A stretch of 64,000 bases of DNA from IMG/VR virus record IMGVR_UViG_3300027751_000009, positions 1-64,000 of that record; one strand, 5' to 3'. A program made the position numbers and the translations under genes. Positions 1-64,000 of the stretch are shown here, one piece after another. The notes under the pieces are model-generated. The model was not told the DNA's origin, made no database searches, and saw only the letters and a program-made list of their open reading frames with translations. Numbering within the stretch: the stretch's first letter is position 1; each line of letters begins with the position of its first letter. The stretch is from a virus. Its lineage: Duplodnaviria > Caudoviricetes.

Positions 1-104
1 CTTTATTTATTAATACTCCGTTTCATCCTCTTGGAATCATCAGGCACACCACACAGTGTACTACAGAAAATGAGTAGTTTATAGTCATACTCAGGACTAA
101 TACT

Positions 105-287
105 TTATGATAGTGTCTCATTTAGATAACTACCATCTTGGAATACATACGTTACATAACATAAACCACCTATCCACTCTGATTGAGTAGTATGATTAAA
201 CTTACACAACATAGTTACAATGCCTTCTACTATAGCTCTTGATGCTACAGTATGTGCTATTGTTCCCTTGCTAAATTCACAAGTCAT
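105..287 (-). CDS. Hypothetical 60-aa protein, possibly the first gene of the leftward block
   Basis: ORF track; AT-rich leader (TTAAACATTATG on - strand); no recognisable motif. Confidence 0.4.
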   Translation of the reverse strand: MTCEFSKGTIAHTVASRAIVEGIVTMLCKFNHTTQSEWIGGLCYVTYVFQDGSYLNETLS

Positions 288-364
288 AATGTTTAATGTC
301 GATTGTACTGCTGACCACAGCTTAAATTAATAAAAGACTCTCTTTTTCGGATAAATAGTTTATA

Positions 365-424
365 CCCCCCCTACCCGAAAATTGATTGAAGGGAGGGGTC
401 AAACTACAATCTGTTACCCTCCCG
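365..424. other. GC-rich inverted repeat at the divergence point of the two gene blocks
   Basis: C7 run at 365-371; GGGAGGG 391-397 is complementary to CCCTCCC 417-423; lies at a G/C skew inversion. Confidence 0.5.
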
Positions 425-502
425 CGTATAAATTTTTTTATAAAGTCTTTTTGTTGGTATAGGTGTATTTTATAATAATTTTTTTGATATAGATAAAAGT
501 GA

Positions 503-510
503 TATCTTTG
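503..510 (+). promoter_or_regulatory. Bacteroidota housekeeping-sigma -7 element (TAnnTTTG)
   Basis: TATCTTTG in intergenic DNA, with TTTG at 483-486 upstream. Confidence 0.5.
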
Positions 511-602
511 CGATATGAAAGACTCGATGTATATAAGCTCTTTAGGGAGTATAGAATGAAATCCTTGTTGTTAGAAGCAGGGATTTCTTGATTGTGGTTT
601 AT

Positions 603-636
603 AGGGCTTTATACTGTTTGGTATGGAGTCTTTTTT
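603..636 (+). terminator. Intrinsic terminator candidate
   Basis: 12-bp stem 603-614/621-632 with several G-U pairs, 6-nt loop, followed by a T-run. Confidence 0.5.
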
Positions 637-642
637 ATTTTA

Positions 643-650
643 TATATTTG
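643..650 (+). promoter_or_regulatory. Bacteroidota -7 element upstream of the first rightward gene
   Basis: TATATTTG ending 28 nt before ATG 679; TTTG at 617-620. Confidence 0.55.
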
Positions 651-678
651 TTGAGTAATAATATAAAAGTCAGACATT

Positions 679-1080
679 ATGAGTAAAAAGAAGACTACGG
701 GTGATTATTTTGAGCCCATACCGGAGGTAACGCCAATGGTAGAATTTGATGAAACAGCGGAGTACAATTCAGCACCATTAGAGCTTACCGAGGAGTTGGA
801 AGAAGAGCTTGTTGGTATAGAGAGGGAGAAGGATAAGATAAGGGAGAGTATTCGTTCCCATACGGAGCATTACTTGAATGGTTTGAATGAGTGGAAGCTG
901 ATAGCAAAGACATATAATAACACGTTAGATTACGAGCATACTACTATGGCTATGTTTGTAGGCAAAGGTGTTTTAATGTGTTTAAAGGAGGCTGTAGGGC
1001 AGAAGATGAGTACTACGATGTGTTATGTACCTGGTGTAAGGATATTGTCTATGGAAGATGGTAAATATTGTATTAGATAA
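679..1080 (+). CDS. Hypothetical protein, 133 aa
   Basis: ORF with promoter and A-rich leader; strongly G-skewed codons. Confidence 0.7.
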   Translation: MSKKKTTGDYFEPIPEVTPMVEFDETAEYNSAPLELTEELEEELVGIEREKDKIRESIRSHTEHYLNGLNEWKLIAKTYNNTLDYEHTTMAMFVGKGVLMCLKEAVGQKMSTTMCYVPGVRILSMEDGKYCIR

Positions 1081-1098
1081 ATTAAAAGTTCAGAAATA

Positions 1099-1515
1099 AT
1101 GAGTAAGAAGATAAGTTTTATAAGTACGGATAAGTTACAGGTGTATGTAGAGTTGTTACAGAATATGGCGTATGACATACAGGATGTTGGAGTAAAGGCG
1201 AGTTTGGCTGAGAGTCATGGTGCTATTACTAAGGTTGAGAAGGACAAGTTACATAAGGAGTTATATTCGAAGATAACGAAGATAGATGCGGCATTATTGG
1301 ATTCCTTAACGGAGTTGAATAAGCGATTAAAGTCAGATATGGGATTGCCATATGGTTTTCAGGAGATTAACAAGTTTTTGTTGAAGTATAAGGATACGCA
1401 TCCGGACATTTATTTAACGGAGAGTGAGTATAAGTTTAAGAAAGCGGAGAGTGACAAGAAAAATATGATAGAGGATGCTAAGGTTATAGTGGACAAAAAA
1501 CTAAAAAAGGCGTAA
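1099..1515 (+). CDS. Hypothetical helical protein, 138 aa
   Basis: ORF in operon; leader resembles that of gene 679. Confidence 0.7.
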   Translation: MSKKISFISTDKLQVYVELLQNMAYDIQDVGVKASLAESHGAITKVEKDKLHKELYSKITKIDAALLDSLTELNKRLKSDMGLPYGFQEINKFLLKYKDTHPDIYLTESEYKFKKAESDKKNMIEDAKVIVDKKLKKA

Positions 1516-1516
1516 T

Positions 1517-2278
1517 ATGTATTTAGTAGAGCTTGATCCTTTTACTGGTCTTACGAGAGTTGATGGAGAGTTTGATGGCATACGTGCTGTTAAGGAGTTC
1601 CGAGATATTATCAACAGTGAGGAATTGGGTGTTGCTTGTTTTACGGCTATTGCATTGACTGTAGATTACTTAACGCCTATAATGTATTATAGGGAACACG
1701 ACAGACCTTATAAGGCTATGGAGTTGGCTACTAATGGTAATCGTAGGGCTTTTGAGTGGAATCAGGAATTGATACAGAAAGCGTTGATAAAGTATGATGA
1801 GTTACAGTATAATGCTACTGTAGAGGAAAAGCGTGCTTTAGACTTTATGTTATTGGAGAAGTTAAAGGAGATAAAAGTTCAGAAAGAGGCGAATACATTT
1901 GTACCTATAGAGGAAGCTACTGATGATAACATAGAAGATTTGATAATGGAATTTCGTGACATCAAGAGGCTTTTAAATGAGGTAGAATGGGATAAGTTAA
2001 ACAGAAAGGAAAAAGACTCTATATTGCGAAAGGCGAATATTTATGTTATCACACCAGAGAATAGGAGTCGAGAGGAAGCTCATAGGGTACGTGATGAAGA
2101 GAAGATGATGTCATTGTTCAAGCAGTTAAACACCATAAAGTCATTAATAGATAATTTTAATAGGGCAAATGAGGGGAATGATATTTACGCAGAAGGACCT
2201 GTAAGGAATGGTTATAAATTAACCAGGCTTGAAGAGAAAGCTGAAGATAAAAATTCTTTTTACCACGCTGGAAGATAA
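1517..2278 (+). CDS. Hypothetical protein upstream of terminase; candidate terminase small subunit
   Basis: 253-aa helical ORF directly before terL; function is inferred from position only. Confidence 0.45.
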   Translation: MYLVELDPFTGLTRVDGEFDGIRAVKEFRDIINSEELGVACFTAIALTVDYLTPIMYYREHDRPYKAMELATNGNRRAFEWNQELIQKALIKYDELQYNATVEEKRALDFMLLEKLKEIKVQKEANTFVPIEEATDDNIEDLIMEFRDIKRLLNEVEWDKLNRKEKDSILRKANIYVITPENRSREEAHRVRDEEKMMSLFKQLNTIKSLIDNFNRANEGNDIYAEGPVRNGYKLTRLEEKAEDKNSFYHAGR

Positions 2279-2318
2279 TTGGATAGTGTTTTTTCTGACT
2301 TTTACTTTGTCCAATTTT

Positions 2319-2354
2319 AGAGAGGTTATCTTGTATAGCCTCTCTTTTTTTTTT
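2319..2354 (+). terminator. Rho-independent terminator
   Basis: AGAGAGGTTA / TAGCCTCTCT stem, 7-nt loop, T-run to 2354. Confidence 0.8.
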
Positions 2355-2470
2355 AAAATTAAAAACGGAAAAAATTGAAAACATTATAAATGGATATTTA
2401 TAATACGGAAAAACTTGGGAACATAAAGAAAGGGATATATAAGGGAAAGGGAAATAAAATTAAAATTATA

Positions 2471-2478
2471 TATCTTTG
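2471..2478 (+). promoter_or_regulatory. Bacteroidota -7 element for terL/portal
   Basis: TATCTTTG ending 21 nt before ATG 2500, downstream of a terminator. Confidence 0.6.
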
Positions 2479-2499
2479 ATAAGTAAATTAAACGAATAA

Positions 2500-4788
2500 A
2501 TGAGTGTAGTTACAAAACGATTTGACCCAAAGAGTGTTTTAAAAAATAATCTAAATGTTCGTTCTAAAGTATATCATACTACAAAGAAGAACAATTACTT
2601 TGAATTTGAGATACCAGAAATTGATGGTTTTGATGCACGTAATTATTCACCATTAGTCTATCAGGAGATACCACCATTAGAGCGAGGTACATTAGCATAT
2701 GATGATTTTTGGGATGAACAGGATAGGCGTTGTTTGGAGGGATATGAACCTACTATTAACGGTGTCAAATATCCACGTATAACTGGTCCACATTATTTTT
2801 ATCTGAATATGCTTCAGATAATGATGTTAAAGCAAGGAGCTACACAGAAGAAATTGGATTATCCATTTTACAGAGTGTTAGATCACTTGCTTTTTTTAGA
2901 GATAGAGAAAGCTGGACTGTTAGGTTACGGAATTATTATTGGTAAGGCAAGACGTATGGGATTGAGTTATATTGGTGACTGTATGACTTTATACAACTTG
3001 TTATTTTTCTTAGATGCAGAAACAGCTATTGGAGCTGGTAAGGAAGATAAGGCTACAGATTTATTCAAAAAGGTTATAAAGTCTTTAGAGAATTTACGTG
3101 AGGAATATAGAGTAAGCTACAGAAAAAACAAGACAGAATTAAAGTTGTCTTATAAAATCAATGAGAACAAAGTACAGCAAGATGCTGGTATCAATTCTCA
3201 ATTAACAGTGAAAACATTTTTCAGTGACCCATCAGCATTTGAGGGTGGTAGTTACAAGTTCTTTATTTTTGAAGAGATAGGACTACAAGACAATTTGATA
3301 AAATCATATAAGGCGAGTGAGCCTTGTTTTATGGAGGGTGGTACTCAATTTGGAGTTCCTTTAATGTATGGAACAGGTGGAGAAGTAGATAAGGGTTCGC
3401 GTGATATGAAAATTATCTATGAGAAACCTGAAGCATACAATATGAAGAAGTTGTTTATTCCTGCATATTTATATTATCCTGGTTCTGTAGATAGTGAAGA
3501 TGAGGAAGAAGACAATGTAAACTTCTTTAACCCTATTACTGGGCGTACAGATGAAGTAGCTGCATTAAAGCATATTTTAGAGAGAAGAAAAAGAGCGAGT
3601 ACATCGCGTGATGGTTATATCAAAGAGGTACAGAGTAGGCCAACGGAAGAGGCTCATTTATTTCTAAAGACATCAGGAGGGCAGTTGAATCGTATTATCT
3701 TAAACGGACAACTACAAAATCTTTATGATGGTGTTAGAGCTTACACACCTAAAAGGGGTAGATTAGAATGGGTTTATGACAAGTCTTTAAACTCTCAACT
3801 ATCAAGATGTCAAACACAAAAGGAAAAAGACAAAATACATATTCTATACAAGAGTAAAGTAGATTTTATAGAAGATGAAAACGGTACTTTTTGGGAGATA
3901 GTAAAACCTATCAATACTGATGAAATGCCTTATCCAGCAGATATAGGTGGTACAGATAGTTACGATGAGATTGTTCCTGAAGATACAGGTTCTATGGGTG
4001 CTACATTAGGGTATCGTGTTTTCAATGGAACTACTAAAGATTACAATATGCCTGTTGGATTGGTGTATGAGCGTGGTGATGCAAGTAGTGACGATACGTT
4101 CTATTCTAATTCTTTAAAGTTCTGTGTACGTTACAATATGCAGACATTAGTAGAATACTCAAAAATTCTCATTATCAATTACTTTGAAGATTGTGGAGCG
4201 CAAAAGTATCTAAAGTTAAAACCTATCTTACGTAATGAGGCTATCGCTAATAAAGGTAGGCAGACTTATGGTGTTCACGTAAAAGGAGAAATGAAAGGTA
4301 TTATTACCAGGTTATTAAAGCACGAAGTAAATCATAATACGATGAATTATTGGTTAGATTTAATTTTATTAGATTTGATAGAATATGGAGATGGTAATAC
4401 GGATATAGCAATGGCTTTAGGAATGTGTTTAATTTCTAAATTGGATATGTTCGAAGAGATCACTGATGATTTAGATGGGGAATATGACGAAGGTGATGTA
4501 TTACGAGATATGGAATATTACACTTTGGATAGTGCTGGTAATTTGGTAGCTGAAACTTATGGGTTAAGTCCAAGCAGTAATTCAGATATTGATATCTTTG
4601 ACCCACGAAAACATCTCACCGGAGAGGAAAGAGAAAAATATCTTAACTTTATAGCGATTAAAAAGGAAAAGATAAAGGAACAGAAAGAACAGCAACGAGA
4701 AAAGCTAAACAATTCTGAAGACCCATTTCAGAAATCAATACAAAATGAAATCCTAAAACGAGAAAAAAATGACTTACGAACAGTTTGA
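2500..4788 (+). CDS. terL: Terminase large subunit (crAss-like type)
   Basis: Walker-A-like GKARRMGLSY, Walker-B FIFEEIG, GTGG coupling motif, RNase H-like GTDSYD and later DxAMA; size and position fit. Confidence 0.93.
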   Translation: MSVVTKRFDPKSVLKNNLNVRSKVYHTTKKNNYFEFEIPEIDGFDARNYSPLVYQEIPPLERGTLAYDDFWDEQDRRCLEGYEPTINGVKYPRITGPHYFYLNMLQIMMLKQGATQKKLDYPFYRVLDHLLFLEIEKAGLLGYGIIIGKARRMGLSYIGDCMTLYNLLFFLDAETAIGAGKEDKATDLFKKVIKSLENLREEYRVSYRKNKTELKLSYKINENKVQQDAGINSQLTVKTFFSDPSAFEGGSYKFFIFEEIGLQDNLIKSYKASEPCFMEGGTQFGVPLMYGTGGEVDKGSRDMKIIYEKPEAYNMKKLFIPAYLYYPGSVDSEDEEEDNVNFFNPITGRTDEVAALKHILERRKRASTSRDGYIKEVQSRPTEEAHLFLKTSGGQLNRIILNGQLQNLYDGVRAYTPKRGRLEWVYDKSLNSQLSRCQTQKEKDKIHILYKSKVDFIEDENGTFWEIVKPINTDEMPYPADIGGTDSYDEIVPEDTGSMGATLGYRVFNGTTKDYNMPVGLVYERGDASSDDTFYSNSLKFCVRYNMQTLVEYSKILIINYFEDCGAQKYLKLKPILRNEAIANKGRQTYGVHVKGEMKGIITRLLKHEVNHNTMNYWLDLILLDLIEYGDGNTDIAMALGMCLISKLDMFEEITDDLDGEYDEGDVLRDMEYYTLDSAGNLVAETYGLSPSSNSDIDIFDPRKHLTGEEREKYLNFIAIKKEKIKEQKEQQREKLNNSEDPFQKSIQNEILKREKNDLRTV

Positions 4789-7057
4789 ATTGCCAAATCA
4801 AAGGATGCCAGAATCTAAATGGACAAAGAAGTTGTATTTAGAGCACGCTAACAAAATGATTGAATATATCGGTAATGATGTTTTCACAAGACGTAATGAT
4901 AGTATTTCAAAATATTACAGACGTTATTCTTGTGAACTAAGTCCGAAAGAAGTACAAGCCAATGACTCTTTAACCAAACAGTATGGTTTTGATTTAGGTG
5001 TTGAGTATATGATTTATCCATTATGTGAAATGGTAGTAGACCAATTGGTTAGTGAGTATATTTCTGTTCCTATGCGAAAGAAACTATATTCTATTAATAA
5101 ATCGGCTATCAATTCAAAACTTGATGAGAAAGTTAAGTATATCAATGAAGAAATATTTAGGGCAGAGAATGAGAAGCTTGAAAACGAATTAGGTTTCATT
5201 CCTGAAACAGAAGATCCCGATATAGATTTACCTGACGATATAGAAGAATTTTTCGCTAAAGATTATAAGACCCAAGCGGAAGAAATTGGAGACGATATCA
5301 TAGAACAGTTTTTAGAAGTTCTTAAAGAAAAGCGAAAAGTAAAAACCTTACTTCAAGATTATCTTATCAGTGAGCAAGTTATAGCTACTATAGAAGAAAA
5401 AGATGGACACCCAACTATTCGCAGAGCTAAATATGATGAATGTTATATTGATGTTAATCCAGATGAAGAGATACAAAATGACATTAATATTTTTGCATAT
5501 TTCCCTTACTACACAAAGAATGAAATTCTAAACAAATACAATCTTGATACAGAGCAATTAAAAACGCTTGATGAGATATTCGCTAAAATGGAAAGTGGAA
5601 AGCTTACCAATGAACCGTTTGATTTCGGAAGAAATAATGGTGTAGATAGTGTTGGCTTTAACAATTCTAAATCTGGAGTTTCTTATAGAAACTGGTACGA
5701 TACCAATAGTAGAAATAGAATACGCGTTATGAAAATGCAATGGAAGTCACGTAAAGAGATACGTGCTAAAGTGCATACTAATCAGCATACTGGCGAAGAA
5801 ATTTACACACTGATAGGAAAAGATGAGAAACCAAGAGCGCGTGATGTTATTAAAAAAACTACGATAGAAGTTATTCGTGAAGTAGAAATGATAGGTCCAG
5901 AATTGGTTTTAAAATATGGGGAGTGTAAAGAGCGTTTATCTTTTATAGATAACAAGAAGAAAGTAATGTTACCTGTTGTGAGTCTTATTGGAAGAAATAC
6001 TATGTACACTGGAGAGATACGTTCTGTAGTAGCGAAAATAGAACCGCTACAAAAAATGGCTTCTGACTTACTATTTGAATTAAGACTTGCAATGAAAGCT
6101 AATGATGGGCGTATCTTAGTGTATGATACGGCTCAAACACCAAAGCAGTTTTTAGATCAAGGACCAGGAAAAGCATTAAACAGAGTATTGCATCACATCA
6201 AAAAAGATAAGATGTTATTATTCAATTCTAAAGACCATAAGTCCAGAGCTACTTTTAATCAGTTTACAGCATTAGATTTAAGTAATAGAGGTCAGGTAAA
6301 AGACATTATGGATGCTCTTATGTTGATGGAAGATTTAGGTAGAAAATTTGTAGGTTTATCTAAAGAGCGACAAGGAGAAGTAGGGCAGTATCAAACTAAA
6401 GGTGGAACAGATAGAGCTGTACAAGCTTCTAATGCACGTACAGAAGTTTACTTCAATCCTTTTGACGAATTTCTACAAGACCTATTAGGTAGAATGCTTA
6501 TAAAATCTAAGTCTATATACAAATCAGGACAAGTATTCCAATATATATTTGGTGACTTAAAGACCAAGTTCCTTACAGTATTCCAAGAGTACTTTAATTC
6601 TGATTTAGGTATTTATTTTGGTAATAGATTTAAAGACCAAAAAGACAAACAGATTATTGATGGGGCAGCTCAACAAGCATTATCTAATGCTTCAGATAAA
6701 GAACTAATATTAGATTTGATAAATGTACTTCAGGGAGAAAGTGCATCAGAGAGTAAAGCTATTTTAGAGAAAGGATTGAGTACTTTCCAAAAGTTACAAG
6801 CTGAAAATGCAAAAGCAGCACAAGCCGCTGAAGAAGCTAAGATGGCTCATGAAATGGCTATTGAAGATAAGATAGATGAAAGAGGAAGAGAGAAAAACAT
6901 CAACAATATTGAGGTTGCTCAAATCTATGCAGACAATAAAACGTTTAATGATACTCAAAAAATCAATTCACAAGAAGTACAAACTCTTGCTAAATTAAGT
7001 GTAGACCAATTAAAAGCAGAGAAAGATAGTATCGCTAAAGAGAAGAAAAGTGAATAG
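4769..7057 (+). CDS. Portal protein
   Basis: 762 aa directly after terL; helical with a coiled-coil C-terminus; matches the crAss-like gene order. Confidence 0.85.
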   Translation: MTYEQFELPNQRMPESKWTKKLYLEHANKMIEYIGNDVFTRRNDSISKYYRRYSCELSPKEVQANDSLTKQYGFDLGVEYMIYPLCEMVVDQLVSEYISVPMRKKLYSINKSAINSKLDEKVKYINEEIFRAENEKLENELGFIPETEDPDIDLPDDIEEFFAKDYKTQAEEIGDDIIEQFLEVLKEKRKVKTLLQDYLISEQVIATIEEKDGHPTIRRAKYDECYIDVNPDEEIQNDINIFAYFPYYTKNEILNKYNLDTEQLKTLDEIFAKMESGKLTNEPFDFGRNNGVDSVGFNNSKSGVSYRNWYDTNSRNRIRVMKMQWKSRKEIRAKVHTNQHTGEEIYTLIGKDEKPRARDVIKKTTIEVIREVEMIGPELVLKYGECKERLSFIDNKKKVMLPVVSLIGRNTMYTGEIRSVVAKIEPLQKMASDLLFELRLAMKANDGRILVYDTAQTPKQFLDQGPGKALNRVLHHIKKDKMLLFNSKDHKSRATFNQFTALDLSNRGQVKDIMDALMLMEDLGRKFVGLSKERQGEVGQYQTKGGTDRAVQASNARTEVYFNPFDEFLQDLLGRMLIKSKSIYKSGQVFQYIFGDLKTKFLTVFQEYFNSDLGIYFGNRFKDQKDKQIIDGAAQQALSNASDKELILDLINVLQGESASESKAILEKGLSTFQKLQAENAKAAQAAEEAKMAHEMAIEDKIDERGREKNINNIEVAQIYADNKTFNDTQKINSQEVQTLAKLSVDQLKAEKDSIAKEKKSE

Positions 7058-7069
7058 TTAAATATTTGC

Positions 7070-7077
7070 TACATTTG
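7070..7077 (+). promoter_or_regulatory. Bacteroidota -7 element for head genes
   Basis: TACATTTG in the 7058-7107 gap. Confidence 0.55.
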
Positions 7078-7107
7078 TTATAAATAAAAATCAGAAAAAC
7101 AAAAATT

Positions 7108-8079
7108 ATGGACCCAAACAACATTCAATTAGAAGAAGGACATTTCCAAAAAGAAAATGATGCCCTTGAAAATGAGTTTAAAGAGCAATTTGAACAAAAG
7201 AACGTTCCTTACACTGGAGGTATTAATCCTGACGATAAAGATATTGATGCAGCTGATGAACCGAATGGTGATGAAATCGTTGACTTTAAGTATGATGATG
7301 CTTTAGCACAAGAGGAAGCAGAAGAATTGGCAGAATTAAATATGAAATTAGGTTCTGACTTTAAGACTTTAAACGAACTTAAATCAAGTCTAAAAACTGC
7401 AGATACTAAAGATGAGCAAACAAGTATTGATAGAGAGAAACGTTATATCACTTATTTCAAAGACCTTTTAAACGAATCAAAGTATAATGATTTGCAATTA
7501 GTTACAGAAGATAAGAGGATAGCCGCTATTAATAATAACGAAGACCCTAACGATCCTTTTGTAAAAGAACGTATTGAGGAAGAAGTGGAAACATTAAGCA
7601 ATAGTGGTATGATGCAATATGCAGCAAAAGCTATTAAAGATAGTTTACGAAATTCTTTAAAAGAAAAAGAAACAGTAGTGAACGCTTATGAAAATGGAAA
7701 ACAATTAAGTGAGAAAGAAAAAGCTGATGCTTTTAAACAGAACTTGCAAGAAGGATTGAATGACATTTACAAACAAGGAAAATTTTTAGGTGTACAACCT
7801 ACAAAAGAAGATATGATTAATATCTATAAAGATATTAGCAAAAACAAACATATTGAACATTTGAAAGCAAATCCAAAAGATGCTGTCGAGTTTGCGTTAT
7901 TTAAGAAATATCGTGAGGTAATCATGAAAAACTTAGAGAAACCAAACTTTAATGCTGGAGTTCAGAGCGCTCTAAACGAGTTAGGAATGTCAAGTTCTGA
8001 ACCAGGCAAATCAGGGGGCGACACCTCCAAAAACAGCGATGATGGCGAGCTTAGTTTTTTACAAAGGTTTGCAAAATAA
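7108..8079 (+). CDS. Putative scaffolding/head assembly protein
   Basis: Acidic helical 323-aa protein between portal and capsid genes. Confidence 0.6.
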   Translation: MDPNNIQLEEGHFQKENDALENEFKEQFEQKNVPYTGGINPDDKDIDAADEPNGDEIVDFKYDDALAQEEAEELAELNMKLGSDFKTLNELKSSLKTADTKDEQTSIDREKRYITYFKDLLNESKYNDLQLVTEDKRIAAINNNEDPNDPFVKERIEEEVETLSNSGMMQYAAKAIKDSLRNSLKEKETVVNAYENGKQLSEKEKADAFKQNLQEGLNDIYKQGKFLGVQPTKEDMINIYKDISKNKHIEHLKANPKDAVEFALFKKYREVIMKNLEKPNFNAGVQSALNELGMSSSEPGKSGGDTSKNSDDGELSFLQRFAK

Positions 8080-8170
8080 ACGGTAGGCAAAGCTAACCGT
8101 AGCAAATCTTTTAAAATTCAAAGAATGTAAGATATGAGGTGCCATTCCTAAAGGCAAAGCTATTAGGGAT
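8080..8170 (+). promoter_or_regulatory. Twin hairpins with identical apical AGGCAAAGCTA in the capsid leader
   Basis: Hairpin 1 at 8080-8100 (ACGGT/ACCGT stem) and hairpin 2 at 8144-8170 (ATTCCTAA/TTAGGGAT stem) share AG-GCAAAG-CT plus a bulged A. Confidence 0.65.
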
Positions 8171-8216
8171 TAAACCATTTTTAAAAACAATTTATAAACC
8201 CTTTAAAAATTTAAAA

Positions 8217-9914
8217 ATGGGAACATTATTAAGAGGTATTAGCGAGAGATTTAATCCGCAAATACACACTGAAGATAAGTCTTTGACCGTTAATATGGCA
8301 AAGCATATGGAAATCAAAAATAAATCTTTTGATTTATTCGCAACTAAAAACAAATTCATCTCCTGGCTTTATGCTACAGGTCGTGTGAATATGGGTGCTC
8401 AAAATGGAAAAGTAATGAAAGCTTCTAATAGCATTCATGATAATGCTTTTCGTATAGCTTATAAAGGCTCTTTGTTTATCCCTGCTTATTCTTGGGGGAA
8501 AGCTACTTTCTCTACATCAAAAGCAGAACTTGCATCTATTATTGATATGACAGCATCAGGTGCTGGTGTAACTTATGGAACTGGAGTTGCTGTAGCAGCT
8601 GATATTTCACATAACGTATTATGTGCTATATCTGTAATGCATGACCCTGCTAACAATATATTTGGTGACAAGTATAATGAAGGTGATGTTATTGCTTTAG
8701 GAAATTACTTGGGAACAAGTATTATCGTTGCTGGAGATATTGGACCAGATGGTGGTTCAAAAAAAGCTGCAAGTGGAGATCACTATGTAGTTTATGGTAA
8801 AGTAAGTTCTAAATCAGGACTTTTTGATGCGGATCATTTAGCAGCCGGAGAATTATTAAGTGAAGCTGGTAACAGATTTGGTGAAGGTTCTGAAAGAGGT
8901 TTCCAAAGAGAAAGACGTACTAAATGGAGAATTAACTATTCTTTTATTTCAAGAGCTACGTTGACTATTACTGGTTCAGCTTTAAATCAAAAAGTTGCGA
9001 TTATCTATAACGATGAAACTAAAGCCACTATGTGGGAATTAGAAGCTGTTATGGACTTACGTGAGAAACACGCTATTGATATGGAAATGGGTGCTCGTCA
9101 TTCAAGAATGTCAATGGACCCAAGTTCTCATTCATGGTACGAAAATTACGGTACTAACTTACTTACATTAGAAGGTTTCACTTCTTCTATGGGTATTGTT
9201 GCTCCTGTAGTTGGTGATGGTTGGATTCCTCAATTAGAGGATAGTTTCACTATTGGTTATGATCCTAACAATGATTTAGATATCGCTGTTATTGAATTGT
9301 TCATTACTATTCTTGCTCAAAGAGCTCCGAATGGTTCTACTGGAAATACGTTTGTTATTTTAGGAGATAAGTTAGCTCATATCAAGATTGATAAAGCGCT
9401 TAAATTACTTATTGGTTTCTCACAACCAGGAGTTACTTCTACTAACAATACCAGAATGGTATTTAACGAAAGAACAGGAACTTCAAATAAAGTTGGTTTC
9501 ACTATTGATAAGTACACGTACTTAGAGAATGATATTATCTTTATTGAAGATGAATTATCTAACCACCCAGCCTTTGCACCACAAAATGGTGGTATCATAG
9601 GTACTGGAACAATGTATGTGCTTAATGCATCTATGGTAAACGGTGTTTCTAACATTGACTTGTTAGCTCGTAACGATAGAGAATTGAGAGCAAAATATAT
9701 TGATGGTATGCACTCATTAGATGCATCAAGAAACAACTCTTCTGTTGCTTTTAGTGGATTTGATGGTGGTCGTTTTGACTTATTAAGTGAAGTATTACCA
9801 ATTATATACTCAACTGAAAGTTGTGGTATCATAAAAGCAACTGCGAAGTTTGCTGGTGGTGCTTTACAAGCTGAAGCTGTAGCCAGTGAGAAAGCTGCTG
9901 TTTGGCATTATTAG
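8217..9914 (+). CDS. Major capsid protein
   Basis: 565 aa from ATG 8217 (A-rich leader); high-expression codon use; position after portal and scaffold as in crAss-like phages. Confidence 0.8.
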   Translation: MGTLLRGISERFNPQIHTEDKSLTVNMAKHMEIKNKSFDLFATKNKFISWLYATGRVNMGAQNGKVMKASNSIHDNAFRIAYKGSLFIPAYSWGKATFSTSKAELASIIDMTASGAGVTYGTGVAVAADISHNVLCAISVMHDPANNIFGDKYNEGDVIALGNYLGTSIIVAGDIGPDGGSKKAASGDHYVVYGKVSSKSGLFDADHLAAGELLSEAGNRFGEGSERGFQRERRTKWRINYSFISRATLTITGSALNQKVAIIYNDETKATMWELEAVMDLREKHAIDMEMGARHSRMSMDPSSHSWYENYGTNLLTLEGFTSSMGIVAPVVGDGWIPQLEDSFTIGYDPNNDLDIAVIELFITILAQRAPNGSTGNTFVILGDKLAHIKIDKALKLLIGFSQPGVTSTNNTRMVFNERTGTSNKVGFTIDKYTYLENDIIFIEDELSNHPAFAPQNGGIIGTGTMYVLNASMVNGVSNIDLLARNDRELRAKYIDGMHSLDASRNNSSVAFSGFDGGRFDLLSEVLPIIYSTESCGIIKATAKFAGGALQAEAVASEKAAVWHY

Positions 9915-9929
9915 AATACCTTTGGATAA

Positions 9930-9947
9930 GGGGAGCAATACTGCTCC
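9930..9947 (+). terminator. Hairpin after the capsid gene (weak terminator or stability element)
   Basis: GGGAGCA-ATAC-TGCTCCC perfect 7-bp stem; no clear U-tract. Confidence 0.45.
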
Positions 9948-9983
9948 CCTCATTCATTTAATTAAATAAAAATCAGAAAACAA

Positions 9984-10799
9984 ATGGAAAATTTAGAAGA
10001 AAAGATTAGAAAGCCGCAAGCGTGGCACACTATTGACATTAAAGGGAAATGGAAATTAGTCTACAGAGTAGGGAACAGTCAAGGTTCATCTGCTTTTGGT
10101 GGATATCATTTAGGAACTTATTCAAATCCTTTCAATGGACAGAAAACATTTTTAAGAAATGTTGATAACCAAGCGTTACAAGGAATAATGATAGACAAGA
10201 TTGTCAGAATATTAAAGCCAGAAGAAAATGAAAATGAAAAGCTTTTAATAAGTTGGTTATTATGTCACCCTGAAGTTGCAGTATCTGGAGTTCCTGATTT
10301 AGATGCTAAAATTTTAGCAAAAAAAGTAACAGGAAAATTAACATTGACTTATACTGACTACGAAGAAGTAGGAAGATTAGAACAAGAAGATTACATAGAT
10401 AAGTTGGTAGGTCTTTTAAGTTTAGATGGAGGTACTAAAGCAATCTCATTGACTAAACTTAGATACATTATGGCTCATCTTAATTTAACATATAGGGTTC
10501 CAAGATTTGATTCTGAAACAGAGAAAAAATCATTGCGTTCTATGTTAAAAGCATATGCAAGAAATTCTATGTCTAATGCTAAAGCTGTTAATCAAGCTAT
10601 AAAGCATATAGATATGGCACAAGACACTTATGAATTTAAAGAAATGGTACGCTTGAAAGTTATCGAGTTTGTATCAGGAGTATATAGATTCAATAATACA
10701 CCTATTGGTGGTTCACAAGAAGCTGTTACAAATTTCTTTGATTCGCATCCAGAAGTTAAAACAGAAATCTTAACATTATTGTACAAACAATTAACATAA
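9984..10799 (+). CDS. Conserved post-capsid protein (crAss-like head-tail block)
   Basis: 271-aa ORF; positional assignment only. Confidence 0.55.
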   Translation: MENLEEKIRKPQAWHTIDIKGKWKLVYRVGNSQGSSAFGGYHLGTYSNPFNGQKTFLRNVDNQALQGIMIDKIVRILKPEENENEKLLISWLLCHPEVAVSGVPDLDAKILAKKVTGKLTLTYTDYEEVGRLEQEDYIDKLVGLLSLDGGTKAISLTKLRYIMAHLNLTYRVPRFDSETEKKSLRSMLKAYARNSMSNAKAVNQAIKHIDMAQDTYEFKEMVRLKVIEFVSGVYRFNNTPIGGSQEAVTNFFDSHPEVKTEILTLLYKQLT

Positions 10800-10805
10800 T
10801 TTATT

Positions 10806-11456
10806 ATGGCTTATACAGTAGATTATCTTTATAAAAAAGTATTAGATGGAACTGATAAGATTGGTTCTGATTTTTTTACCATTCCTTATGTAATGAGTAA
10901 ATTAGAAGCGGCTACATATGGCTTCATAGGAGAAACGATAAAGTATGTGGAGAATACCCAAGAAATAAGAGATGATTTATCAACACTGTATAAGCCTTTT
11001 AAATTACCTGTAGTACAAGATAGTGAAAACCCTGATTTTAAAGTTGTAGCAACGCCTAAAGACTATGTTCATTTACTTACTGCTAAAGTAGTAGATGCTG
11101 ATGTTCAAGTAAGAGAAACTACATTGATAAGAAATGGTCAAGACGAAATTTACACTATAGACCCTGACACTAAACCAAGTGCCGAATATCCATTGCTTTC
11201 AGTATATGCTAATTACTTTAAGATATTATCACCTGGCAATCCAACTCATTTACAAGGAGCTTATATTAAGAAACCTACTTTTGGGAAGTTTGGGCCACAA
11301 GATGATATAGAAACTGAAATTGCAGTAGACTTACCAGACAACTCAACAGAGAAAGTTATAAAGATACTTATCAAAGATATTTTTGTATCGACTGCTGACC
11401 CAAGAGCTGAATTAGGTTTTAAAAATGAAGAAACATATAGACATAGACGTAACTAA
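10806..11456 (+). CDS. Putative tail ring/head-tail adaptor protein
   Basis: 216 aa; helix / beta-sandwich / helix layout (YIKKP...VDLPD...KVIKI) like podoviral ring proteins; position fits. Confidence 0.55.
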   Translation: MAYTVDYLYKKVLDGTDKIGSDFFTIPYVMSKLEAATYGFIGETIKYVENTQEIRDDLSTLYKPFKLPVVQDSENPDFKVVATPKDYVHLLTAKVVDADVQVRETTLIRNGQDEIYTIDPDTKPSAEYPLLSVYANYFKILSPGNPTHLQGAYIKKPTFGKFGPQDDIETEIAVDLPDNSTEKVIKILIKDIFVSTADPRAELGFKNEETYRHRRN

Positions 11457-12154
11457 TGGGAACAACTGAAGAAAGTATTGTATATCAATTATTAAGTGCT
11501 GTTAGAGCTTCTGAATTAAGCAATGATGAAGTTATTACAGAAAGACGTATTCGTTCTTATTTAAGAACACATAGAGCAAACTTAATAAGCAAATCTACTC
11601 TTGAAGGTAGATTGATTGGAGATGATTGTTTTCAGTCAGTGCCATTATCGTTTAGTAGATTAAATAAATTAGAATGGATATCAGTAGTTCCAAGTATCAT
11701 AGGTTTATATGATAATTTTGGAATGAAACTAACAAGTCCAGGTTTTGAAAACATCACAATTCTTTCAGAAGAAGATTATCATTTAAACAAGAAAAACCCT
11801 GTCAATAAATTTTTAGCTTCTGCAAAAGTATTTAATTCTGTATTGACTATTCGTGTTCCAGACCCATCACCATATGCTATGAATGGAGGGAACTCAAATA
11901 AGACGATGCTATCTTGTTTAGTCAATAATAAAGATAAGATAATGATGTCAGCAGTATTAGACAATCCAGATGATGCTATTGATTATGATTGGACTAAAGA
12001 TGCATATCCTTGTCCACCTGAATTAATACAGGAGATAAAAAATGAAGTTCTTAAAAGAGAATTTAATATTATATTAAGTACAAAACCAGACCAAGTACCG
12101 AATGCTAAGAATGATAATTTAAGATACCATGATCAAGGCCAAGTACAGCAATAA
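11456..12154 (+). CDS. Putative tail ring/structural protein
   Basis: 232 aa, coupled to the previous gene; ends DW...YPCP..LI..I, as recalled for crAss-like ring proteins. Confidence 0.55.
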   Translation: MGTTEESIVYQLLSAVRASELSNDEVITERRIRSYLRTHRANLISKSTLEGRLIGDDCFQSVPLSFSRLNKLEWISVVPSIIGLYDNFGMKLTSPGFENITILSEEDYHLNKKNPVNKFLASAKVFNSVLTIRVPDPSPYAMNGGNSNKTMLSCLVNNKDKIMMSAVLDNPDDAIDYDWTKDAYPCPPELIQEIKNEVLKREFNIILSTKPDQVPNAKNDNLRYHDQGQVQQ

Positions 12155-12614
12155 TGTTGGTATAGATTATTTCTATGAGAAATTTAAGAAAGGAAAACAC
12201 TTCTTTCCTAAACATTTCTTTTTTGGGTTAAAGACTTTAAAGAAGAAAGTACCTGTAGATGAGAAATTACATATGCGCATTGTTAAAACGTATTTAGATA
12301 TTTATTTTAAAGATTTCTACAAGAGTAAAGAGCCTTTTTACTTTCCATTATCAGGAGAGATAGTAAAAGTTAAAGGAGCTAACTTTCTAAGAAAAAAATC
12401 AGAGAGTGTTGTTACAGATGTTATTAATTGGGTATGGTATTTAAGACCAGCTTTTAATTACTTTAGTAACATTAAGATAATAAAATTAAGAGGGAACTCA
12501 AAAATAACATCACTAGAGAAACAATACAAAGAAGATAATGATGTAGCTTTATTAATGGACACCTCAAAATTTTTAGAGCAATTGAATTTAAACAATAAAC
12601 TATACATACAATGA
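12129..12614 (+). CDS. Basic protein, possible divergent IHF/HU-like DNA-binding protein
   Basis: Lys-rich; helix followed by FYFPLSGEIVKV; crAss-like phages carry IHF-like genes in this block. Confidence 0.4.
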   Translation: MIKAKYSNNVGIDYFYEKFKKGKHFFPKHFFFGLKTLKKKVPVDEKLHMRIVKTYLDIYFKDFYKSKEPFYFPLSGEIVKVKGANFLRKKSESVVTDVINWVWYLRPAFNYFSNIKIIKLRGNSKITSLEKQYKEDNDVALLMDTSKFLEQLNLNNKLYIQ

Positions 12615-14089
12615 CAAGCGGAATCGTATATTTTGAAGAGATTGTAGAAAACATCAAAGATGCTACTGGCTATGGTAACTTACGACCTTATTACAATCGA
12701 ATAAAAAGATTTATATTCAACGTGGAGAATGAAATCGGTTATGGTGGTGTCGTTGTTTTAAAGAAAAAAGAATATACTAAAGGAGACCAATTATATGATG
12801 GAAATCGTTTAATAGTTCCTTTTGATTTTTTATCTGAATGGAGTGCTGGAGATTTATCTTTAGGAGTAGTTCAAGGAAATGTATTACAACTTTATGATAA
12901 CGGTCCTGACAAATTAGACTTCAAATATTTAGGTTTTCTATTAGATGAAAATGGCAATCCGTTTACTACAAGAAACAGACTTAATGCTGTAGTAGCTTAT
13001 GCTGTTTATAGATTATATTCTCAACAAGTATTTATGCGTAAGGGAGCTGCTAATCAATATCAAATGTATCGTGAAGAATATTTTGATAGAGTATTAGAAG
13101 CAAGAGGTGATGATGCTTTCCCAACAGAAGAACAATGGAATCAACTTGGTGCTATTAAAAATGGTGGAGCATTTGAAGCTATGACAAATTGTGGAATGAG
13201 AACTATTTATCAAGGTGTTTATGATCCTTCTGTTTTAAATACTGATGGAGCACAAGAAGAATTAACGTGTGTAACATTCATAGAAGCTATTAGCACTACG
13301 AATATGACCGTTATAGGTGTTATATCTCAATTAACAAAAACATTTATTATAGGTGTATCTAATGGTGATACAATGCTATATGGTAATATATGGGATAAAG
13401 ACACAATGGTTGGTGTATCAAATGGTAAAACAACTATCGCTGATGCTACATTATTAAGTCCTACAGAAGCTACAGGAACAACAATACAGATAAGTGGTAG
13501 TGCTAATGGTAGTTCTAATATTATTGCTTATACAGTTAAAAACAGTAAGCTTGAAGGTCGTAGTATTGCTAATTCTTATGTTCCAGGAACATTATCTCCA
13601 CAAGCAACAATACGTTGTTATACTGGTATATATGAATTTGGAGACCCTCAACATTTGTTAGGTGGTGTTGTACATTATGTTGATGAATATGGAAACAATC
13701 AAGTGAAAGGAAATATATGGCTTAATGAAAGTGTTACTTTCCTTGCTAGATCAATTATAAGTGTTACAGATTGTTACGTATGTGGTAAAACTATTGCAGA
13801 GTCAGTAAATGTTCAATTTATAATTACGATAAATCCAAATGAATTATGGGAAGGACAAAAATTATCAGATTGGTATGTAGATTTTAATACATCTATACAA
13901 AATGGTGTAAGAAAAAGGTTTAATCAATTGCTTTCAGATGCAAGTTCTCCTGATGGAAGTCTACAAGTATATTATATATGCGGTACAAAAATTAATGGAT
14001 ATGCTAAAACATCTATTGCTCCTTTACAATTAATAGGAGCAACTATTATTGTAGATGAAACAAATTCCCCTTGTGACTTTATAACATAG
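12611..14089 (+). CDS. Tail ring-like protein with a C-terminal extension containing SNG repeats
   Basis: N-terminal ~200 aa is ring-like (FLLDENGNPF...AVVAYAVYRL); repeats GVSNG/GSANG at ~13275-13590. Confidence 0.5.
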   Translation: MTSGIVYFEEIVENIKDATGYGNLRPYYNRIKRFIFNVENEIGYGGVVVLKKKEYTKGDQLYDGNRLIVPFDFLSEWSAGDLSLGVVQGNVLQLYDNGPDKLDFKYLGFLLDENGNPFTTRNRLNAVVAYAVYRLYSQQVFMRKGAANQYQMYREEYFDRVLEARGDDAFPTEEQWNQLGAIKNGGAFEAMTNCGMRTIYQGVYDPSVLNTDGAQEELTCVTFIEAISTTNMTVIGVISQLTKTFIIGVSNGDTMLYGNIWDKDTMVGVSNGKTTIADATLLSPTEATGTTIQISGSANGSSNIIAYTVKNSKLEGRSIANSYVPGTLSPQATIRCYTGIYEFGDPQHLLGGVVHYVDEYGNNQVKGNIWLNESVTFLARSIISVTDCYVCGKTIAESVNVQFIITINPNELWEGQKLSDWYVDFNTSIQNGVRKRFNQLLSDASSPDGSLQVYYICGTKINGYAKTSIAPLQLIGATIIVDETNSPCDFIT

Positions 14090-14114
14090 TAAAATTAATT
14101 AAAAATAAAAATAG

Positions 14115-14122
14115 TAAATTTG
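14115..14122 (+). promoter_or_regulatory. Bacteroidota -7 element for the 150-aa gene
   Basis: TAAATTTG in the 14090-14155 gap. Confidence 0.55.
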
Positions 14123-14155
14123 AATATTAATAATAATCCTTAAATTTTTTAAATC

Positions 14156-14608
14156 ATGAGTAAATCAAATTCATTCGAAACACAGTTGTTACAACATTTG
14201 TTCAACAACACATCTATCGCCAATGTAGGTGATGCTACAGGATTGCCTGCAGCAGCAGCACCTGGAAACCTTTATGTAAGATTGTACACTTCTGCCGTAG
14301 TTGTAGATGATGCTACTATCGGTACTGAATGTGCATACACAGGGTATGTAGCAAGAGGTGTAGCCGTACCACGTACAGCTGGTGGTTGGACCGTTGCAGG
14401 AAATAACGCTTCTAATACAGCAGCAGTTACTTTTGGTGCTTGTTCAGCTGGTTCTGAAACAGTACGTTACTTTGCTATCTGGAAGGACAATACAACTACA
14501 GCAGATGCTCAACGTTTGTATTGGGGTCAGTTAACTTCTGACTTAGCTGTTAGTGCTGGTATCACACCTGAATTTGCTATTGGAGCATTAGATGTGAACG
14601 AGGACTAA
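14156..14608 (+). CDS. Abundant small virion protein of a widespread phage 'tail-fibre'-annotated family
   Basis: MSKSNSFETQLLQHLFNN...LYVRLYT...YFAIW...LYWGQL...PEFAIGALDVNED pattern; high-expression codons; own promoter and terminator. Confidence 0.65.
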   Translation: MSKSNSFETQLLQHLFNNTSIANVGDATGLPAAAAPGNLYVRLYTSAVVVDDATIGTECAYTGYVARGVAVPRTAGGWTVAGNNASNTAAVTFGACSAGSETVRYFAIWKDNTTTADAQRLYWGQLTSDLAVSAGITPEFAIGALDVNED

Positions 14609-14627
14609 ACCTTGTAATCTTATTACT

Positions 14628-14668
14628 AAAGCTGACCTCAATGTGCTACCTTGGGGTTGGCTTTTTTT
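14628..14668 (+). terminator. Rho-independent terminator
   Basis: AGCTGACCTCAA / TTGGGGTTGGCT 12-bp stem with G-U pairs, 9-nt loop, T7 tract. Confidence 0.75.
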
Positions 14669-14688
14669 AAACTTTTCAATATTGGTTT

Positions 14689-17600
14689 ATGGCTATATTA
14701 ACAAAATTTGCATCAGCGTTTACACTAACAACTGGGTTTAATGATAACTTCACTAATCCACAAAATGCGTATGCAACAGATGGAGTTTTTGCCACTAATA
14801 CAGATAGTAAACCGAGAAACAGAGAATTTGCTACGAATTGGAGAGGTTTTGATTTTTCAGCTATTCCAACGGGATCAGTAATAAATTATGTTACGATTAC
14901 AAATTGGGTAAAAATATCCTCAGCTAATACTTCAGGGCAATGGCGTAGTTCTGTTTGGGCTGATGTTACGGTTGCAGCAGCTTTAACAGCAGGGGTAACT
15001 GGTGCTATTGGAGATAATCAACAAGTGTTTCCTACTACAAGCACAACTCTTGCGAATTGGAATTATAATATGCCTACTCTTCCAACATTAGCACAATTAA
15101 AAGGAGCTAATTTTGGAGTAAGAGTTCAAGCGGCACAAGGTGGTAATGGAACGATTTATACCTATTCAATAGATTCGATTTCTATAACCGTTGATTATAC
15201 GCCACCTAATTTTAAGCCAACAATAGTTTTAAATACACCAGCTAACTCAGCTATAGGGCAAAGCCTAACCCCAAAATTAGAATTTACGGGTTCTGATGTA
15301 GATTTAGATACTTTAGAATATGAAGTTCAGATTGATACTGTTAATACATTTGACAGTCAAGGTTCTACACCTTTAATAAATGCCTTATCTTCTGTACCCG
15401 ATGCAGGTTTTTTAAATACTGTTAATGGTGGAGATACGCATCCGTTTAATAATAATGAGAAAATAAGTTATACGGTTCAAAGTGCTAATAAATTAACCGC
15501 AGTAACACAACACTATTGGAGAGCAAGAGCATTTGATGGTATTGATTGGAGTGATTGGAGTGCCTTTAGAAGTTTTACTACCCTTAATAATAGATTAATA
15601 GGTTTATCCTCTTCTGCAATAACAGTCACAGGTAATTTAACTGTTCAAGTAAGTGGGGAAATTTCTGGTAATACAAATAAGAGGTTAATTTATACTTATG
15701 ATTTCGATGGGAGTGATGCTACCGCACTTGATGCTGATGGGGTTTGGACTGACGAAATAAATATACAAGATGGGAGTCTTGCTACTTATGGTTCTACATC
15801 TACTGAAGGTAGTAATACTCTTAATAATGTTAAAATTGAGGGTACAAATGCACCTTTATTAGCTATTCCTATTGATTATGTAGCAGCAAGAATGGATGTA
15901 GAAATAGATTCATTAGGAATGGATTCTACGGATAACTACATATTAAATACACCTACAGGTGGTTGGACTTGGGCTAAAATTCAAGCATTAGAAGTTATTC
16001 TATGGAAAAGTAATGTAATCACTTATACCAATATCCGTAGTGAAATTTATACTGATGGCTTAGGAGAAAAAGTATCACCTACTTATCTTACTCTAATAAA
16101 GATAGGAACAGTAGCTAAAGTATATAGAACTCAAATTGTAGTTGCTACTTTTGAAGAGATCGTATCTGGAACTACAACTACAGGTATTTTAACGGAAGCT
16201 GAAAATAGTGGAGCTCTTAGAGGTGTTATAAATAATGTTACCACTACAGTAGGTATTTTAAAAGGTAAGGCAAATTTAATAGGTGTTATTAATAGTTCTA
16301 CTACTACAACGGTTACTTCTATAACTTTAAAAATTTATGTAGCTTCTAATGGTATTGCTACAGTTACAGGAGTTATTCATGCATATGCAAAAGCTTTTGG
16401 TGTATCAAATGGTGTTACTACAACCGTTGGTGTTATATTAGGTTACGCTAAAATATTTGGTATTTCTGATGTTATAGTATCTACACAAGGTATTTTAAGA
16501 GGTATAGCTAAAATGAATGGCGCTTCTAATACTTCTTCAACTACAGAAGGGATATTGGCTAATGGAGTTATCATACAGCCTATTGATGGAATTATAAATG
16601 GCATTGCTACGACTAATGCTATTTTAACAGCTAAAGGGATTGTACAAGCTGTATCTAATGTTGCTTTAACTGTTAGTGGTGTACTAAATGCAAGAGGTTA
16701 TTTAGTTGGTGCAATCAATACATCTACTAATCTTACAGCTATACTTTTAGCAAAGGGAAAGCTGGTTGGTTCTGCCGATGGTTTAGGTTCTTGTGCAGGA
16801 CTTCTAAATTCTAACCTACAAGGGAGTGTTATCGTTAATACAACGACTAACACTTTTGGTATTTTAACAGGTGATGGTGCACTTGTTGGTTCTTCAAATG
16901 CAACTAATCAACTTATAGGTTTACTTTCTTCTTCACTTCAAGCTGTAGGAACTACCAATGGTACTACAACAATTTCTGGAATATTACAAGCAAAAGGGGA
17001 GTTGAATGGGTTGAGTTTCAACCAATCAACCGAAGAGGGTATCTTAAATGCTATCGGACAATGTATTGGACAATCTATTGGACAGTGTACGATAGAAGGC
17101 TTATTAGTATCTAATATTATTTTTGGTACTGCTAATGGTAGTACTACTATAAGTGGTCTTATTTCACAAATAGTAAGTATTAGTGCTGTTAGTAATAATA
17201 CGGCTTCAACATCAGGTTTACTAAATTCAAATCTTCAAGGTTCTGTAGTTGTCAATACAACTACAATAACCTTCGGTATATTAACTGCAAGTGGTTCACT
17301 TATAAGTGAAATTACATCAGTAACAACATTACAAGGTTTATTAAATGCTATAACGCAAATTCATGCTGAATCCAACGGTCTGACGACTTCTGTTGGTGTA
17401 TTGCTTGGTAAAGCGAGTTTGAGTGCAAGCGTTAATAGTTCATCGTCAGTATCAGCAACATTAAATGGATTAGGAGTTAATGAAGGAACGAGTCAAGGTG
17501 CCACTTTGATTTCTGGAGTACTCTTAGCAAAAGGATCACTGAACGCAACTATTAACGCCACTGCCTCAACAACTGCTACTATCGGTAGTGGTGCTATGTC

Positions 17601-18618
17601 AGCTACCTCAAATGGTAGTAGTTTATTATCAGGGTTACTAAACTCTAATTTACAAGGCTCTGTAGTGGTTAATACTACTACGATTACAACAGCTACATTA
17701 ACAGGTTTAGGACTACTTGAAAGCGTTACCAACGCTTTTGCGTATGTAGAAGGAATTATAAGTTCATTCGCTTTTATAATTGGAGAGAGCAATGGTCAGG
17801 CAACAACAGAAGGGATACTTACAAGTAATGCTATAAATGGAAACTCTTATGGTAGCACTACAACAAATGGTATTCTTACTGCTAAAGGAAATTTAAACGG
17901 AGAAATAAATACGTTAAGTATAGTTACTGCTATTCTTAATGCACTATCAAATACAATAGGTACTTCTAATGGATTAACAACGATAACCTCAATACTTAAA
18001 GGTAAAGGATTATTATTAGGTATATCGAATGGTGTTACTACGACCAGTGCTTCTATAAAGTCTATAGGAGCATTGGAGGGTAGTAGTTCATCACTAACAA
18101 TTTTATTAGGTTTCTTAGAAGGAGTAGGCTCAATAGCTGGTAGTTCCAATGGACAGGCCTCAACAGAAGGTATTCTTATTAGCGATGCTATGGCTGGGAT
18201 TGCTAATGGAACAGCTACAACACAAGGAATACTATCAGCTATAGGCTTATTATCAGGAGAGAGTAATGGTGTTACAGAACTGATTGCAGGACTATATCAA
18301 ACAAACCCTATTTTCGGAACGATTGATGGAGATACTATATTGATAGGTATCTTAACGCAATCTACAGCTCTTTCAGGCACTTCTAATGGACTTTCTATTG
18401 TAAGTGGAATACTATTAGGTAAACGAGGTTTAGACGTTAAATGCTTCTATGAAGTGCATTATGTAGACCACCAATATTTGATTAAATATATTAATGTTAA
18501 TTTTATAGTGCAATATTTGAAAGTTGAATATCTCACAAAATATAAGATTACTAATTTTGTAGTACAATATCTAACCGAAAAATATAACTCAAAATATAAA
18601 TGCGATAAAAATGGATAA
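14689..18618 (+). CDS. Fibre-like virion protein: beta-sandwich and Ig/FN3-like domains plus a long 20-aa repeat array
   Basis: FN3-like segment (YEVQID...YWRARAFDG..WSDWS..RSFTT); Gly/Ser/Thr-rich repeats over aa ~490-1247; Tyr-periodic C-terminus. Confidence 0.7.
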   Translation: MAILTKFASAFTLTTGFNDNFTNPQNAYATDGVFATNTDSKPRNREFATNWRGFDFSAIPTGSVINYVTITNWVKISSANTSGQWRSSVWADVTVAAALTAGVTGAIGDNQQVFPTTSTTLANWNYNMPTLPTLAQLKGANFGVRVQAAQGGNGTIYTYSIDSISITVDYTPPNFKPTIVLNTPANSAIGQSLTPKLEFTGSDVDLDTLEYEVQIDTVNTFDSQGSTPLINALSSVPDAGFLNTVNGGDTHPFNNNEKISYTVQSANKLTAVTQHYWRARAFDGIDWSDWSAFRSFTTLNNRLIGLSSSAITVTGNLTVQVSGEISGNTNKRLIYTYDFDGSDATALDADGVWTDEINIQDGSLATYGSTSTEGSNTLNNVKIEGTNAPLLAIPIDYVAARMDVEIDSLGMDSTDNYILNTPTGGWTWAKIQALEVILWKSNVITYTNIRSEIYTDGLGEKVSPTYLTLIKIGTVAKVYRTQIVVATFEEIVSGTTTTGILTEAENSGALRGVINNVTTTVGILKGKANLIGVINSSTTTTVTSITLKIYVASNGIATVTGVIHAYAKAFGVSNGVTTTVGVILGYAKIFGISDVIVSTQGILRGIAKMNGASNTSSTTEGILANGVIIQPIDGIINGIATTNAILTAKGIVQAVSNVALTVSGVLNARGYLVGAINTSTNLTAILLAKGKLVGSADGLGSCAGLLNSNLQGSVIVNTTTNTFGILTGDGALVGSSNATNQLIGLLSSSLQAVGTTNGTTTISGILQAKGELNGLSFNQSTEEGILNAIGQCIGQSIGQCTIEGLLVSNIIFGTANGSTTISGLISQIVSISAVSNNTASTSGLLNSNLQGSVVVNTTTITFGILTASGSLISEITSVTTLQGLLNAITQIHAESNGLTTSVGVLLGKASLSASVNSSSSVSATLNGLGVNEGTSQGATLISGVLLAKGSLNATINATASTTATIGSGAMSATSNGSSLLSGLLNSNLQGSVVVNTTTITTATLTGLGLLESVTNAFAYVEGIISSFAFIIGESNGQATTEGILTSNAINGNSYGSTTTNGILTAKGNLNGEINTLSIVTAILNALSNTIGTSNGLTTITSILKGKGLLLGISNGVTTTSASIKSIGALEGSSSSLTILLGFLEGVGSIAGSSNGQASTEGILISDAMAGIANGTATTQGILSAIGLLSGESNGVTELIAGLYQTNPIFGTIDGDTILIGILTQSTALSGTSNGLSIVSGILLGKRGLDVKCFYEVHYVDHQYLIKYINVNFIVQYLKVEYLTKYKITNFVVQYLTEKYNSKYKCDKNG
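16160..18430 (+). repeat. Degenerate ~20-aa coding repeat array (about 35-40 units) with a 139-aa super-period
   Basis: Units such as AKAFGVSNGVTTTVGVILGY; LNSNLQGSV block starts at 16804, 17221 and 17638. Confidence 0.85.
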
Positions 18619-18973
18619 GAATAAAATCAAAAGAATAGATCGTGATACCAGCAAATTGAATTTTGTAATACGTTTTCCAAAAGGAAAGACTTATACAGAT
18701 ATTCAGGATATCATATTTTTGGTAAAAGAAACAGATGCTACTGCATTGGAAAACGCTTTAATTACAAAGCTGATGTCTAATTCAGAAATAGAATTGGTAG
18801 CACCTGAATCAGCATTAGTAAGCTTTACTACGAATGATTACGACCCTTTAGAAATAGCGACTCTTTATAGAGCTGCTTTATTCTGTAAGTGGAATGATAC
18901 AGATGATTTTGATGAAAATGTAGAAAGGCTATTTGACTTTGAAATAACACAAAACTTTCATAATAATAATTAA
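18611..18973 (+). CDS. BppU-N-like tail/fibre adaptor protein
   Basis: 120 aa; pattern FLVKE...ALITK...V.F...D...L....Y resembles BppU N-terminal domains. Confidence 0.45.
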   Translation: MDKNKIKRIDRDTSKLNFVIRFPKGKTYTDIQDIIFLVKETDATALENALITKLMSNSEIELVAPESALVSFTTNDYDPLEIATLYRAALFCKWNDTDDFDENVERLFDFEITQNFHNNN

Positions 18974-18975
18974 AA

Positions 18976-19212
18976 ATGACAGAGTACCTAAAAGATATTA
19001 ATGGTAAAATCAGCATCAAAAGAATTTGGGCTAATAGGCTTATTTGGATTGGTGTAGCGATGAATATCGTTTATTTTATCTTATGGTGCCACGCTTATTA
19101 TAGCGAAAAGAAATTGCTTGAATATCCAACAGAAATGATTTGGGGAATGTTAGGAAGTGGATTAGGTGCCATTGGTTTAACTGTAGTAGAACAAAAAACA
19201 AATATAACGTAG
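18976..19212 (+). CDS. Holin candidate with two transmembrane helices
   Basis: 78 aa with two hydrophobic segments, upstream of the endolysin candidate. Confidence 0.55.
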   Translation: MTEYLKDINGKISIKRIWANRLIWIGVAMNIVYFILWCHAYYSEKKLLEYPTEMIWGMLGSGLGAIGLTVVEQKTNIT

Positions 19213-19236
19213 TAGTAATAATTAATCATCCCAATA

Positions 19237-19551
19237 ATGACACAAGAAAAAAAACAACAATTGAAAGAGATATTGCCAACATGGCTAACATTAGGAAACA
19301 TGATTTTGTTAATAGGCTTATTCTATGCAAGAGGACAAACAGATGAAGGTATGAGAAAAGACATTATTAATAATTCGAAAGAAATCATAGAAATTAGTCG
19401 TAAAATAGAAACGCATAAAAGCTCTGCTTATGAACATAGGTCTATGGATGATTTAATGATTAAATTTGTTCCGAGAGAGGAATTAAAAGCGACACTTGAT
19501 AATATTGTAAAATCCCAAGACGAGATAAAGCAATTAATTAAAGAAAAATAA
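19237..19551 (+). CDS. Single-TM membrane protein of the lysis cassette
   Basis: N-terminal TM (WLTLGNMILLIGLFYA) followed by a coiled coil. Confidence 0.5.
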   Translation: MTQEKKQQLKEILPTWLTLGNMILLIGLFYARGQTDEGMRKDIINNSKEIIEISRKIETHKSSAYEHRSMDDLMIKFVPREELKATLDNIVKSQDEIKQLIKEK

Positions 19552-19557
19552 TAAGTT

Positions 19558-19998
19558 ATGAAACCAATCGTGAAAGTACATAGATTTTGGCAAGATGAAA
19601 ATCAAACATCAGGAAATATTACTGTTATTAGTGCTGATGATAATTTTCCATTATATGCTTCTTTAGGTTTAGAAAGAGGCTGGAAAAATAATCAGAACAA
19701 TATTAGTTGTATTCCTATTGGAACATATCAATTAAAGTTAGAATACTCACCGAGATTTAAAACAGACCTTTGGGAAGTTAAAGGTGTTCCGGGAAGAGCT
19801 GAATGCAAATTTCACGCAAGTAATTACTGGTTTCAATTAAACGGTTGCATAGCACCAGGTTTAAGATATAAAAATATGAACAACGACAATTATCGTGATG
19901 TTACTAATAGTTCTGATTCATTAAGAGCATTTCACGAAGCACTAAAACCCCATACGGAAGCAATTTTAATTATAACAGGAGAACACAAAATTAAATAG
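19558..19998 (+). CDS. DUF5675-family protein (L,D-transpeptidase-like), putative endolysin
   Basis: LERGWKNN..NISCIP.G.Y...SPRF...WEV.GVPGR...FH..N....GCI signature. Confidence 0.75.
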   Translation: MKPIVKVHRFWQDENQTSGNITVISADDNFPLYASLGLERGWKNNQNNISCIPIGTYQLKLEYSPRFKTDLWEVKGVPGRAECKFHASNYWFQLNGCIAPGLRYKNMNNDNYRDVTNSSDSLRAFHEALKPHTEAILIITGEHKIK

Positions 19999-19999
19999 T

Positions 20000-20101
20000 A
20001 TGAAAGAGGTTAAACGTTATTTAGTAAACTTAACAAGAGTAGATAAAGTTATTCTCATAATCTCTTTAATGTTATTAATATTTTTAATAAAAGAAATATG
20101 A
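20000..20101 (+). CDS. 33-aa single-TM protein, not in the ORF track
   Basis: MKEVKRYLVNLTRVDKVILIISLMLLIFLIKEI; its TGA overlaps the next ATG (ATGA). Confidence 0.55.
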   Translation: MKEVKRYLVNLTRVDKVILIISLMLLIFLIKEI

Positions 20102-20466
20102 AAGTAAAATTCGCAAATCGTTCAGAGAAATTATTAGTGATAGCAGCTTTTATAGTTTTAACTCTGATAACTTTAACAGCTATTCAATCAACAAGGAATA
20201 AATCTTTACGTGATACCATAAAAAGAAACACTGTTATTGTAAAAGAGCTTGAAGCTGTAAATGAAGATTTGATGGAACAGATAGATATCTCTGAAACATC
20301 AAAAGAAATTATGTTCCAGAAAATGGATAGTGTAGAGAAAAGTGAAACTTATTTTAAAAACAAGTATTATGCAACAAATGAAAAACTTAAAAGTATTCTT
20401 GGTAATTATAATAGCTCTTCTAATGCTACCAAAAATGAGCTATTCACAAACGCTGTCAATAACTGA
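20098..20466 (+). CDS. Inner-membrane spanin-like protein
   Basis: N-terminal TM plus coiled coil; in the lysis cassette; overlapped by the next gene. Confidence 0.55.
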   Translation: MKVKFANRSEKLLVIAAFIVLTLITLTAIQSTRNKSLRDTIKRNTVIVKELEAVNEDLMEQIDISETSKEIMFQKMDSVEKSETYFKNKYYATNEKLKSILGNYNSSSNATKNELFTNAVNN

Positions 20467-20782
20467 AGTACAGAGAGATAGTATTTTTAATAAGATACAA
20501 AGAGGTGTTATCAATGCTGAACGTGTAGTTCATTTAAGAAGTGCTTTAAATTCTTGTGACTCTGTAAAGAAAATACAAACAGATATCATAGGAGTACTTG
20601 AATTTCAGAATAAAACAAAAGACATTATCATAACTAATAACCAGGTTATGATAAAATTATTAAAAGAGAATGCTACACTTGAAAAAAAGAGAGGTCGTAA
20701 GAAAGCCTTTTGGAGTTTTATTAAAGGAGTAGGAGTAGGAGCTGGGTTAGCTACTGCAGCAATAATTGTAATAAGTATATAA
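20369..20782 (+). CDS. Secreted coiled-coil protein overlapping the i-spanin-like gene (spanin partner candidate)
   Basis: Signal-peptide-like N-terminus (start 20369 or 20378), coiled coil, hydrophobic C-terminus; no lipobox Cys. Confidence 0.5.
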   Translation: MQQMKNLKVFLVIIIALLMLPKMSYSQTLSITEVQRDSIFNKIQRGVINAERVVHLRSALNSCDSVKKIQTDIIGVLEFQNKTKDIIITNNQVMIKLLKENATLEKKRGRKKAFWSFIKGVGVGAGLATAAIIVISI

Positions 20783-20783
20783 G

Positions 20784-21362
20784 ATGGCAATAATCAAATT
20801 TAAAATAACAAGACTACCTAAACGAGCTATTCTAAAAGTAGATGCTGTTCCAATGGTATTAGGTCAAGAATATACGATACCTCAACAAGCTCAAATGACT
20901 TGTGATGTTTCAGACTTAGGTGTTCCTTATGATGATTTTGGTTATAAATTAGGTAACGATAAAAATATTTGGAGTGCTGAATATAAGTGTACTGTAAATG
21001 CAAATGTAGATACAGGTGCTTTCATTATCACTAATGAAGTCTTTGATGTTACTATCAATAATACAACAGCTATTCCTATTACGTTAGAGGACCAAGTAGA
21101 CAGAATAACTATAGTTTCTCATAGTCCAAAATACGGAGAGCTTCTTATCAATGGTAGTCAAGCTATATTGGGTAAAACATATATGAGATATAATTATTTC
21201 AACCTACAATTTAGCTCTAATGCTAATTTGGACACGCAAAATATAGAGTCAATATTATCATATACAAAAGGAAATAAAAATGGTACCTCATCAGCGTGTA
21301 CTTATACTTTTAAGACCACATCGAATTTATCAGGAAGTATTAATGGAATAGCAACAACATAA
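20784..21362 (+). CDS. Putative tail/fibre structural protein
   Basis: 192 aa, beta-rich; ends in a partial SNG-type repeat (LSGSINGIATT). Confidence 0.5.
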   Translation: MAIIKFKITRLPKRAILKVDAVPMVLGQEYTIPQQAQMTCDVSDLGVPYDDFGYKLGNDKNIWSAEYKCTVNANVDTGAFIITNEVFDVTINNTTAIPITLEDQVDRITIVSHSPKYGELLINGSQAILGKTYMRYNYFNLQFSSNANLDTQNIESILSYTKGNKNGTSSACTYTFKTTSNLSGSINGIATT

Positions 21363-21364
21363 TC

Positions 21365-21856
21365 ATGAGCACACTTATAGGAAAAACAATAGTAGAAGAA
21401 GTAGGTAGTTCATTATATAGCTTTCCTCATGCGAACGCATATTATGAAAATAATGTTACAGAAACAGTTATAATTTCAATAGGAGCATTTATCAAACCAG
21501 CAGGAAGTTGGCTGTCATCAATCTCAGAAGAGTTTACTGTAAATGGTACAGGAAAAATGACTTACAATGGAACAATTCCAAAGCATTTTCATATTGTTTC
21601 TAATTTTGATATGACCACTTCATCTAATAGTCAGGTAATAGCTTTTAAATGGTTTAAAAACGGAACAACACCTTTACCGGCTCAGGTAAAAAGAAAAGTT
21701 GGTACAGGTTCGGATTTAGGTGCTGGTTCAGTACATGCAGATGCAATGCTTAATCAAAATGATTATGTAGAATTAAAAGTAGCAAACACTACTTCAATAA
21801 CTAATATAACATTACAAAATGTATATTGTTTTGTTATGGGTATGCCAATGATATAA
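21365..21856 (+). CDS. C1q/TNF(BclA-C)-like jelly-roll virion protein
   Basis: 163 aa; F.V.G.GK.TY.G...H.V...F.WFKNG...L.QNDYVEL.V pattern. Confidence 0.5.
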   Translation: MSTLIGKTIVEEVGSSLYSFPHANAYYENNVTETVIISIGAFIKPAGSWLSSISEEFTVNGTGKMTYNGTIPKHFHIVSNFDMTTSSNSQVIAFKWFKNGTTPLPAQVKRKVGTGSDLGAGSVHADAMLNQNDYVELKVANTTSITNITLQNVYCFVMGMPMI

Positions 21857-21866
21857 ATAAAAGATT

Positions 21867-24800
21867 ATGGAATTAAATTTCGAACAATTACATCTGTTTG
21901 TAGAGGGAATGAAAAGTTCCAGAGAACAAAATGCAGAAGAGCCAAGTTCTTATGAATATGGTTTAAATGGTAGATTATATTCTGAAAATGGGAAGCTATC
22001 TTATTCTTCTATAAAAGGAACTGTTCCTATTTATAACAATCCTAAAATCATAAAGTATTTAGGGTTTTATGCTTTTCCTGATGAATTATTGTTACTTGTA
22101 AAGTATGATGAAAATGCTACAGCCAATTTAACATCAGAAATTTCAACACAAATTATAGCAAATGATATTTCTATCAATCTTGATTTTGGAACTACACAAT
22201 ATGTATTCAGTAATGAATTAAGTATAGGCGCTATTGAAAATATAAATCAAGCTACTGTTCAATCTTCTCCACAACCTGTAGAACCATTAACAGAAAATTA
22301 CAATCAATCTGGTGAAATCAAAACGATTGATTTTAACGAGTATTATTTACTAAGTGGTAAAACAGTACCAAATTATCAAATATGCACATTAGGTAACGCT
22401 AATACTATTCCTGAATACAACAAACAGTACTCTGATGCTTTTATAGTTTTAAAGAATGATGGTTATCATGCTTTTAAAGGTAGATTAGCCTGGAAAGGAA
22501 ATCTAAATTGGGATATAAATCGTAAGATAACAACAGTAGGAATTGATGAGGGTATTCATTACAAGCGTGTATATTTTACAGATAACTTAAATCCTTTACG
22601 TGTTATCAATTTAAAAGACAAAAATTTATTCTATAGAACATCAGAAGAATTTAATGTATTACAAGATGCTACATTATTACAACCTAAAGTAAGAAAAATT
22701 ACTGAAGGAGGTTCTATAAAGGCTATGTCTGTACAATATGCGTATCGTTTAATGACTGACAATGGACAAGTGACTTCTTTTTCTCCTTTTTCAGAACTTA
22801 TAAAAATAGTAAAAGATGAAGATGGTTATGATTTTGCAGGTGGTGCAATTGATAGTTTAACCTCTAAACGTGTAGAATTAGATTGCCCTATAATTTCAAC
22901 ACTATATTCAAAAGTTCAATGTATAGCTATAGAATTTAAAACTGATAGCACACCTACGTCTTTTAGAAATTTAGGAATACAAAATGTTGATAGTGTTGTT
23001 TCTTTTATCCACAGTGGAAATGAAAGTGAATTAGAAGATATTTTAACTATAGAAGAAGTTATTGAAACTAAACACATCTGGACATATTGTAATGATATAA
23101 CTATTAAAAATAACAAATTAATAGCAGCAGGACTTAGAAACAAACCTTATTCTCTTCAAGAAAAATATGTAGAAGATTTATTCTTATTTAAAGGTTGGGA
23201 TGAATTAGGTGCATCTCATGATAATGCTTTAATAAATCCAACTCCTACTACATATAAATATTTTGATCCTACATATACTGGGGATATGATATATGTAGAG
23301 AAACAATTATATACTCGTTTCCTATTTTTTGGAAATGTAACATTGACTTTAAATAACAAGTTAAATCCAAATATTAGAGAGTCTATAACTTTTAAAAGCA
23401 GTGCTGACCAATATATAGATTATACATTAGATGTTGGGGCTTGGTTAAAAGGATTAAGTGCTGGAAAGTTAGAATTGTTTCCAAATCTAAAAATAGAACA
23501 AATAGATTACTCTATTTTATTTAGTCCTATAGACGAGCTTATAAAAACTAATATGTCTAACTATTATTTTACAACTTCTGTAACACAAGTTATTATAGAT
23601 TTTGAAAATCAATATAGCATATTAGACACAGCTGTTAATCCTTCAGCTTTAGTTTTTGGAGCTCAAAGTATTGGCTTTAATCAAGGAACAGGTATAAGAG
23701 TTAGTTTCGAACAGCAGGAAGAAGCTATTTTAAATAAGTCACCAGAATTATATGATGGTGGAGAGCTTTTAAAATTACAAACACCATCTTTAAAAAAGAC
23801 TTTTGTAAAAGATGAAATATACCGTTTAGGAATACAATGCTATAAATCAGGCTCACCTCTATTTACAATCGTATGTGGAGATATTAAAACACCAGCTGTA
23901 GGAGAGTTAGATTATAAGAACCAATCTGATGATGGAAATCAATTATTCGTACATAGACTTGAATTAAAAGTTGAGGTAAGAATACCATGTGAATTTAAAG
24001 ACTATATAGACTCTTATCAGATTGTTTATGTGGAACGTACAGAAAACAATAGGACTATTTTAGCACAAGGATTAGCTGGTCCACTTATTAGATTAGCAAC
24101 TATAAACCACCCTTCTGTTAATGGTACAGCATATGCGCCTGATGTATATGATAAATGGACACTTCCTTTCAATGGTGGGCCTTTATATTCAGTTAATGGC
24201 TTATTGACTTATACTATGTTAGGTGAGAATTGGGATGATTTTGAAGAATGGTCAGATGATTGGGGTGATACTTCAGATATACGCCAAAGAGTTTTCACAC
24301 GTGAAATTGTAAATAGAAGAATGTTTTATTTTGATTCTCCTGATGCTATTTATTCTAAAATTTCAGACCGTAATTTTAAAAATGGAAAGATAGAAGTCTT
24401 AGGTAGAGTGAATACAGACCATACAGGACATCTTATTAGAAGTCGTTTTCCTGGAGATGAAATTCACCCAGCTTATGTTCTTGACGTAGGCACTGGCATT
24501 GGACTTACATTTGTCAGTGTGCCTCCTGGATTTCAAGAAAGTGAAATTTATAAATCATTGGCTTATTCTAAAAAGATAGGTTATACAAATGTTAGTGGTA
24601 CAAGTTCATCTAAACCATATCACGTCAATGTAAGTGTATTCTCACAATTTACATTAGATAAAAAAACAATAGAAATAGATAAGACTACAGATTTATTAGC
24701 TAAAGGTGAAGTGTTACCATCAGCGATATTAGGAACTTCATTTGATATTTCAAATATGGCTTTAACATTATTTGCTCAAAATGCTTATAACAGTTCACTA

Positions 24801-27800
24801 TTTTTAAGTGCTGTTTATCATGATAGGTTACAGCGGATATTATGTGGTTCACATAAATCCTCAAATAATAGTGAAGGATATCCATCTATATTTATTCGTG
24901 CTAAAGAAGATGTTTTTACAGATGATTTTATAGGTGCGCATAGATACAATCCAATAAAATCTAAACCTCATACTTGGGAAGGTGTAAGTAAGCTTGTAGA
25001 TATTAATGGAGATTTAACAACTGAAGGTGTTCCCTCTACTGATGCACATGCTATTATCAATATAAAAATGGATAATGAAGGTAGCATATATGGAGGAAGA
25101 ACAAAGTATGCTTTTTCTAAAAATGTATTTATACCATTGAGTGAAGTTATTCCATTAAAAGGAGCTACAGGAGATAACCAATCACAAAAATTTAATGTGC
25201 AAGGAGATTTTTATGTATCATTATTTTTAAGAACAAAAAATGACTACTCAAATGCTTTACCTCCAGAAAAACACGATATGCATCAAAACAATAATTATGT
25301 TGACGAGCATTATTTTGCTTCAATAGATGATTGGAACAGAGGTGGTGCATGGGCTTATGCTGTAGTTTTAGAAACAGAAATAGAAAGTAGATTAGCAGAT
25401 AGCTATCGTTTTTATAGAGCATCAGGTGGTGTTAATTTTGATTTAGGTATTAATGAATTTATCAATTCAGCATACTATAAGAAAAATGATTTAAGAAAAT
25501 ACATACCGGTTCCATTTAATTTTAAAGATGATCCTTTAATGGTAAGTAGTATATCAGCATCTAAAACAAAATTAACAGGAGATTATGTTGATGCTTGGAC
25601 TACATTCTTACTATATGAGTTCTATGAATTAGAAAAAAGTAAAGGTATCATTACCAATATAACAAATTGGAAAGATGAAATCTTTGCTATTCAAGAATAT
25701 GAAACCAATCAAATAAATGTTGATACTACTAATTTTGTAACAACTAATGAAGGTCAAAGTGTAGCTATACAAAAAGGAACAGGCTCTACTTTTACAAATC
25801 ATAAGAAAGTAAGTGATTTTGGTACTTCTATTCGTAGAGCTTTAGCAGAGGGAGAATTTGGGTTTAGCTTTATAGATGAGAAGAACAAAGCTTTCGTAAA
25901 ATTCGGAGAAAGTCTTAGTTTACCTTTAGAGATACAATTAAAACTACAAGAATTATTCCAATACAATAAGATTATAGATACAGAAGGTTACTATGATGTA
26001 AAATATAAAGAGACAAACATTCGTATTCGTACAGAAAGTGGTCTTACTTATCTACTATCATACAATGAACTTTTACAAAAATTCAATGGTTGGTTAGCTT
26101 ATGATAATGACATTTATATCACTTATGACAAACGTGTGTTTGCACCATCTTGTCAAATCAGAACTGTTGTTTTAGAATTGCCAGAAATTTCAAGTAATCT
26201 ACAAGTGGAAATGCAAGTAGGAAAATATTCTGAATATCAGATAACTGTTGCTGAAGAAGTTTCAGGAAAAGGAACAGCACCAAAACCAGTTAGCTATACA
26301 GCTACGAATTTACCTGATGGATTAAATATCAATATCAATACAGGATTGATTTATGGAGTTCCTACTACAGTCGGTACTTACAATGTTCCTATTGTCGTAA
26401 CAAATAGCGTAGGAGTTTCACAAGTAATATTGATAGTTATTGTAAACCCAGCTACATTAGTTGGAGAAACTAATAGTAGTTCAGAAGTTATAGGAGTACT
26501 TAGTTATTTAGAAACTGTAAATATTGAAGGTATTTCAAATGGTCAAGCTGATGTTTATGGTAAGCTAAAAGCTAAAGGTTTATTAGAGGTTACTATTAAC
26601 GGTATAGCTACCACAAATGGAACTCTTATAGGTAGAGCATATTTCGATGAAGATATAAATGGTAGTAGTACTGTCACAGGTCAAATACAAGCCATAGGAA
26701 GTCTTTTGGGAATATCTAATGGCGTAGCATCAGTTGTAGGAGAAATCACTGGTAAGAGCTTTATTTACGGTATTTCAAATAATGTAGCAACAGTAGTAGG
26801 AGTATTATTACAACCATTAGAATTTACAGGTTATGCAACTACATATGATATTACTAACGATTGTAGAATATTAGTAACTGGTACATTCTCTCAATATGGT
26901 ACACCACATTCAAAACAAACTGTTAATGATATTGCAATTATTGATAGCTGTGGTAATTTAGATGAAACATTCAATGCGAATATAGGTCTTGGGTTCAATG
27001 ACTTTATGTATTGGGGTTATGGTTCTGCAATAAGTCACGATGGCTCTATATTTGTTGGTGGTTCATTTACTACCTTTAATGGAGTTAGCACAAATAGACT
27101 TGTCAAATTAAATCCTGATGGAACAAGAGATTGGTCTTTTGATATAGGAACAGGTTTCAATAAAGCCTCTGCTATACCACTTATAAATAAAGATGGTAGT
27201 GTATTCTATTTCGGTAGATTCGATACTTACAAAGGTGCGTGGAGAGGTCAAATAGTCAAACTAACTCCTAATGGAACAATAGACTATTCATTCAGTGGTT
27301 ACTTTACGAGCAATATCCCTATACAGTTAATGGATGTTGGATATAACCAAATGATAGCTCATGGATATACTGTTGGATATAATGGTAGCTATATCCCTCA
27401 TATCGTTAGAATAGATAAAACAACAGGTCAACGAGATTGGACTTTTAATGTGCCAGTAGGACCTAACATTGCCGGAGAAGGAAAAGTAATGTTCAGTTTT
27501 GTCGATGGAGAAAAAATTATAATGCTTAGTCAATTCTTTACTCAATGGGATAATTTACCGGCTGGTGGTATTGTAAGGTTAAATAGAAATGGTTCAAGAG
27601 ATGAAACATTTGTTACAGGTACAGGTTTCACTGGTGGAGTAGTTTATAAAGGTGCTGTATTTGAAGGAAAATATATTATATCTGGTACGTTTACTGCATA
27701 CAATGGAACACCTTGTCCTCGATTGGTACGATTAAATCAAGATGGTTCATTAGATAATACATTCAATTGGAATAATAATTATGGTGATTATGGACCTTAC

Positions 27801-30800
27801 AATATGGTTGTAATGGGTGAGAACATTTATGTTTCTGAAGCAAGAGGTGCTGGAACAGCACAGTATCTGTTAGTTGTAGATAGAGATGGTAATGCTAAGA
27901 GAATGAAGAAAAACCCTAATAAGTGTATTCCTTTCTCTTGTGGTAGTAGATTAAAAGGTGTTATTTATGCAAAAACATATCCTTATGGTATTTTAGGTGT
28001 TAGACCTAACGACCAAATAATAGGAGTAAGTAATGGTAGTGCTGTAGTAAGTGCTGATATAATTGACATGCCTAATCCAAACTTAATGGTAGGAGCAAGT
28101 AATAGTAGTTCTACAGCAGAATTATATGTAATTACTTTTGATACAACTTGGAATGTTAATTTGAGTGGTGGTCAGTCTTCTCCATCCGGTACATTATATT
28201 TTCCTCTAAATATTGAAGAAACTTATGATTTCATTATAGAATGGGGTGATGGAACATCAGATAGACTTACTAATGCTGGTCAAGCTGATAGACATCATAC
28301 TTATGTTAGTACTGGAACAAGTATTTATAATGTAAAAATAAATGGTATTATTCCTTTTCATTTTATTTTTGCAGCTTATGGTGTAACTTATACTGATGCA
28401 GCAAAATTAATATCTGTTGATAGATTTGGTCCTATGAAATTTTCTCAATTTGGAAGAACATTTAACGGTTGTATGAATTTAACAACTTTAGCTGATGATC
28501 CTAATTTTGAAACATTTACAAGTGGTGAACTTGTATTTCAAGATAATGAAAAATTAGTATCAGATATTACTAATTGGGATACGAGTAGAGTAACTACTAT
28601 GAAAGGAATGTTTTCATACACCTCTAATTTCAATCAAGATATTACTAATTGGGATACAAGTAATGTAACGAATATGGAAGATATGTTCTTAAGTTGTTAT
28701 GATTTTAGTATAAATCTTTTTGGGTTAGATGTTAGTAAGGTTACAAATACTAACCACATGTTTTACAAATGTTTTAAATTTAATGGTACAGTACCAGCAT
28801 TTGGTCCTCTTTTGCAGAGTGCAATTCGAATGTTTTATGACTGTACAATATTCAACCAACCTTTAAGTCATTTAGATGTAAGTGGATTGCAAAACGCAAA
28901 TAGTATGTTTCTAGCTTGTACAACTTTTAATCAAGATATTAGCGGTTGGAGACCTCAAATTACAAATGCAAATAGTATGTTTAATTATACTCCATTTTTC
29001 AATTCAGATCTTAATGATTGGGATATGAGTAATTGTGAAGAAATGACCTCAATGTTTAGTGGTTCAGCCTTTAATAAACCATTAAATCTTTGGAATACAA
29101 GTAGTTTAAAACTTACTCGATTTATGTTTGACTATAATCAGGTCTTTAATCAAGATATTAGTAGTTGGGATATGAGAAAAGTAGAAGACGCAGAAGCCAT
29201 GTTTCAATATGCTAATGCTTTTAATCAAGACCTTAGTGGTTGGCAGTTTGAAAATTTAAAACATGCAGGCTTTATGGCTGGTAACAAAGGATATACTGAT
29301 GAATGGAATTTCTCTAAATTAGAGACTGTTAGACGCTTCTTTGGAGATGTTTATAAAGGAGACCTAAATAAATTTGATATAAGTAATATAACAGACTTTA
29401 CTTGGATTTTTGGAGGAAGTAATATTAATAAAGATTTTTCAAGTTGGGATGTTAGTCATGTAACTACAATCAATTTTTTTGCAGGAAATAACGCTGCTTT
29501 CAATCAACCTTTAAATCATTGGGATGTTAGTAATGTTACAGATATGAGTCAAGCATTTTGGAATACACCATCTTTTAAACAAGATATTAGTGACTGGAAT
29601 ATTAGTAATGTTACAAATATATCTACATTCTTTGGTGGTACTACTAATTACCCTACACATCTTGTTGATGCTTGTATAATAAAATGGAGTCAATTACCTT
29701 CTTTAAAAATCACTAGCATAACATTTGGAATTGGGAAGCATTCTGAAGCTTCGGTAGCTGCAAAAGCATTACTATTAAGTAATGGTGTAAATGTTACTAC
29801 TGGTGGTTTGATGGCTGGAAAATGGTGTATAGGGAAATCTATAAAAGCTAAAGCTACAACAATAGGCTCTTTAAGACAAACAGTATCTATGGCCGCTACT
29901 TCAAACGGATTAGCTACTATAGATAACACTATGATAAGATTAGGAATATTATCAATACAAGGAATTTCTAATGGTTTAAGTACAAGTTCACTTGCTACAA
30001 ATCCTTTTATCCTTGAAGTTACAACTACTACACAAAACCAAAATGTGATATTGCCTCTTGCTAAAACTTATAATTATGCTACTAATACAAGTCTTGTAGT
30101 TGAGTCAAATGTTGATTGGGGTGATGGTGTTGAACAATATATTGAGTCTAATACTTCTCTTAATAAATCTCACATTTATGCTGAACCAGGAGTTTATCAA
30201 GTTAAACTAACAGGAAGAATAGATGCTTTATATCCACTTAGTTATGGAAATACTAATAGTGCCTTTACTGATATAATTCAATGGGGAACTAATGAATTTA
30301 AAGAATTAACAGGAGCATTTAAAGGTTATCCAAATTTAAAATCTACAGGAGTAGGACCAATATTTTTTTCAGGAGAACATCTTACAGGTTTATTTCAAGA
30401 TTCTACTTTAATAACTTCTGTATCTGAAAATTTATTTACTAAATGTCCAAATTTAAAATCAAATGCTTTTAAACAAACATTTAAAAATTGTAGATTAACA
30501 ACAATTCATGAAGACTTATTTAAATCTAATACTGGAGTTTATAATTCAGCTTTTTATGAAACTTTTAAAGATAATAAGTTAATTTCAATACCTGAAAATT
30601 TATTCAGATATAATACAGAAGTACATGATTATGCATTCTATGGTACTTTTCAAAATAATGAAATAACAACAATACCAGTTGATTTATTTAAGTATAATAC
30701 TAAAGCATTAAATTATACTTTTACACATACGTTTAATGGTAATTCACTTTTAACAGTAATTCCAGATAATATTTTCACGAATTTCAAAGGTACATTAGCT

Positions 30801-31673
30801 CCTTTTACTTCAACGTTCTCTAATACGGGTATTCTATCAATACCAGAAACCTTATTTGCAGGATTAGTAGATATAAAAGGTGGTGCTTTTTCAAGTACTT
30901 TTTCAGGTAGTCAAATAACATCAATACCAGCTGATTTATTTAAGGATAATATAAATGTAACTTCTTTTGCGGGTACTTTTGCAGGTACTAAAATAACAAC
31001 AATACCAGCCGATTTATTTAGATATAACACAAAGGTTGGTGTATCTGCTTTTAGTTCTTGTTTTAATTCTTGTTCAGAATTAGAAATAGTTCCTTCTGAT
31101 TTATTTAGATATAATACAGAAGCTTCTGCTTCTGCTTTTATTTTTACATTTGCACAAACACCTAAATTAAAAACAATACCAGCTGATTTATTTAGGTACA
31201 ATACTAAAGTAACGACAAATGCATTTCAATATCTTTTTTATCTTAGTGGTATAACAACTTTACCAGCTGATTTATTTAGATATAATGTTTTAGCTAGTAA
31301 TTACGCTTTTTATCTTATGTGTTATGGTGCAAACGAATTATTAACATTACCAGAAGGTTTATTTAGATATAATGTGAATGCTAATGTTGGTGCTTTTGAT
31401 TACACTTTTTATGATTGTAATAAATTACAATTAAATAGAAATATATTTTATAATGATGGAGAACAGGCAACACGCTTTGCAGGTAGTACTGATATAACTT
31501 TTTCTGCTACTTTCAATAAATCAGAAGATTTAGGATTACCAGGAGAAGCCCCTGATTTATGGAATTGTAACTTAGGTACTACACCGGGAGCACATTCAGG
31601 TACTTTTGGTGGATTAGGGAATAACTCAACTAGTTTAAGTAATTATAATTTAATACCTGTAGATTGGAAATAA
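21867..31673 (+). CDS. Giant tail protein: crAss-like muzzle/stabilisation N-terminal part fused to Ig (He_PIG-like), SNG repeats, delta-60-like propeller, two PKD-like domains and two LRR arrays
   Basis: aa 1-~1428 muzzle-like (RVYFTDNLNPLRVIN; DAWT.F; FGTS.R; YNE.LQKF); YTATNLPDGL.I...TGLI.G.PT; G.LD.SF..G.GF repeats; I/VDWGDG twice; FNQDI..WD.SNVT.M and IPADLFRYN repeats. Confidence 0.75.
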   Translation: MELNFEQLHLFVEGMKSSREQNAEEPSSYEYGLNGRLYSENGKLSYSSIKGTVPIYNNPKIIKYLGFYAFPDELLLLVKYDENATANLTSEISTQIIANDISINLDFGTTQYVFSNELSIGAIENINQATVQSSPQPVEPLTENYNQSGEIKTIDFNEYYLLSGKTVPNYQICTLGNANTIPEYNKQYSDAFIVLKNDGYHAFKGRLAWKGNLNWDINRKITTVGIDEGIHYKRVYFTDNLNPLRVINLKDKNLFYRTSEEFNVLQDATLLQPKVRKITEGGSIKAMSVQYAYRLMTDNGQVTSFSPFSELIKIVKDEDGYDFAGGAIDSLTSKRVELDCPIISTLYSKVQCIAIEFKTDSTPTSFRNLGIQNVDSVVSFIHSGNESELEDILTIEEVIETKHIWTYCNDITIKNNKLIAAGLRNKPYSLQEKYVEDLFLFKGWDELGASHDNALINPTPTTYKYFDPTYTGDMIYVEKQLYTRFLFFGNVTLTLNNKLNPNIRESITFKSSADQYIDYTLDVGAWLKGLSAGKLELFPNLKIEQIDYSILFSPIDELIKTNMSNYYFTTSVTQVIIDFENQYSILDTAVNPSALVFGAQSIGFNQGTGIRVSFEQQEEAILNKSPELYDGGELLKLQTPSLKKTFVKDEIYRLGIQCYKSGSPLFTIVCGDIKTPAVGELDYKNQSDDGNQLFVHRLELKVEVRIPCEFKDYIDSYQIVYVERTENNRTILAQGLAGPLIRLATINHPSVNGTAYAPDVYDKWTLPFNGGPLYSVNGLLTYTMLGENWDDFEEWSDDWGDTSDIRQRVFTREIVNRRMFYFDSPDAIYSKISDRNFKNGKIEVLGRVNTDHTGHLIRSRFPGDEIHPAYVLDVGTGIGLTFVSVPPGFQESEIYKSLAYSKKIGYTNVSGTSSSKPYHVNVSVFSQFTLDKKTIEIDKTTDLLAKGEVLPSAILGTSFDISNMALTLFAQNAYNSSLFLSAVYHDRLQRILCGSHKSSNNSEGYPSIFIRAKEDVFTDDFIGAHRYNPIKSKPHTWEGVSKLVDINGDLTTEGVPSTDAHAIINIKMDNEGSIYGGRTKYAFSKNVFIPLSEVIPLKGATGDNQSQKFNVQGDFYVSLFLRTKNDYSNALPPEKHDMHQNNNYVDEHYFASIDDWNRGGAWAYAVVLETEIESRLADSYRFYRASGGVNFDLGINEFINSAYYKKNDLRKYIPVPFNFKDDPLMVSSISASKTKLTGDYVDAWTTFLLYEFYELEKSKGIITNITNWKDEIFAIQEYETNQINVDTTNFVTTNEGQSVAIQKGTGSTFTNHKKVSDFGTSIRRALAEGEFGFSFIDEKNKAFVKFGESLSLPLEIQLKLQELFQYNKIIDTEGYYDVKYKETNIRIRTESGLTYLLSYNELLQKFNGWLAYDNDIYITYDKRVFAPSCQIRTVVLELPEISSNLQVEMQVGKYSEYQITVAEEVSGKGTAPKPVSYTATNLPDGLNININTGLIYGVPTTVGTYNVPIVVTNSVGVSQVILIVIVNPATLVGETNSSSEVIGVLSYLETVNIEGISNGQADVYGKLKAKGLLEVTINGIATTNGTLIGRAYFDEDINGSSTVTGQIQAIGSLLGISNGVASVVGEITGKSFIYGISNNVATVVGVLLQPLEFTGYATTYDITNDCRILVTGTFSQYGTPHSKQTVNDIAIIDSCGNLDETFNANIGLGFNDFMYWGYGSAISHDGSIFVGGSFTTFNGVSTNRLVKLNPDGTRDWSFDIGTGFNKASAIPLINKDGSVFYFGRFDTYKGAWRGQIVKLTPNGTIDYSFSGYFTSNIPIQLMDVGYNQMIAHGYTVGYNGSYIPHIVRIDKTTGQRDWTFNVPVGPNIAGEGKVMFSFVDGEKIIMLSQFFTQWDNLPAGGIVRLNRNGSRDETFVTGTGFTGGVVYKGAVFEGKYIISGTFTAYNGTPCPRLVRLNQDGSLDNTFNWNNNYGDYGPYNMVVMGENIYVSEARGAGTAQYLLVVDRDGNAKRMKKNPNKCIPFSCGSRLKGVIYAKTYPYGILGVRPNDQIIGVSNGSAVVSADIIDMPNPNLMVGASNSSSTAELYVITFDTTWNVNLSGGQSSPSGTLYFPLNIEETYDFIIEWGDGTSDRLTNAGQADRHHTYVSTGTSIYNVKINGIIPFHFIFAAYGVTYTDAAKLISVDRFGPMKFSQFGRTFNGCMNLTTLADDPNFETFTSGELVFQDNEKLVSDITNWDTSRVTTMKGMFSYTSNFNQDITNWDTSNVTNMEDMFLSCYDFSINLFGLDVSKVTNTNHMFYKCFKFNGTVPAFGPLLQSAIRMFYDCTIFNQPLSHLDVSGLQNANSMFLACTTFNQDISGWRPQITNANSMFNYTPFFNSDLNDWDMSNCEEMTSMFSGSAFNKPLNLWNTSSLKLTRFMFDYNQVFNQDISSWDMRKVEDAEAMFQYANAFNQDLSGWQFENLKHAGFMAGNKGYTDEWNFSKLETVRRFFGDVYKGDLNKFDISNITDFTWIFGGSNINKDFSSWDVSHVTTINFFAGNNAAFNQPLNHWDVSNVTDMSQAFWNTPSFKQDISDWNISNVTNISTFFGGTTNYPTHLVDACIIKWSQLPSLKITSITFGIGKHSEASVAAKALLLSNGVNVTTGGLMAGKWCIGKSIKAKATTIGSLRQTVSMAATSNGLATIDNTMIRLGILSIQGISNGLSTSSLATNPFILEVTTTTQNQNVILPLAKTYNYATNTSLVVESNVDWGDGVEQYIESNTSLNKSHIYAEPGVYQVKLTGRIDALYPLSYGNTNSAFTDIIQWGTNEFKELTGAFKGYPNLKSTGVGPIFFSGEHLTGLFQDSTLITSVSENLFTKCPNLKSNAFKQTFKNCRLTTIHEDLFKSNTGVYNSAFYETFKDNKLISIPENLFRYNTEVHDYAFYGTFQNNEITTIPVDLFKYNTKALNYTFTHTFNGNSLLTVIPDNIFTNFKGTLAPFTSTFSNTGILSIPETLFAGLVDIKGGAFSSTFSGSQITSIPADLFKDNINVTSFAGTFAGTKITTIPADLFRYNTKVGVSAFSSCFNSCSELEIVPSDLFRYNTEASASAFIFTFAQTPKLKTIPADLFRYNTKVTTNAFQYLFYLSGITTLPADLFRYNVLASNYAFYLMCYGANELLTLPEGLFRYNVNANVGAFDYTFYDCNKLQLNRNIFYNDGEQATRFAGSTDITFSATFNKSEDLGLPGEAPDLWNCNLGTTPGAHSGTFGGLGNNSTSLSNYNLIPVDWK
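28540..29620 (+). repeat. BspA/DUF285-type ~25-aa LRR array (coding)
   Basis: Repeated FNQDIxxWDxSxVTxMxxMF. Confidence 0.85.
30410..31450 (+). repeat. BspA/LRR_5-like ~26-aa array (coding) with conserved DNA cores
   Basis: Repeated TIPADLFRYNT...AF..TF; ACCAGCTGATTTATTTAG-like cores about every 80 nt. Confidence 0.85.
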
Positions 31674-31698
31674 ATTTAACTAATGCAACACCTTAATT

Positions 31699-32958
31699 AT
31701 GGCAAAGAGTAAAATAGTAATAAAGTTTTTATCAATATGTGAACAAGGAGATAGACTTGATATCGTAGTTGATAGACAAAGTGGACCAGTTTTATTAAGA
31801 GAAAGTTTTACAAGAACTTTAAGTACAAGTGGAGTTTCTAATACTGGTTTAGTTGCATATTCAACAAGTCCATCAAGAGCCGCATCAAATTATTATGATG
31901 CTTTAGTAAGAGATTATAGCGGTTATACTTTTTTGACTTTTAGTTACAATTCTGTTCTTGGTACAGTAACAATATCAGCGGTTGATGAATGTACTATCTT
32001 AACAACATTTCGTGTTGCTTCAATACCAATAGCAAACCCAGATACTAAAGTAGAACCTACTATTACAAATGAAGATTGTCGTGGAGATATAGTTGCTGAA
32101 TTTGAGAGTGCTGTTTATTTTAACCATATTTATTATCCTTGTGATAAAGTAATTGCAGAGATTAAAACAACAGTCCAATTAGCTACTTCTGACCAATTTG
32201 ATTATAGTTTAGGATTAGAAAATCCTTTAAGTCTATCATTAGACAGAGGTATTACTTATCGAATGACAGGGTTAGATATTAATGGTAATGCTTATGATTT
32301 TTCATTTCAGACACCTTCAATATTAAATGTGAGTTTAGTTACTATAAATGTTCGTAATGAAGTAGGACAAGCAGTAGTAGATATTATTAATGAAACTAAT
32401 TTAGAACTTCAATATAATATTGATAATGGAGCTTGGCAAGTTGGAACTACTTTTTATGTTCCTTTAGGAGCTTCCTATGTATTGTATGTAAAAGATGCTT
32501 ATGGTTGTGAAGACTCATTAAGTTTTACAGTAGATGAAACTGTTATCAGTACCCCATTAATAGGGGAAAGTAGGTACTGTCCAGACCTTCATGAATTAAA
32601 TGTAGGAAAATTCTTAAATTTGTTCGGTAAGCAACACACAATGAAATTAGGTTTCGTATGTAATGCAAGTCCACAGTACACTAAAATATTTAAACATATT
32701 CAAATGATATTAAGCACTGATTATGCTATCAAGAACGTTCAAGTAAAGACTTCTTTGAAACAAGAAAGATTTGTTCCGGGTAGTCATATGACTTATAGAA
32801 TACGAGAAGGTATGCACTCTGTTCCTTTAAAGAACCCACAAGATGTGGCTGATTTAAGAGGTAGCTGGGCTTATATCGAATTAGAAATAGAATCTATTAA
32901 TAACACTAAGGTTGATTTATTCTCTGTAATAATGCACCTAAGAAAAAGTACAACATAA
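31699..32958 (+). CDS. Tail protein with a SprB-like repeat and the apparent C-terminal part of the muzzle protein
   Basis: YNIDNGAWQ...YVLYVKDAYGC (SprB-like); from ~32580 LHELNVGKFLNLFG...FVCNASP..TKIF...REG...LRG.W...LRKS. Confidence 0.55.
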   Translation: MAKSKIVIKFLSICEQGDRLDIVVDRQSGPVLLRESFTRTLSTSGVSNTGLVAYSTSPSRAASNYYDALVRDYSGYTFLTFSYNSVLGTVTISAVDECTILTTFRVASIPIANPDTKVEPTITNEDCRGDIVAEFESAVYFNHIYYPCDKVIAEIKTTVQLATSDQFDYSLGLENPLSLSLDRGITYRMTGLDINGNAYDFSFQTPSILNVSLVTINVRNEVGQAVVDIINETNLELQYNIDNGAWQVGTTFYVPLGASYVLYVKDAYGCEDSLSFTVDETVISTPLIGESRYCPDLHELNVGKFLNLFGKQHTMKLGFVCNASPQYTKIFKHIQMILSTDYAIKNVQVKTSLKQERFVPGSHMTYRIREGMHSVPLKNPQDVADLRGSWAYIELEIESINNTKVDLFSVIMHLRKSTT

Positions 32959-33755
32959 TGGCACTAACAGACACACCTCCGAGTTACTTAGACAATTTAA
33001 GAAACAATTTCGATGCATGGAAAGAAAAAGCTGATAAAGCTCAAAAGATAAAAAACCCATCTTATGAGCCTGTTAGTTTAAATCCTCCTGAAAAAAGTTT
33101 ATCTGATGAACCTGGTTATGTAGACTATAAAGACTTTGATGAATCAGCTGACCCTAACTATCAACCAAGTACAGAACAAGGGATAAAAAGGACTGAGAAA
33201 CTTATTGATAGACACGTCAATAAGAGTATTAAGATGAAAGATAAAGCTGATAGCCTTAGAGCAACAAACCCTGATAGGGCTAATAGAATAATGGATAGAA
33301 GTGAGAAACGATTGAATAGAGTATCTGAAAAAGCAGAAGGTCTTATGGACCCTGAATATGCAAGTTCATTAGGTAGTGATGTAGCCGCTGGTGGTATCGC
33401 CGCTTTAGGAGAACTACCGAGTATTGTAAATCAGTTTTCTGATAAACCAGAGTCGGCAAAAGAAGCTACCGGTAAAAGTTTATCTTTAACAGCGAGTGGA
33501 GCAAAAATAGGAATGGCAGCAGCTGGACCTTGGGGTGCGGCAGTTGGAGCAGTAGTTGGTTTTGGTAGTGGTATTATTGCTAATTCAGGTTGGAGAAAAG
33601 ATCTTATGGAAAAAAACGATAAGATAGCACAAGTAGATTTAGATAATCAAAAGCAAGATAGAATGAAGCAATTATTTGAGAACTCTAATTCTGAACAATT
33701 ACAGCAAGAGCAAAAAATGTTAGCACAATCATTAGGATATACACGAATTTCTTAA
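32958..33755 (+). CDS. Putative ejected cargo protein with a glycine-zipper membrane segment
   Basis: ASGAKIGMAAAGPWGAAVGAVVGFGSGII; first gene of the cargo block. Confidence 0.55.
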   Translation: MALTDTPPSYLDNLRNNFDAWKEKADKAQKIKNPSYEPVSLNPPEKSLSDEPGYVDYKDFDESADPNYQPSTEQGIKRTEKLIDRHVNKSIKMKDKADSLRATNPDRANRIMDRSEKRLNRVSEKAEGLMDPEYASSLGSDVAAGGIAALGELPSIVNQFSDKPESAKEATGKSLSLTASGAKIGMAAAGPWGAAVGAVVGFGSGIIANSGWRKDLMEKNDKIAQVDLDNQKQDRMKQLFENSNSEQLQQEQKMLAQSLGYTRIS

Positions 33756-33765
33756 ACATAATATT

Positions 33766-36147
33766 ATGGCAGTACCAACAGTAACAGCATTAGATAGACT
33801 TCTAATAGACAATATGAAAAAAGGTCTTGGGATAGAGTCTGGAGAAAAAAAATACAAGGCCCTTAATACTTATAAAGGTCCTAATGGAGATAAGAAACCT
33901 ACCTATGCATTTGGATTATATCAATTCGTTCCTTATTCTCATTTAGAAGATATGAGAAAGTATGCTGAAAAATATCCAGAATTAGGTATGGATATTAAAG
34001 ATATGCCTACTTATGCTCAATTTAAAAAATTGCAAAATGCTAAAGATGATAAAGCAGTAGATGAATTATTTCAAGTTTTATATAATAATAAAGAATTTCA
34101 AGATGCTTTTTATGACCAATGGATGACTAAAGATATCATCCCTAATTCCAAAAAGTTACATGCTGAATTTGGTGAAAAGTATAATTTACCATTAGAAGCT
34201 TTTATTGCTTCTTCACATATTATGGGTTCTACAGGTGCAAGAACGAAATGGCTTGAAGCAGAGAAAAACCCAGCTGTTTTAGATGAAATTATTGATCCTC
34301 AAAATCCTATTTCAACTAATGATTACATTAAGAAATTCACAAAAGGAATTACAGATAAAGGTGGACAGTTAACTTATACTACACCTGAAGAAGATGCTAT
34401 ATTAGACCCTAATTACACCAATGTTGAAAACATTAAAAACAGTGTTCTTGATAATGCAGTAACACCAGAACAAAAAGGTTGGAAAAAGCATTTCACTGAA
34501 TATGATGAATTAAAGAAGACTTATATTCAAAAGCAAAACGACTTACAAAAAGCAGAAGAAGATGGTTTAGACGCTTCAATAATACAAGCAGAAAAAGATG
34601 TTAAAGACGCTGAATATAATCTATATAAAAAAGGATATACTTTACAAAATGTTATAGACGAGAAAAGACTTAAACAAGCTGAAGAAGATGTTAAGTTGTA
34701 TAGGAAAGGACATCAAAAAGAAAAAGATGCTCAACAAGTAATTAAAGAGCTTAAAGGGAATGTTTTAGGAAAACCTAAACAAGTAGCTAATAAAGCTGAA
34801 TGGTTAGAAGATAGACAGCCTAATTCTGGTTGGAAACTCAATAGTGGTTTAAGTCCTGAAGCAGTTAAAGAAGATAGAGATAAGAGAGAACTTTATTTAG
34901 AACAACACAGGAATATTTTAGTAGGAGATCCGATTAATCCTACAGACCCCTCTATTATTCAGAAGATAGACCAAGAAAAAGATAAGAGAGAAAAAGCTAA
35001 GGTCGTTATTCAGAATAAAGTAAAGAAAGCTAAAGATAATATCAAATCTATTACTGATGATAAAAAAGATGTAACAGAAGATTTACCTCCAGAAGAAGAA
35101 GTACTTCCTGATGCTCCTATAGACCCTTTAGAAATTGCTAAAATAAATAAGGAGGCTGGTGATTACCTTTCACGTTTTGATGAGCCTATCGAAAATATAA
35201 GGCCTGATGTATTTGATTATGATGCTGGTAATTGGAAACAAGAAATTCCATTTGAAGCTATCGGTGCTGGTGCTTTAGGTTTAATGGGAATGGCTGATGC
35301 TAAAACACCATTGCCAGAGAGAGATGATAAGATTTCAAATGCTATTTTACAATATAGCAATGATTTGAAAATGATGGCTCAAATGGGATTAAAACCCGAA
35401 GAGGAAGCTAAGATGAAGCAAGAGATAGCCGAAGCTTATCAGCAAGGAATTACAAATATTGTAAAAGCATCAGGTGGAAATAGAAATTTAGTATTGGGTG
35501 CTTTAGGTGGTTTAAATAAAGGTGTTATTGATGGTATTTCAAATATAGGTTTATTAGATATGACTAAGAAAGCTGATGCTTTTGATAAGTATGGAAAGAC
35601 CTTAGAATATATTGATAACTTCAATAGAACTAAATCTATAGACAACTACAAGGTAAAACTTGAAGATGCTCAATCAAAAAGATTAAGTGGTGCTCAATTA
35701 GCTTCTTCTGCTTTCGCTAAAATGGCTGATGATATTCAATATGCTAAAGAGAATGGTCCAGGTTCTATAAACCATAGATATAAACAAGCTATGCTGTATG
35801 AAATAACAGGTGTTAATGCTGGTATCAAAGATGATGGTAGTGGAACAATACCCGGAACAGCAAGTTACGTCAGAGCGCAACGTGCTATTGCTGATCAAGC
35901 TTACTACGATAGAAAGATAAAATACGATACAGAAGTAAACGCTCAAAATAGCTTTTTAGCATTACCTGAAAAAGATAAAATCTATTGGAAAAATAATGGT
36001 GGCTATGTGAATTTTAGACAACAATATCAAAGCCCTAAAGAACAAGACTCCAATGGTTCATTAATACCAACTCCAATGGAGGAAGTCATAAATAGAACAT
36101 CACAGTATAGCCCTGATGATGATTTTAACTCATACTCTAAAATATAA
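33766..36147 (+). CDS. Putative cargo protein with an N-terminal lysozyme/transglycosylase-like domain
   Basis: IES..Y.A.N...AFGLYQF and ASSHIMG..GA motifs; coiled coil; hydrophobic GAGALGLMGM. Confidence 0.6.
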   Translation: MAVPTVTALDRLLIDNMKKGLGIESGEKKYKALNTYKGPNGDKKPTYAFGLYQFVPYSHLEDMRKYAEKYPELGMDIKDMPTYAQFKKLQNAKDDKAVDELFQVLYNNKEFQDAFYDQWMTKDIIPNSKKLHAEFGEKYNLPLEAFIASSHIMGSTGARTKWLEAEKNPAVLDEIIDPQNPISTNDYIKKFTKGITDKGGQLTYTTPEEDAILDPNYTNVENIKNSVLDNAVTPEQKGWKKHFTEYDELKKTYIQKQNDLQKAEEDGLDASIIQAEKDVKDAEYNLYKKGYTLQNVIDEKRLKQAEEDVKLYRKGHQKEKDAQQVIKELKGNVLGKPKQVANKAEWLEDRQPNSGWKLNSGLSPEAVKEDRDKRELYLEQHRNILVGDPINPTDPSIIQKIDQEKDKREKAKVVIQNKVKKAKDNIKSITDDKKDVTEDLPPEEEVLPDAPIDPLEIAKINKEAGDYLSRFDEPIENIRPDVFDYDAGNWKQEIPFEAIGAGALGLMGMADAKTPLPERDDKISNAILQYSNDLKMMAQMGLKPEEEAKMKQEIAEAYQQGITNIVKASGGNRNLVLGALGGLNKGVIDGISNIGLLDMTKKADAFDKYGKTLEYIDNFNRTKSIDNYKVKLEDAQSKRLSGAQLASSAFAKMADDIQYAKENGPGSINHRYKQAMLYEITGVNAGIKDDGSGTIPGTASYVRAQRAIADQAYYDRKIKYDTEVNAQNSFLALPEKDKIYWKNNGGYVNFRQQYQSPKEQDSNGSLIPTPMEEVINRTSQYSPDDDFNSYSKI

Positions 36148-36150
36148 ATT

Positions 36151-38367
36151 ATGTCAGAAGGATTAGCATCAGCAGGTTTAACAGGTTTAACAGCAAATGT
36201 TGGTAGACGTGAATCAGCTCAACAAGAATTAGCCACTTTGGGTAAACTTGTTGAAATGAAAAAACAGAAAGAAGTAGAAGAACAACAAGCAGCTTTAATA
36301 GAACAGCAATACTATGATAAGATTAGAGCTGAAGCTGATAAGATGCTTGTAGGAGATAGAAAAGCTATCAATGAAAAGAGCAAGTCTATTCAAGGCCAAA
36401 TCAGACAGCAGATAAAAGCTTTTGGAGGTTCCAGAGCTAAATTTATGGCTAATGGTGGTTTAAGTATGATAGGTGACTATACTAATCAAGTACTTAATTC
36501 TGACGAAGTACAACAATATAAAGAGAACAAAATAAATCTTGAACGCTTGTTTGATGCACAAGGGAAAAAGTTAGGACACTTAATTTCTGATGGAGATATG
36601 CAGAGTTTACGTAACTACCAAAGTGAGGGTAAAGGCAAAATTAAATATAGTGGTTTAATGAATGAATTAGTTATGCCTGATGAAATGGCTTTTGCTTTTG
36701 GTACTCAGGCTACCGCTACAGACATTCTTTATAATGAAGAAAATTTTATGAAAACTGTAGGGAACTTCCAAATAGATCACCCTGAAATGGCAGAGGAAAT
36801 GCAAACTTGGTCACAAGCAAAATTACACGAAGAAATGAGAGCTTATGCTACGGCTAAAGGATATGCTGTTCATGGTAAAAATACAGCTATGGCAGCTGCA
36901 ATGAACCAGTCAAGAGGTACTGGTGGTAATCCTGCAAATGCAAAAGAAACCTTAGTTAAAAAAGTAAGTGGTGCTTTAGCTTGGAGTTTGAAAATGGAAA
37001 ATAAGGTAGTTTCAATAGACCAAATAAGAAATCAATCATTAGCGAATAATGAAATGCTTAGAGGTTTATATGGAACTGTTGGTAATGAGAAATATTCAAG
37101 TGTAGGTAAGATAAATGGTACTATTATTGAATCAGTAGGAGAAGTTGCAGGAGAAGTATTTACATTAGGTTTATGGGATTATGACAACAATGCAAGTTAC
37201 AGAATAAAAGGTGGTCTTAAACTAAGTTCTCAAATCGCTAATGCGGCTTTTAAAACACAAAACGGAGAAAGCTATACTATGGTAAATGGTGTTTATGAAA
37301 ACTTTGACCCTATGGTTATGGATAACTTACACGCTGCAAATGGTGTGCCTATTGGAGATAAATCAAAGCTACCTAAAGGAGCTTGGAGAAACAAAGGTGC
37401 TGTTATGGCATATAAGATAAAAGCACAAGATGGTAAAGGTTATCTGGTTGTAGAAGCTACAGATAATCATGGTAAGATAGATAATGGTGCTGCTAAAAGA
37501 AACAAGACTATGTATTCCAATGATATGAAAGATGAAGATGGTAACGATTTACCAATTGAAGGAATGATGAGTATGTATGTTGCTTTACAAGACCCTAAAG
37601 GCTTAACGTATTATCAAGAGATAGATTTTCAAGGAGAAGAAAGACAAAGTACTTTCGGAACACATATGGGAGATTACGATGAATTATCTGACCAATTATT
37701 AGAGAACAAACAAGTAAAAGATACTTATGACAGAAACTTGTTAAGAGCTAAAGTACAAAGAGAAGGTAAAGCTGAAATACCTATTGCTCATGAAACATTT
37801 GATAATAACCCTGTATTCAAAGCACAAACTTTATTAAACGAGAAAACAGTTGGTGGTGATGGTCGTTCAAGATTAATGAAAGCATTCTATATGTCTTACT
37901 TTGATTTATATACTAAAAATGAAGACTCTCCAGGTTATGATATAGATAAAGGTATTGAAGAAAATCATTTCAAAACTGTACTTGATGGTATGGGTATGGG
38001 TACTTATTTGAGAAGTCCAAAATATGATGATTATCAGATATTGAGTCAAATGAGAGTTGAACTTTCAAAACCTCAACATAATACATCTGATGAAATGACT
38101 GAAAATAATCAGATATTACTTGAAAAAATAAGCAATTATTTTACTCAAACAGATATCGTAAAAGGACAGAAACCTAAATTAAGAGAAGGTGCTGACTTTG
38201 GTTTTACACCTGGCAGTAGTTGGGAAGTAGTAAAAGATTTCAAAGGTAAATCTCATGAAGAAGGTGGTATTGATATTACCATAGACCGTAAAGGTGTAAA
38301 TATTAATAAAGGTAAAGTAAAAGCCAAAAAAGGTGTTGTATTTAACGGTAAACATTTTCAATTATGA
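36151..38367 (+). CDS. Putative ejected cargo protein
   Basis: 738 aa; N-terminal coiled coil; C-terminal GKSHEEGG motif recalled from crAss-like cargo proteins. Confidence 0.55.
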   Translation: MSEGLASAGLTGLTANVGRRESAQQELATLGKLVEMKKQKEVEEQQAALIEQQYYDKIRAEADKMLVGDRKAINEKSKSIQGQIRQQIKAFGGSRAKFMANGGLSMIGDYTNQVLNSDEVQQYKENKINLERLFDAQGKKLGHLISDGDMQSLRNYQSEGKGKIKYSGLMNELVMPDEMAFAFGTQATATDILYNEENFMKTVGNFQIDHPEMAEEMQTWSQAKLHEEMRAYATAKGYAVHGKNTAMAAAMNQSRGTGGNPANAKETLVKKVSGALAWSLKMENKVVSIDQIRNQSLANNEMLRGLYGTVGNEKYSSVGKINGTIIESVGEVAGEVFTLGLWDYDNNASYRIKGGLKLSSQIANAAFKTQNGESYTMVNGVYENFDPMVMDNLHAANGVPIGDKSKLPKGAWRNKGAVMAYKIKAQDGKGYLVVEATDNHGKIDNGAAKRNKTMYSNDMKDEDGNDLPIEGMMSMYVALQDPKGLTYYQEIDFQGEERQSTFGTHMGDYDELSDQLLENKQVKDTYDRNLLRAKVQREGKAEIPIAHETFDNNPVFKAQTLLNEKTVGGDGRSRLMKAFYMSYFDLYTKNEDSPGYDIDKGIEENHFKTVLDGMGMGTYLRSPKYDDYQILSQMRVELSKPQHNTSDEMTENNQILLEKISNYFTQTDIVKGQKPKLREGADFGFTPGSSWEVVKDFKGKSHEEGGIDITIDRKGVNINKGKVKAKKGVVFNGKHFQL

Positions 38368-39665
38368 AAAATCAGAAAGTAGAAGTTGAAGGTGGAGAAG
38401 TAGCAATAAAAAACAGTAATGGAGATATTGCTATTATTCCTAAAGAAAAGAAAGAATTGATAGAGCAACTAATAGCACAAGGACTACACGAAGAAGTAGA
38501 TGCATTAGTTTCATTTTTACCTAAGATGAAAGACTATGCAGCTGGTGGTAGTTTATTTGAAGCTGAAACAGGAGAAGACCCAATTAAGCCTGGTGAATCT
38601 AAAGCGGCCTATTGGAAGCGTATGGAGAATACTTATGGCTCTGGTGTTAAACATCGTCAAATCTATATGGACCTTTGGGATAAGCCTATTCCAGCTACTC
38701 AAATAAGAGATAGCTATCATATTGGAAATACTACTTCAAACACTAAAAACAACCCTGAACTTCAATCTTTAAAAAATCAATATGAAAGTACTTTTGCAGA
38801 GCAACAACAAGCAAGGTTAAATGCTGAAAATGCTTTAAACCAACAACCTGATTTTTCGAAACCTTTTGATCCAAAAATTCAAGAGCTCAACAAACTTAGA
38901 GCAATGACACCGAGAGAGCGTGAGGCAAACTGGCAACAATTTGACAAATATTATCAAAATGCAGTAATGCCTTTTTATGATAAAAGACAAACATTAATAG
39001 ACCAATTTAATAATAATCCAGCAAGTAGAATATCTGTTGATAATCCTGAAACATCTTGGAAAGAAATAATAAACAACAATCCTGATATAGAAGATAGAGA
39101 ATTATTATTTGCTTCGTTAATGGATGAAGGTGCTGATTTTTTTACAAATAATAATATAGGCGGAGAAAGGGCATCTTATGATGGCTATCATACATTTGGA
39201 TTAGACTCTTTCGGAGAACGTTTTCATGAATTTGAGAAAAAAGGTTATATCCCTAAAGATATGAGACAAAGAATAAAATTCAAATATGCTATTAATGAAA
39301 AAGGTGAAGAAAGAATTTCCGCAGATTTCACTAATTTAAAAGATATAATTATAGCTAAGAATGCTTTTATGAAACAAGGTAAAAGTACTGTACTTGCAAA
39401 AGCAAAAGAATTAGGTATTACTTTATCGCCACAAGCATTAGACTACTTTACTGTATCTTCGTATAATCTTGGAGAAGGTGGTGCGCGTAAAATGATGGAA
39501 TCTTATCATAAAGCTGGTATATTAGATGAAAATGATACTTTCTTAAATGATGATGCATATCCGGGATATAGAGCAAATGCACAAGGAATATCAGCACACG
39601 CCAATGCAAAAAGAAGAGTACAAGCCACCAATATGTTAAGAGGTGAAAAAACATTAAAAAAATAA
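38364..39665 (+). CDS. Putative cargo protein with a C-terminal SLT-like domain
   Basis: N-terminal EVEGGE motif; ASLMDEG...FGLD...SSYNLGEG pattern. Confidence 0.5.
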   Translation: MKNQKVEVEGGEVAIKNSNGDIAIIPKEKKELIEQLIAQGLHEEVDALVSFLPKMKDYAAGGSLFEAETGEDPIKPGESKAAYWKRMENTYGSGVKHRQIYMDLWDKPIPATQIRDSYHIGNTTSNTKNNPELQSLKNQYESTFAEQQQARLNAENALNQQPDFSKPFDPKIQELNKLRAMTPREREANWQQFDKYYQNAVMPFYDKRQTLIDQFNNNPASRISVDNPETSWKEIINNNPDIEDRELLFASLMDEGADFFTNNNIGGERASYDGYHTFGLDSFGERFHEFEKKGYIPKDMRQRIKFKYAINEKGEERISADFTNLKDIIIAKNAFMKQGKSTVLAKAKELGITLSPQALDYFTVSSYNLGEGGARKMMESYHKAGILDENDTFLNDDAYPGYRANAQGISAHANAKRRVQATNMLRGEKTLKK

Positions 39666-39683
39666 GTCTAAAAAGTTAGTATT

Positions 39684-42600
39684 ATGACCGATTTCCTAAA
39701 AGTATTACAGCAAGCACAAGTCGATAAAAATGTTTCTCAAAGAAACCCTGTAGGTTCTCCAACAGATGGTGAGAATGAAATCACTTTAACAGAACAAGAT
39801 ATAGATAACGCTAATAAGCCACAAGGTAGATTAGTAAAAGACCCTACGAATGTTAATGTGCAAGATGGTCCTAACTATCCTGGCAATGGTATTTCGCCTG
39901 AAGAAGATCCGACAGCTGGTATGACTCCTGAACAAATTGCTTTAGAGCAAACACGTATGGATAGAACACCTGTTCAGGGAGAGATATCAGAGCCTCTTCC
40001 TGAAAACCCTTATACGTGGACACCTGAATACACTCAAAGAGGTTTCGTAGAAGAAATAGGAACAAGTTTAATGCGTGGTTTTGGGAAACACGTTGTTGGT
40101 GGTACTGGAGATATTTTAGCTTTAGTAAATGGTCTTATTCCTGGTTGGGAAATCAGAGAGGGAAATGCACTTTCAAGAGGACTTCAAGAAGTAGGTAAAG
40201 AGTTTGAAGAAAACTACAAAGTCTTTATGCCTGATGAATTAAAAGACAATGAGTTTACATTAGCCACTTTTACCAATCCTAATTTCTGGACTAAAACTGC
40301 AGCTGAATACATACCTCAATTAGTAGAAATGATTATCCTTTCCAAAGGTGCTGGTGGTGTTGCTAAAAGAACAGCCCAAAGTGGTGTTAAAGGATTGTCT
40401 AAAGGAATGACAAGAGAGAGCTTAGAACGAATAGGTTCTAAAGTTGTTGCTAATTCAGAAGCACAAGTTATGAAAGGTGTTGCTGCTCAATCAAACAAAA
40501 TATTAGGTCAAGGTCCTAAAGGTTGGAGAGCACTCTTTATGGATACAACAGGAGAAGCTACTGCTGGGTTTGCTACAGGTGCTGAAATGTTTGGTGGTGG
40601 TTTAGGTATGAACTTACTTGCAGGATTGCAAAATGCTGGTGGATTAATGAATGAAATGAAAGATTTAAGAGACTCTGATGGTAATCTTTTATATACAGAA
40701 GAGCAATTAGCTGATATGGCATCAAGTACTATGATAGAGAATCTGAAGTACTTACCAGTTGATATGTTATCCTATGGTATGGTATATGCTAAATCTACAG
40801 GTCAATTCAATAAACTTTTAAATCCTTTCAATAAAACACAAGGAAAGAAATTCTTTAATTCAGCAGAGCAATTAACAGCATCAAGTAAATCTTTTACAAG
40901 AAGTATTACTCCTATTATGCAAGCTGTAAATGCAACAGAAAGCAAACTTCTTAAATATGGTAAGAAACTTAAAAATACTGCAAGTGCTGTATCTAAACCA
41001 TTGTTTGAGGGATATGAAGAAACCTTTCAAGAAACATTCGAAGATTGGGCTAAAAAGAAAGCTGTAGCGAAAGTTACAGGACAACCTATAACCATTGATG
41101 GAAAGAAAAGTGATGGCTCTATGCCTTCTTATTTTGAGTTCTATTTATCTAAAGAAAATGAAGCTACACGTACCATTGCATTTGCATTAGGTATGTTAGG
41201 TGGTGCTGGTTCCAATATTGTAGAAGCTGTAAATAAGAAAGCTGAAATAGCAGCTAAAAATTATAGCAGAGCAGAACTTATGAAACGTGCTGCAAAGAAC
41301 GAACTTGAATATGACTATCAAGCTATATTTCTTAAAGAGCAATTAGTAGATAATGCTATGGATGGTAATGTCGATAGTGTAGCAATGCTTGAAGCTATGG
41401 CAGAAGAAGGTATTATCAGTGAGGATATGAAATCTGATTACATAACATTTGCTAAAAATATGACTTTAGAAGCTGTTAAAGCAAAGTCACTTGGTCTTAA
41501 TGATTTAGGAAAGGTAGCTTACTTAAACCATAAGTTCAATGAACAAGCGAATAAGAACGGTTACAAATTTGAAAAAGCTAAAGTAGATGAGAAGATAAAA
41601 AATCTTAATGAAGAGTATCAAGGAAAAGAAGATACCAAAGAGTATAAAGCTAAAATGAAAGATGTAGAAGACTCTTGGGAAACTATGGAGAATATGTTTG
41701 CTAGAGATATTCATGAAGCTCAACAAGGTATTTTAGGAATTTTATCAGGTAAGAAAGGTGACGTTTCTAATATTACACATGAAAAACTTAAAGCTGTACA
41801 AAATCAAGAAGGAAATACTGTAGCGATAGCTTTAAGTGAGCAAGATTATAATGACTACTATAACAAAACCAATGATGAAATCTATAAAGATGCAAGGAAC
41901 AAGAAATACGACCCGAGAGGTATGTTTTCTAAATTAGGTTCCGGCGTTAAAAATGCTTTCAAAACAGTTAAAGAAGGTCTTATAGGTTTTAAAGAAAAAA
42001 CAGAAGAGAAGATCGCTGAAATCAAGAATAAAGGTCTTGATGGTTTGACACCAGAACAACGAACTCAATACGACAAAGCTAAGGCATCAAAAGAAGCTAT
42101 TGATACAGAATTAGCGTCTATGAAAATAGGTGAAGATGGAGTCACTAAAGATAGCTACAATGCGAAGAAAGCAGAAGCTACAGCTCTTGAAGTTGAGATG
42201 GCTGACTTATTAGCTAAATCTAAAGCGAATATTCAGTCTACTATTAAAAATGCAAAAGGTGGTAGAGCTTATATGGACCCTCTACTTGAACCTGAAGAAG
42301 AAGCAGATGAAGAAGCTCCTGTTCGTAAGCCTGGTATGATGGATAAGTTAATCAAATCGTTATTTACCAAGAAAAATCAAACAGAAGAAAATATCATAGC
42401 TACTGAAGAAGAGATAGCTAAGAAATTAGAAGATGCAAAGATTGACTTTACAGATGAAGTAAAAGCTAAAAAAGCTTTAGAGAGATTGATAAGTACAGAA
42501 GATGGTGTTATTCAATCACTTCAAACAAAAGATGATTTCAATAAGGAAGAGTTCATAGCTTACCTTATGAAGATGGGTAAAGAAGGAAATTTCAAATCAG

Positions 42601-45600
42601 AAACTAAAATTGAGAAAGAAGCTCGTATAGACCGTAATGCTAAAAAGAAGAAGAAAACAGAAGAAATTAAAAAAGCACAACGTGAAACGCCTACAGGTAA
42701 GAATGTAAGACAACACGATTTAGGGAAGAAATTTAACGACCCTAACTGGAATAAAGAATACAAGAAGATAGTTAAGCAAGACCCTACACAAGCTACGCTA
42801 TTGCAAGAAGAATATGATGAATATTTGTCAAGCATACAAGCTGGACTAAAATATGGGCCAACAGCTATCATTCAACAAGTAGCTGTAAACCAACATTTAC
42901 GACAATTATATCCTGATAGTAAAATTCAAGCATATGCTATGAACAATATGGTAGATGCTTTAGGTGGAACAAAAGCATTAGGTTACGCTGCTTTAGCTGG
43001 TATTTTTATTGATGAGAAAGTTTGGTTTCAAAGTGAAATCTTTATGCACGAATTTGCACATATCCATTATTCACTTTCTAAAAATGACCCTGCAACAGTA
43101 GAGCTTATGAAACAAGCGTTGAATGATAAGCAATTGGTAAGTAGAATAGAAGATGAATATGCTGATGATGTCGTTTACTATTATGCACAACCGGGTTGGA
43201 AATCTGGTATGAAAAAGGATAAAATCTTTTTTGGAGATATGACTGCTGAACAGAAAGATCAATTAGGGAAACCCCATAGGAACGGTGTTCTTATGGCTCG
43301 TAAAGCTCCTATGCACGAACAACCTGTTATTATGGATGAATTGTTTGCTAATTACTTACAAGGACCTATGTCTAAAAAGTTCTCTAAATATTTCAATCCA
43401 AGAACAGATTTACCAAGACAAGCACAAGTTAAAAATTGGTGGAGACGTATTAAAGATAAAGCTAAAAAGCAAGAAGATAACAACTTCAATTTAGCTCAAA
43501 AATTATCTGAAGAAAAATTAGATGGTACTAATATCAACGACCATATCATGAATAACTTTGTATCTATGATACAAGGAAAGCCTGTTACTGTAGGTGGTAG
43601 ATTTGCTCTTGACAATGAAAAGAGTACAATTACCAAAGAGGATAATTTAGATATTATGAAAAGGCTACGTGAAGAGCAAGCTAAATCAAGAAATAAGCAA
43701 AACAAAGCAGATATAAAAATGGTAGAGGCTTTTTATGCTCCTATCAAAATAGATGAGGATAAAAAGGGTACTCTTGTAGATGATTGGGATTTATGGGATA
43801 GACCTTTACCAGAAGCGAATGAAGAGTTTTCACAAGTTGATGCGTTAGAGAAATTAAATCAAGACATAGAAACTAACATAGGAACAATGTGGGATGATAA
43901 TTACAATGCCACAATGATGAAAACTACAGAAGTTATAAAACACTTTGTAGAGCAATTTAATAAAGTATCTAACGAAAGAAAATCAGCTGAAATAGAAGCT
44001 GTTAAAAATGATCCTAAAGCTAAAAAAGTTGATGCTATGTACACTGAAGGTATTAACCTTAATAAGTTTACAGAGGGATTAATGGATTTAGCTTATATGT
44101 ATGATTCACCTATTGATTTTATCAGAGTTTTAGAACAAACAAATGATATTCATCAAAAAGAATTTATGAAACATCTTAATGCTGAATTTAAACAAGATGC
44201 ATTACAGAGGTTAGTAACTATGCATTTGCTATATGGAAATACAGCAATAATACCCGGTATCATTCATACTGTTGATAAGAATGGAGAATACACTTCTGTA
44301 ACAGCTCAATCAGCTAATGACCCTATTATCATTAAAAGAACATTAAAACAATTATCTCGTAAAACTATAGAACAGAAAAATCTATTAGAAGATGCTATTG
44401 ATATTTTAGAGAGAGGTGATATTGAAACTAGAGAAGTTCAAGAAGCTGCTGCTGAAATAATCAAGTTCTATGGTCATGATTTAAACATTGCTAAAAAGAT
44501 AATTGGAAATGGATATCTTATTATAAATAAGAAAAACGTTCCTATTGTATCAGCTTTAAAGCAATTATTAAATGCTACTGAACAGGAGATTATTCCTTTT
44601 ACTGGAAACAAGTCTAATGATGAATTTATGATGGCTGGTACTGTGAGAACTAAGTTAAAGCCTATAAAAGATAGAAATGAGAGAATTATATCATCTATTC
44701 TATTAACAGGAAAACGTTTTGGTTCTACAAGTGTTGTTAAGGGGCCTACTGGGAACAATGTTACCACAAGAATGTTTAGCAATCACGCTATTAAATTATT
44801 CAATAAGATTGTTGTTGATTTAAAAAACTCTGAATATACTGGTAAAGCTAAGAAAGAATTTATCACGAAATATTCTAATAGTGATAAATCTGTAACAGTA
44901 TCTTCTTTTAACCCTCTTTTAGAGTCGTTTTATGACAACTTCCATTTGAAAGGAGAGTTGCCTTTAATGGTTCTTGACTTTGGTAGTAAGAATGAAATGT
45001 TCAATAAAGCTAAAAATTATAAAGATATGTCTGCTGAACAGCAACTTATCAATGAGTTGTTACAATTTACAGAGAGTATCAAGAATGAAGATTCTAATTA
45101 TTTAGGCTCTATGGATATTTTAGGGAACTCATCAAGACGTTTATTAGTAGGATTGCCACGTATTGAAAATATACTTACTGCTGATGGCAATTTCAATGCT
45201 AAAGGAGCCTCCCATCTTAATAAGATTTTTAGTATTTATGAGTCTTTAAACAAGGATAAGAAAAAAGCAATGGAAGGCATACCTAATAAAATAGGTGCTA
45301 ACTTTCCTCAATTTGAAAAAGCCATTAAAAAGGATGCTGACAAATGGATAAAATATCTTGCTGAACATTCTGAAAGCTTATCTAAAGTAAAAAGTTTACA
45401 GCCATTCTATCAAACTAAAGATGGAACAGTCCTTAATAAACTAACTAAAGAAGGAGAAACTTTAATAAAGAACTTTATCTTTAATAGAGTAGCCAATACA
45501 TTCTATGTTCACGAAATGATGAGTCCAGGTTTATTTTTAGATGGACTTACCAAAAATAACAAAGGACATGTAGCGCCTGTAATAGCATTAGACCCTCGAT

Positions 45601-48600
45601 TAAGAGTTGAAATGCTACCTATGGATGATGAGTTTAAATTAACCAGACCATTAAAAGATGAAAATGGTAAGGAAACAGAAGCTGCTTTTAGAAAGCGTTT
45701 TAAGCAATGGGAGAAAAATGTTATCGTTAGTAATGATGGTATTCAATATATCTTACCAGAACACGCTGATGCTATACAAGCTTTAAATAAAGATTTCAAT
45801 AAAGGTTATAAGCTATACTCACATACTATAGAGAAAGAGAATGCTTGGTTTGCAAATCAGACTTCTCAAATGAAAGGTTATACCACTGTACTTACAGAAG
45901 AAGCTGTGACTAATGGTAATCAACAGCATCTGTACCCTATATGGAAAATTCTTACCAATAGAAATGAGAAGTTTAAAGCCGACTATCTAAAGAAATATGG
46001 AGAAGAATATGATCCTAATTTCAGAACTCAAACAAGTGTTGATAGTGATAGACCTAAATACATTCCAATAGTAACACCTGTAAGTGCTGAAAAAGCTGGG
46101 TTATTTCATACAAAAGAACTATTAGGTTTAAAGACTAAATTCAGTTTAGAGCAACTTAAAAACCCTGAAGTACAAAAAGAATATGAAGCTTTATTAGATA
46201 AACTATACTATACTGAAAGTGGTTTTGTAGGATTAGATGGTTCTAATTTTGGACCTCAACAGATAATGGATAAGCGTTATACACAAGCGACATTCGGAAC
46301 GCAAGTATTAACGTCTATACCACACGCTAAGAAAGGAGCGCCACTGAATAATGCATTGCGTATACAAGAGCTTATCAATCAACAGAAATGGGTAAACTTT
46401 AAAAAGGCTGTTCTTGATGAAATGGCGAGTTATGAAATTGATGATGATTTTAAATACAGTAGATTTATAAGAGAAGCTGCTAATAAATTAAATTCAGACC
46501 CTTATACTATTGCGGCTTTAACTTATGGAGAGTTACCTTATTCACCTCACGTTGCTGATTTCGCAGGAAACCAATTTAGAGCTCAAATTATCAGACATGG
46601 TAACAATCTAAAAGTAACAGGTACTTATGGACAGACCATTTCAGATATGGGATATAAATTTGTAACTGATAAAAATGTAGAAGGTTTTATAAATAGACCG
46701 AATAGAGATAAAACTTATCCAGCTGTAGAACAGTTTATAGATGAGCAAGGGAATGTAAGAAGAAAAAACAATCCTAAAGTATCTAAAGAATATATAAATG
46801 GTACTTCAAAGCTAAACTCTTATGGTTGGAAAATTGTCGATGGGAAACAAGTTACTGTTCCATTTGAAATTGTACTTCCTGAACCATTACCTGGAGATCA
46901 GACTGTAGCAAGAGAGTCTATATATGATGAGTTTGGCGGTGTTGATAATGCAAGAGGAAAGTTATTACATAGAAATAAAAAAGGTTTTTTAACGAATTTC
47001 AATACCTTAAAAAGATTAAAGTTATTACATCCTAATGGTACTGTAAATACAGAAGCTATGGATTTAATGCTTGAAGAAAATGGTATCTACTCATCTCCTG
47101 TAAAAAACGAAAGAAATCGTATTGGTACTTATATACCTGGAGAAACAGTAATGCTTACAAGAATACCACATAACGGACCAGCTTTCGTAGGTGTTGCAGA
47201 AGTGGTAGGTTTTCACGATACCGGAGCTTCAAATATTATTGTTCCTGCTGAATATAGTTGGTTAGTCGGAGCTGACCACGATGGAGATGCTTTATTTATT
47301 TATCAAGCCTCTAAAAGAAAAGATGGTTCTATAGATGAGAGAATGGGAGACTCTTCGGCTGCTAAGGATAAAGGTACTATTAGAGAAGCTGGATATGGAA
47401 ATTGGAATAAAGCATTTGATATGTTAATAGAACAATGGACAGCTGAAGATATGCGTATAACTTTAGAAACACCATTGCGTTTTGAGAGTAATATGGATGC
47501 TATCATAGAAGAAAATAATGAAGCTTTAAATCCAGAGCAATATAAACAACAAAGAGCATTAGAAGAAAAACTAAATAGAGGTCTTATAGACCAAAAAGCT
47601 TTTGAAAAAAAGTTAGCTGTTATAAAAGCGGAGGCAGACTTTGTTATTCCTTTTGGTACTGAACATTACACAAAGCAATATAACAACTCTGTAGTTGCTC
47701 AACAGACTATTGGTATCGCTTTTAATACGCATAGAGCCTTGAACTTATTAGCTACCTATGAAACAATGTTATCTAATGGTACTGTTAAAGGTAAAAATTC
47801 AAAAGGTGAAATAACTGAAAAACCAAAATTAGTAAACATCAATATAGATGGACAAGTAGAGAGAGGTTTTACAGATAGGAATGCAGACAAACCAATAAAT
47901 AAGAATAAAGGTATTAATTCACGTATTCACTTATCTACTATTCTTGCCAATATCGTATTGGATAGTACTAAGAATGGACACGCTGATGCTTTAAACTTAA
48001 ACATTAATAGTATTTCTTCAGCAATGATATTAGTGAACTTAGGGTTTGATATTCAGAAAATAGGGTTACTATTTAATCACCCTATGGCAAAAGAATACAT
48101 AGAGAAACGTAATGAAATGGGGAATGACTATTTGGAAACTGGTAGTTATAAGTCTATAATTTATAAATATAAAGAGAAGTATGAAAATACCTCTTTAGAG
48201 ATCTATAGCAATCCAAGTGAATTTAGTGTTACTGTAGACCCAAAGTCAAATCGTTATAATAGTGATGAAAATGGATTTGCTATTCTAAGACTGATGCATT
48301 ATTTATCCAAAATAAGTGATGATATTTCAATCATAACTGATATTACTTCAGGTCATAACAAGATGGAATTAAATGTATTTGCTTTAGAGAAGCAAGTAAC
48401 GGATCTAAATGCTTTAATAACTAACAAGAAGCGTGAAGCTGAAATGGTTGGTAAAAAAGAAGGAAAGAAAAATTCTACTCTTTATTTTAGAGAGAAATCT
48501 GATTTAGCTGAAAATTCAATAGAACCATTAATTATAGATAGTCCTGAATTAAAGCATTATAAGAGAATGGCTTTAGAATTTATCAAGCATCAAAGACGTT

Positions 48601-51600
48601 TGAGTATTATTGAAAACCCTTCTATTAGAGATATTATTACACTTGTAAAAGATAAAGTGACAGCTTCTGCTTTAAGTGGTAGAGAGTTAAAGCATTTTTC
48701 TGAATATCTTGTTCCTTTTATCTATGGTAGATTGTTAGGTGTTAATAATATTGACGTATCAGAGATAAATGATATTTTCCAATATGAAGATGAAATTGCA
48801 GTTGGAGAAGATGCGCTATTGCCATTAGCTACAGAGTTGAAGAATTATGCAGAAATGTTAGATGATGAGCTACATACTTATTGGGAAGACCCAAACAATG
48901 TTGGAAATAAAGATACTGATTATACACGTTCTCGTTTATTCAAGCAAGGTATCATTATAGAAGCTGGAAAAATAAAACTAAATCCACAAGTATTACAACA
49001 ACATTATACGCACCCTGATAGAATAATGCTACAGAATGAATTTTCTGAATTGCCATTAGCCTTACAACGTAAATTAGTATTGTATGATTTAGTGAAAAAT
49101 GGTTGGAATGGAGAAGAGTCTTTATATCCTATTTTCCCTTATGATATTACATCTTATATAACTTCAAGAGCTAAAATGTTTAAAGAAAATGAAGAAGAAT
49201 TTGCTGATAATATCATTAAAAAAGCGTACAAAAGAATACGTGATTTAGAATCATTAGCGGCAGAAGAAAATGATATGAACTATTTGCCAAGTGTCTTTTT
49301 AAATAAAGAGCTTCCAAATTTAACAGACGATCCAAGCTCTAAATCTTTTGAAGAGTTGTATAAAAAATTAGGGCACAATAAAGCTGTTACCAATAGGATA
49401 AATGGTAGAGAAAACTTTAGAGTAAATGTATCTTATATCAGTGGTGGTAAGAGAATAAATAAGGTTATCGAAATTAATGCTATTGGCCCTTATGTTACTA
49501 AAGATGATGGTATAACCGAGTATAGTGAGTCTAAAGCTAAAGATAATGACGAATGGTCAGCTATAGCAAGAGATTTAATAACAAGTAAAACAAGTAGAGG
49601 TTTTAAACTTGTTGGAGAACCTAAATTAGAATTATTAGAAACAAGTAATAATGTGCCTAAGAGAGCTCATATGATATTGATTAATGATAATTCAACTGAT
49701 GATAATGGTGGTTTTATAAAAGATGATGGTGTAGTTCCTAACATATTGAGTAAAGAGGCTATTGATGAAGATGCTATTTTGCAAGAAGAAAAGAACTCTA
49801 AAAAAAAAAGTAGTGTCGTAGGTAGATTTTTTAAAGATGATTACTATAATTATACAAGAGAGGACTCACTAGACCAATCAGAACTAATGAACGCTTATGA
49901 ATATAAGCAATCTTTAACATACATTCAGGAGGCTCGTATTTGGCTTAATTATCTAAGAGATAAGAAAAAGACAAACAGCTTCCTGGAAAAGTATAAAGAA
50001 GGAGAATTTAAAAAGCATCTACAAGATATAGATACTGAAGAAGTTTTAAAACTTTATAACACTTGGGGTAGATATGATGCTTATGCAGCGGCTAACATTA
50101 TGGTTCCTGTTATGCTTGAACTTACCCAACGTGCTTCCAATGAACAATCAGCACTTACTAAAGTACAAGAAGGTCAAAATGATATTGGTGTAATCAAAGC
50201 TTGGTTTCAAACTAATAACATAGACTCTACACATCCAGCAACACAAGCTGTACAACGTGAATTAGAGACAGAGTTTAAAGGCTTTATGAATGAACGTAAG
50301 AAATATCTTACGCGTATCAATGATGCTACAGAAAACTTATATGCTGAAAAATTCAATTACAATCCAGCTAAAAATAGTTTCATAAAGAAAATACAGAGAG
50401 CTGCAGTATTACTATTTAAAAATCGTGATGATATTTACCGTATTCTTTATGGCAATATTATTACTACAGAATATCGTACAGAACGTGGTAAAGACCAAAA
50501 ACGATATGCATTATTATCTGATAATATCTTACGACAAAAATTAGCTAATAATGAAATCACACAAGTTGAATACAACTTTGCTAAAACATTTCGTGAGATC
50601 ACTAATGAGTTAGACCCAAAGATAAATGACGATAAATATATTGGTGGAGGAATACCAGCGATTGGTATGGGAAGATTAGAGTCTTTTGGTAGGAAAGGAC
50701 TATTAGGTGTCTTAATTAACTCTCGACCAATAGATGAGGCTATAGGTGATGTAGAGTTAGAGTTTGAAGGTCAATTAATGAGATTTAAACATATAGAAGA
50801 TATCTTTAGACAAGATAAAAAGAGCAGTTGGAAAACTAATAAAGAGTATATACAACTTCGCAATAAAGCAAAGAAACTCTTTAAAGTTAAAAAGAATGAA
50901 GATGGCTCTATGTTTAAGCATGAAGATGTGTTCAACCATACTATCTTAGGTGATGGAATGGTAAACAACTTTGCGAATGGTGGTTGGATAAATGCAGACC
51001 ATATGGCTTCATTAGATTTAAACAAAGCACTCTCTGATTTTACACATACTCAACTATTCATTACAGGTAATAAGAACTTTAAAGGTTTTAAAGCACTACA
51101 AGCTACTGTAGATGGACTTTTATTACATAACAAGATGAAAGGCTTTGTAAACCAAAACAAGTTCGTTAGAAAGGTTTATAAGGAGTATTTCTTAAAAGCT
51201 AAGAAATTACAAAAAGACAGTTCTGGAGATAGAGTGATAGATGCTATTGTTAGAGGAAACCTATTATACATAATGGGTTGGAAACTATTAGCAGTAGGTA
51301 AAGGAATGTACACTATTGGAAATGTTGTAGTAGGAAAGTATAACAACATTAAAAATCAAGGTGGTAAAGCCTGGTTAATGGGAGAGAGTAGATTTTGGGG
51401 TAAACATAAAAAAGCTATGGGTATCTTAAAAACTATAAACTTTACAGATGCTAATTTCTATGACGATGTGAACTTACAATCCTCATCAGGATTAGATTCT
51501 ATATTTACTGATATTGCTCTTTGGCCTATGATGGCTTCAGAGAAATGGATTCAAGGTGTACACTTTTTAGGAATGTTATCAAAAGAGCAATATGATAAAT

Positions 51601-52175
51601 TTGATGAAAATGGTAACTACAAAGTAGGAGAGACTGAAATAACAGCACAAGAGCTTACTAAAATGGAGAATGAAGTTAAGAACTCACATGGTAAAGGTTA
51701 CACACCTACAGACCAGAGATTGATACAACGTTACTCTTGGGGTAGAGCTATTATGCAGTTCAGTCGTTTTATACCTACAATGGTATATGACAAGTTTGCT
51801 AAAGAAGATGTAAATATCTACGGAGAAAAACATATTGGTAGCTTAACAGCTGTATGGGAAATGATAGCTAAGTTTACAGGTGGTGAAATACCTATCGGTC
51901 AACTTGGTGCTTACCGGGCAGGATTAGAACCTCAAATAAGAGCTCGTTTTGATGCAGGACTAAAAGGATTGGCAATGATTTCTGTAGCTATTATAGCAGG
52001 AGAAACTATGAATTTAGGTGTAGCAAGAGAGCTTACTGGTGATGCTAATTATTTAGTAAATACCAGCAAGCTTGAATTTAAAGCTATGCCATCTTCAGTA
52101 AGAACAATTTTAAATATGCTAAGTGGTCTTGCACCAACATCTGATGCAGTAGCTATGGAAGGGAAAGGATTATAA
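39684..52175 (+). CDS. Virion-packaged two-barrel (DPBB) RNA polymerase polyprotein with a zincin domain
   Basis: TRIPH (~47157) and GADHDGD (D2531-D2535, nt 47274-47288); HEFAH (aa 1122-1126) plus downstream DELFA; N-terminal Gly-rich hydrophobic segments; last gene of the cargo block as in crAss-like phages. Confidence 0.85.
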   Translation: MTDFLKVLQQAQVDKNVSQRNPVGSPTDGENEITLTEQDIDNANKPQGRLVKDPTNVNVQDGPNYPGNGISPEEDPTAGMTPEQIALEQTRMDRTPVQGEISEPLPENPYTWTPEYTQRGFVEEIGTSLMRGFGKHVVGGTGDILALVNGLIPGWEIREGNALSRGLQEVGKEFEENYKVFMPDELKDNEFTLATFTNPNFWTKTAAEYIPQLVEMIILSKGAGGVAKRTAQSGVKGLSKGMTRESLERIGSKVVANSEAQVMKGVAAQSNKILGQGPKGWRALFMDTTGEATAGFATGAEMFGGGLGMNLLAGLQNAGGLMNEMKDLRDSDGNLLYTEEQLADMASSTMIENLKYLPVDMLSYGMVYAKSTGQFNKLLNPFNKTQGKKFFNSAEQLTASSKSFTRSITPIMQAVNATESKLLKYGKKLKNTASAVSKPLFEGYEETFQETFEDWAKKKAVAKVTGQPITIDGKKSDGSMPSYFEFYLSKENEATRTIAFALGMLGGAGSNIVEAVNKKAEIAAKNYSRAELMKRAAKNELEYDYQAIFLKEQLVDNAMDGNVDSVAMLEAMAEEGIISEDMKSDYITFAKNMTLEAVKAKSLGLNDLGKVAYLNHKFNEQANKNGYKFEKAKVDEKIKNLNEEYQGKEDTKEYKAKMKDVEDSWETMENMFARDIHEAQQGILGILSGKKGDVSNITHEKLKAVQNQEGNTVAIALSEQDYNDYYNKTNDEIYKDARNKKYDPRGMFSKLGSGVKNAFKTVKEGLIGFKEKTEEKIAEIKNKGLDGLTPEQRTQYDKAKASKEAIDTELASMKIGEDGVTKDSYNAKKAEATALEVEMADLLAKSKANIQSTIKNAKGGRAYMDPLLEPEEEADEEAPVRKPGMMDKLIKSLFTKKNQTEENIIATEEEIAKKLEDAKIDFTDEVKAKKALERLISTEDGVIQSLQTKDDFNKEEFIAYLMKMGKEGNFKSETKIEKEARIDRNAKKKKKTEEIKKAQRETPTGKNVRQHDLGKKFNDPNWNKEYKKIVKQDPTQATLLQEEYDEYLSSIQAGLKYGPTAIIQQVAVNQHLRQLYPDSKIQAYAMNNMVDALGGTKALGYAALAGIFIDEKVWFQSEIFMHEFAHIHYSLSKNDPATVELMKQALNDKQLVSRIEDEYADDVVYYYAQPGWKSGMKKDKIFFGDMTAEQKDQLGKPHRNGVLMARKAPMHEQPVIMDELFANYLQGPMSKKFSKYFNPRTDLPRQAQVKNWWRRIKDKAKKQEDNNFNLAQKLSEEKLDGTNINDHIMNNFVSMIQGKPVTVGGRFALDNEKSTITKEDNLDIMKRLREEQAKSRNKQNKADIKMVEAFYAPIKIDEDKKGTLVDDWDLWDRPLPEANEEFSQVDALEKLNQDIETNIGTMWDDNYNATMMKTTEVIKHFVEQFNKVSNERKSAEIEAVKNDPKAKKVDAMYTEGINLNKFTEGLMDLAYMYDSPIDFIRVLEQTNDIHQKEFMKHLNAEFKQDALQRLVTMHLLYGNTAIIPGIIHTVDKNGEYTSVTAQSANDPIIIKRTLKQLSRKTIEQKNLLEDAIDILERGDIETREVQEAAAEIIKFYGHDLNIAKKIIGNGYLIINKKNVPIVSALKQLLNATEQEIIPFTGNKSNDEFMMAGTVRTKLKPIKDRNERIISSILLTGKRFGSTSVVKGPTGNNVTTRMFSNHAIKLFNKIVVDLKNSEYTGKAKKEFITKYSNSDKSVTVSSFNPLLESFYDNFHLKGELPLMVLDFGSKNEMFNKAKNYKDMSAEQQLINELLQFTESIKNEDSNYLGSMDILGNSSRRLLVGLPRIENILTADGNFNAKGASHLNKIFSIYESLNKDKKKAMEGIPNKIGANFPQFEKAIKKDADKWIKYLAEHSESLSKVKSLQPFYQTKDGTVLNKLTKEGETLIKNFIFNRVANTFYVHEMMSPGLFLDGLTKNNKGHVAPVIALDPRLRVEMLPMDDEFKLTRPLKDENGKETEAAFRKRFKQWEKNVIVSNDGIQYILPEHADAIQALNKDFNKGYKLYSHTIEKENAWFANQTSQMKGYTTVLTEEAVTNGNQQHLYPIWKILTNRNEKFKADYLKKYGEEYDPNFRTQTSVDSDRPKYIPIVTPVSAEKAGLFHTKELLGLKTKFSLEQLKNPEVQKEYEALLDKLYYTESGFVGLDGSNFGPQQIMDKRYTQATFGTQVLTSIPHAKKGAPLNNALRIQELINQQKWVNFKKAVLDEMASYEIDDDFKYSRFIREAANKLNSDPYTIAALTYGELPYSPHVADFAGNQFRAQIIRHGNNLKVTGTYGQTISDMGYKFVTDKNVEGFINRPNRDKTYPAVEQFIDEQGNVRRKNNPKVSKEYINGTSKLNSYGWKIVDGKQVTVPFEIVLPEPLPGDQTVARESIYDEFGGVDNARGKLLHRNKKGFLTNFNTLKRLKLLHPNGTVNTEAMDLMLEENGIYSSPVKNERNRIGTYIPGETVMLTRIPHNGPAFVGVAEVVGFHDTGASNIIVPAEYSWLVGADHDGDALFIYQASKRKDGSIDERMGDSSAAKDKGTIREAGYGNWNKAFDMLIEQWTAEDMRITLETPLRFESNMDAIIEENNEALNPEQYKQQRALEEKLNRGLIDQKAFEKKLAVIKAEADFVIPFGTEHYTKQYNNSVVAQQTIGIAFNTHRALNLLATYETMLSNGTVKGKNSKGEITEKPKLVNINIDGQVERGFTDRNADKPINKNKGINSRIHLSTILANIVLDSTKNGHADALNLNINSISSAMILVNLGFDIQKIGLLFNHPMAKEYIEKRNEMGNDYLETGSYKSIIYKYKEKYENTSLEIYSNPSEFSVTVDPKSNRYNSDENGFAILRLMHYLSKISDDISIITDITSGHNKMELNVFALEKQVTDLNALITNKKREAEMVGKKEGKKNSTLYFREKSDLAENSIEPLIIDSPELKHYKRMALEFIKHQRRLSIIENPSIRDIITLVKDKVTASALSGRELKHFSEYLVPFIYGRLLGVNNIDVSEINDIFQYEDEIAVGEDALLPLATELKNYAEMLDDELHTYWEDPNNVGNKDTDYTRSRLFKQGIIIEAGKIKLNPQVLQQHYTHPDRIMLQNEFSELPLALQRKLVLYDLVKNGWNGEESLYPIFPYDITSYITSRAKMFKENEEEFADNIIKKAYKRIRDLESLAAEENDMNYLPSVFLNKELPNLTDDPSSKSFEELYKKLGHNKAVTNRINGRENFRVNVSYISGGKRINKVIEINAIGPYVTKDDGITEYSESKAKDNDEWSAIARDLITSKTSRGFKLVGEPKLELLETSNNVPKRAHMILINDNSTDDNGGFIKDDGVVPNILSKEAIDEDAILQEEKNSKKKSSVVGRFFKDDYYNYTREDSLDQSELMNAYEYKQSLTYIQEARIWLNYLRDKKKTNSFLEKYKEGEFKKHLQDIDTEEVLKLYNTWGRYDAYAAANIMVPVMLELTQRASNEQSALTKVQEGQNDIGVIKAWFQTNNIDSTHPATQAVQRELETEFKGFMNERKKYLTRINDATENLYAEKFNYNPAKNSFIKKIQRAAVLLFKNRDDIYRILYGNIITTEYRTERGKDQKRYALLSDNILRQKLANNEITQVEYNFAKTFREITNELDPKINDDKYIGGGIPAIGMGRLESFGRKGLLGVLINSRPIDEAIGDVELEFEGQLMRFKHIEDIFRQDKKSSWKTNKEYIQLRNKAKKLFKVKKNEDGSMFKHEDVFNHTILGDGMVNNFANGGWINADHMASLDLNKALSDFTHTQLFITGNKNFKGFKALQATVDGLLLHNKMKGFVNQNKFVRKVYKEYFLKAKKLQKDSSGDRVIDAIVRGNLLYIMGWKLLAVGKGMYTIGNVVVGKYNNIKNQGGKAWLMGESRFWGKHKKAMGILKTINFTDANFYDDVNLQSSSGLDSIFTDIALWPMMASEKWIQGVHFLGMLSKEQYDKFDENGNYKVGETEITAQELTKMENEVKNSHGKGYTPTDQRLIQRYSWGRAIMQFSRFIPTMVYDKFAKEDVNIYGEKHIGSLTAVWEMIAKFTGGEIPIGQLGAYRAGLEPQIRARFDAGLKGLAMISVAIIAGETMNLGVARELTGDANYLVNTSKLEFKAMPSSVRTILNMLSGLAPTSDAVAMEGKGL

Positions 52176-52355
52176 TTTCTTCCATTTAATATTTTTAGCT
52201 TCCCTTTTAAGCGCCTCATCAAAAGCTTTTCTTTGTTGGGGCGTTAAATTTTCATCTAATTCTTTCCAATAATTTTTAGGACGATTTTTAGAAAGTTCAT
52301 TCATAAGTTCTTCTAAATCTTTTATTGTCGTTATATATTTTTTCTTTTTAGTCAT
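52170..52355 (-). CDS. Hypothetical protein, 61 aa
   Basis: Last ORF of the leftward operon; its stop abuts the RNAP stop. Confidence 0.6.
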   Translation of the reverse strand: MTKKKKYITTIKDLEELMNELSKNRPKNYWKELDENLTPQQRKAFDEALKREAKNIKWKKL

Positions 52356-52358
52356 AAT

Positions 52359-52730
52359 TTATAAATTAGGTGGTGGAGGTGGAGGCGGTGGTGGTGCCAT
52401 TCTTTTTGGTGGAGGTGGTGGAAACCTTATTATCTTTTTTGGTGCCTGTACAATATTGTTTTGCCTCTCAATTTCAGGCTTGACTTTCTTCTCATAAAGA
52501 AGTTTATAGAGTTGATGTATCTCATACCCTAAATACTTTTGGACAAACGGTTCTTTTTTTGATAGTACAGGTCTTTCATATCTATATTGATAAGCTAATC
52601 GGACTAAAGGCCAATGTTTGCTATAATTATCTATATGTGGATATACCTGATATCCATATTTTAAGCATATAGACATTATCTTGACTTCTTTTTTTGTTGC
52701 AAAGTAATGAGCTTTAGCCTTATTAGCCAT
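52359..52730 (-). CDS. Hypothetical basic protein with a poly-proline tail
   Basis: Ends RFPPPPPKRMAPPPPPPPPPNL. Confidence 0.65.
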   Translation of the reverse strand: MANKAKAHYFATKKEVKIMSICLKYGYQVYPHIDNYSKHWPLVRLAYQYRYERPVLSKKEPFVQKYLGYEIHQLYKLLYEKKVKPEIERQNNIVQAPKKIIRFPPPPPKRMAPPPPPPPPPNL

Positions 52731-52733
52731 TGT

Positions 52734-53165
52734 TTATAATTTGATTTTAATTTGTTCTTCTGGTAAAGGTATTTCACAAGTAAAGATTTCCATTGCTAAA
52801 CGTCTACATTTTTCGTGGAACTCTTCTTGATCTGTAGTACTATTCTCTTTAGTGCTTTTAGACATTCTTACATATTCTCCTGTATCTGTATGCTTTTCTT
52901 CATAGTTACAATTGAACTTTAGAAATTCGTGAACTTCTTGTGCTGTAAGATACTCTCCCCATTCTTGCTCTAACAACTTCTGCCAGATAACAACAATAAC
53001 ACCAAAGTAATATCTGTTCTGCTTAACGCTACGCTCTTTACTATTGACTTTAATAGTTAGAGTTACTGTCTTGCCATTAAAAGAAGTGATAGCTTCTCTA
53101 ATACGATTAATATTACGAGAGAAGCTACCATTCTTTATTTCAGTTATGATTTCAAACTGTTTCAT
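52734..53165 (-). CDS. NinB-like recombination protein
   Basis: RSVKQNRYYFGVIV...HEFLK...ST..Q.EF.E..R pattern. Confidence 0.65.
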   Translation of the reverse strand: MKQFEIITEIKNGSFSRNINRIREAITSFNGKTVTLTIKVNSKERSVKQNRYYFGVIVVIWQKLLEQEWGEYLTAQEVHEFLKFNCNYEEKHTDTGEYVRMSKSTKENSTTDQEEFHEKCRRLAMEIFTCEIPLPEEQIKIKL

Positions 53166-53482
53166 TACACTAAGTCTTCAAATTTTTGTCCTTTTAATAA
53201 TGCTACCATTTTTAATGCAAATTCTTCACTCACATGAGGTCTATGTAATGGAACTCCTATTGGTTGTTCAAATTTGATTGGTTGCTTATGCATTTCTTCA
53301 CTTGCTTGTTTAAACTCCAAAGATTTAAGTTCATCATACGGTGCTACATATATAACAAAATCTTTGCTCACATATATAACTACATTGGCTTGTGTATTAT
53401 AAAACAAACCAGTATGTGGATATTTCTCTTTAAGATAAACATCAGAGACATCTATCTTACTTTCATGAATTTCTATTTTCAT
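53165..53482 (-). CDS. Hypothetical protein, 105 aa
   Basis: Coupled ORF in operon. Confidence 0.6.
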   Translation of the reverse strand: MKIEIHESKIDVSDVYLKEKYPHTGLFYNTQANVVIYVSKDFVIYVAPYDELKSLEFKQASEEMHKQPIKFEQPIGVPLHRPHVSEEFALKMVALLKGQKFEDLV

Positions 53483-53709
53483 TATTCTTTAATATTTGAA
53501 ACGATAATATTTGTTACATAAATATCATCATTAAGTTTATAAAAATTAACATCATAATTTATTTTCATTGGAATATTCAAGAAGTTTACAAAAACAGGAT
53601 AATAGTTTTTTATACCTAATGACTTCGTAAATTCATTCAATGTATTCTCAAACATATCTTCATGTTCTTGTATTAATATCTTGTTGCGTTCCGAAAAATA
53701 AATAACCAT
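53482..53709 (-). CDS. Hypothetical protein, 75 aa
   Basis: Coupled ORF in operon. Confidence 0.55.
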   Translation of the reverse strand: MVIYFSERNKILIQEHEDMFENTLNEFTKSLGIKNYYPVFVNFLNIPMKINYDVNFYKLNDDIYVTNIIVSNIKE

Positions 53710-53855
53710 TAGTAAGTAGTTTTCTTTAGCTTTAAAATTCTACCTGTTAGTTGTCCACTTACAAGTTCTACGCTATGAATAGCGAAATCTTCTGTTACTT
53801 CATTATCTTGATTTAAAACGATAACTCTGTCTACTTTTGATAAGTCTATTTTCAT
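53709..53855 (-). CDS. Hypothetical 48-aa protein, not in the ORF track
   Basis: MKIDLSKVDRVIVLNQDNEVTEDFAIHSVELVSGQLTGRILKLKKTTY; fills the gap, TAATG coupling to the next gene. Confidence 0.6.
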   Translation of the reverse strand: MKIDLSKVDRVIVLNQDNEVTEDFAIHSVELVSGQLTGRILKLKKTTY

Positions 53856-53858
53856 AAT

Positions 53859-54374
53859 TTATTGTGTTATAAATAAGGTGCAATACCAATATCTGTTACT
53901 ACTACTTTTTACAATTCCTATACCTATGTAATCCCATTCAGCATTAAGCATATTCTTTCTATGGCTTTCACTTTTTACCCAAGCATTAAATACACCATCA
54001 GGACTGTTATAGCCAAAACCTATATTCTCTCCTACACTATCAGCACCAAGCTGAATTAACTCATTAGCTTCATCTACCCATTGTAAATGACTCAATTCAT
54101 TTTGAGATATCATTTCAAGGCATCTTAGTTTAGATAATTCAGTAGCATAGCTATCAGCTTTTAATACCTTATCAACATTACAGTCTTTCCTATAAGTATT
54201 AATAAGTGTAAATAAATGCTGTTCTAAAGTTCCTAATTTAGCTGGTATGTAATGATAGTCAAGCCCTTTTGTAAAAGGATTGTTTCTTGACCTAAAAGTT
54301 ACATATTGATAAATTACAGCTGTAGCAAGTGCGATACAGAATAAGGTAATAATTATAATAGCAATTGGACTCAT
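53859..54374 (-). CDS. CAP (SCP/YkwD-like) domain protein with an N-terminal membrane anchor
   Basis: LINTYR...LSH...VGENIG...AWVKSESHRKNML..W..IGIG; hydrophobic N-terminus. Confidence 0.85.
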   Translation of the reverse strand: MSPIAIIIITLFCIALATAVIYQYVTFRSRNNPFTKGLDYHYIPAKLGTLEQHLFTLINTYRKDCNVDKVLKADSYATELSKLRCLEMISQNELSHLQWVDEANELIQLGADSVGENIGFGYNSPDGVFNAWVKSESHRKNMLNAEWDYIGIGIVKSSSNRYWYCTLFITQ

Positions 54375-55042
54375 ATAGTGTTTTTTAATAAGGTTTCTAT
54401 TTCTGTTTTTTGTTTGTTTACATAGGCTAACATTGTTGTTACTGGATATTTAATCTTTCGTAACTGTTTACCACCATCAGTTAATAAATAACGTTGAGGT
54501 GTAAAGGTTTTAATAAATAAGGCTGACTTAAATCCTGTTCCACTCATAGGCATAGGAACTACCTTATTGATATAAATTCTACTCCTATCCCAAAGTATTC
54601 TATTCTTTAAAGGAAAGGTTATACTTGAACTTACTTTGCCACCTTTACGTTGTACGCTATTGGTTGGCTTAACGTCTACATATGATACTATTGGATAGTC
54701 ATCATTTTCATCTGTTTGCTCATGTTTATTTTTATGAGCTACAAAAACAGGTCTTCCGAATTGAAATATTTCTGATTCATTTATTTCTTCATAAAATAGA
54801 TATTCAGCTTCTTTATTCCAATATATTTTATAATCATATGAATACTCAATCTTTGGAAATAAAGCAAAAGCTTCTATCTCTTTTTCTTTCCTTTTAAAGC
54901 GTTTGTAACGCCCATATTCTGCTATGGGCGCTACTAAGAACACTTCTGTTTCTCTTTCGAATGATTTTATATAGCCTGAACTTTGCATTTCTAAAAGCCA
55001 CCATTCAAAATAGGTTTCTATGCCATTAATTTCCGTCTTCAT
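54371..55042 (-). CDS. Hypothetical protein, possible PD-(D/E)xK nuclease/resolvase
   Basis: YSYDYKI...YVDVKP loosely fits the nuclease motif. Confidence 0.35.
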   Translation of the reverse strand: MKTEINGIETYFEWWLLEMQSSGYIKSFERETEVFLVAPIAEYGRYKRFKRKEKEIEAFALFPKIEYSYDYKIYWNKEAEYLFYEEINESEIFQFGRPVFVAHKNKHEQTDENDDYPIVSYVDVKPTNSVQRKGGKVSSSITFPLKNRILWDRSRIYINKVVPMPMSGTGFKSALFIKTFTPQRYLLTDGGKQLRKIKYPVTTMLAYVNKQKTEIETLLKNTI

Positions 55043-56072
55043 TATTCAAGAAGTTTAAGATTTTAAGCATATAATTTCCTAATCCAGCTACTGCTGAACT
55101 TTTAGCTTTTTCTTCTTTTTCACAAGTAGTAGGTAGTTCTCCTATATATTCTATAAGAGCTTCCATAGCACCTTTAAAGTTCTCTCCAAAAGTAATATCA
55201 GGACCAGGAACTTGTGGTATATCATCGTCAATAACTGGTGCTATCATTTCTTTTATACCATAATTCTCTGTGCTTTCAATTTTCTCCTTTGCTTTTTCTA
55301 ATTCAATTTTCTGATGTATATCATCAATCTTTGAATTAATTAATCGCAATGAAGTTGAAATAATACCATTGTATGAGGCTTTTAAGTTCTCTACTTGGTC
55401 TGGTAACAATGTATTAATATGTTCTTCAGGTAAAGAAAATTCAGAGGCTTCAAGTATATGTTTTTCATTATCCAATGCTTTTATAGAATAATGGTCTATC
55501 TTTTCAATAGTAGCATTTAATATCTCTTGATATTCTCTGCTATACTTTCCAAAAACATTAGAGCGTTCTAAAGCTATCTTTTGTTCTGTCGTTTCCTCAC
55601 TAAGCTCTGCTATCTTCGCTGTAGTTGCTGCATTCTTTTTAGCTAATGCTTCTTCTTTCTTTCTTTCTTCCTCATCTATATAAGGCTTAAATTCAACGTC
55701 TAAATACTTTTCTTGTATTTCCTTAGCTTCCTCTAAGAAAGTCTTCTCTATACGGTCTAAATCCTTTCCTGTGGCAAGTAAAGGTGCTTTGATTTCTTTC
55801 TTAGCCTTACGTGTACTCGCATTAAATGAACGAATAGTAGCTTTCGCATCTTTATACTGCTGAATAGTCTCTGCATTTTCAGCATCGTATTTGATAGCTT
55901 TAAAGCCATCAATAATAACCATACTCTCCACTAAAGGATTTAGTAGGTTCAATCCACTTACCTTTAAATCTTTGGTAAGTTTGGTTATTAACTTCTGTGT
56001 AGAAGGTGGTAACTTTTTAAATTCATCTGTATTAATTACAGTGATCATAGTTGGTTCTTCATTTTTGGACAT
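55026..56072 (-). CDS. Coiled-coil hypothetical protein (DUF1351-like)
   Basis: 348 aa, strongly helical, in the recombination cluster. Confidence 0.45.
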   Translation of the reverse strand: MSKNEEPTMITVINTDEFKKLPPSTQKLITKLTKDLKVSGLNLLNPLVESMVIIDGFKAIKYDAENAETIQQYKDAKATIRSFNASTRKAKKEIKAPLLATGKDLDRIEKTFLEEAKEIQEKYLDVEFKPYIDEEERKKEEALAKKNAATTAKIAELSEETTEQKIALERSNVFGKYSREYQEILNATIEKIDHYSIKALDNEKHILEASEFSLPEEHINTLLPDQVENLKASYNGIISTSLRLINSKIDDIHQKIELEKAKEKIESTENYGIKEMIAPVIDDDIPQVPGPDITFGENFKGAMEALIEYIGELPTTCEKEEKAKSSAVAGLGNYMLKILNFLNNEDGN

Positions 56073-56337
56073 TATATTCTGCTTTTAATAATTCCTCTTT
56101 TATTGTTTTTAAATCTTTGATATACGTTTCCATTGTTAGCATATTATCTGTATGTAGTTCGTTCATACGTAATCGTATAATCTTTGCTACTGCGTTCTCT
56201 ACTGAATTGTAGTACCCTATAATTTCTGTAATAGGTATGTCTTTATCATTTCTTCTACCTGTGGCAAATTTCAATGTATGATTGTAATTATCAACTTCAA
56301 TGAAATATGAACCAAATTCTTTAGCTGTTATTATCAT
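56059..56337 (-). CDS. Hypothetical protein, 92 aa
   Basis: Coupled ORF; GYY..VENA..KI pattern common in small phage proteins. Confidence 0.6.
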   Translation of the reverse strand: MIITAKEFGSYFIEVDNYNHTLKFATGRRNDKDIPITEIIGYYNSVENAVAKIIRLRMNELHTDNMLTMETYIKDLKTIKEELLKAEYNVQK

Positions 56338-57149
56338 TTTTGTAGTTTTATCATTTCTAATGTATCGAATGCTAATTGATATTTACTTTTAAAATAAGTA
56401 CCTCTGTTCAATCTTAATTTAACAAGGTTCCAAGTTTCTGTAAATCTATCTATACCCTCTGTAAGACCATAGATATCTGTATAGGCTTTAAGTACAGCTG
56501 TATGATAATCAGATACCTTAGTATTTGTTAATAACTCATATACAGTTATCTCACCATAAGACTTTAATCCTCCTATGTTATCAACAGTGTCACCTAAAAG
56601 CATCTGTCTCATTAAAAATACCCAAGCATCTTTTTTAGATATTTCTTTAAATTCACCTTTCTTCATATCGAAATGTGTACCCGGACATTGCTCTGCATCT
56701 TTATCTTCTGACAAGATAAAAGTATCTTCATCTTGTAGCATAGATATTAAATCGTCTGCTTCTAAATCTTTGAATAGAAGTGTTGGATATCGTTCCTTAA
56801 TGTATTTTATAACACTAAACTTATCATCTTCTTGTTTCTCATATAAGAGCTGACTGGTTCTGTTTCCTTTATACTTTTTCTCATAAGCAACATTATATCT
56901 GTATGTATGCTCTGTAACACCTGAAAAACAAAAGATTAGTCCTTTAGGGTTAAACCAATCCAATAATCTATCTATCTCTTGTTGAGTATAGGTAGCTATA
57001 TTGTTAGTGGTCTTATCATAAATTTTAATCTCTTTGCTCTCCATTTCTTTAAGAACTTTATTGATAACTCTATACTTAATAAAATCAGCATCTATAAGTC
57101 CAATCTTATTAATCATCAAAGGTGTGTGCATTGGTACTATGATATCCAT
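56334..57149 (-). CDS. 5'-3' exonuclease / flap endonuclease (T7 gp6 / T5 D15-like)
   Basis: LIDAD, YKGNR, EADD, DKD, GD.VDNI.G...G motifs; likely start ATG 57149. Confidence 0.85.
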   Translation of the reverse strand: MDIIVPMHTPLMINKIGLIDADFIKYRVINKVLKEMESKEIKIYDKTTNNIATYTQQEIDRLLDWFNPKGLIFCFSGVTEHTYRYNVAYEKKYKGNRTSQLLYEKQEDDKFSVIKYIKERYPTLLFKDLEADDLISMLQDEDTFILSEDKDAEQCPGTHFDMKKGEFKEISKKDAWVFLMRQMLLGDTVDNIGGLKSYGEITVYELLTNTKVSDYHTAVLKAYTDIYGLTEGIDRFTETWNLVKLRLNRGTYFKSKYQLAFDTLEMIKLQK

Positions 57150-57340
57150 TGTCTGATTTTTACAATTACATAAATTATAAGCATAGGCAACCAAAATACA
57201 TAGTCTAATAGTAATGTAATAAAGTTGCTTCTTGAATAGTCCATAAAATGACGTTTACGTAATAAAGGTTCTGTTTCATGATGTATTAATACTCCGATTA
57301 ATACATAGATTGCTACATATATAATGATATTAATAATCAT
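57137..57340 (-). CDS. Small membrane protein
   Basis: 67 aa with two hydrophobic segments. Confidence 0.6.
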   Translation of the reverse strand: MIINIIIYVAIYVLIGVLIHHETEPLLRKRHFMDYSRSNFITLLLDYVFWLPMLIIYVIVKIRQWIS

Positions 57341-57605
57341 TCGTTACTCGATTTATTTCCTGAATACATTGTATTGTTTTCATTCTTCTTGTTTTAAATT
57401 GATAAGATTTCATCTGTTGGATAATTTGAGGTGGATTATCAGCTTTAATAGTTGGGATAACTGTTTCCCTATTGCTCTCCATATCATTCATAATTTTGAA
57501 GTAAGCCAATATAGAAATAGACTGATAAACGTTTCTTGCTTTTCTTGAAGTCGCCCATACTCTACCTAAACTACCTAATAGAATTAACCCTCTTAATATT
57601 TGCAT
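57330..57605 (-). CDS. Hypothetical protein, 91 aa
   Basis: ORF in operon. Confidence 0.55.
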   Translation of the reverse strand: MQILRGLILLGSLGRVWATSRKARNVYQSISILAYFKIMNDMESNRETVIPTIKADNPPQIIQQMKSYQFKTRRMKTIQCIQEINRVTNDY

Positions 57606-57617
57606 AGAATTGTTGTT

Positions 57618-57690
57618 AAAAATGAAGAGAGGCGGTAAGGAAAATTGCTGTAAACCTTACCCATTGCTCAGGCGAGACCTCTCTTCAAAA
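57618..57690 (-). ncRNA. Structured intergenic element (nested stems, U-tract on - strand)
   Basis: TGAAGAGAGG 57623-57632 pairs with CCTCTCTTCA 57678-57687 and encloses a GGTAAGG/CCTTACC stem. Confidence 0.45.
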
Positions 57691-57695
57691 GTTAA

Positions 57696-58640
57696 TTAAA
57701 ATGGTACATCATCTTCATTTTCATCTACCATATCTAATGTAGGTGCTGAAGAAACAGGAGCTGTTGGTGCTGCTGCTGGTGCTGGTGGTGTAGCAACTTT
57801 AGGTGGCTGAATTATTTCCATCTTACCATGTGCTACTAATAAATCATCTGTCCAATTTGAAGCTATATATTCTTCATATGTGAAATCAGTTACAAGCATT
57901 TGCTTGATAGGTTCTGTTGAAGATACAGGTGCTCTCTGAATAGGTGGAGCTGCTTTAGGTGCTTGTCCTGTACCATTATTAGTAAATTGTTCTCTTGTAG
58001 CAAAAGCACCACCATTATTTGCGTAACGTACTGCTTCCTCACTTTCTTTTATCATTTTTTGAAGATAATCAGGTAGTTTAGTAAACTCTTCAGTTCTAAA
58101 ACATTCTCCTTTTTCATCAATCATAAAAGATAATAAATCATTAGTTCTCACTACTGATTCCCAATCAAAATTATAAGTTGTTCTCAACTTATCAGTAAGA
58201 CCTTTAATACTTCCAATGTTATTATAAATAATAGTTGGGTCGTCTTTCTTTGGTCTATTTATGATATCAACAATAAATGTTCTACCTAAATATTGACCTA
58301 TACTCCAACCATTTTTGTATTCGCTTTTAGGTACAATTCTACCTTCTGCTCCATCAATAATCTTGGTCTTTAAGTTTGAGGTTTCCCCTAACATAAAAGT
58401 GTACTCTTGGCTCACTACTGTTGAGCGTGCTTCTGTATCTCCCTCATTAAATAATTGCTTTAATAAAGGAAATTCAAATATCAATCTCACTATACGTGAG
58501 CTTTTGTCAAAGTACTTATTGTACTGTGTTCCACAATCAACTATGGAATATAAAATACCAGGATTTGGTCCTGCTTCTAAAACTTGTTTGTCTAATCTCT
58601 TCTTTGAAGAATTAGGTACTATAAAATCATTTGCGTTCAT
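57696..58640 (-). CDS. SSB-like phage replication protein (NGO0469-like N-terminus, acidic DDVPF tail)
   Basis: AG...ILYSIVD.GTQ...VRLIFE...SQEYT..L...SNL; Pro/Ala linker; C-terminal ENEDDVPF. Confidence 0.65.
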   Translation of the reverse strand: MNANDFIVPNSSKKRLDKQVLEAGPNPGILYSIVDCGTQYNKYFDKSSRIVRLIFEFPLLKQLFNEGDTEARSTVVSQEYTFMLGETSNLKTKIIDGAEGRIVPKSEYKNGWSIGQYLGRTFIVDIINRPKKDDPTIIYNNIGSIKGLTDKLRTTYNFDWESVVRTNDLLSFMIDEKGECFRTEEFTKLPDYLQKMIKESEEAVRYANNGGAFATREQFTNNGTGQAPKAAPPIQRAPVSSTEPIKQMLVTDFTYEEYIASNWTDDLLVAHGKMEIIQPPKVATPPAPAAAPTAPVSSAPTLDMVDENEDDVPF

Positions 58641-58975
58641 TTCTGTACTGTTTTTAAATATGAATATAATCGTTTACTTGCATTGAGTCTAAAACCAATC
58701 AATATGGAGAAATAACTATGAATGCGAATTTTGCTCTTTTTTCTTTTGGATATTATTTGTGTGTCTACTTCATATAAGATATTGTTTAAATAATTAGTTA
58801 TTACTGTGTATGCTACTATATAGCTAACATTGTTAGCCTTAGCCGTATCAGTTACGTGCCTAATGAAGTCCTCTTTTAAAAAGACCTCATTAGTTAAGTA
58901 ACTGTAACAATCGGATTGTGAAGTAAATTTTCTGACATTTTTACTTTTGTCTTGTGATAAGTCTTTAATGTACAT
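58637..58975 (-). CDS. Hypothetical basic protein, possibly HU-like
   Basis: Helix-helix then KIRIHSYFSI; adjacent to the HU-like gene. Confidence 0.4.
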   Translation of the reverse strand: MYIKDLSQDKSKNVRKFTSQSDCYSYLTNEVFLKEDFIRHVTDTAKANNVSYIVAYTVITNYLNNILYEVDTQIISKRKKSKIRIHSYFSILIGFRLNASKRLYSYLKTVQK

Positions 58976-59262
58976 TAATAACAGACTTTTTCTGATAAGA
59001 ATTTCTTCAGCTTTTTAGGTACTCTAAAGTATATGTAGTATTTCTTTGGTGATGTAACCATTACATCTTTCTGAAAGTTTAAATACTTTTTCTTCTGTCT
59101 TACTTTTATTAGAATAGTACCTAACTCTCTAAATGTAATATGAGTACCAAACTTTATCTTTTCTAACATACTGTTTTCCACAAATGCTAAAATATCTTTG
59201 CTTTGTTTAAGAGAAAGACCAAACTTTTCTGATACTTCTCTATTAAATTCTTTAAAATGCAT
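58975..59262 (-). CDS. HU/IHF-family DNA-binding protein
   Basis: EF..EVSEK.GLS......ITFRELGT...R....NF......P.K....F pattern; start 59262 preferred (TATATTTG on - strand at 59277-59284). Confidence 0.75.
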   Translation of the reverse strand: MHFKEFNREVSEKFGLSLKQSKDILAFVENSMLEKIKFGTHITFRELGTILIKVRQKKKYLNFQKDVMVTSPKKYYIYFRVPKKLKKFLSEKVCY

Positions 59263-59395
59263 ATCTGATTTTTTAACAAATATAAACAAAAAATAGAAAC
59301 AACACCATAGTAGTGTTGTTTTAATAAAAAAAAACAACTACCTTTGGCTCGAAGTTCTACAAAATGTGAGATAATCACTACTTCATTAGATATAT

Positions 59396-59432
59396 AAAGA
59401 GAGGCTATTTGGATATTAAGCCTCTCTTTTTT
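59396..59432. terminator. Terminator hairpin after dnaB (longer T-tract on + strand)
   Basis: AAAGAGAGGCT / AGCCTCTCTTT stem, 12-nt loop. Confidence 0.7.
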
Positions 59433-60795
59433 ATTCATACTTACCACTAAAATTATAACTATTAATAGTCATATTAATAGGATTAATAAACAAGTGAATA
59501 GTAGTAGTTCCAATATCTCTCCCCTTACCTATAATAAACTCCGTATGGAACAGTTCAGAGAAACCAGGTGTTTGTCCTTTCTGTTCATCATAATAAGCTT
59601 CTCTATATAAGAATGCTACAATATCAGCATCTTCTTCTATACTACTTGACTCTTTTAAATCTGATAGTTTAGGTCTTTTATTCTCTCTGTTCTCTACTGC
59701 TCTACTTAATTGAGATAAAGCAACAAAAGCAACATAAAGCTCTTTAGCTATAGATTTCAACTCTCTTGTAATAATAGTCACTAATACTCTTAGTTCCATC
59801 TTATCAACACTACCAGTTCTTTGTATGTAATCTAAAAAGAATAGCTTAGTATTAAACTTAGCTACATATTCTTTAGACTTTCGTACTATGTCCTCAATAG
59901 TTCTGATTTTATCATCAATAACAAGATTTGATTGCTCTATATACCTATCAGCTTGTATTACTTTCATCAATTCATCATTAGACAGTTCCCCTTTTTTTAT
60001 TCTTTTGTATTCAATACCAGTGATCAGTCCAATCAATTTAGATTTCAACTGATTACGTGCCATTTCTAATGAAAAGAATACTACGTGATTACCTTCCATT
60101 GCAGAGTTCCAAGCTGATATTAAAGCATAGGTAGTTTTACCCATACCTGGTCTTGCTGCTATGATAACTAATTCGCCTAAAGAATAACCGCCTGTAAATG
60201 AATCAATAGCATCTACAGAGGTAGTAATACCTGTAGACTTACCTTCTGATTTATTTTTAACCTTATTACGTATTTCAGTTTCGTAATCATTTTCTTGTTG
60301 CGTAGTAATATTAACAGTTAACCTATTATAAAGTTTATTATAGGCACTAATAATATTATCTCCAACTTGAAGTACATCTCGATTGTTCCAATTCCCATAA
60401 AGCACATCGTAGGCTTTATGGTTCCAGAAATCAAATAACACATATTGTTTAAGCATCATTATGTGATGCTCTAATAGTACGTGAGAGTTAATTCCTTTTT
60501 GTAGAATATCAATAACTTCATACTCAAAAGTCTTTGCATTATTAAATCTAAACTTATCAGGTCTAAATTGACAAATAGTAACTACTGTTGGTATAATGCC
60601 ATTTTCATAACATTCTAATACTGCTTTAAAAATAAATTGGTGAGTAAAAGAATGAAAGTCTAATATAGTAAGGTTGTGTTTTAGAACAAGTTCTTTAACA
60701 CCACTCTTATTATCGGCTCCTATAATACTTGCCAATACTTGTATCTCAATATTTATCCTATGATAGACATCATAATTTTTCTCTGTTTTTTCCAT
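59431..60795 (-). CDS. dnaB: Replicative DNA helicase DnaB
   Basis: IIAARPGMGKTT Walker A, FSLEM, FLDYIQ, LSQLSR, DLKESSSIEEDAD. Confidence 0.95.
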   Translation of the reverse strand: MEKTEKNYDVYHRINIEIQVLASIIGADNKSGVKELVLKHNLTILDFHSFTHQFIFKAVLECYENGIIPTVVTICQFRPDKFRFNNAKTFEYEVIDILQKGINSHVLLEHHIMMLKQYVLFDFWNHKAYDVLYGNWNNRDVLQVGDNIISAYNKLYNRLTVNITTQQENDYETEIRNKVKNKSEGKSTGITTSVDAIDSFTGGYSLGELVIIAARPGMGKTTYALISAWNSAMEGNHVVFFSLEMARNQLKSKLIGLITGIEYKRIKKGELSNDELMKVIQADRYIEQSNLVIDDKIRTIEDIVRKSKEYVAKFNTKLFFLDYIQRTGSVDKMELRVLVTIITRELKSIAKELYVAFVALSQLSRAVENRENKRPKLSDLKESSSIEEDADIVAFLYREAYYDEQKGQTPGFSELFHTEFIIGKGRDIGTTTIHLFINPINMTINSYNFSGKYE

Positions 60796-60798
60796 AAT

Positions 60799-62133
60799 CT
60801 ATGCTGATTTTAATTTGACTTCTTTTTGCTTTGCTATCTTCTTGATAGTTCTAAGGTTCTTTGTAAGAGTAGCTATAATAGGTTTATTATACCTTGATGC
60901 TTTATTGCCTAAACCTCTGGATTGAACTATGGTAAAATTCTCTAATGAAACTTCTATAGTTTCTTTAGGTTTTCCTTTATAGTAACCACAAAGTAATAGT
61001 GCATCTTCTTCTCTATGATATCCATTAGTATGAATACAATGCTTAAAAAGATTACCTAATTTCTCTACTTCATCTACAGTTTTTATAACTGTGATCATTA
61101 CATCTCCATTTTTAAATTCAAGTTCTTTCCATCGTTCCATACGTTTACTATACCACTCTTTATCTTTACGTAATTTTTCAAGCTCTGCTTGTTTACGTTC
61201 TTCATCTTTCATTCTTCTTATAGCTTCATATTGCTTTTGTTTTTTCTTGACATAGACATTATGAGCTTCTTTAAAGTTCTCTGGACAAACATATTTAGGA
61301 CTTCTTAAATCTTTACCAAATTCTTCTAAAAGCTTTAAGTAATCTAAATAATTTTCCATTTTCTTTATCTTATATTTATTTCTAAATACTATCTTAAATG
61401 AAGACCAATATTTCTGTATCTGCTCTCTTCTGTAGCTATAACAACAAGTTTGAAAGCCATCTACATATCCAAGTTTTAGCAATGTTTCAGCTATTGGAAA
61501 AGTAAGCAATAACCAGAACGTAGTAAACGGTGTAATATTATCATCGTATTTTTCAAGACCATTTCTTTTAATGATAGGTAGATATTTAATACGTGGATAA
61601 GTATAGTTTACATGTTGGTCGTGTGCATTGATAGACTTGTTATTCTTTAGAGAGAACTCTCCAAAAAATCTACTACCATACCAACCAGCCATTCTACCAT
61701 AACCAATGATAGCGTGTTTACCTTGTTCGTTAAGATATATTCTTGAATTTTCAAAAATCCAATAAACACCTTTCTCTTTCGTTTTGTAGGTACATCGTAT
61801 TTCAAATAGTCTGATAACTTGATACTCTTTGAAAGTTGTTATTATTCTGAACTCTCTTGTTTCTCCGTATGTTCTATGTTGCGTTGAAACTATTTTTAGT
61901 TTATGCTTACAGTTAGGACAGTTATCACCCATTACTTCATCTTGCCAACCTTGTGTAGTATGAACTTTATATACGTGACCACAATGTAGACAATGGATAT
62001 TTCCTGACTTATTACGGAAAGCAACAAAGCTATGTGCGTTCTCTCTGGCCCACTTCATTTGGGTTTGAGTTATCTTTGGTAGCTTTTTATCTAAAGCCAC
62101 TATCTCTCTCTGAAATTTAGTCTTTGCTTGCAT
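60799..62133 (-). CDS. PcfJ-domain protein
   Basis: N-terminal CxxC zinc motifs; DYL.LL..FGKD....YVCP.NF.EAH; G....HCI...Y..GY.N; directly after a PcfK-like gene. Confidence 0.85.
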   Translation of the reverse strand: MQAKTKFQREIVALDKKLPKITQTQMKWARENAHSFVAFRNKSGNIHCLHCGHVYKVHTTQGWQDEVMGDNCPNCKHKLKIVSTQHRTYGETREFRIITTFKEYQVIRLFEIRCTYKTKEKGVYWIFENSRIYLNEQGKHAIIGYGRMAGWYGSRFFGEFSLKNNKSINAHDQHVNYTYPRIKYLPIIKRNGLEKYDDNITPFTTFWLLLTFPIAETLLKLGYVDGFQTCCYSYRREQIQKYWSSFKIVFRNKYKIKKMENYLDYLKLLEEFGKDLRSPKYVCPENFKEAHNVYVKKKQKQYEAIRRMKDEERKQAELEKLRKDKEWYSKRMERWKELEFKNGDVMITVIKTVDEVEKLGNLFKHCIHTNGYHREEDALLLCGYYKGKPKETIEVSLENFTIVQSRGLGNKASRYNKPIIATLTKNLRTIKKIAKQKEVKLKSA

Positions 62134-62543
62134 TAGAATAAAGTAGGTTCGTTATCACTTGATAATGTTGAGGTTTTAGGTGCCTCTGGTTTCTTTAACA
62201 TTTTATTTCGTTCTTGTTGTATAAGACTGTCGATAGCTTTCTGTTTAGCTTCAGCTTTTTCTTCTTCTGTAAGAACTACTGTGTGATTAACAACAACACT
62301 ACCATTAAATGCACCACCTATTTCAATATTATCTTCATCGTAATAATGATAAGCCATATTGAATATCTCACTATCTTCAAATCCATTACATCCACTTTTC
62401 TGAACTTGATTTAGAATATAGGTAATACAATCATCTATATTCTTTTCTTCATTTTGAAATCTAACCTCAAAGAAAGGATCTTCGGATGCTCTTTCATTTA
62501 AGTCTTTTAGAATTGCTTCCTTAAACGCTTTCGTTGTTTTCAT
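62133..62543 (-). CDS. PcfK-like / AcrIIA9-family protein
   Basis: FK..I...L..RA..D..F......KNIDDCITYILNQV..SGC.G..D.E....A.HYYDED.I...VVVNH...LTEEEK. Confidence 0.85.
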   Translation of the reverse strand: MKTTKAFKEAILKDLNERASEDPFFEVRFQNEEKNIDDCITYILNQVQKSGCNGFEDSEIFNMAYHYYDEDNIEIGGAFNGSVVVNHTVVLTEEEKAEAKQKAIDSLIQQERNKMLKKPEAPKTSTLSSDNEPTLF

Positions 62544-62751
62544 CTTCTATATCTTCTATTGAATTATAATCTTCTATGTCTGTCATTTCATAGTACTTGC
62601 TAAATTCTTTAGCAAAAGTTCTTGATAATTTGTTCCTGTTTACTTGGTCTGCTTTTTTAATAGCATATCCAATTTGTCTGAAAAAACCACCACCGTACTT
62701 AATCATATTGTTAGCAATATAGTGGTACTCTATCGGTTCCCAATGTTTCAT
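62521..62751 (-). CDS. Hypothetical protein, 76 aa
   Basis: YGGGFF..IG.A...AD..N...L pattern seen in small phage proteins. Confidence 0.6.
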   Translation of the reverse strand: MKHWEPIEYHYIANNMIKYGGGFFRQIGYAIKKADQVNRNKLSRTFAKEFSKYYEMTDIEDYNSIEDIEDENNESV

Positions 62752-62963
62752 ATCAATTGACAGCTCTTAACTGTTTTTGTTTTACATACGTGACAATAAC
62801 CTTTATCTTGGTCAGGTTCATATTGATAGACAGCATTACAGCCATCATTCATACATATACCAGGAACAATACTTCTCAACATTGTTTCCATTAATAGTTC
62901 ATCAATAGTTCTATAGCCTTGCTCTCTGGCTATCATTTGTAATTTACTCATTGTTTTGCTCAT
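62748..62963 (-). CDS. Small zinc-ribbon protein
   Basis: CMNDGC...YEPDQ..GYCHVC. Confidence 0.65.
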   Translation of the reverse strand: MSKTMSKLQMIAREQGYRTIDELLMETMLRSIVPGICMNDGCNAVYQYEPDQDKGYCHVCKTKTVKSCQLI

Positions 62964-63127
62964 AACTTTTCATTTAAAAATTCACATATTACTCCTGCTA
63001 CAATATCGTGTCTATGCGATATTGGTGCTATATAGACTTTCCATATAGGTTTCTTCGGGTCACTACTGATATTCTTTTCTACAACATCAGCTGACCATTC
63101 ACGTTTTTGAACTCTATACCTATTCAT
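62960..63127 (-). CDS. Hypothetical 55-aa protein, not in the ORF track
   Basis: MNRYRVQKREWSADVVEK...CEFLNEKL; ATGA coupling to the next gene. Confidence 0.55.
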   Translation of the reverse strand: MNRYRVQKREWSADVVEKNISSDPKKPIWKVYIAPISHRHDIVAGVICEFLNEKL

Positions 63128-63314
63128 TTGTAAGTTGATATTCTTCTATGTTTCCTGAAATAACATTTTCAACTAAACATTCAATTAATAGTTGTGTAGG
63201 TTCGTAATCATAACAAGCTATTCCTATATCTTCCAATAGAGCTTCTATTTCCCATCTATCTAATTTACGTGCAATATCACATATACGTTGCATTTCTATT
63301 TCTTCTGTTGTCAT
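63120..63314 (-). CDS. Hypothetical acidic protein, 64 aa
   Basis: Coupled ORF. Confidence 0.6.
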   Translation of the reverse strand: MTTEEIEMQRICDIARKLDRWEIEALLEDIGIACYDYEPTQLLIECLVENVISGNIEEYQLTNE

Positions 63315-63481
63315 AATCTATATTTTACTTTAGCTATTATTTTATTATACATTTCATCTTTATTTTCTCCAGGTTCATTTTCGAAATATTCTTCTACTAA
63401 TGAATTAGCATGTTCTTTTAATGAAGAGATTACCCATTCTGATAATTTTTGGGTTACTAAATCTTTTACTGCTTCTGTCAT
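63311..63481 (-). CDS. Hypothetical 56-aa protein, not in the ORF track
   Basis: MTEAVKDLVTQKLSEW...KVKYRL; ATGA overlaps at both ends. Confidence 0.6.
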   Translation of the reverse strand: MTEAVKDLVTQKLSEWVISSLKEHANSLVEEYFENEPGENKDEMYNKIIAKVKYRL

Positions 63482-63789
63482 AGTTTTAAGGATTTGATTG
63501 CTGTTAGTTTTGTTTTGTCAAACCAATGATCGCCCGGCTTACCTTTGTTATCTTGAAAGACTGATATCTTTAAAACGATATCATCTACAGAATATTTGAA
63601 TATCCATACATTAATATTCTTGTATATACCTGCTCTTTTAGTAATAACAGTTTGTAAAAAATCGTGAGAATTTGATTTTGAACTCCCTACTTTGATTTTG
63701 ATTTCTCCTGTTTGTTTGAAACCAAATGATTTGTCTGATTTGTATTTACATGCTGTAACATCAAGCCAGATTGGATAACTTCTGCTCAT
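63478..63789 (-). CDS. Hypothetical protein, 103 aa
   Basis: ORF with an AT-rich leader. Confidence 0.65.
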   Translation of the reverse strand: MSRSYPIWLDVTACKYKSDKSFGFKQTGEIKIKVGSSKSNSHDFLQTVITKRAGIYKNINVWIFKYSVDDIVLKISVFQDNKGKPGDHWFDKTKLTAIKSLKL

Positions 63790-63804
63790 AATATTTATTG
63801 TGTT

Positions 63805-64000
63805 TTAAAATAATGTTTGTTGTCCTAATGGCATAGAGTAATAACATTCAGGTGCGCCATAAATACCTGTACGTTTATCTTCAAGCTTTACTAACTTTTT
63901 ATTAAAAGCTAAATTGCTTAATGCACGTCTTATTGACGTTAGTGGAACACTAATATTATTAGGGTATTTCTCCCAAACTAATGAAGCTGATAACTTAATA
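63805..64000 (-). CDS. 3' part of a gene truncated by the window edge, winged-HTH-like
   Basis: Open frame ...VPLTSIRRALSNL...LVK...R.G.YGAPE..Y...QTLF ending TAA at 63805-63807. Confidence 0.5.
   Translation of the reverse strand, partial: IKLSASLVWEKYPNNISVPLTSIRRALSNLAFNKKLVKLEDKRTGIYGAPECYYSMPLGQQTLF

Follow-up and report, generated by a model that had tools for sequence, protein, structure and literature searches.

The capsid locus and its setting

The window analyzed here, 64,000 nucleotides in length, comprises the opening 64 kb of a virus record of 78,890 bases, rated complete by CheckV. Its genes run in the order TerL (2500-4788), portal (4769-7057), a 323-aa gene (7108-8079) and the capsid gene (8217-9914), the same order of TerL, portal, 323-aa gene and MCP as in phi14:2 and crAss001. 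The product of the capsid gene matched PF23898 Crass_capsid (E 3.3e-6, 26.2 bits, just below the cut-off of 27) and the major head protein family phrog_11589 (E 2.2e-5), and a crAss_MUZ muzzle domain, on a 3268-aa protein, and CrAss_Ring_2 were found near the capsid gene. The known matches of TerL and portal were to Crassvirales alone, at 22-26% identity, apart from additional matches of TerL to Flavobacterium phages, and blastn and tblastn searches with the capsid region against the cultured phages in INPHARED gave no match. Given the distance of TerL and portal, the crAss-type capsid, muzzle and ring matches and the lack of a cultured match for the capsid region, we assign the record to a deep-branching, uncultured crAss-like phage. 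The 323-aa gene matched no Pfam and no PHROG family, and its product showed no similarity to phi14:2 g092 by BLASTP; we call it a scaffold gene from its position only. The predicted features of the locus are as follows.

7108-8079, plus strand: 323-aa gene upstream of the capsid gene, from the list of open reading frames, in the position of phi14:2 g092 and crAss001 gp31
8063-8111, plus strand: HP1-long, with a lower helix (8063-8072/8102-8111) and HP1 on top
8080-8100, plus strand: HP1 upper hairpin, with a 5-bp stem, an A8085.A8095 mismatch, a stem of G.U, G-C and C-G pairs and an AAA triloop (8089-8091)
8117-8137, plus strand: A/U-rich spacer, predicted to be single-stranded, with a loosely conserved GUAAnAU box (alignments anchored on HP2)
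8138-8176, plus strand: HP2 with its outer clamp (GGU 8138-8140/ACC 8174-8176) and main stem (8144-8151/8163-8170)
within 8138-8176, plus strand: HP2 apex, with an A8152.A8162 mismatch, an apical stem (8153-8155/8159-8161) and an AAA triloop (8156-8158)
8175-8220, plus strand: HP3, the start-masking helix, with arms 8175-8185 (CCAUUUUUAAA) and 8210-8220 (UUUAAAAAUGG) and an A-rich loop (8186-8209)
8217-9914, plus strand: major capsid protein gene of crAss type (PF23898 Crass_capsid, phrog_11589)
9929-9950, plus strand: strong G+C-rich hairpin of 8 bp, 15 nt past the capsid stop, from a scan for terminator-like hairpins

None of 45 gene starts carries an SD-like 4-mer, the leaders are 50% A, and the motif TAnnTTTG precedes several genes; the absence of SD sites and the presence of TAnnTTTG both fit a Bacteroidota host. 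Two reports on Bacteroidota describe initiation as tuned by structure and by A residues around the start codon (PMC6847099, PMC3155529).

The hairpin at 9929-9950 is the probable 3´ end or stabilizer of the capsid message. We also noted a promoter-like sequence, TACCTTTG, that is followed directly by this hairpin (9917-9950), with no good U tract, and the stretch may combine the end of the capsid message with the beginning of the next transcription unit. One and the same leader box of 15 nt, ATAAAAATCAGAAAA, occupies 7084-7098 and 9966-9980, just 5´ of the ATGs of the genes that start at 7108 and 9984, and the capsid gene between them has the structured leader instead; with up to two mismatches the box has seven matches, against 2.1 expected. 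Elsewhere in the window, a 4163-aa ORF (39684-52175) without a Pfam or PHROG family may, to judge by its size and position, encode a crAss-like virion RNA polymerase, and PcfJ-like and PcfK-like proteins, of families known in Bacteroides conjugative elements, adjoin the DnaB helicase in the early region (60799-62543, minus strand).

Three helices in the capsid leader

The original prediction was of twin hairpins upstream of the capsid gene, and the sequence of 8080-8170 is exactly as it described: the hairpins start 64 nt apart, with their apices 67 nt apart. HP1 (ACGGT-A-GGC-AAA-GCT-A-ACCGT, 8080-8100) and HP2 (ATTCCTAA-A-GGC-AAA-GCT-A-TTAGGGAT, 8144-8170) carry an identical 11-mer, AGGCAAAGCTA, on unrelated stems. 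By exact match, this 11-mer occurs twice in the window against 0.15 copies expected, a count reached in one of 100 shuffles, and only twice in the whole 78,890-base record. Both hairpins were predicted by RNAfold, and RNAalifold returned both from 10 close genomes.

To collect capsid leaders from relatives, as had been proposed together with covariance modeling, we carried out capsid-based searches of IMG/VR and JGI metagenomes, which gave 58 loci with 40 distinct leaders at capsid identities of 37-83%. Across these relatives, all uncultured, two hairpins stand at the same places with compensatory changes in their stems. For the 10 close genomes, 95.8% of the cells of the named structure were paired and 12 of 19 pairs had changes on both sides; such changes were seen in 4 of 6 pairs for HP1 (10 genomes) and in 8 of 11 pairs for HP2. 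None of 500 shuffles reached the observed pairing or changes, and partners that were slid out of register were at most 44% paired. The outer clamp of HP2 likewise varies among relatives with compensation (GGU/ACC, GGAG/UUCC, GGU/GCC, GAC/GUC, GAUU/GGUC). That the structure is a selected one, as had been argued from the same loop on different stems, is supported for the sense strand, with strong covariation across relatives.

Covariation also redraws the apex, which had been described as a GCAAAG hexaloop on an AG/CT stem with a bulged A, and backs instead an AAA triloop on a 3-bp stem, with an A.A mismatch below it. In relatives with GAC-AAA-GTC in place of GGC-AAA-GCT, a G-C pair becomes A-U and a G.U pair becomes G-C, and from this GAC-AAA-GUC variant we define the apex as a purine.A mismatch, three base pairs closed by C-G, and a triloop. 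Triloop hairpins of this kind, with a 3-bp stem and C-AAN-G, were present in both expected zones in 28 of the 40 distinct leaders, against background frequencies of 0.05 and 0.035 per zone. In clade B the apices were misaligned by MAFFT and RNAalifold, so that of HP2 no more than the lower stem was returned; the triloops of this clade were counted by script.

The leader element proved larger than the twin hairpins, comprising three helices in the region 8057-8220. The first, HP1-long, places HP1 on a lower helix whose 5´ arm consists of the final codons of the 323-aa gene and whose 3´ arm follows HP1; the helix may extend outward to 8057/8116 or 8132. The TAA stop of the upstream gene (8077-8079) lies within the 7-nt internal loop (8073-8079). 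The dimensions of HP1-long are a lower helix of 9-16 bp, the 7-nt internal loop and an upper hairpin of 8 bp. The sequences of the two arms vary among 13 clade-A genomes, yet within each genome its own arms match: the duplex between native flanks averaged -14.6 kcal/mol against -7.0 +/- 3.1 kcal/mol for cross-genome combinations, and the native duplex was the best of its row and its column in 8 of 13 genomes.

The hairpins had been taken to fill the whole gap between the scaffold and capsid genes, which overlooked a third helix, formed by 8171-8216 together with the start codon. In this helix, HP3, a conserved box directly 3´ of HP2, CCAUUUUU, pairs with AAAAAUGG, and the AUG at 8217-8219 lies inside the helix, so that the pairing masks the capsid start codon. 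A register test gave a helix of 10-13 bp for 12 of the 13 genomes of clade A, with U and A runs that track each other in length and with swaps of U-A and A-U, in register, at positions 8-10. HP3 is a helix of A-U pairs and of low stability (-6.6 to -9.8 kcal/mol for most of these genomes), and its U and A runs could have other causes. In clades B and C the helix ends 5-12 nt before the AUG; a clade at about 47% capsid identity has the same three-helix plan, with the third helix ending about 10 nt 5´ of the AUG. The clamp of HP2 ends at C8176, and HP2 thus adjoins HP3, with two C residues common to both.

Other uses of the leader sequence were considered. The spacer at 8117-8137 could be an endonuclease site or hold a weak -10-like hexamer (TAAGAT, 8128-8133). 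The 3´ arm of HP1 could form no more than 3 bp with the 5´ arm of HP2, and an attenuator based on this alternative pairing was rejected on that ground. A GTG-started extension of the capsid gene over 8139-8216 was judged to be non-coding since the indels of the relatives are not multiples of three.

A covariance model, R1, was built from the close clade and used to examine how specific the element is. On the whole genome R1 gave one match, at 8073-8221, and on the relatives, including the clade at 47% identity, it matched the capsid leader only, bar one weak sub-threshold match (E 0.26; L054, L073). Nor did the module turn up at another intergenic site when the genome was scanned for hairpins. 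R1 did not match the regions of crAss001 and phi14:2 that were examined; the gaps before the capsid genes of these phages are only 34 and 31 nt, and hold no such leader. The exact twin 11-mer was of little use as a search key, since 12 of its 14 matches in IMG/VR were unrelated coding tandem repeats and two were capsid leaders of relatives. An Rfam hit would have removed the novelty proposed for the element; the whole window had no Rfam 15 match at gathering thresholds, and permissive E-values gave only three chance-level matches in 7950-8260 (E 5-9, far below gathering). Literature searches found no description of such a capsid leader. As modeled from folding and covariation, HP1 and HP2 are real, conserved RNA structures in a three-helix leader, and this leader is probably an uncatalogued control element that sets the amount of capsid protein. 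As a separate observation, six clade C leaders (L044, L051, L054, L067, L069, L075) have a GCC-AAW-GGC triloop mini-hairpin in the upstream coding sequence at about -170 from the capsid ATG, which may be a third copy of the module or merely a conserved peptide.

To determine which strand folds, we compared predictions for the two. The sense leader (8045-8225) folds at -40.7 kcal/mol with z = -2.97 in RNAfold, and the antisense leader at -30.8 kcal/mol with z = -0.70. Of 13 genomes, 12 have a sense fold of HP2 that is more stable than its antisense counterpart and 10 have a more stable sense fold of HP1-long, and the sense strand has 75 G.U pairs against 29 for the antisense strand. Because the G.U pairs and fold energies favor the sense strand, the alternative of a single-stranded DNA hairpin, which had been left open, is disfavored, and the predictions favor coding-sense RNA as the folding molecule over a template-strand DNA hairpin or a palindromic duplex site.

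Concerted loop change and its possible explanations

The matching of the two loops on different stems, on which the original prediction was built, is a real signal, as both loops change together in the close clade. On the capsid tree, in which this clade is well supported, the two apical motifs changed jointly at least five times within it. Within the close clade, the ancestral GGC-AAA-GCU was replaced by GAC-AAA-GUC (L030/L032) or its loop by AAG (L035) or AAC (L070), and in a sister group the replacements were a GCGAGUA loop (L037), UGC-ANGAA-GCG (L078) and UGG-N4-CCG (L038). Each derived motif is carried by both hairpins of its genome; solitary changes were seen twice, in the HP1 loop of L028 and the HP2 loop of L033. 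The apex-to-apex spacing is 66-70 nt in the close clade. Strict loop matching holds in one clade only, since in distant clades the two apical stems differ and C-AAN-G with the flanking A.A is all that is common to both. To judge from the sequences, the concerted change points to a shared, co-evolving and probably phage-encoded binding partner; the match between the loops could also be kept by copying between the two repeats.

We searched the genome for such a partner. Pfam scans of about 40 proteins gave no candidate binder beyond an HU/IHF-like protein, and among the early and middle genes they recognized only HU/IHF-like, DnaB, FEN, PcfJ/K and CAP. No coding-strand ORF of up to 200 aa has the two CxxC motifs of a Com-like zinc finger, the one hit being spurious and in an antisense frame. 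None of the small ORFs scanned has an arginine-rich stretch, the highest content being 4 R in 20 residues; a divergent binder could escape such a search. The HU/IHF-like protein (PF00216, PF18291; 58975-59337, minus strand) is the sole recognizable nucleic-acid-binding architectural protein; proteins of this type are common in crAss-like phages.

The mechanism that we propose starts from a structured sense mRNA, the region 8057-8220 between the scaffold-position gene and the capsid gene, in which HP1-long encloses the upstream stop, HP2 is held by its outer clamp, and HP3 buries the capsid start. HP1 and HP2 both present one module, in which an AAN triloop tops a 3-bp stem closed by C-G, with a purine.A mismatch below. 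A single sequence-specific factor would dock on both, most likely an RNA-binding protein that the phage encodes and that is possibly a dimer. HP2 adjoins HP3 and competes with it for two C residues, and occupancy of HP2 would therefore open or lock the start-codon helix and thereby set the level of capsid translation, and on HP1 the factor would act on the 3´ end of the upstream message. The binding of a protein, its identity and the direction of its effect are what we infer here, as is the control of the scaffold:capsid ratio put forward in the original prediction; the helices, their conservation, the strand that folds, the joint loop changes and the masked start codon are shown by the analysis. 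The function is most likely post-transcriptional control of capsid output in an SD-less host. That HP1 and HP2 are the docking sites of one factor, which sets capsid translation via the start-codon helix, is a tentative reading that we hold with a little less than even confidence. A more specific version, in which the twin modules are the operator of an unrecognized phage-encoded RNA-binding regulator that co-evolves with its two sites and gates capsid translation, is possible but doubtful.

The main rival is a processing and stability cassette without a dedicated binder, which we regard as unlikely. A host endonuclease would cut the polycistronic late transcript, in the A/U-rich spacer if it is RNase E, G or Y and in HP1-long if it is RNase III, leaving HP1-long to protect the upstream 3´ end and HP2 with its clamp to protect the capsid 5´ end, so that the capsid segment would outlast its neighbors. 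Several features of the locus suit such a cassette: HP1-long is irregular, has about 20 bp or more and an internal loop, and is comparable in size to the RNase III sites of T7; the spacer that separates the two stable hairpins is conserved and predicted to be single-stranded; and the capsid stop is directly followed by a strong hairpin. TAnnTTTG is absent from 38 of 40 capsid leaders, whereas the flanking genes have one. However, pure stabilizers need no conserved loop, and C-AAN-G, the flanking A.A and the concerted loop switches would be unexpected; triloops are not especially stable, and HP3 is left unexplained. The lack of a host-type promoter in the capsid leader fits phi14:2, in which promoters were mapped before g092 and g093, the two upstream genes, and not before g091, and the capsid RNA is still the most abundant (10.1101/2020.03.07.982082). 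An element that acts at the level of transcription appears more clearly unlikely. It could take the form of an intrinsic terminator or attenuator made of HP2 and the U run and overridden by a factor, of an antitermination signal in which the hairpin pair acts on RNA polymerase, like HK022 put or lambda nut, or of a spacer promoter that starts a transcript at the base of HP2, like the T7 phi10 leader with its 5´ stem-loop. HP2 with its clamp is followed directly by A and 4-7 U in clades A and B, a terminator-like form, but the U run is not adjacent to HP2 in clade C, and the terminator scan did not list HP2. Since the U run is accounted for by its pairing with the A run before the AUG, with lengths that covary, the terminator, antiterminator and promoter readings are less supported. 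An A/T-rich -10-like hexamer ends 6-8 nt 5´ of the HP2 base in many genomes, yet it is poorly conserved and no promoter-like site scored in 8080-8216; a sense host promoter in the leader was rejected given the missing TAnnTTTG, the lack of a sigma-70-like site and the weakness of the hexamer. The 44-kb rightward late block downstream would presumably gain from processive antitermination, but no N- or Q-like protein was recognized and there was no Rfam match to put.

The remaining explanations move the action to DNA or to the ribosome. At the DNA level, the hairpins might be extruded as N4-type promoters for a virion RNA polymerase, contain antisense host promoters, or serve as two direct repeats bound by a protein such as the HU-like one, for which a gene is present; we consider all of this very improbable. 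Stems of 5-8 bp with a 3-nt loop do resemble N4 early promoters, but as template-strand hairpins they would carry C.A mismatches, and the minus-strand version is the less stable in the genomes counted above, with the G.U pairs likewise on the side of the sense strand. The reverse complement of the apex, TAGCTTTG, matches TAnnTTTG on the minus strand at both apices, but this Bacteroidota -7 promoter motif is not conserved there: some 10 of the 40 leaders have it, and just four at both hairpins, and with this share of about a quarter the antisense promoter was rejected. A dimeric binder of duplex DNA would not need each of two different stems within a genome to be self-complementary, and in phi14:2 the capsid genes are late genes transcribed by the host polymerase. 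Recoding or coupling, whether by bypass or reinitiation that yields a fused or coupled capsid product or by upstream translation that opens the capsid start, is barely credible. The upstream stop is located directly at the foot of HP1, in a helix that ribosomes must melt, but when folding was simulated with a ribosome held at the stop, the start region stayed closed and its mean unpaired probability was essentially unchanged over 13 genomes, and structural coupling to upstream translation was rejected. Bypass to a matching landing codon was rejected as well, given that the last sense codon and the codon before the AUG mismatch in L058 and L037, and the gap is filled with stop codons and with indels whose lengths are not divisible by three.

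Crassvirales and their relatives belong to the Bacteroidota phages of highest abundance, and almost nothing is known of post-transcriptional control of their late genes or of translation regulation in SD-less hosts. The leader is a compact, well-defined RNA that can be tested with mutations in the loops, the mismatch, the stems with compensation, and the start-masking helix, and the co-evolving loop identity offers a handle for finding the RNA-binding protein. If the matched-loop design is general in capsid leaders, it would provide a new family of regulatory RNAs for phage annotation as well as parts for expression control in Bacteroidota.

Comparison with known systems

The likeness to an MS2-type operator that the original prediction had drawn does not extend to the defining features. 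In the MS2/PP7 operators a dimeric phage protein that controls translation recognizes a small hairpin in which an unpaired A sits beneath a short loop. The MS2 operator consists of one hairpin only; its loop is 4 nt long, a true bulged purine lies two pairs under the loop, and the regulated gene has its start codon within the hairpin. The present apex, in contrast, combines a loop of 3 nt and a stem of 3 bp with a symmetric mismatch, A.A or G.A. The AUG belongs to a separate helix, HP3, with the apex of HP2 62 nt upstream (61-66 nt across the close clade), and the phage has a dsDNA genome and a capsid protein of crAss type.

The gene 10 unit of T7 consists of the scaffold gene, a signal with a stable 5´ hairpin, an A/U-rich leader without structure, the capsid gene and a strong hairpin, and the same order of scaffold-position gene, hairpins, capsid gene and strong hairpin is found here. 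T7 also has long irregular hairpins with internal loops, which are cut to leave protective 3´ hairpins, and HP1-long as predicted has the shape of such an RNase III site, irregular, of about two helical turns and with an internal loop, with complementarity that is genome-specific. Unlike T7, the locus has no T7-type promoter or polymerase and no SD site, and T7 in turn is without matched loops and a start-masking helix.

Two hairpins per genome with a common apical motif are known from N/boxB of lambdoid phages, where the motif differs by lineage along with the specificity of the phage protein, and the concerted loop switches described above are of this type. BoxB, however, has a 5-bp stem with a GNRA-like pentaloop, lies after the early promoters in two operons and is paired with boxA, whereas the hairpins here are mostly triloops (28 of 40 leaders, the only pentaloop being the ANGAA of L078) that stand in tandem in a single intergenic region of the late genes, and the scan of small ORFs gave no N-like protein with an arginine-rich motif. 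CsrA/RsmE homodimers bridge two loops that have the same short motif on unrelated stems tens of nt apart and so control initiation. The two same-motif loops on unrelated stems, with their spacing kept at 66-70 nt in the close clade, recall this arrangement, but CsrA has GGA as its motif and binds one site that overlaps the SD, in contrast to AAN loops and no SD here; Pfam scans of the phage proteins found no CsrA-like gene.

By analogy, the nearest working precedent is Com and mom of phage Mu, in which Com binds a small hairpin beside, and just upstream of, a structure that sequesters the start, and the binding remodels this structure and activates translation (PMC6483171). HP2 and HP3 have the same arrangement of a hairpin beside a start-masking structure, with HP3 found in 12 of 13 close genomes. 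They differ from the Mu system in that no coding-strand ORF of up to 200 aa encodes a CCCC zinc finger and the loop motif CC(N)2-3GAG is absent, and in that there are two matched hairpins rather than one, with a capsid gene as the regulated gene in an SD-less host.

What the first reader, a model, noticed from the sequence alone, without database searches (positions are those of the whole stretch)
12611..29995. A ~20-aa SNG repeat shared by four virion proteins plus a separately over-expressed 150-aa protein: possible scaffold-and-subunit fibre system
Seen: the repeat [LIM]xGxSNGx[AST]TxxGxL occurs in the ring-like protein (~13275-13590), about 35-40 times in the 1309-aa protein (16160-18430), as a terminal half-unit in 20784-21362, and as three clusters between domains of the giant tail protein (~26455-26815, ~27950-28120, ~29830-29995). 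The 150-aa gene sits among them with its own promoter (14115) and terminator (14628) and uses capsid-like high-expression codons, whereas the repeat gene lies downstream of that terminator. Inference: each repeat is an alternating beta-strand motif that is unlikely to fold alone. It could be a docking or donor strand for one copy of the 150-aa protein, building rigid stalks of programmable length that hold adhesin domains away from the virion. An alternative is a self-folding beta-solenoid spacer. I am not aware of a description of such an arrangement.
Basis: partly seen in the sequence, partly recalled or inferred. Interest (0 to 1): 0.8.

Follow-up and report, generated by a model that had tools for sequence, protein, structure and literature searches.

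The report
Rope-and-bead fibres in a crAss-like phage
A crAss-like phage encodes one small, probably abundant "bead" protein of the GP4 gp80 / Bas63 whisker family, plus a 20-residue docking repeat spread over four tail proteins (38 copies in one); this most likely builds the bead-on-a-rope fibres recently solved in a few other phages, here on several scaffolds at once.

Summary
A strict 20-aa repeat (HMM consensus SISGTSNGSTTISGILLAKG) occurs only in the 492-aa, 1309-aa and muzzle proteins, with a terminal half-unit in the 192-aa protein. The 1309-aa protein has 38 units. The 150-aa gene is followed by a strong terminator.

The 150-aa protein is not an orphan. It matches Pfam PF23140 (GP4 fibre I gp80). 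Its AlphaFold model (pLDDT 96) superposes best on GP4 gp80, then on the Bas63 and Sf14 whiskers. In solved virions, dimers of these subunits thread onto an extended "rope" that completes their beta-sandwiches.

Support:
- The repeat folded alone gets pLDDT 56.
- Every informative contig carrying SNG-type repeat proteins also carries a Gp80 gene, where looked up just upstream on the same strand, including in myophage-like contigs.
- GP4's gene next to gp80 has the same 20-aa period.
- Identical repeat peptides in different proteins use different codons.

Binding was not tested, and the repeat shows no sequence similarity to other ropes.

Verdict: new variant of a known kind, the first seen in a crAss-like phage. 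It has one bead gene, several rope-bearing proteins, and ropes placed between muzzle adhesin domains.

The parts
12611..14089 (+). p492: tail protein two genes downstream of Ring-2 (a 161-aa ORF, 12129-12614, lies between). The N-terminal ~225 aa are possibly a Ring-1/adaptor-like domain; this is a lead only.
   Evidence: ORF. No Pfam match. Atlas look-alikes SU10_adaptor and CrAss_Ring_1 at 0.94-0.95. Ring-2 gene at 11456-12154.
13343..13546 (+). Rope cluster in p492: 3 strong SNG units (residues 245-312), with a possible degenerate unit just before.
   Evidence: HMM units of 19.7, 14.8 and 10.5 bits.
14115..14122 (+). TAAATTTG, a Bacteroidota-type -7 box-like word 33 nt upstream of the 150-aa gene's ATG. 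It is a consensus match only.
   Evidence: the motif is not enriched in the window.
14156..14608 (+). p150: Gp80-family fibre/whisker subunit, the 'bead'. It is the only copy in the 78.9-kb genome.
   Evidence: Pfam PF23140, E 2.2e-14, 54 bits against a cut-off of 27. AF2 pLDDT 95.9. Foldseek top hit 8jou_a. VIA Z 10.8 / 9.9 / 9.7 to GP4 gp80, the Bas63 whisker and the Sf14 whisker. Single copy.
14628..14668 (+). Intrinsic terminator between the bead gene and the rope gene.
   Evidence: Hairpin plus U-run, dG -17.6 kcal/mol, z -5.1, 0 of 200 shuffles as stable. Similar hairpins follow the Gp80 gene in L008, L009/L010, L013, L017, L053 and L054.
14689..16152 (+). p1309 N-terminal globular region (residues 1-488), presumed to be the distal binding domains.
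   Evidence: No repeat and no Pfam match. Only weak, patchy similarity to relatives.
16153..18429 (+). p1309 rope: 38 units of 20 aa (residues 489-1247), with a higher-order period of ~139 aa.
   Evidence: AF2 of residues 480-900 alone gives mean pLDDT 56, none >=70, and two short strands per unit.
18430..18618 (+). p1309 C-terminal tail: Cys-bracketed and rich in Tyr/Val strands. The same kind of tail is shared by rope proteins of crAss-like relatives, so it is presumed to be the virion anchor.
   Evidence: C-terminal comparison; L008 E 9e-9, and the same pattern in L013, L014 and L052 but not in the myophage-like L053-L055.
21324..21359 (+). C-terminal half-unit of p192 (NLSGSINGIATT).
   Evidence: HMM 6.7 bits. 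INGIATT is identical in p1309 and the muzzle protein, with synonymous codon differences.
21867..31673 (+). Muzzle protein: a crAss_MUZ domain followed by Ig (He_PIG), DUF5122 propeller and DUF285 modules.
   Evidence: Pfam.
26457..26819 (+). Muzzle rope cluster 1: 5 strong units + 1 weak (residues 1531-1651), between the Ig domain and the propeller.
28014..28133 (+). Muzzle rope cluster 2: 1 strong unit + 1 weak (residues 2050-2089).
29766..30011 (+). Muzzle rope cluster 3: 2 strong units (residues 2674-2715), plus 2 degenerate units upstream seen only by eye.

Best explanation
This is a rope-and-bead ('chain-like') fibre system of the kind solved in podophages GP4 and A1002 and in the myophages Bas63 and Sf14.

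The 150-aa protein is the bead. It is a Gp80/whisker-fold subunit with an N-terminal helix, through which it dimerises in the solved relatives, and a beta-sandwich that in those relatives is incomplete on its own.

The 20-aa SNG unit is the rope. It is an extended segment of two short strands per unit that does not fold alone. It runs through the grooves of successive bead subunits and completes their sheets (beta-augmentation). The likely ratio is one unit per subunit, so two units per dimer.

The 1309-aa protein is then a long fibre. Its conserved C-terminal tail anchors it on the tail, about 19 bead dimers coat the 38-unit rope, and the N-terminal globular domains sit at the far end. Shorter rope clusters in the muzzle protein (between its Ig, propeller and DUF285 modules), in p492 and at the end of p192 would carry one to three dimers each, stiffening and spacing those modules.

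Because each rope protein needs many beads, the bead gene is followed by a terminator, so the rope gene downstream is transcribed less.

SHOWN: the family and fold of the bead; the anatomy and uniqueness of the repeat; the lack of a confident autonomous fold; the co-occurrence; the terminator.

INFERRED: the binding itself, the stoichiometry, occupancy of the short clusters, and which end is anchored.
For: 1. p150 matches Pfam PF23140 'Podophage GP4 fiber I protein gp80' at 54 bits against a cut-off of 27. Its model (pLDDT 95.9) matches 8jou_a best (Foldseek E 2.6e-4, TM 0.60/0.65; VIA Z 10.8). Next come the Bas63 whisker 9mt4_K (Z 9.9, 105 of 107 residues, rmsd 2.5) and Sf14 9c39_K (Z 9.7).

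2. [quoted passage not shown] Entry 8JOU holds ten gp80 chains.

3. The repeat region folded alone has mean pLDDT 56, no residue >=70, and two 5-9-residue strands per unit.

3a. The gene next to GP4 gp80 (gp79) has a significant 20-aa period, about 11 units, 0 of 500 shuffles as strong.

4. Reverse co-occurrence. Twelve database proteins carry SNG-type repeats. Five sit on contigs of the same length as contigs carrying Gp80 homologues. Five of the seven looked up have a PF23140 gene 21-1,408 nt upstream on the same strand (L052-L056). The other two contigs are too short to tell. Three of these loci are myophage-like (tail tube and tape-measure genes), so the pair travels as a module.

5. Forward co-occurrence. 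In 38 non-redundant Gp80 loci, ORFs with a 19-22 or 38-42-aa period are enriched within 3 kb of the Gp80 gene (17 of 183 against 3 of 240; odds ratio 8.1, p 1e-4). Examples include Microcystis phage Mae-JY04, whose unit GxSxGxxTxxG has the same Gly spacing as the window's.

6. The whole 78.9-kb genome has one Gp80 gene, and no periodic candidate other than the SNG repeat.

7. INGIATT, LLGISNGV and IIGVSNG are identical between different proteins. INGIATT, the one checked at DNA level, is encoded with different codons in each protein, which points to selection on the peptide rather than recent copying.

8. There is a strong terminator between the bead and rope genes, seen again in several relatives.
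Against: 2. The SNG profile shows no detectable similarity to GP4 gp79 or to the Microcystis repeat by hhalign, and none to any PDB chain.

3. That gp79 is the GP4 rope is my inference. Its sequence is not in the PDB, and the GP4 paper could not be read.

4. Low pLDDT for a monomer is also what an obligate homotrimeric fibre shaft would give, and the alignment used was shallow and repeat-confounded.

5. Rope length per subunit seems shorter in A1002 (about 330 aa for 22 subunits) and in Bas63 than 20 aa.

6. Only 16 of 38 Gp80 loci show a periodic neighbour by my crude detector.

7. Some Gp80 neighbours (L001, L002) have a non-repetitive conserved protein downstream instead.

8. Units at the edges of the short clusters are degenerate, so the 'even number' argument is weak.

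9. No natural Gp80-rope fusion was found.
Confidence: 0.68

Rival explanations
1. Beads on one rope only. p150 dimers coat only the adjacent 1309-aa protein. The short SNG clusters in the muzzle protein, p492 and p192 would then be unoccupied flexible linkers, or leftovers of module shuffling between fibre genes in which the shared repeat served as a recombination joint.
For: In the crAss-like relative L052 only the long rope protein carries SNG units, and its 1563-aa muzzle protein has none. So the muzzle clusters came in with a lineage-specific adhesin extension. Edge units in the short clusters are degenerate. Solved examples have a single rope-bearing protein per fibre type (PMC13730344, PMC12609058).
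Against: The strong units in the muzzle protein and p492 score as high as those in p1309 (12-20 bits). The identical INGIATT heptapeptide shared with p1309 is encoded by different codons, which argues for continued selection on the peptide rather than recent recombination scars. Relatives L006 and L013 also have several SNG-bearing proteins beside one Gp80 gene. Rope segments embedded in tail structural proteins are known (A1002 nozzle-rope, Bas63 collar).
Confidence: 0.17
2. Autonomous fibre shaft. The SNG repeat folds by itself or as a homotrimer into a beta-solenoid, triple beta-helix or beta-spiral spacer, as in many tail-fibre shafts. p150 would be a separate whisker or decoration protein that binds elsewhere.
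For: The repeat is predicted as all-beta with regular strand-turn-strand units. Many phage fibre shafts are repetitive and fold only as trimers, which a monomer prediction would also score low. There is no sequence similarity to other rope candidates.
Against: No residue reaches pLDDT 70. The genome offers p150 no other periodic rope candidate. SNG-type proteins were always found with a Gp80 gene, directly upstream in the five contigs looked up, even in unrelated phage backbones. Two-unit clusters between globular domains of a protein that is hexameric in crAss001 are hard to reconcile with a trimeric shaft. The 20-aa period equals that of the gene next to GP4 gp80.
Confidence: 0.1
3. Capsid or neck decoration. 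p150 is a high-copy head or neck protein whose genomic neighbourhood with repeat proteins reflects only shared late-gene organisation.
For: MCP-like codon usage and a gene-specific terminator fit any abundant virion protein. One homologue is annotated 'head protein' in Sphingobium phage Lacusarx. GP4 fibre I leans on the capsid (PMC13730344).
Against: The closest solved relatives are all rope-threaded fibre or whisker subunits. The neighbourhood link holds across different phage backbones and is positional, within 3 kb on the same strand.
Confidence: 0.05

Closest known systems
Ralstonia podophage GP4 fibre I (gp80 dimers on a separately encoded rope; PDB 8JOU; Zheng et al., J Mol Biol 2023)
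   Same: The bead subunit is in the same Pfam family and has the same fold. The rope is a separate gene directly downstream of the bead gene. The candidate rope has a 20-aa period.
   Different: GP4 carries 5 dimers per fibre; here the long rope has 38 units (about 19 dimers if there is one unit per subunit). GP4 has one rope protein; here four proteins carry the motif. Bead identity is only 21%. The ropes share no detectable sequence similarity. The host phage here is crAss-like, not a Gervaisevirus.
Pseudomonas podophage A1002 chain-like fibre (nozzle-rope gp39 with 11 dimers of gp40/gp41; PLoS Biol 2026, PMC13730344)
   Same: The rope is part of a tail-tip structural protein (nozzle there, muzzle here). 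A globular Ig-like domain sits beyond the rope, and the anchor is at the C-terminal end. The beads have the gp80 fold.
   Different: A1002 uses two bead paralogues; this genome has one. A1002 has one continuous rope; here there are three short ropes between different adhesin modules of the muzzle protein, plus a separate 38-unit rope protein.
Bas63 / Sf14 collar-whisker complex (Felixounavirus myophages; Sci Adv 2025, PMC12609058; PDB 9MT4, 9C39)
   Same: The whisker fold matches p150 (Z 9.9 and 9.7). A ring protein at the neck carries a short rope for two dimers. p492, if it is a Ring-1/adaptor homologue with 3-4 units, would be the counterpart.
   Different: The whiskers are about 107 aa with a rope of about 50 aa; here the bead is 150 aa with a regular 20-aa sequence repeat. 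The ring identity of p492 is unproven.
PhiCrAss001 tail fibres and muzzle (Nature 2023, PMC10172136)
   Same: Same virion plan: the crAss_MUZ, Ring-2 and crAss capsid families are detected, and the muzzle sits at the tail tip.
   Different: PhiCrAss001 fibres start from trimeric gp22 on tail hubs, and no Gp80-type bead or rope is described. In the phage collection, the Gp80 search returned no record labelled as crAss-like and the SNG repeat matched no record at all.
Chaperone-usher pili (donor-strand complementation)
   Same: The principle is the same: an incomplete Ig-like sandwich is completed by a strand supplied from another chain.
   Different: In pili each subunit donates its own N-terminal strand to the next subunit. 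Here, as in GP4 and Bas63, one long separate chain supplies all the strands. There is no homology.

Membership tests
Gp80 / whisker fibre subunit (Pfam PF23140) | Sequence match to the family model above Pfam's gathering score | tested here: met
   54.3 bits against a cut-off of 27, E 2.2e-14, model positions 3-127 of 128. Confirmed on genome DNA at 51.3 bits.
Gp80 / whisker fibre subunit (Pfam PF23140) | Fold: an N-terminal helix followed by a small beta-sandwich that superposes on solved gp80 and whisker chains | tested here: met
   AF2 pLDDT 95.9, helix at residues 5-17 followed by strands. 8jou_a Z 10.8 (118 residues aligned, rmsd 3.7); 9mt4_K Z 9.9 (105, rmsd 2.5); 9c39_K Z 9.7. Next unrelated rows have Z <= 7.8.
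Gp80 / whisker fibre subunit (Pfam PF23140) | Forms dimers through the N-terminal helices | not testable with these tools
   Only monomer prediction is available.
Rope-and-bead chain-like fibre (GP4 fibre I, A1002, Bas63 collar-whisker) | An extended partner segment without an autonomous fold that offers serial docking sites | tested here: inconclusive
   38 regular 20-aa units. Folded alone: pLDDT 56, none >=70. This is compatible with a rope, but a homotrimeric shaft would look the same.
Rope-and-bead chain-like fibre (GP4 fibre I, A1002, Bas63 collar-whisker) | Bead and rope genes are linked in the genome and co-inherited | tested here: met
   The rope gene starts 81 nt after the bead gene. 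10 of 10 informative SNG-protein contigs carry Gp80. Near-versus-far enrichment: odds ratio 8.1, p 1e-4.
Rope-and-bead chain-like fibre (GP4 fibre I, A1002, Bas63 collar-whisker) | The rope is borne by, or anchored to, a tail or neck structural protein | tested here: met
   Three clusters lie in a protein with a crAss_MUZ domain. The C-terminal tail of p1309 is conserved among crAss-like relatives. The ring identity of p492 is a lead only.
Rope-and-bead chain-like fibre (GP4 fibre I, A1002, Bas63 collar-whisker) | Sequence similarity of the rope to ropes of solved systems | tested here: not met
   hhalign against GP4 gp79: probability 0.1. PDB profile search: only chance hits. It is not known whether solved ropes resemble one another, so this feature may not define the family.
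Rope-and-bead chain-like fibre (GP4 fibre I, A1002, Bas63 collar-whisker) | Physical beta-augmentation of the bead by the rope | not testable with these tools
   Needs multimer prediction or experiment.
crAss-like phage virion module | Muzzle, ring and crAss-type capsid proteins in conserved order | tested here: met
   crAss_MUZ E 1.4e-63; CrAss_Ring_2 E 1.4e-11; Crass_capsid 26 bits, just under its cut-off; crAss_MUZ_C in the next ORF. The only GenBank phage relative of the muzzle protein is Cellulophaga phage phi14:2.
Self-folding beta-solenoid / triple beta-helix fibre repeat | A confident autonomous repetitive fold, or a match to a known repeat family | tested here: inconclusive
   No Pfam or PHROG match for p1309. 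AF2 monomer of residues 480-900 has low confidence. An oligomeric fold could not be tested.

The most novel reading that the evidence does not exclude
One abundant bead protein serves as a universal sheath for a short sequence code (the 20-aa SNG unit) written into at least four different virion proteins. These are a ~19-dimer fibre (a very rough 50 nm or more, scaling from A1002's ~300 A for 11 dimers), a neck or adaptor ring, and the linkers between every adhesin module of the muzzle protein. The phage could then set the length and stiffness of each appendage simply by the number of units. The bead-rope pair would also move as a cassette between crAss-like podophages and myophages. This would make the rope-and-bead fibre a general, sequence-recognisable building system rather than a curiosity of a few phages.
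Probability: 0.45. Interest if true: 0.72.

Novelty: new variant of a known kind. Interest (0 to 1): 0.56.

Why it matters
crAss-like phages are among the most abundant viruses known, yet their receptor-binding fibres are the least resolved part of the only solved crAss virion.

If this reading is right:
- It gives those appendages in one environmental crAss-like lineage a concrete architecture.
- It provides the first sequence signature for a 'rope'. No curated family covers it, and no Pfam or PHROG model matched any rope candidate tested here. The SNG motif could be used to annotate SNG-type rope proteins next to Gp80 homologues; a first search found 1,199 Gp80 homologues at E <= 1e-5.
- It shows natural variation in fibre length (roughly 8 to 48 units) with a conserved bead. 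That is of practical interest for engineering fibre length and for displaying binding domains on phages.

Tried and rejected
1. Single-sequence PDB searches. p150 returned only chance antibody hits. p1309 returned nothing. p492 returned only chance hits. Fold comparison was needed instead.

2. GP4 gp79 against the PDB, at E up to 10: nothing. Its role as the GP4 rope therefore stays an inference. The GP4 paper is not held.

3. Profile of 40-aa double units against the PDB: only GAPDH chance hits.

4. hhalign of the SNG profile against GP4 gp79, against the Microcystis rope and against a non-repeat control: all non-significant and indistinguishable from one another.

5. Pfam on rope candidates and on separate domains of p492, p1309 and p192, at E up to 10: nothing useful.

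6. tblastn of the repeat region against 50,697 phage records: no match.

7. Search for longer proteins fusing Gp80 to a rope: only two Gp80 proteins with an inserted domain, and no fusion.

8. 'Even number of units per cluster' as a signature of dimers: dropped, because edge units are too degenerate to count objectively.

9. The sigma-70 promoter scan gave fewer hits than shuffles, and the Bacteroidota -7 word is not enriched. The promoter claim stays unproven.

10. ESM Atlas on the p1309 N-terminal region: no usable hit.

11. The ORF upstream of the rope gene on the short contig L057 is not Gp80. That contig is uninformative rather than a counter-example.

Full report
WHAT THE WINDOW IS

The window is 64 kb of a 78.9-kb virus record rated complete, with GC near 31%. 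It has the virion module of a crAss-like phage:
- a weak crAss capsid match at 8139-9914 and Ring-2 at 11456-12154;
- a 3268-aa protein whose first ~1350 residues are a crAss muzzle domain, E 1.4e-63;
- a crAss_MUZ_C domain in the following ORF;
- a 4163-aa ORF further on.

The only GenBank phage with a detectable relative of the muzzle domain is Cellulophaga phage phi14:2. This is therefore a distant, environmental crAss-like lineage.

CHECK OF THE OBSERVATION

The repeat is real and specific.
- GxSNG occurs 13 times in the six-frame translation, all in p492, p1309 and the muzzle protein.
- An HMM from those seeds separates these three ORFs (E 4e-13 to 2e-26) from everything else (best other ORF E 0.85).
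- After iteration it yields 34 units spaced at 20 aa or multiples of 20. The consensus is SISGTSNGSTTISGILLAKG.
- p1309 residues 489-1247 are 38 consecutive units. Autocorrelation at lag 20 is 0.56, against a maximum of -0.17 in 200 shuffles. There is a higher-order period of ~139 aa.
- The muzzle protein has clusters of 5+1, 1+1 and 2(+2) units between its Ig, DUF5122 propeller and DUF285 modules.
- p492 has three strong units.
- p192 ends in a half-unit. It is weak by score, but it contains INGIATT, which is identical in p1309 and the muzzle protein and is encoded there by different codons.

The expression signals are partly confirmed.
- A hairpin plus U-run (dG -17.6 kcal/mol, z -5.1) separates the 150-aa gene from the rope gene.
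- The proposed promoter is only a consensus word.
- The codon-usage resemblance to the capsid gene is present but small.

WHAT THE 150-aa PROTEIN IS

- It matches Pfam PF23140, 'Podophage GP4 fiber I protein gp80', at twice the gathering score.
- It has at least 1,199 homologues at E <= 1e-5 in metagenomes.
- With a 38-sequence alignment AlphaFold gives pLDDT 95.9: an N-terminal helix and a small beta-sandwich.
- Foldseek ranks GP4 gp80 (8jou_a) first, then four whisker chains of Bas63 and one of Sf14.
- VIA-align gives Z 10.8, 9.9 and 9.7 for these, above the next rows at Z <= 7.8.

WHAT THAT FAMILY DOES

[quoted passage not shown] - In GP4, five dimers sit on a separately encoded rope. Entry 8JOU holds ten gp80 chains.

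IS THE SNG REPEAT THE ROPE?

Direct binding could not be computed. The indirect tests were as follows.

(a) Autonomous fold. Residues 480-900 of p1309, folded with homologous repeat regions as the alignment, gave mean pLDDT 56. No residue reached 70. The prediction was two 5-9-residue strands per unit.

(b) Same period next to gp80 in GP4. The gene directly downstream of gp80 (gp79) has a 20-aa period over residues 16-240, about 11 units, and 0 of 500 shuffles were as strong. That would fit ten gp80 subunits. That gp79 is the rope is my inference, because its sequence is not in the PDB.

(c) Reverse co-occurrence. A search with the repeat region found 12 proteins.
- Five lie on contigs whose lengths equal those of contigs with Gp80 homologues.
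- Five of the seven looked up have a PF23140 gene 21-1,408 nt upstream on the same strand.
- The remaining two contigs end within 350 nt of the gene or cover only the gene.
- L053, L054 and L055 carry tail-tube and tape-measure genes (L053 and L054 also a different capsid family). So the pair moves between phage types.

(d) Forward co-occurrence. Among 38 non-redundant Gp80 loci, ORFs with a 19-22 or 38-42-aa period are eight times more frequent within 3 kb of the Gp80 gene than further away (p 1e-4). Printed in register they are Gly-punctuated, Ser/Thr/Ala-rich 20-aa units. The Microcystis phage Mae-JY04 unit GxSxGxxTxxG has the same spacing as the window's GxSNGxxTTxG.

(e) No alternative partner. 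The genome has one Gp80 gene and no other periodic candidate.

(f) Peptide-level selection. Identical 7-8-mers are shared between the different rope-bearing proteins. INGIATT, the one checked at DNA level, is encoded by different codons in each.

Evidence against:
- Profile comparisons show no sequence similarity between the SNG unit and GP4 gp79 or the Microcystis unit, or any PDB chain.
- Low monomer confidence would also fit a trimeric shaft.
- Rope length per subunit appears shorter in A1002 and Bas63.
- Some Gp80 loci show no periodic neighbour.

HOW IT MOST LIKELY WORKS

p150 dimers thread onto SNG units, probably one unit per subunit.

p1309 would be a fibre built as follows:
- a C-terminal tail that is Cys-bracketed and rich in Tyr/Val strands, of a kind shared with crAss-like relatives but not with the myophage-like ones; it is presumably the anchor;
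- about 19 dimers on the rope;
- variable N-terminal domains at the tip.

In the muzzle protein, which is a hexamer in PhiCrAss001, one to three dimers would stiffen each linker between adhesin modules.

In p492, three to four units recall Bas63's two dimers per collar subunit. p492 is possibly a Ring-1/adaptor homologue; this is a lead only.

Rough demand, as an inference: 6 muzzle copies x 8-12 units, plus 12 p492 copies x 3-4 units, plus 38 units per p1309 copy. That is hundreds of beads per virion. It would explain a bead gene with a terminator directly downstream that throttles the rope gene. A similar hairpin follows the Gp80 gene in several relatives, including two myophage-like loci.

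Unit numbers among relatives range from roughly 8 to roughly 48 with a conserved bead. The 'programmable length' idea thus has natural support.

COMPARISON AND NOVELTY

The bead is a member of a known family. The architecture is known from GP4, VP1, A1002, Bas63 and Sf14.

What is new:
- the crAss-like host backbone: nothing of the kind is described for PhiCrAss001, no paper in the library links Crassvirales to these fibres, and the GenBank phage collection gave no crAss-labelled Gp80 hit and no SNG match at all;
- a sharply defined 20-aa rope motif that has no curated family;
- a rope of 38 units, against at most 11 dimers in solved cases;
- one bead gene serving several rope-bearing proteins, including ropes inserted between adhesin modules of the tail-tip protein. 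In the relative L052 only the long rope protein has the motif, so the multi-scaffold state is lineage-specific, although L006 and L013 share it.

I file it as a new variant of a known kind. Interest is moderate to good. The main uncertainty is the untested binding.

Noticed in passing
window 18430-18618; L008, L013, L014, L052 rope-protein C-termini: Rope proteins of crAss-like relatives all end in a ~50-60-aa tail. It is bracketed by Cys residues and made of Tyr/Val-rich strand-like repeats (here ...KCFYEVHYVDHQYLIKY...KYKCDKNG). The myophage-like rope proteins lack it. It may be a disulfide-locked anchor to the crAss tail.
   Followed up: partly
window 16594-16614, 21339-21359, 26595-26615: The heptapeptide INGIATT is identical in p1309, p192 and the muzzle protein, but is encoded with different synonymous codons in each.
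   Followed up: yes
L053, L054, L055 (contigs): The same Gp80 gene plus SNG-type rope gene pair sits in contigs with tail-tube (Phage_T4_gp19 or Phage_tube_2) and tape-measure genes. These are long-tailed phages unrelated to crAss, which suggests a mobile fibre cassette.
   Followed up: partly
window 31699-32958: The ORF after the giant muzzle gene carries the crAss_MUZ_C domain (E 4e-7). The muzzle protein therefore appears split, with the adhesin/rope array at the end of the first part. Other first-stage notes flag the same thing.
   Followed up: no
window 16153-18429: Besides the 20-aa unit, p1309 has a higher-order period of ~139 aa (7 units; autocorrelation 0.57). The segment GLLNSNLQGSV[IV]VNTTT recurs three times, which indicates recent internal expansion.
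   Followed up: partly
L008, L009/L010, L013, L017, L053, L054, just downstream of the Gp80 gene: Terminator-like hairpins with T-runs (dG -12 to -17 kcal/mol) follow the Gp80 gene in several relatives, as in the window. The detector was crude, and other loci showed none.
   Followed up: partly
P0144, P0145: Two Gp80 homologues of 283 and 307 aa carry a ~90-aa domain inserted into the sandwich, apparently near its C-terminal end (judged by eye). This would be a decorated bead variant.
   Followed up: no
L001:8521-9381, L002:8413-9315: In two phages (a Manatee Spring podophage and Pseudanabaena phage PA-SR01) the gene after the Gp80 homologue is a conserved ~290-aa non-repetitive protein (shared PRIYDD motif) instead of a rope. 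This may be a different use of the bead, or a short unrecognised rope.
   Followed up: no
L017:11007-12449: A 481-aa ORF is made of 9-aa SN[AI]G.I..N repeats, a different repeat type from the rope, 3.5 kb from a Gp80 gene.
   Followed up: no
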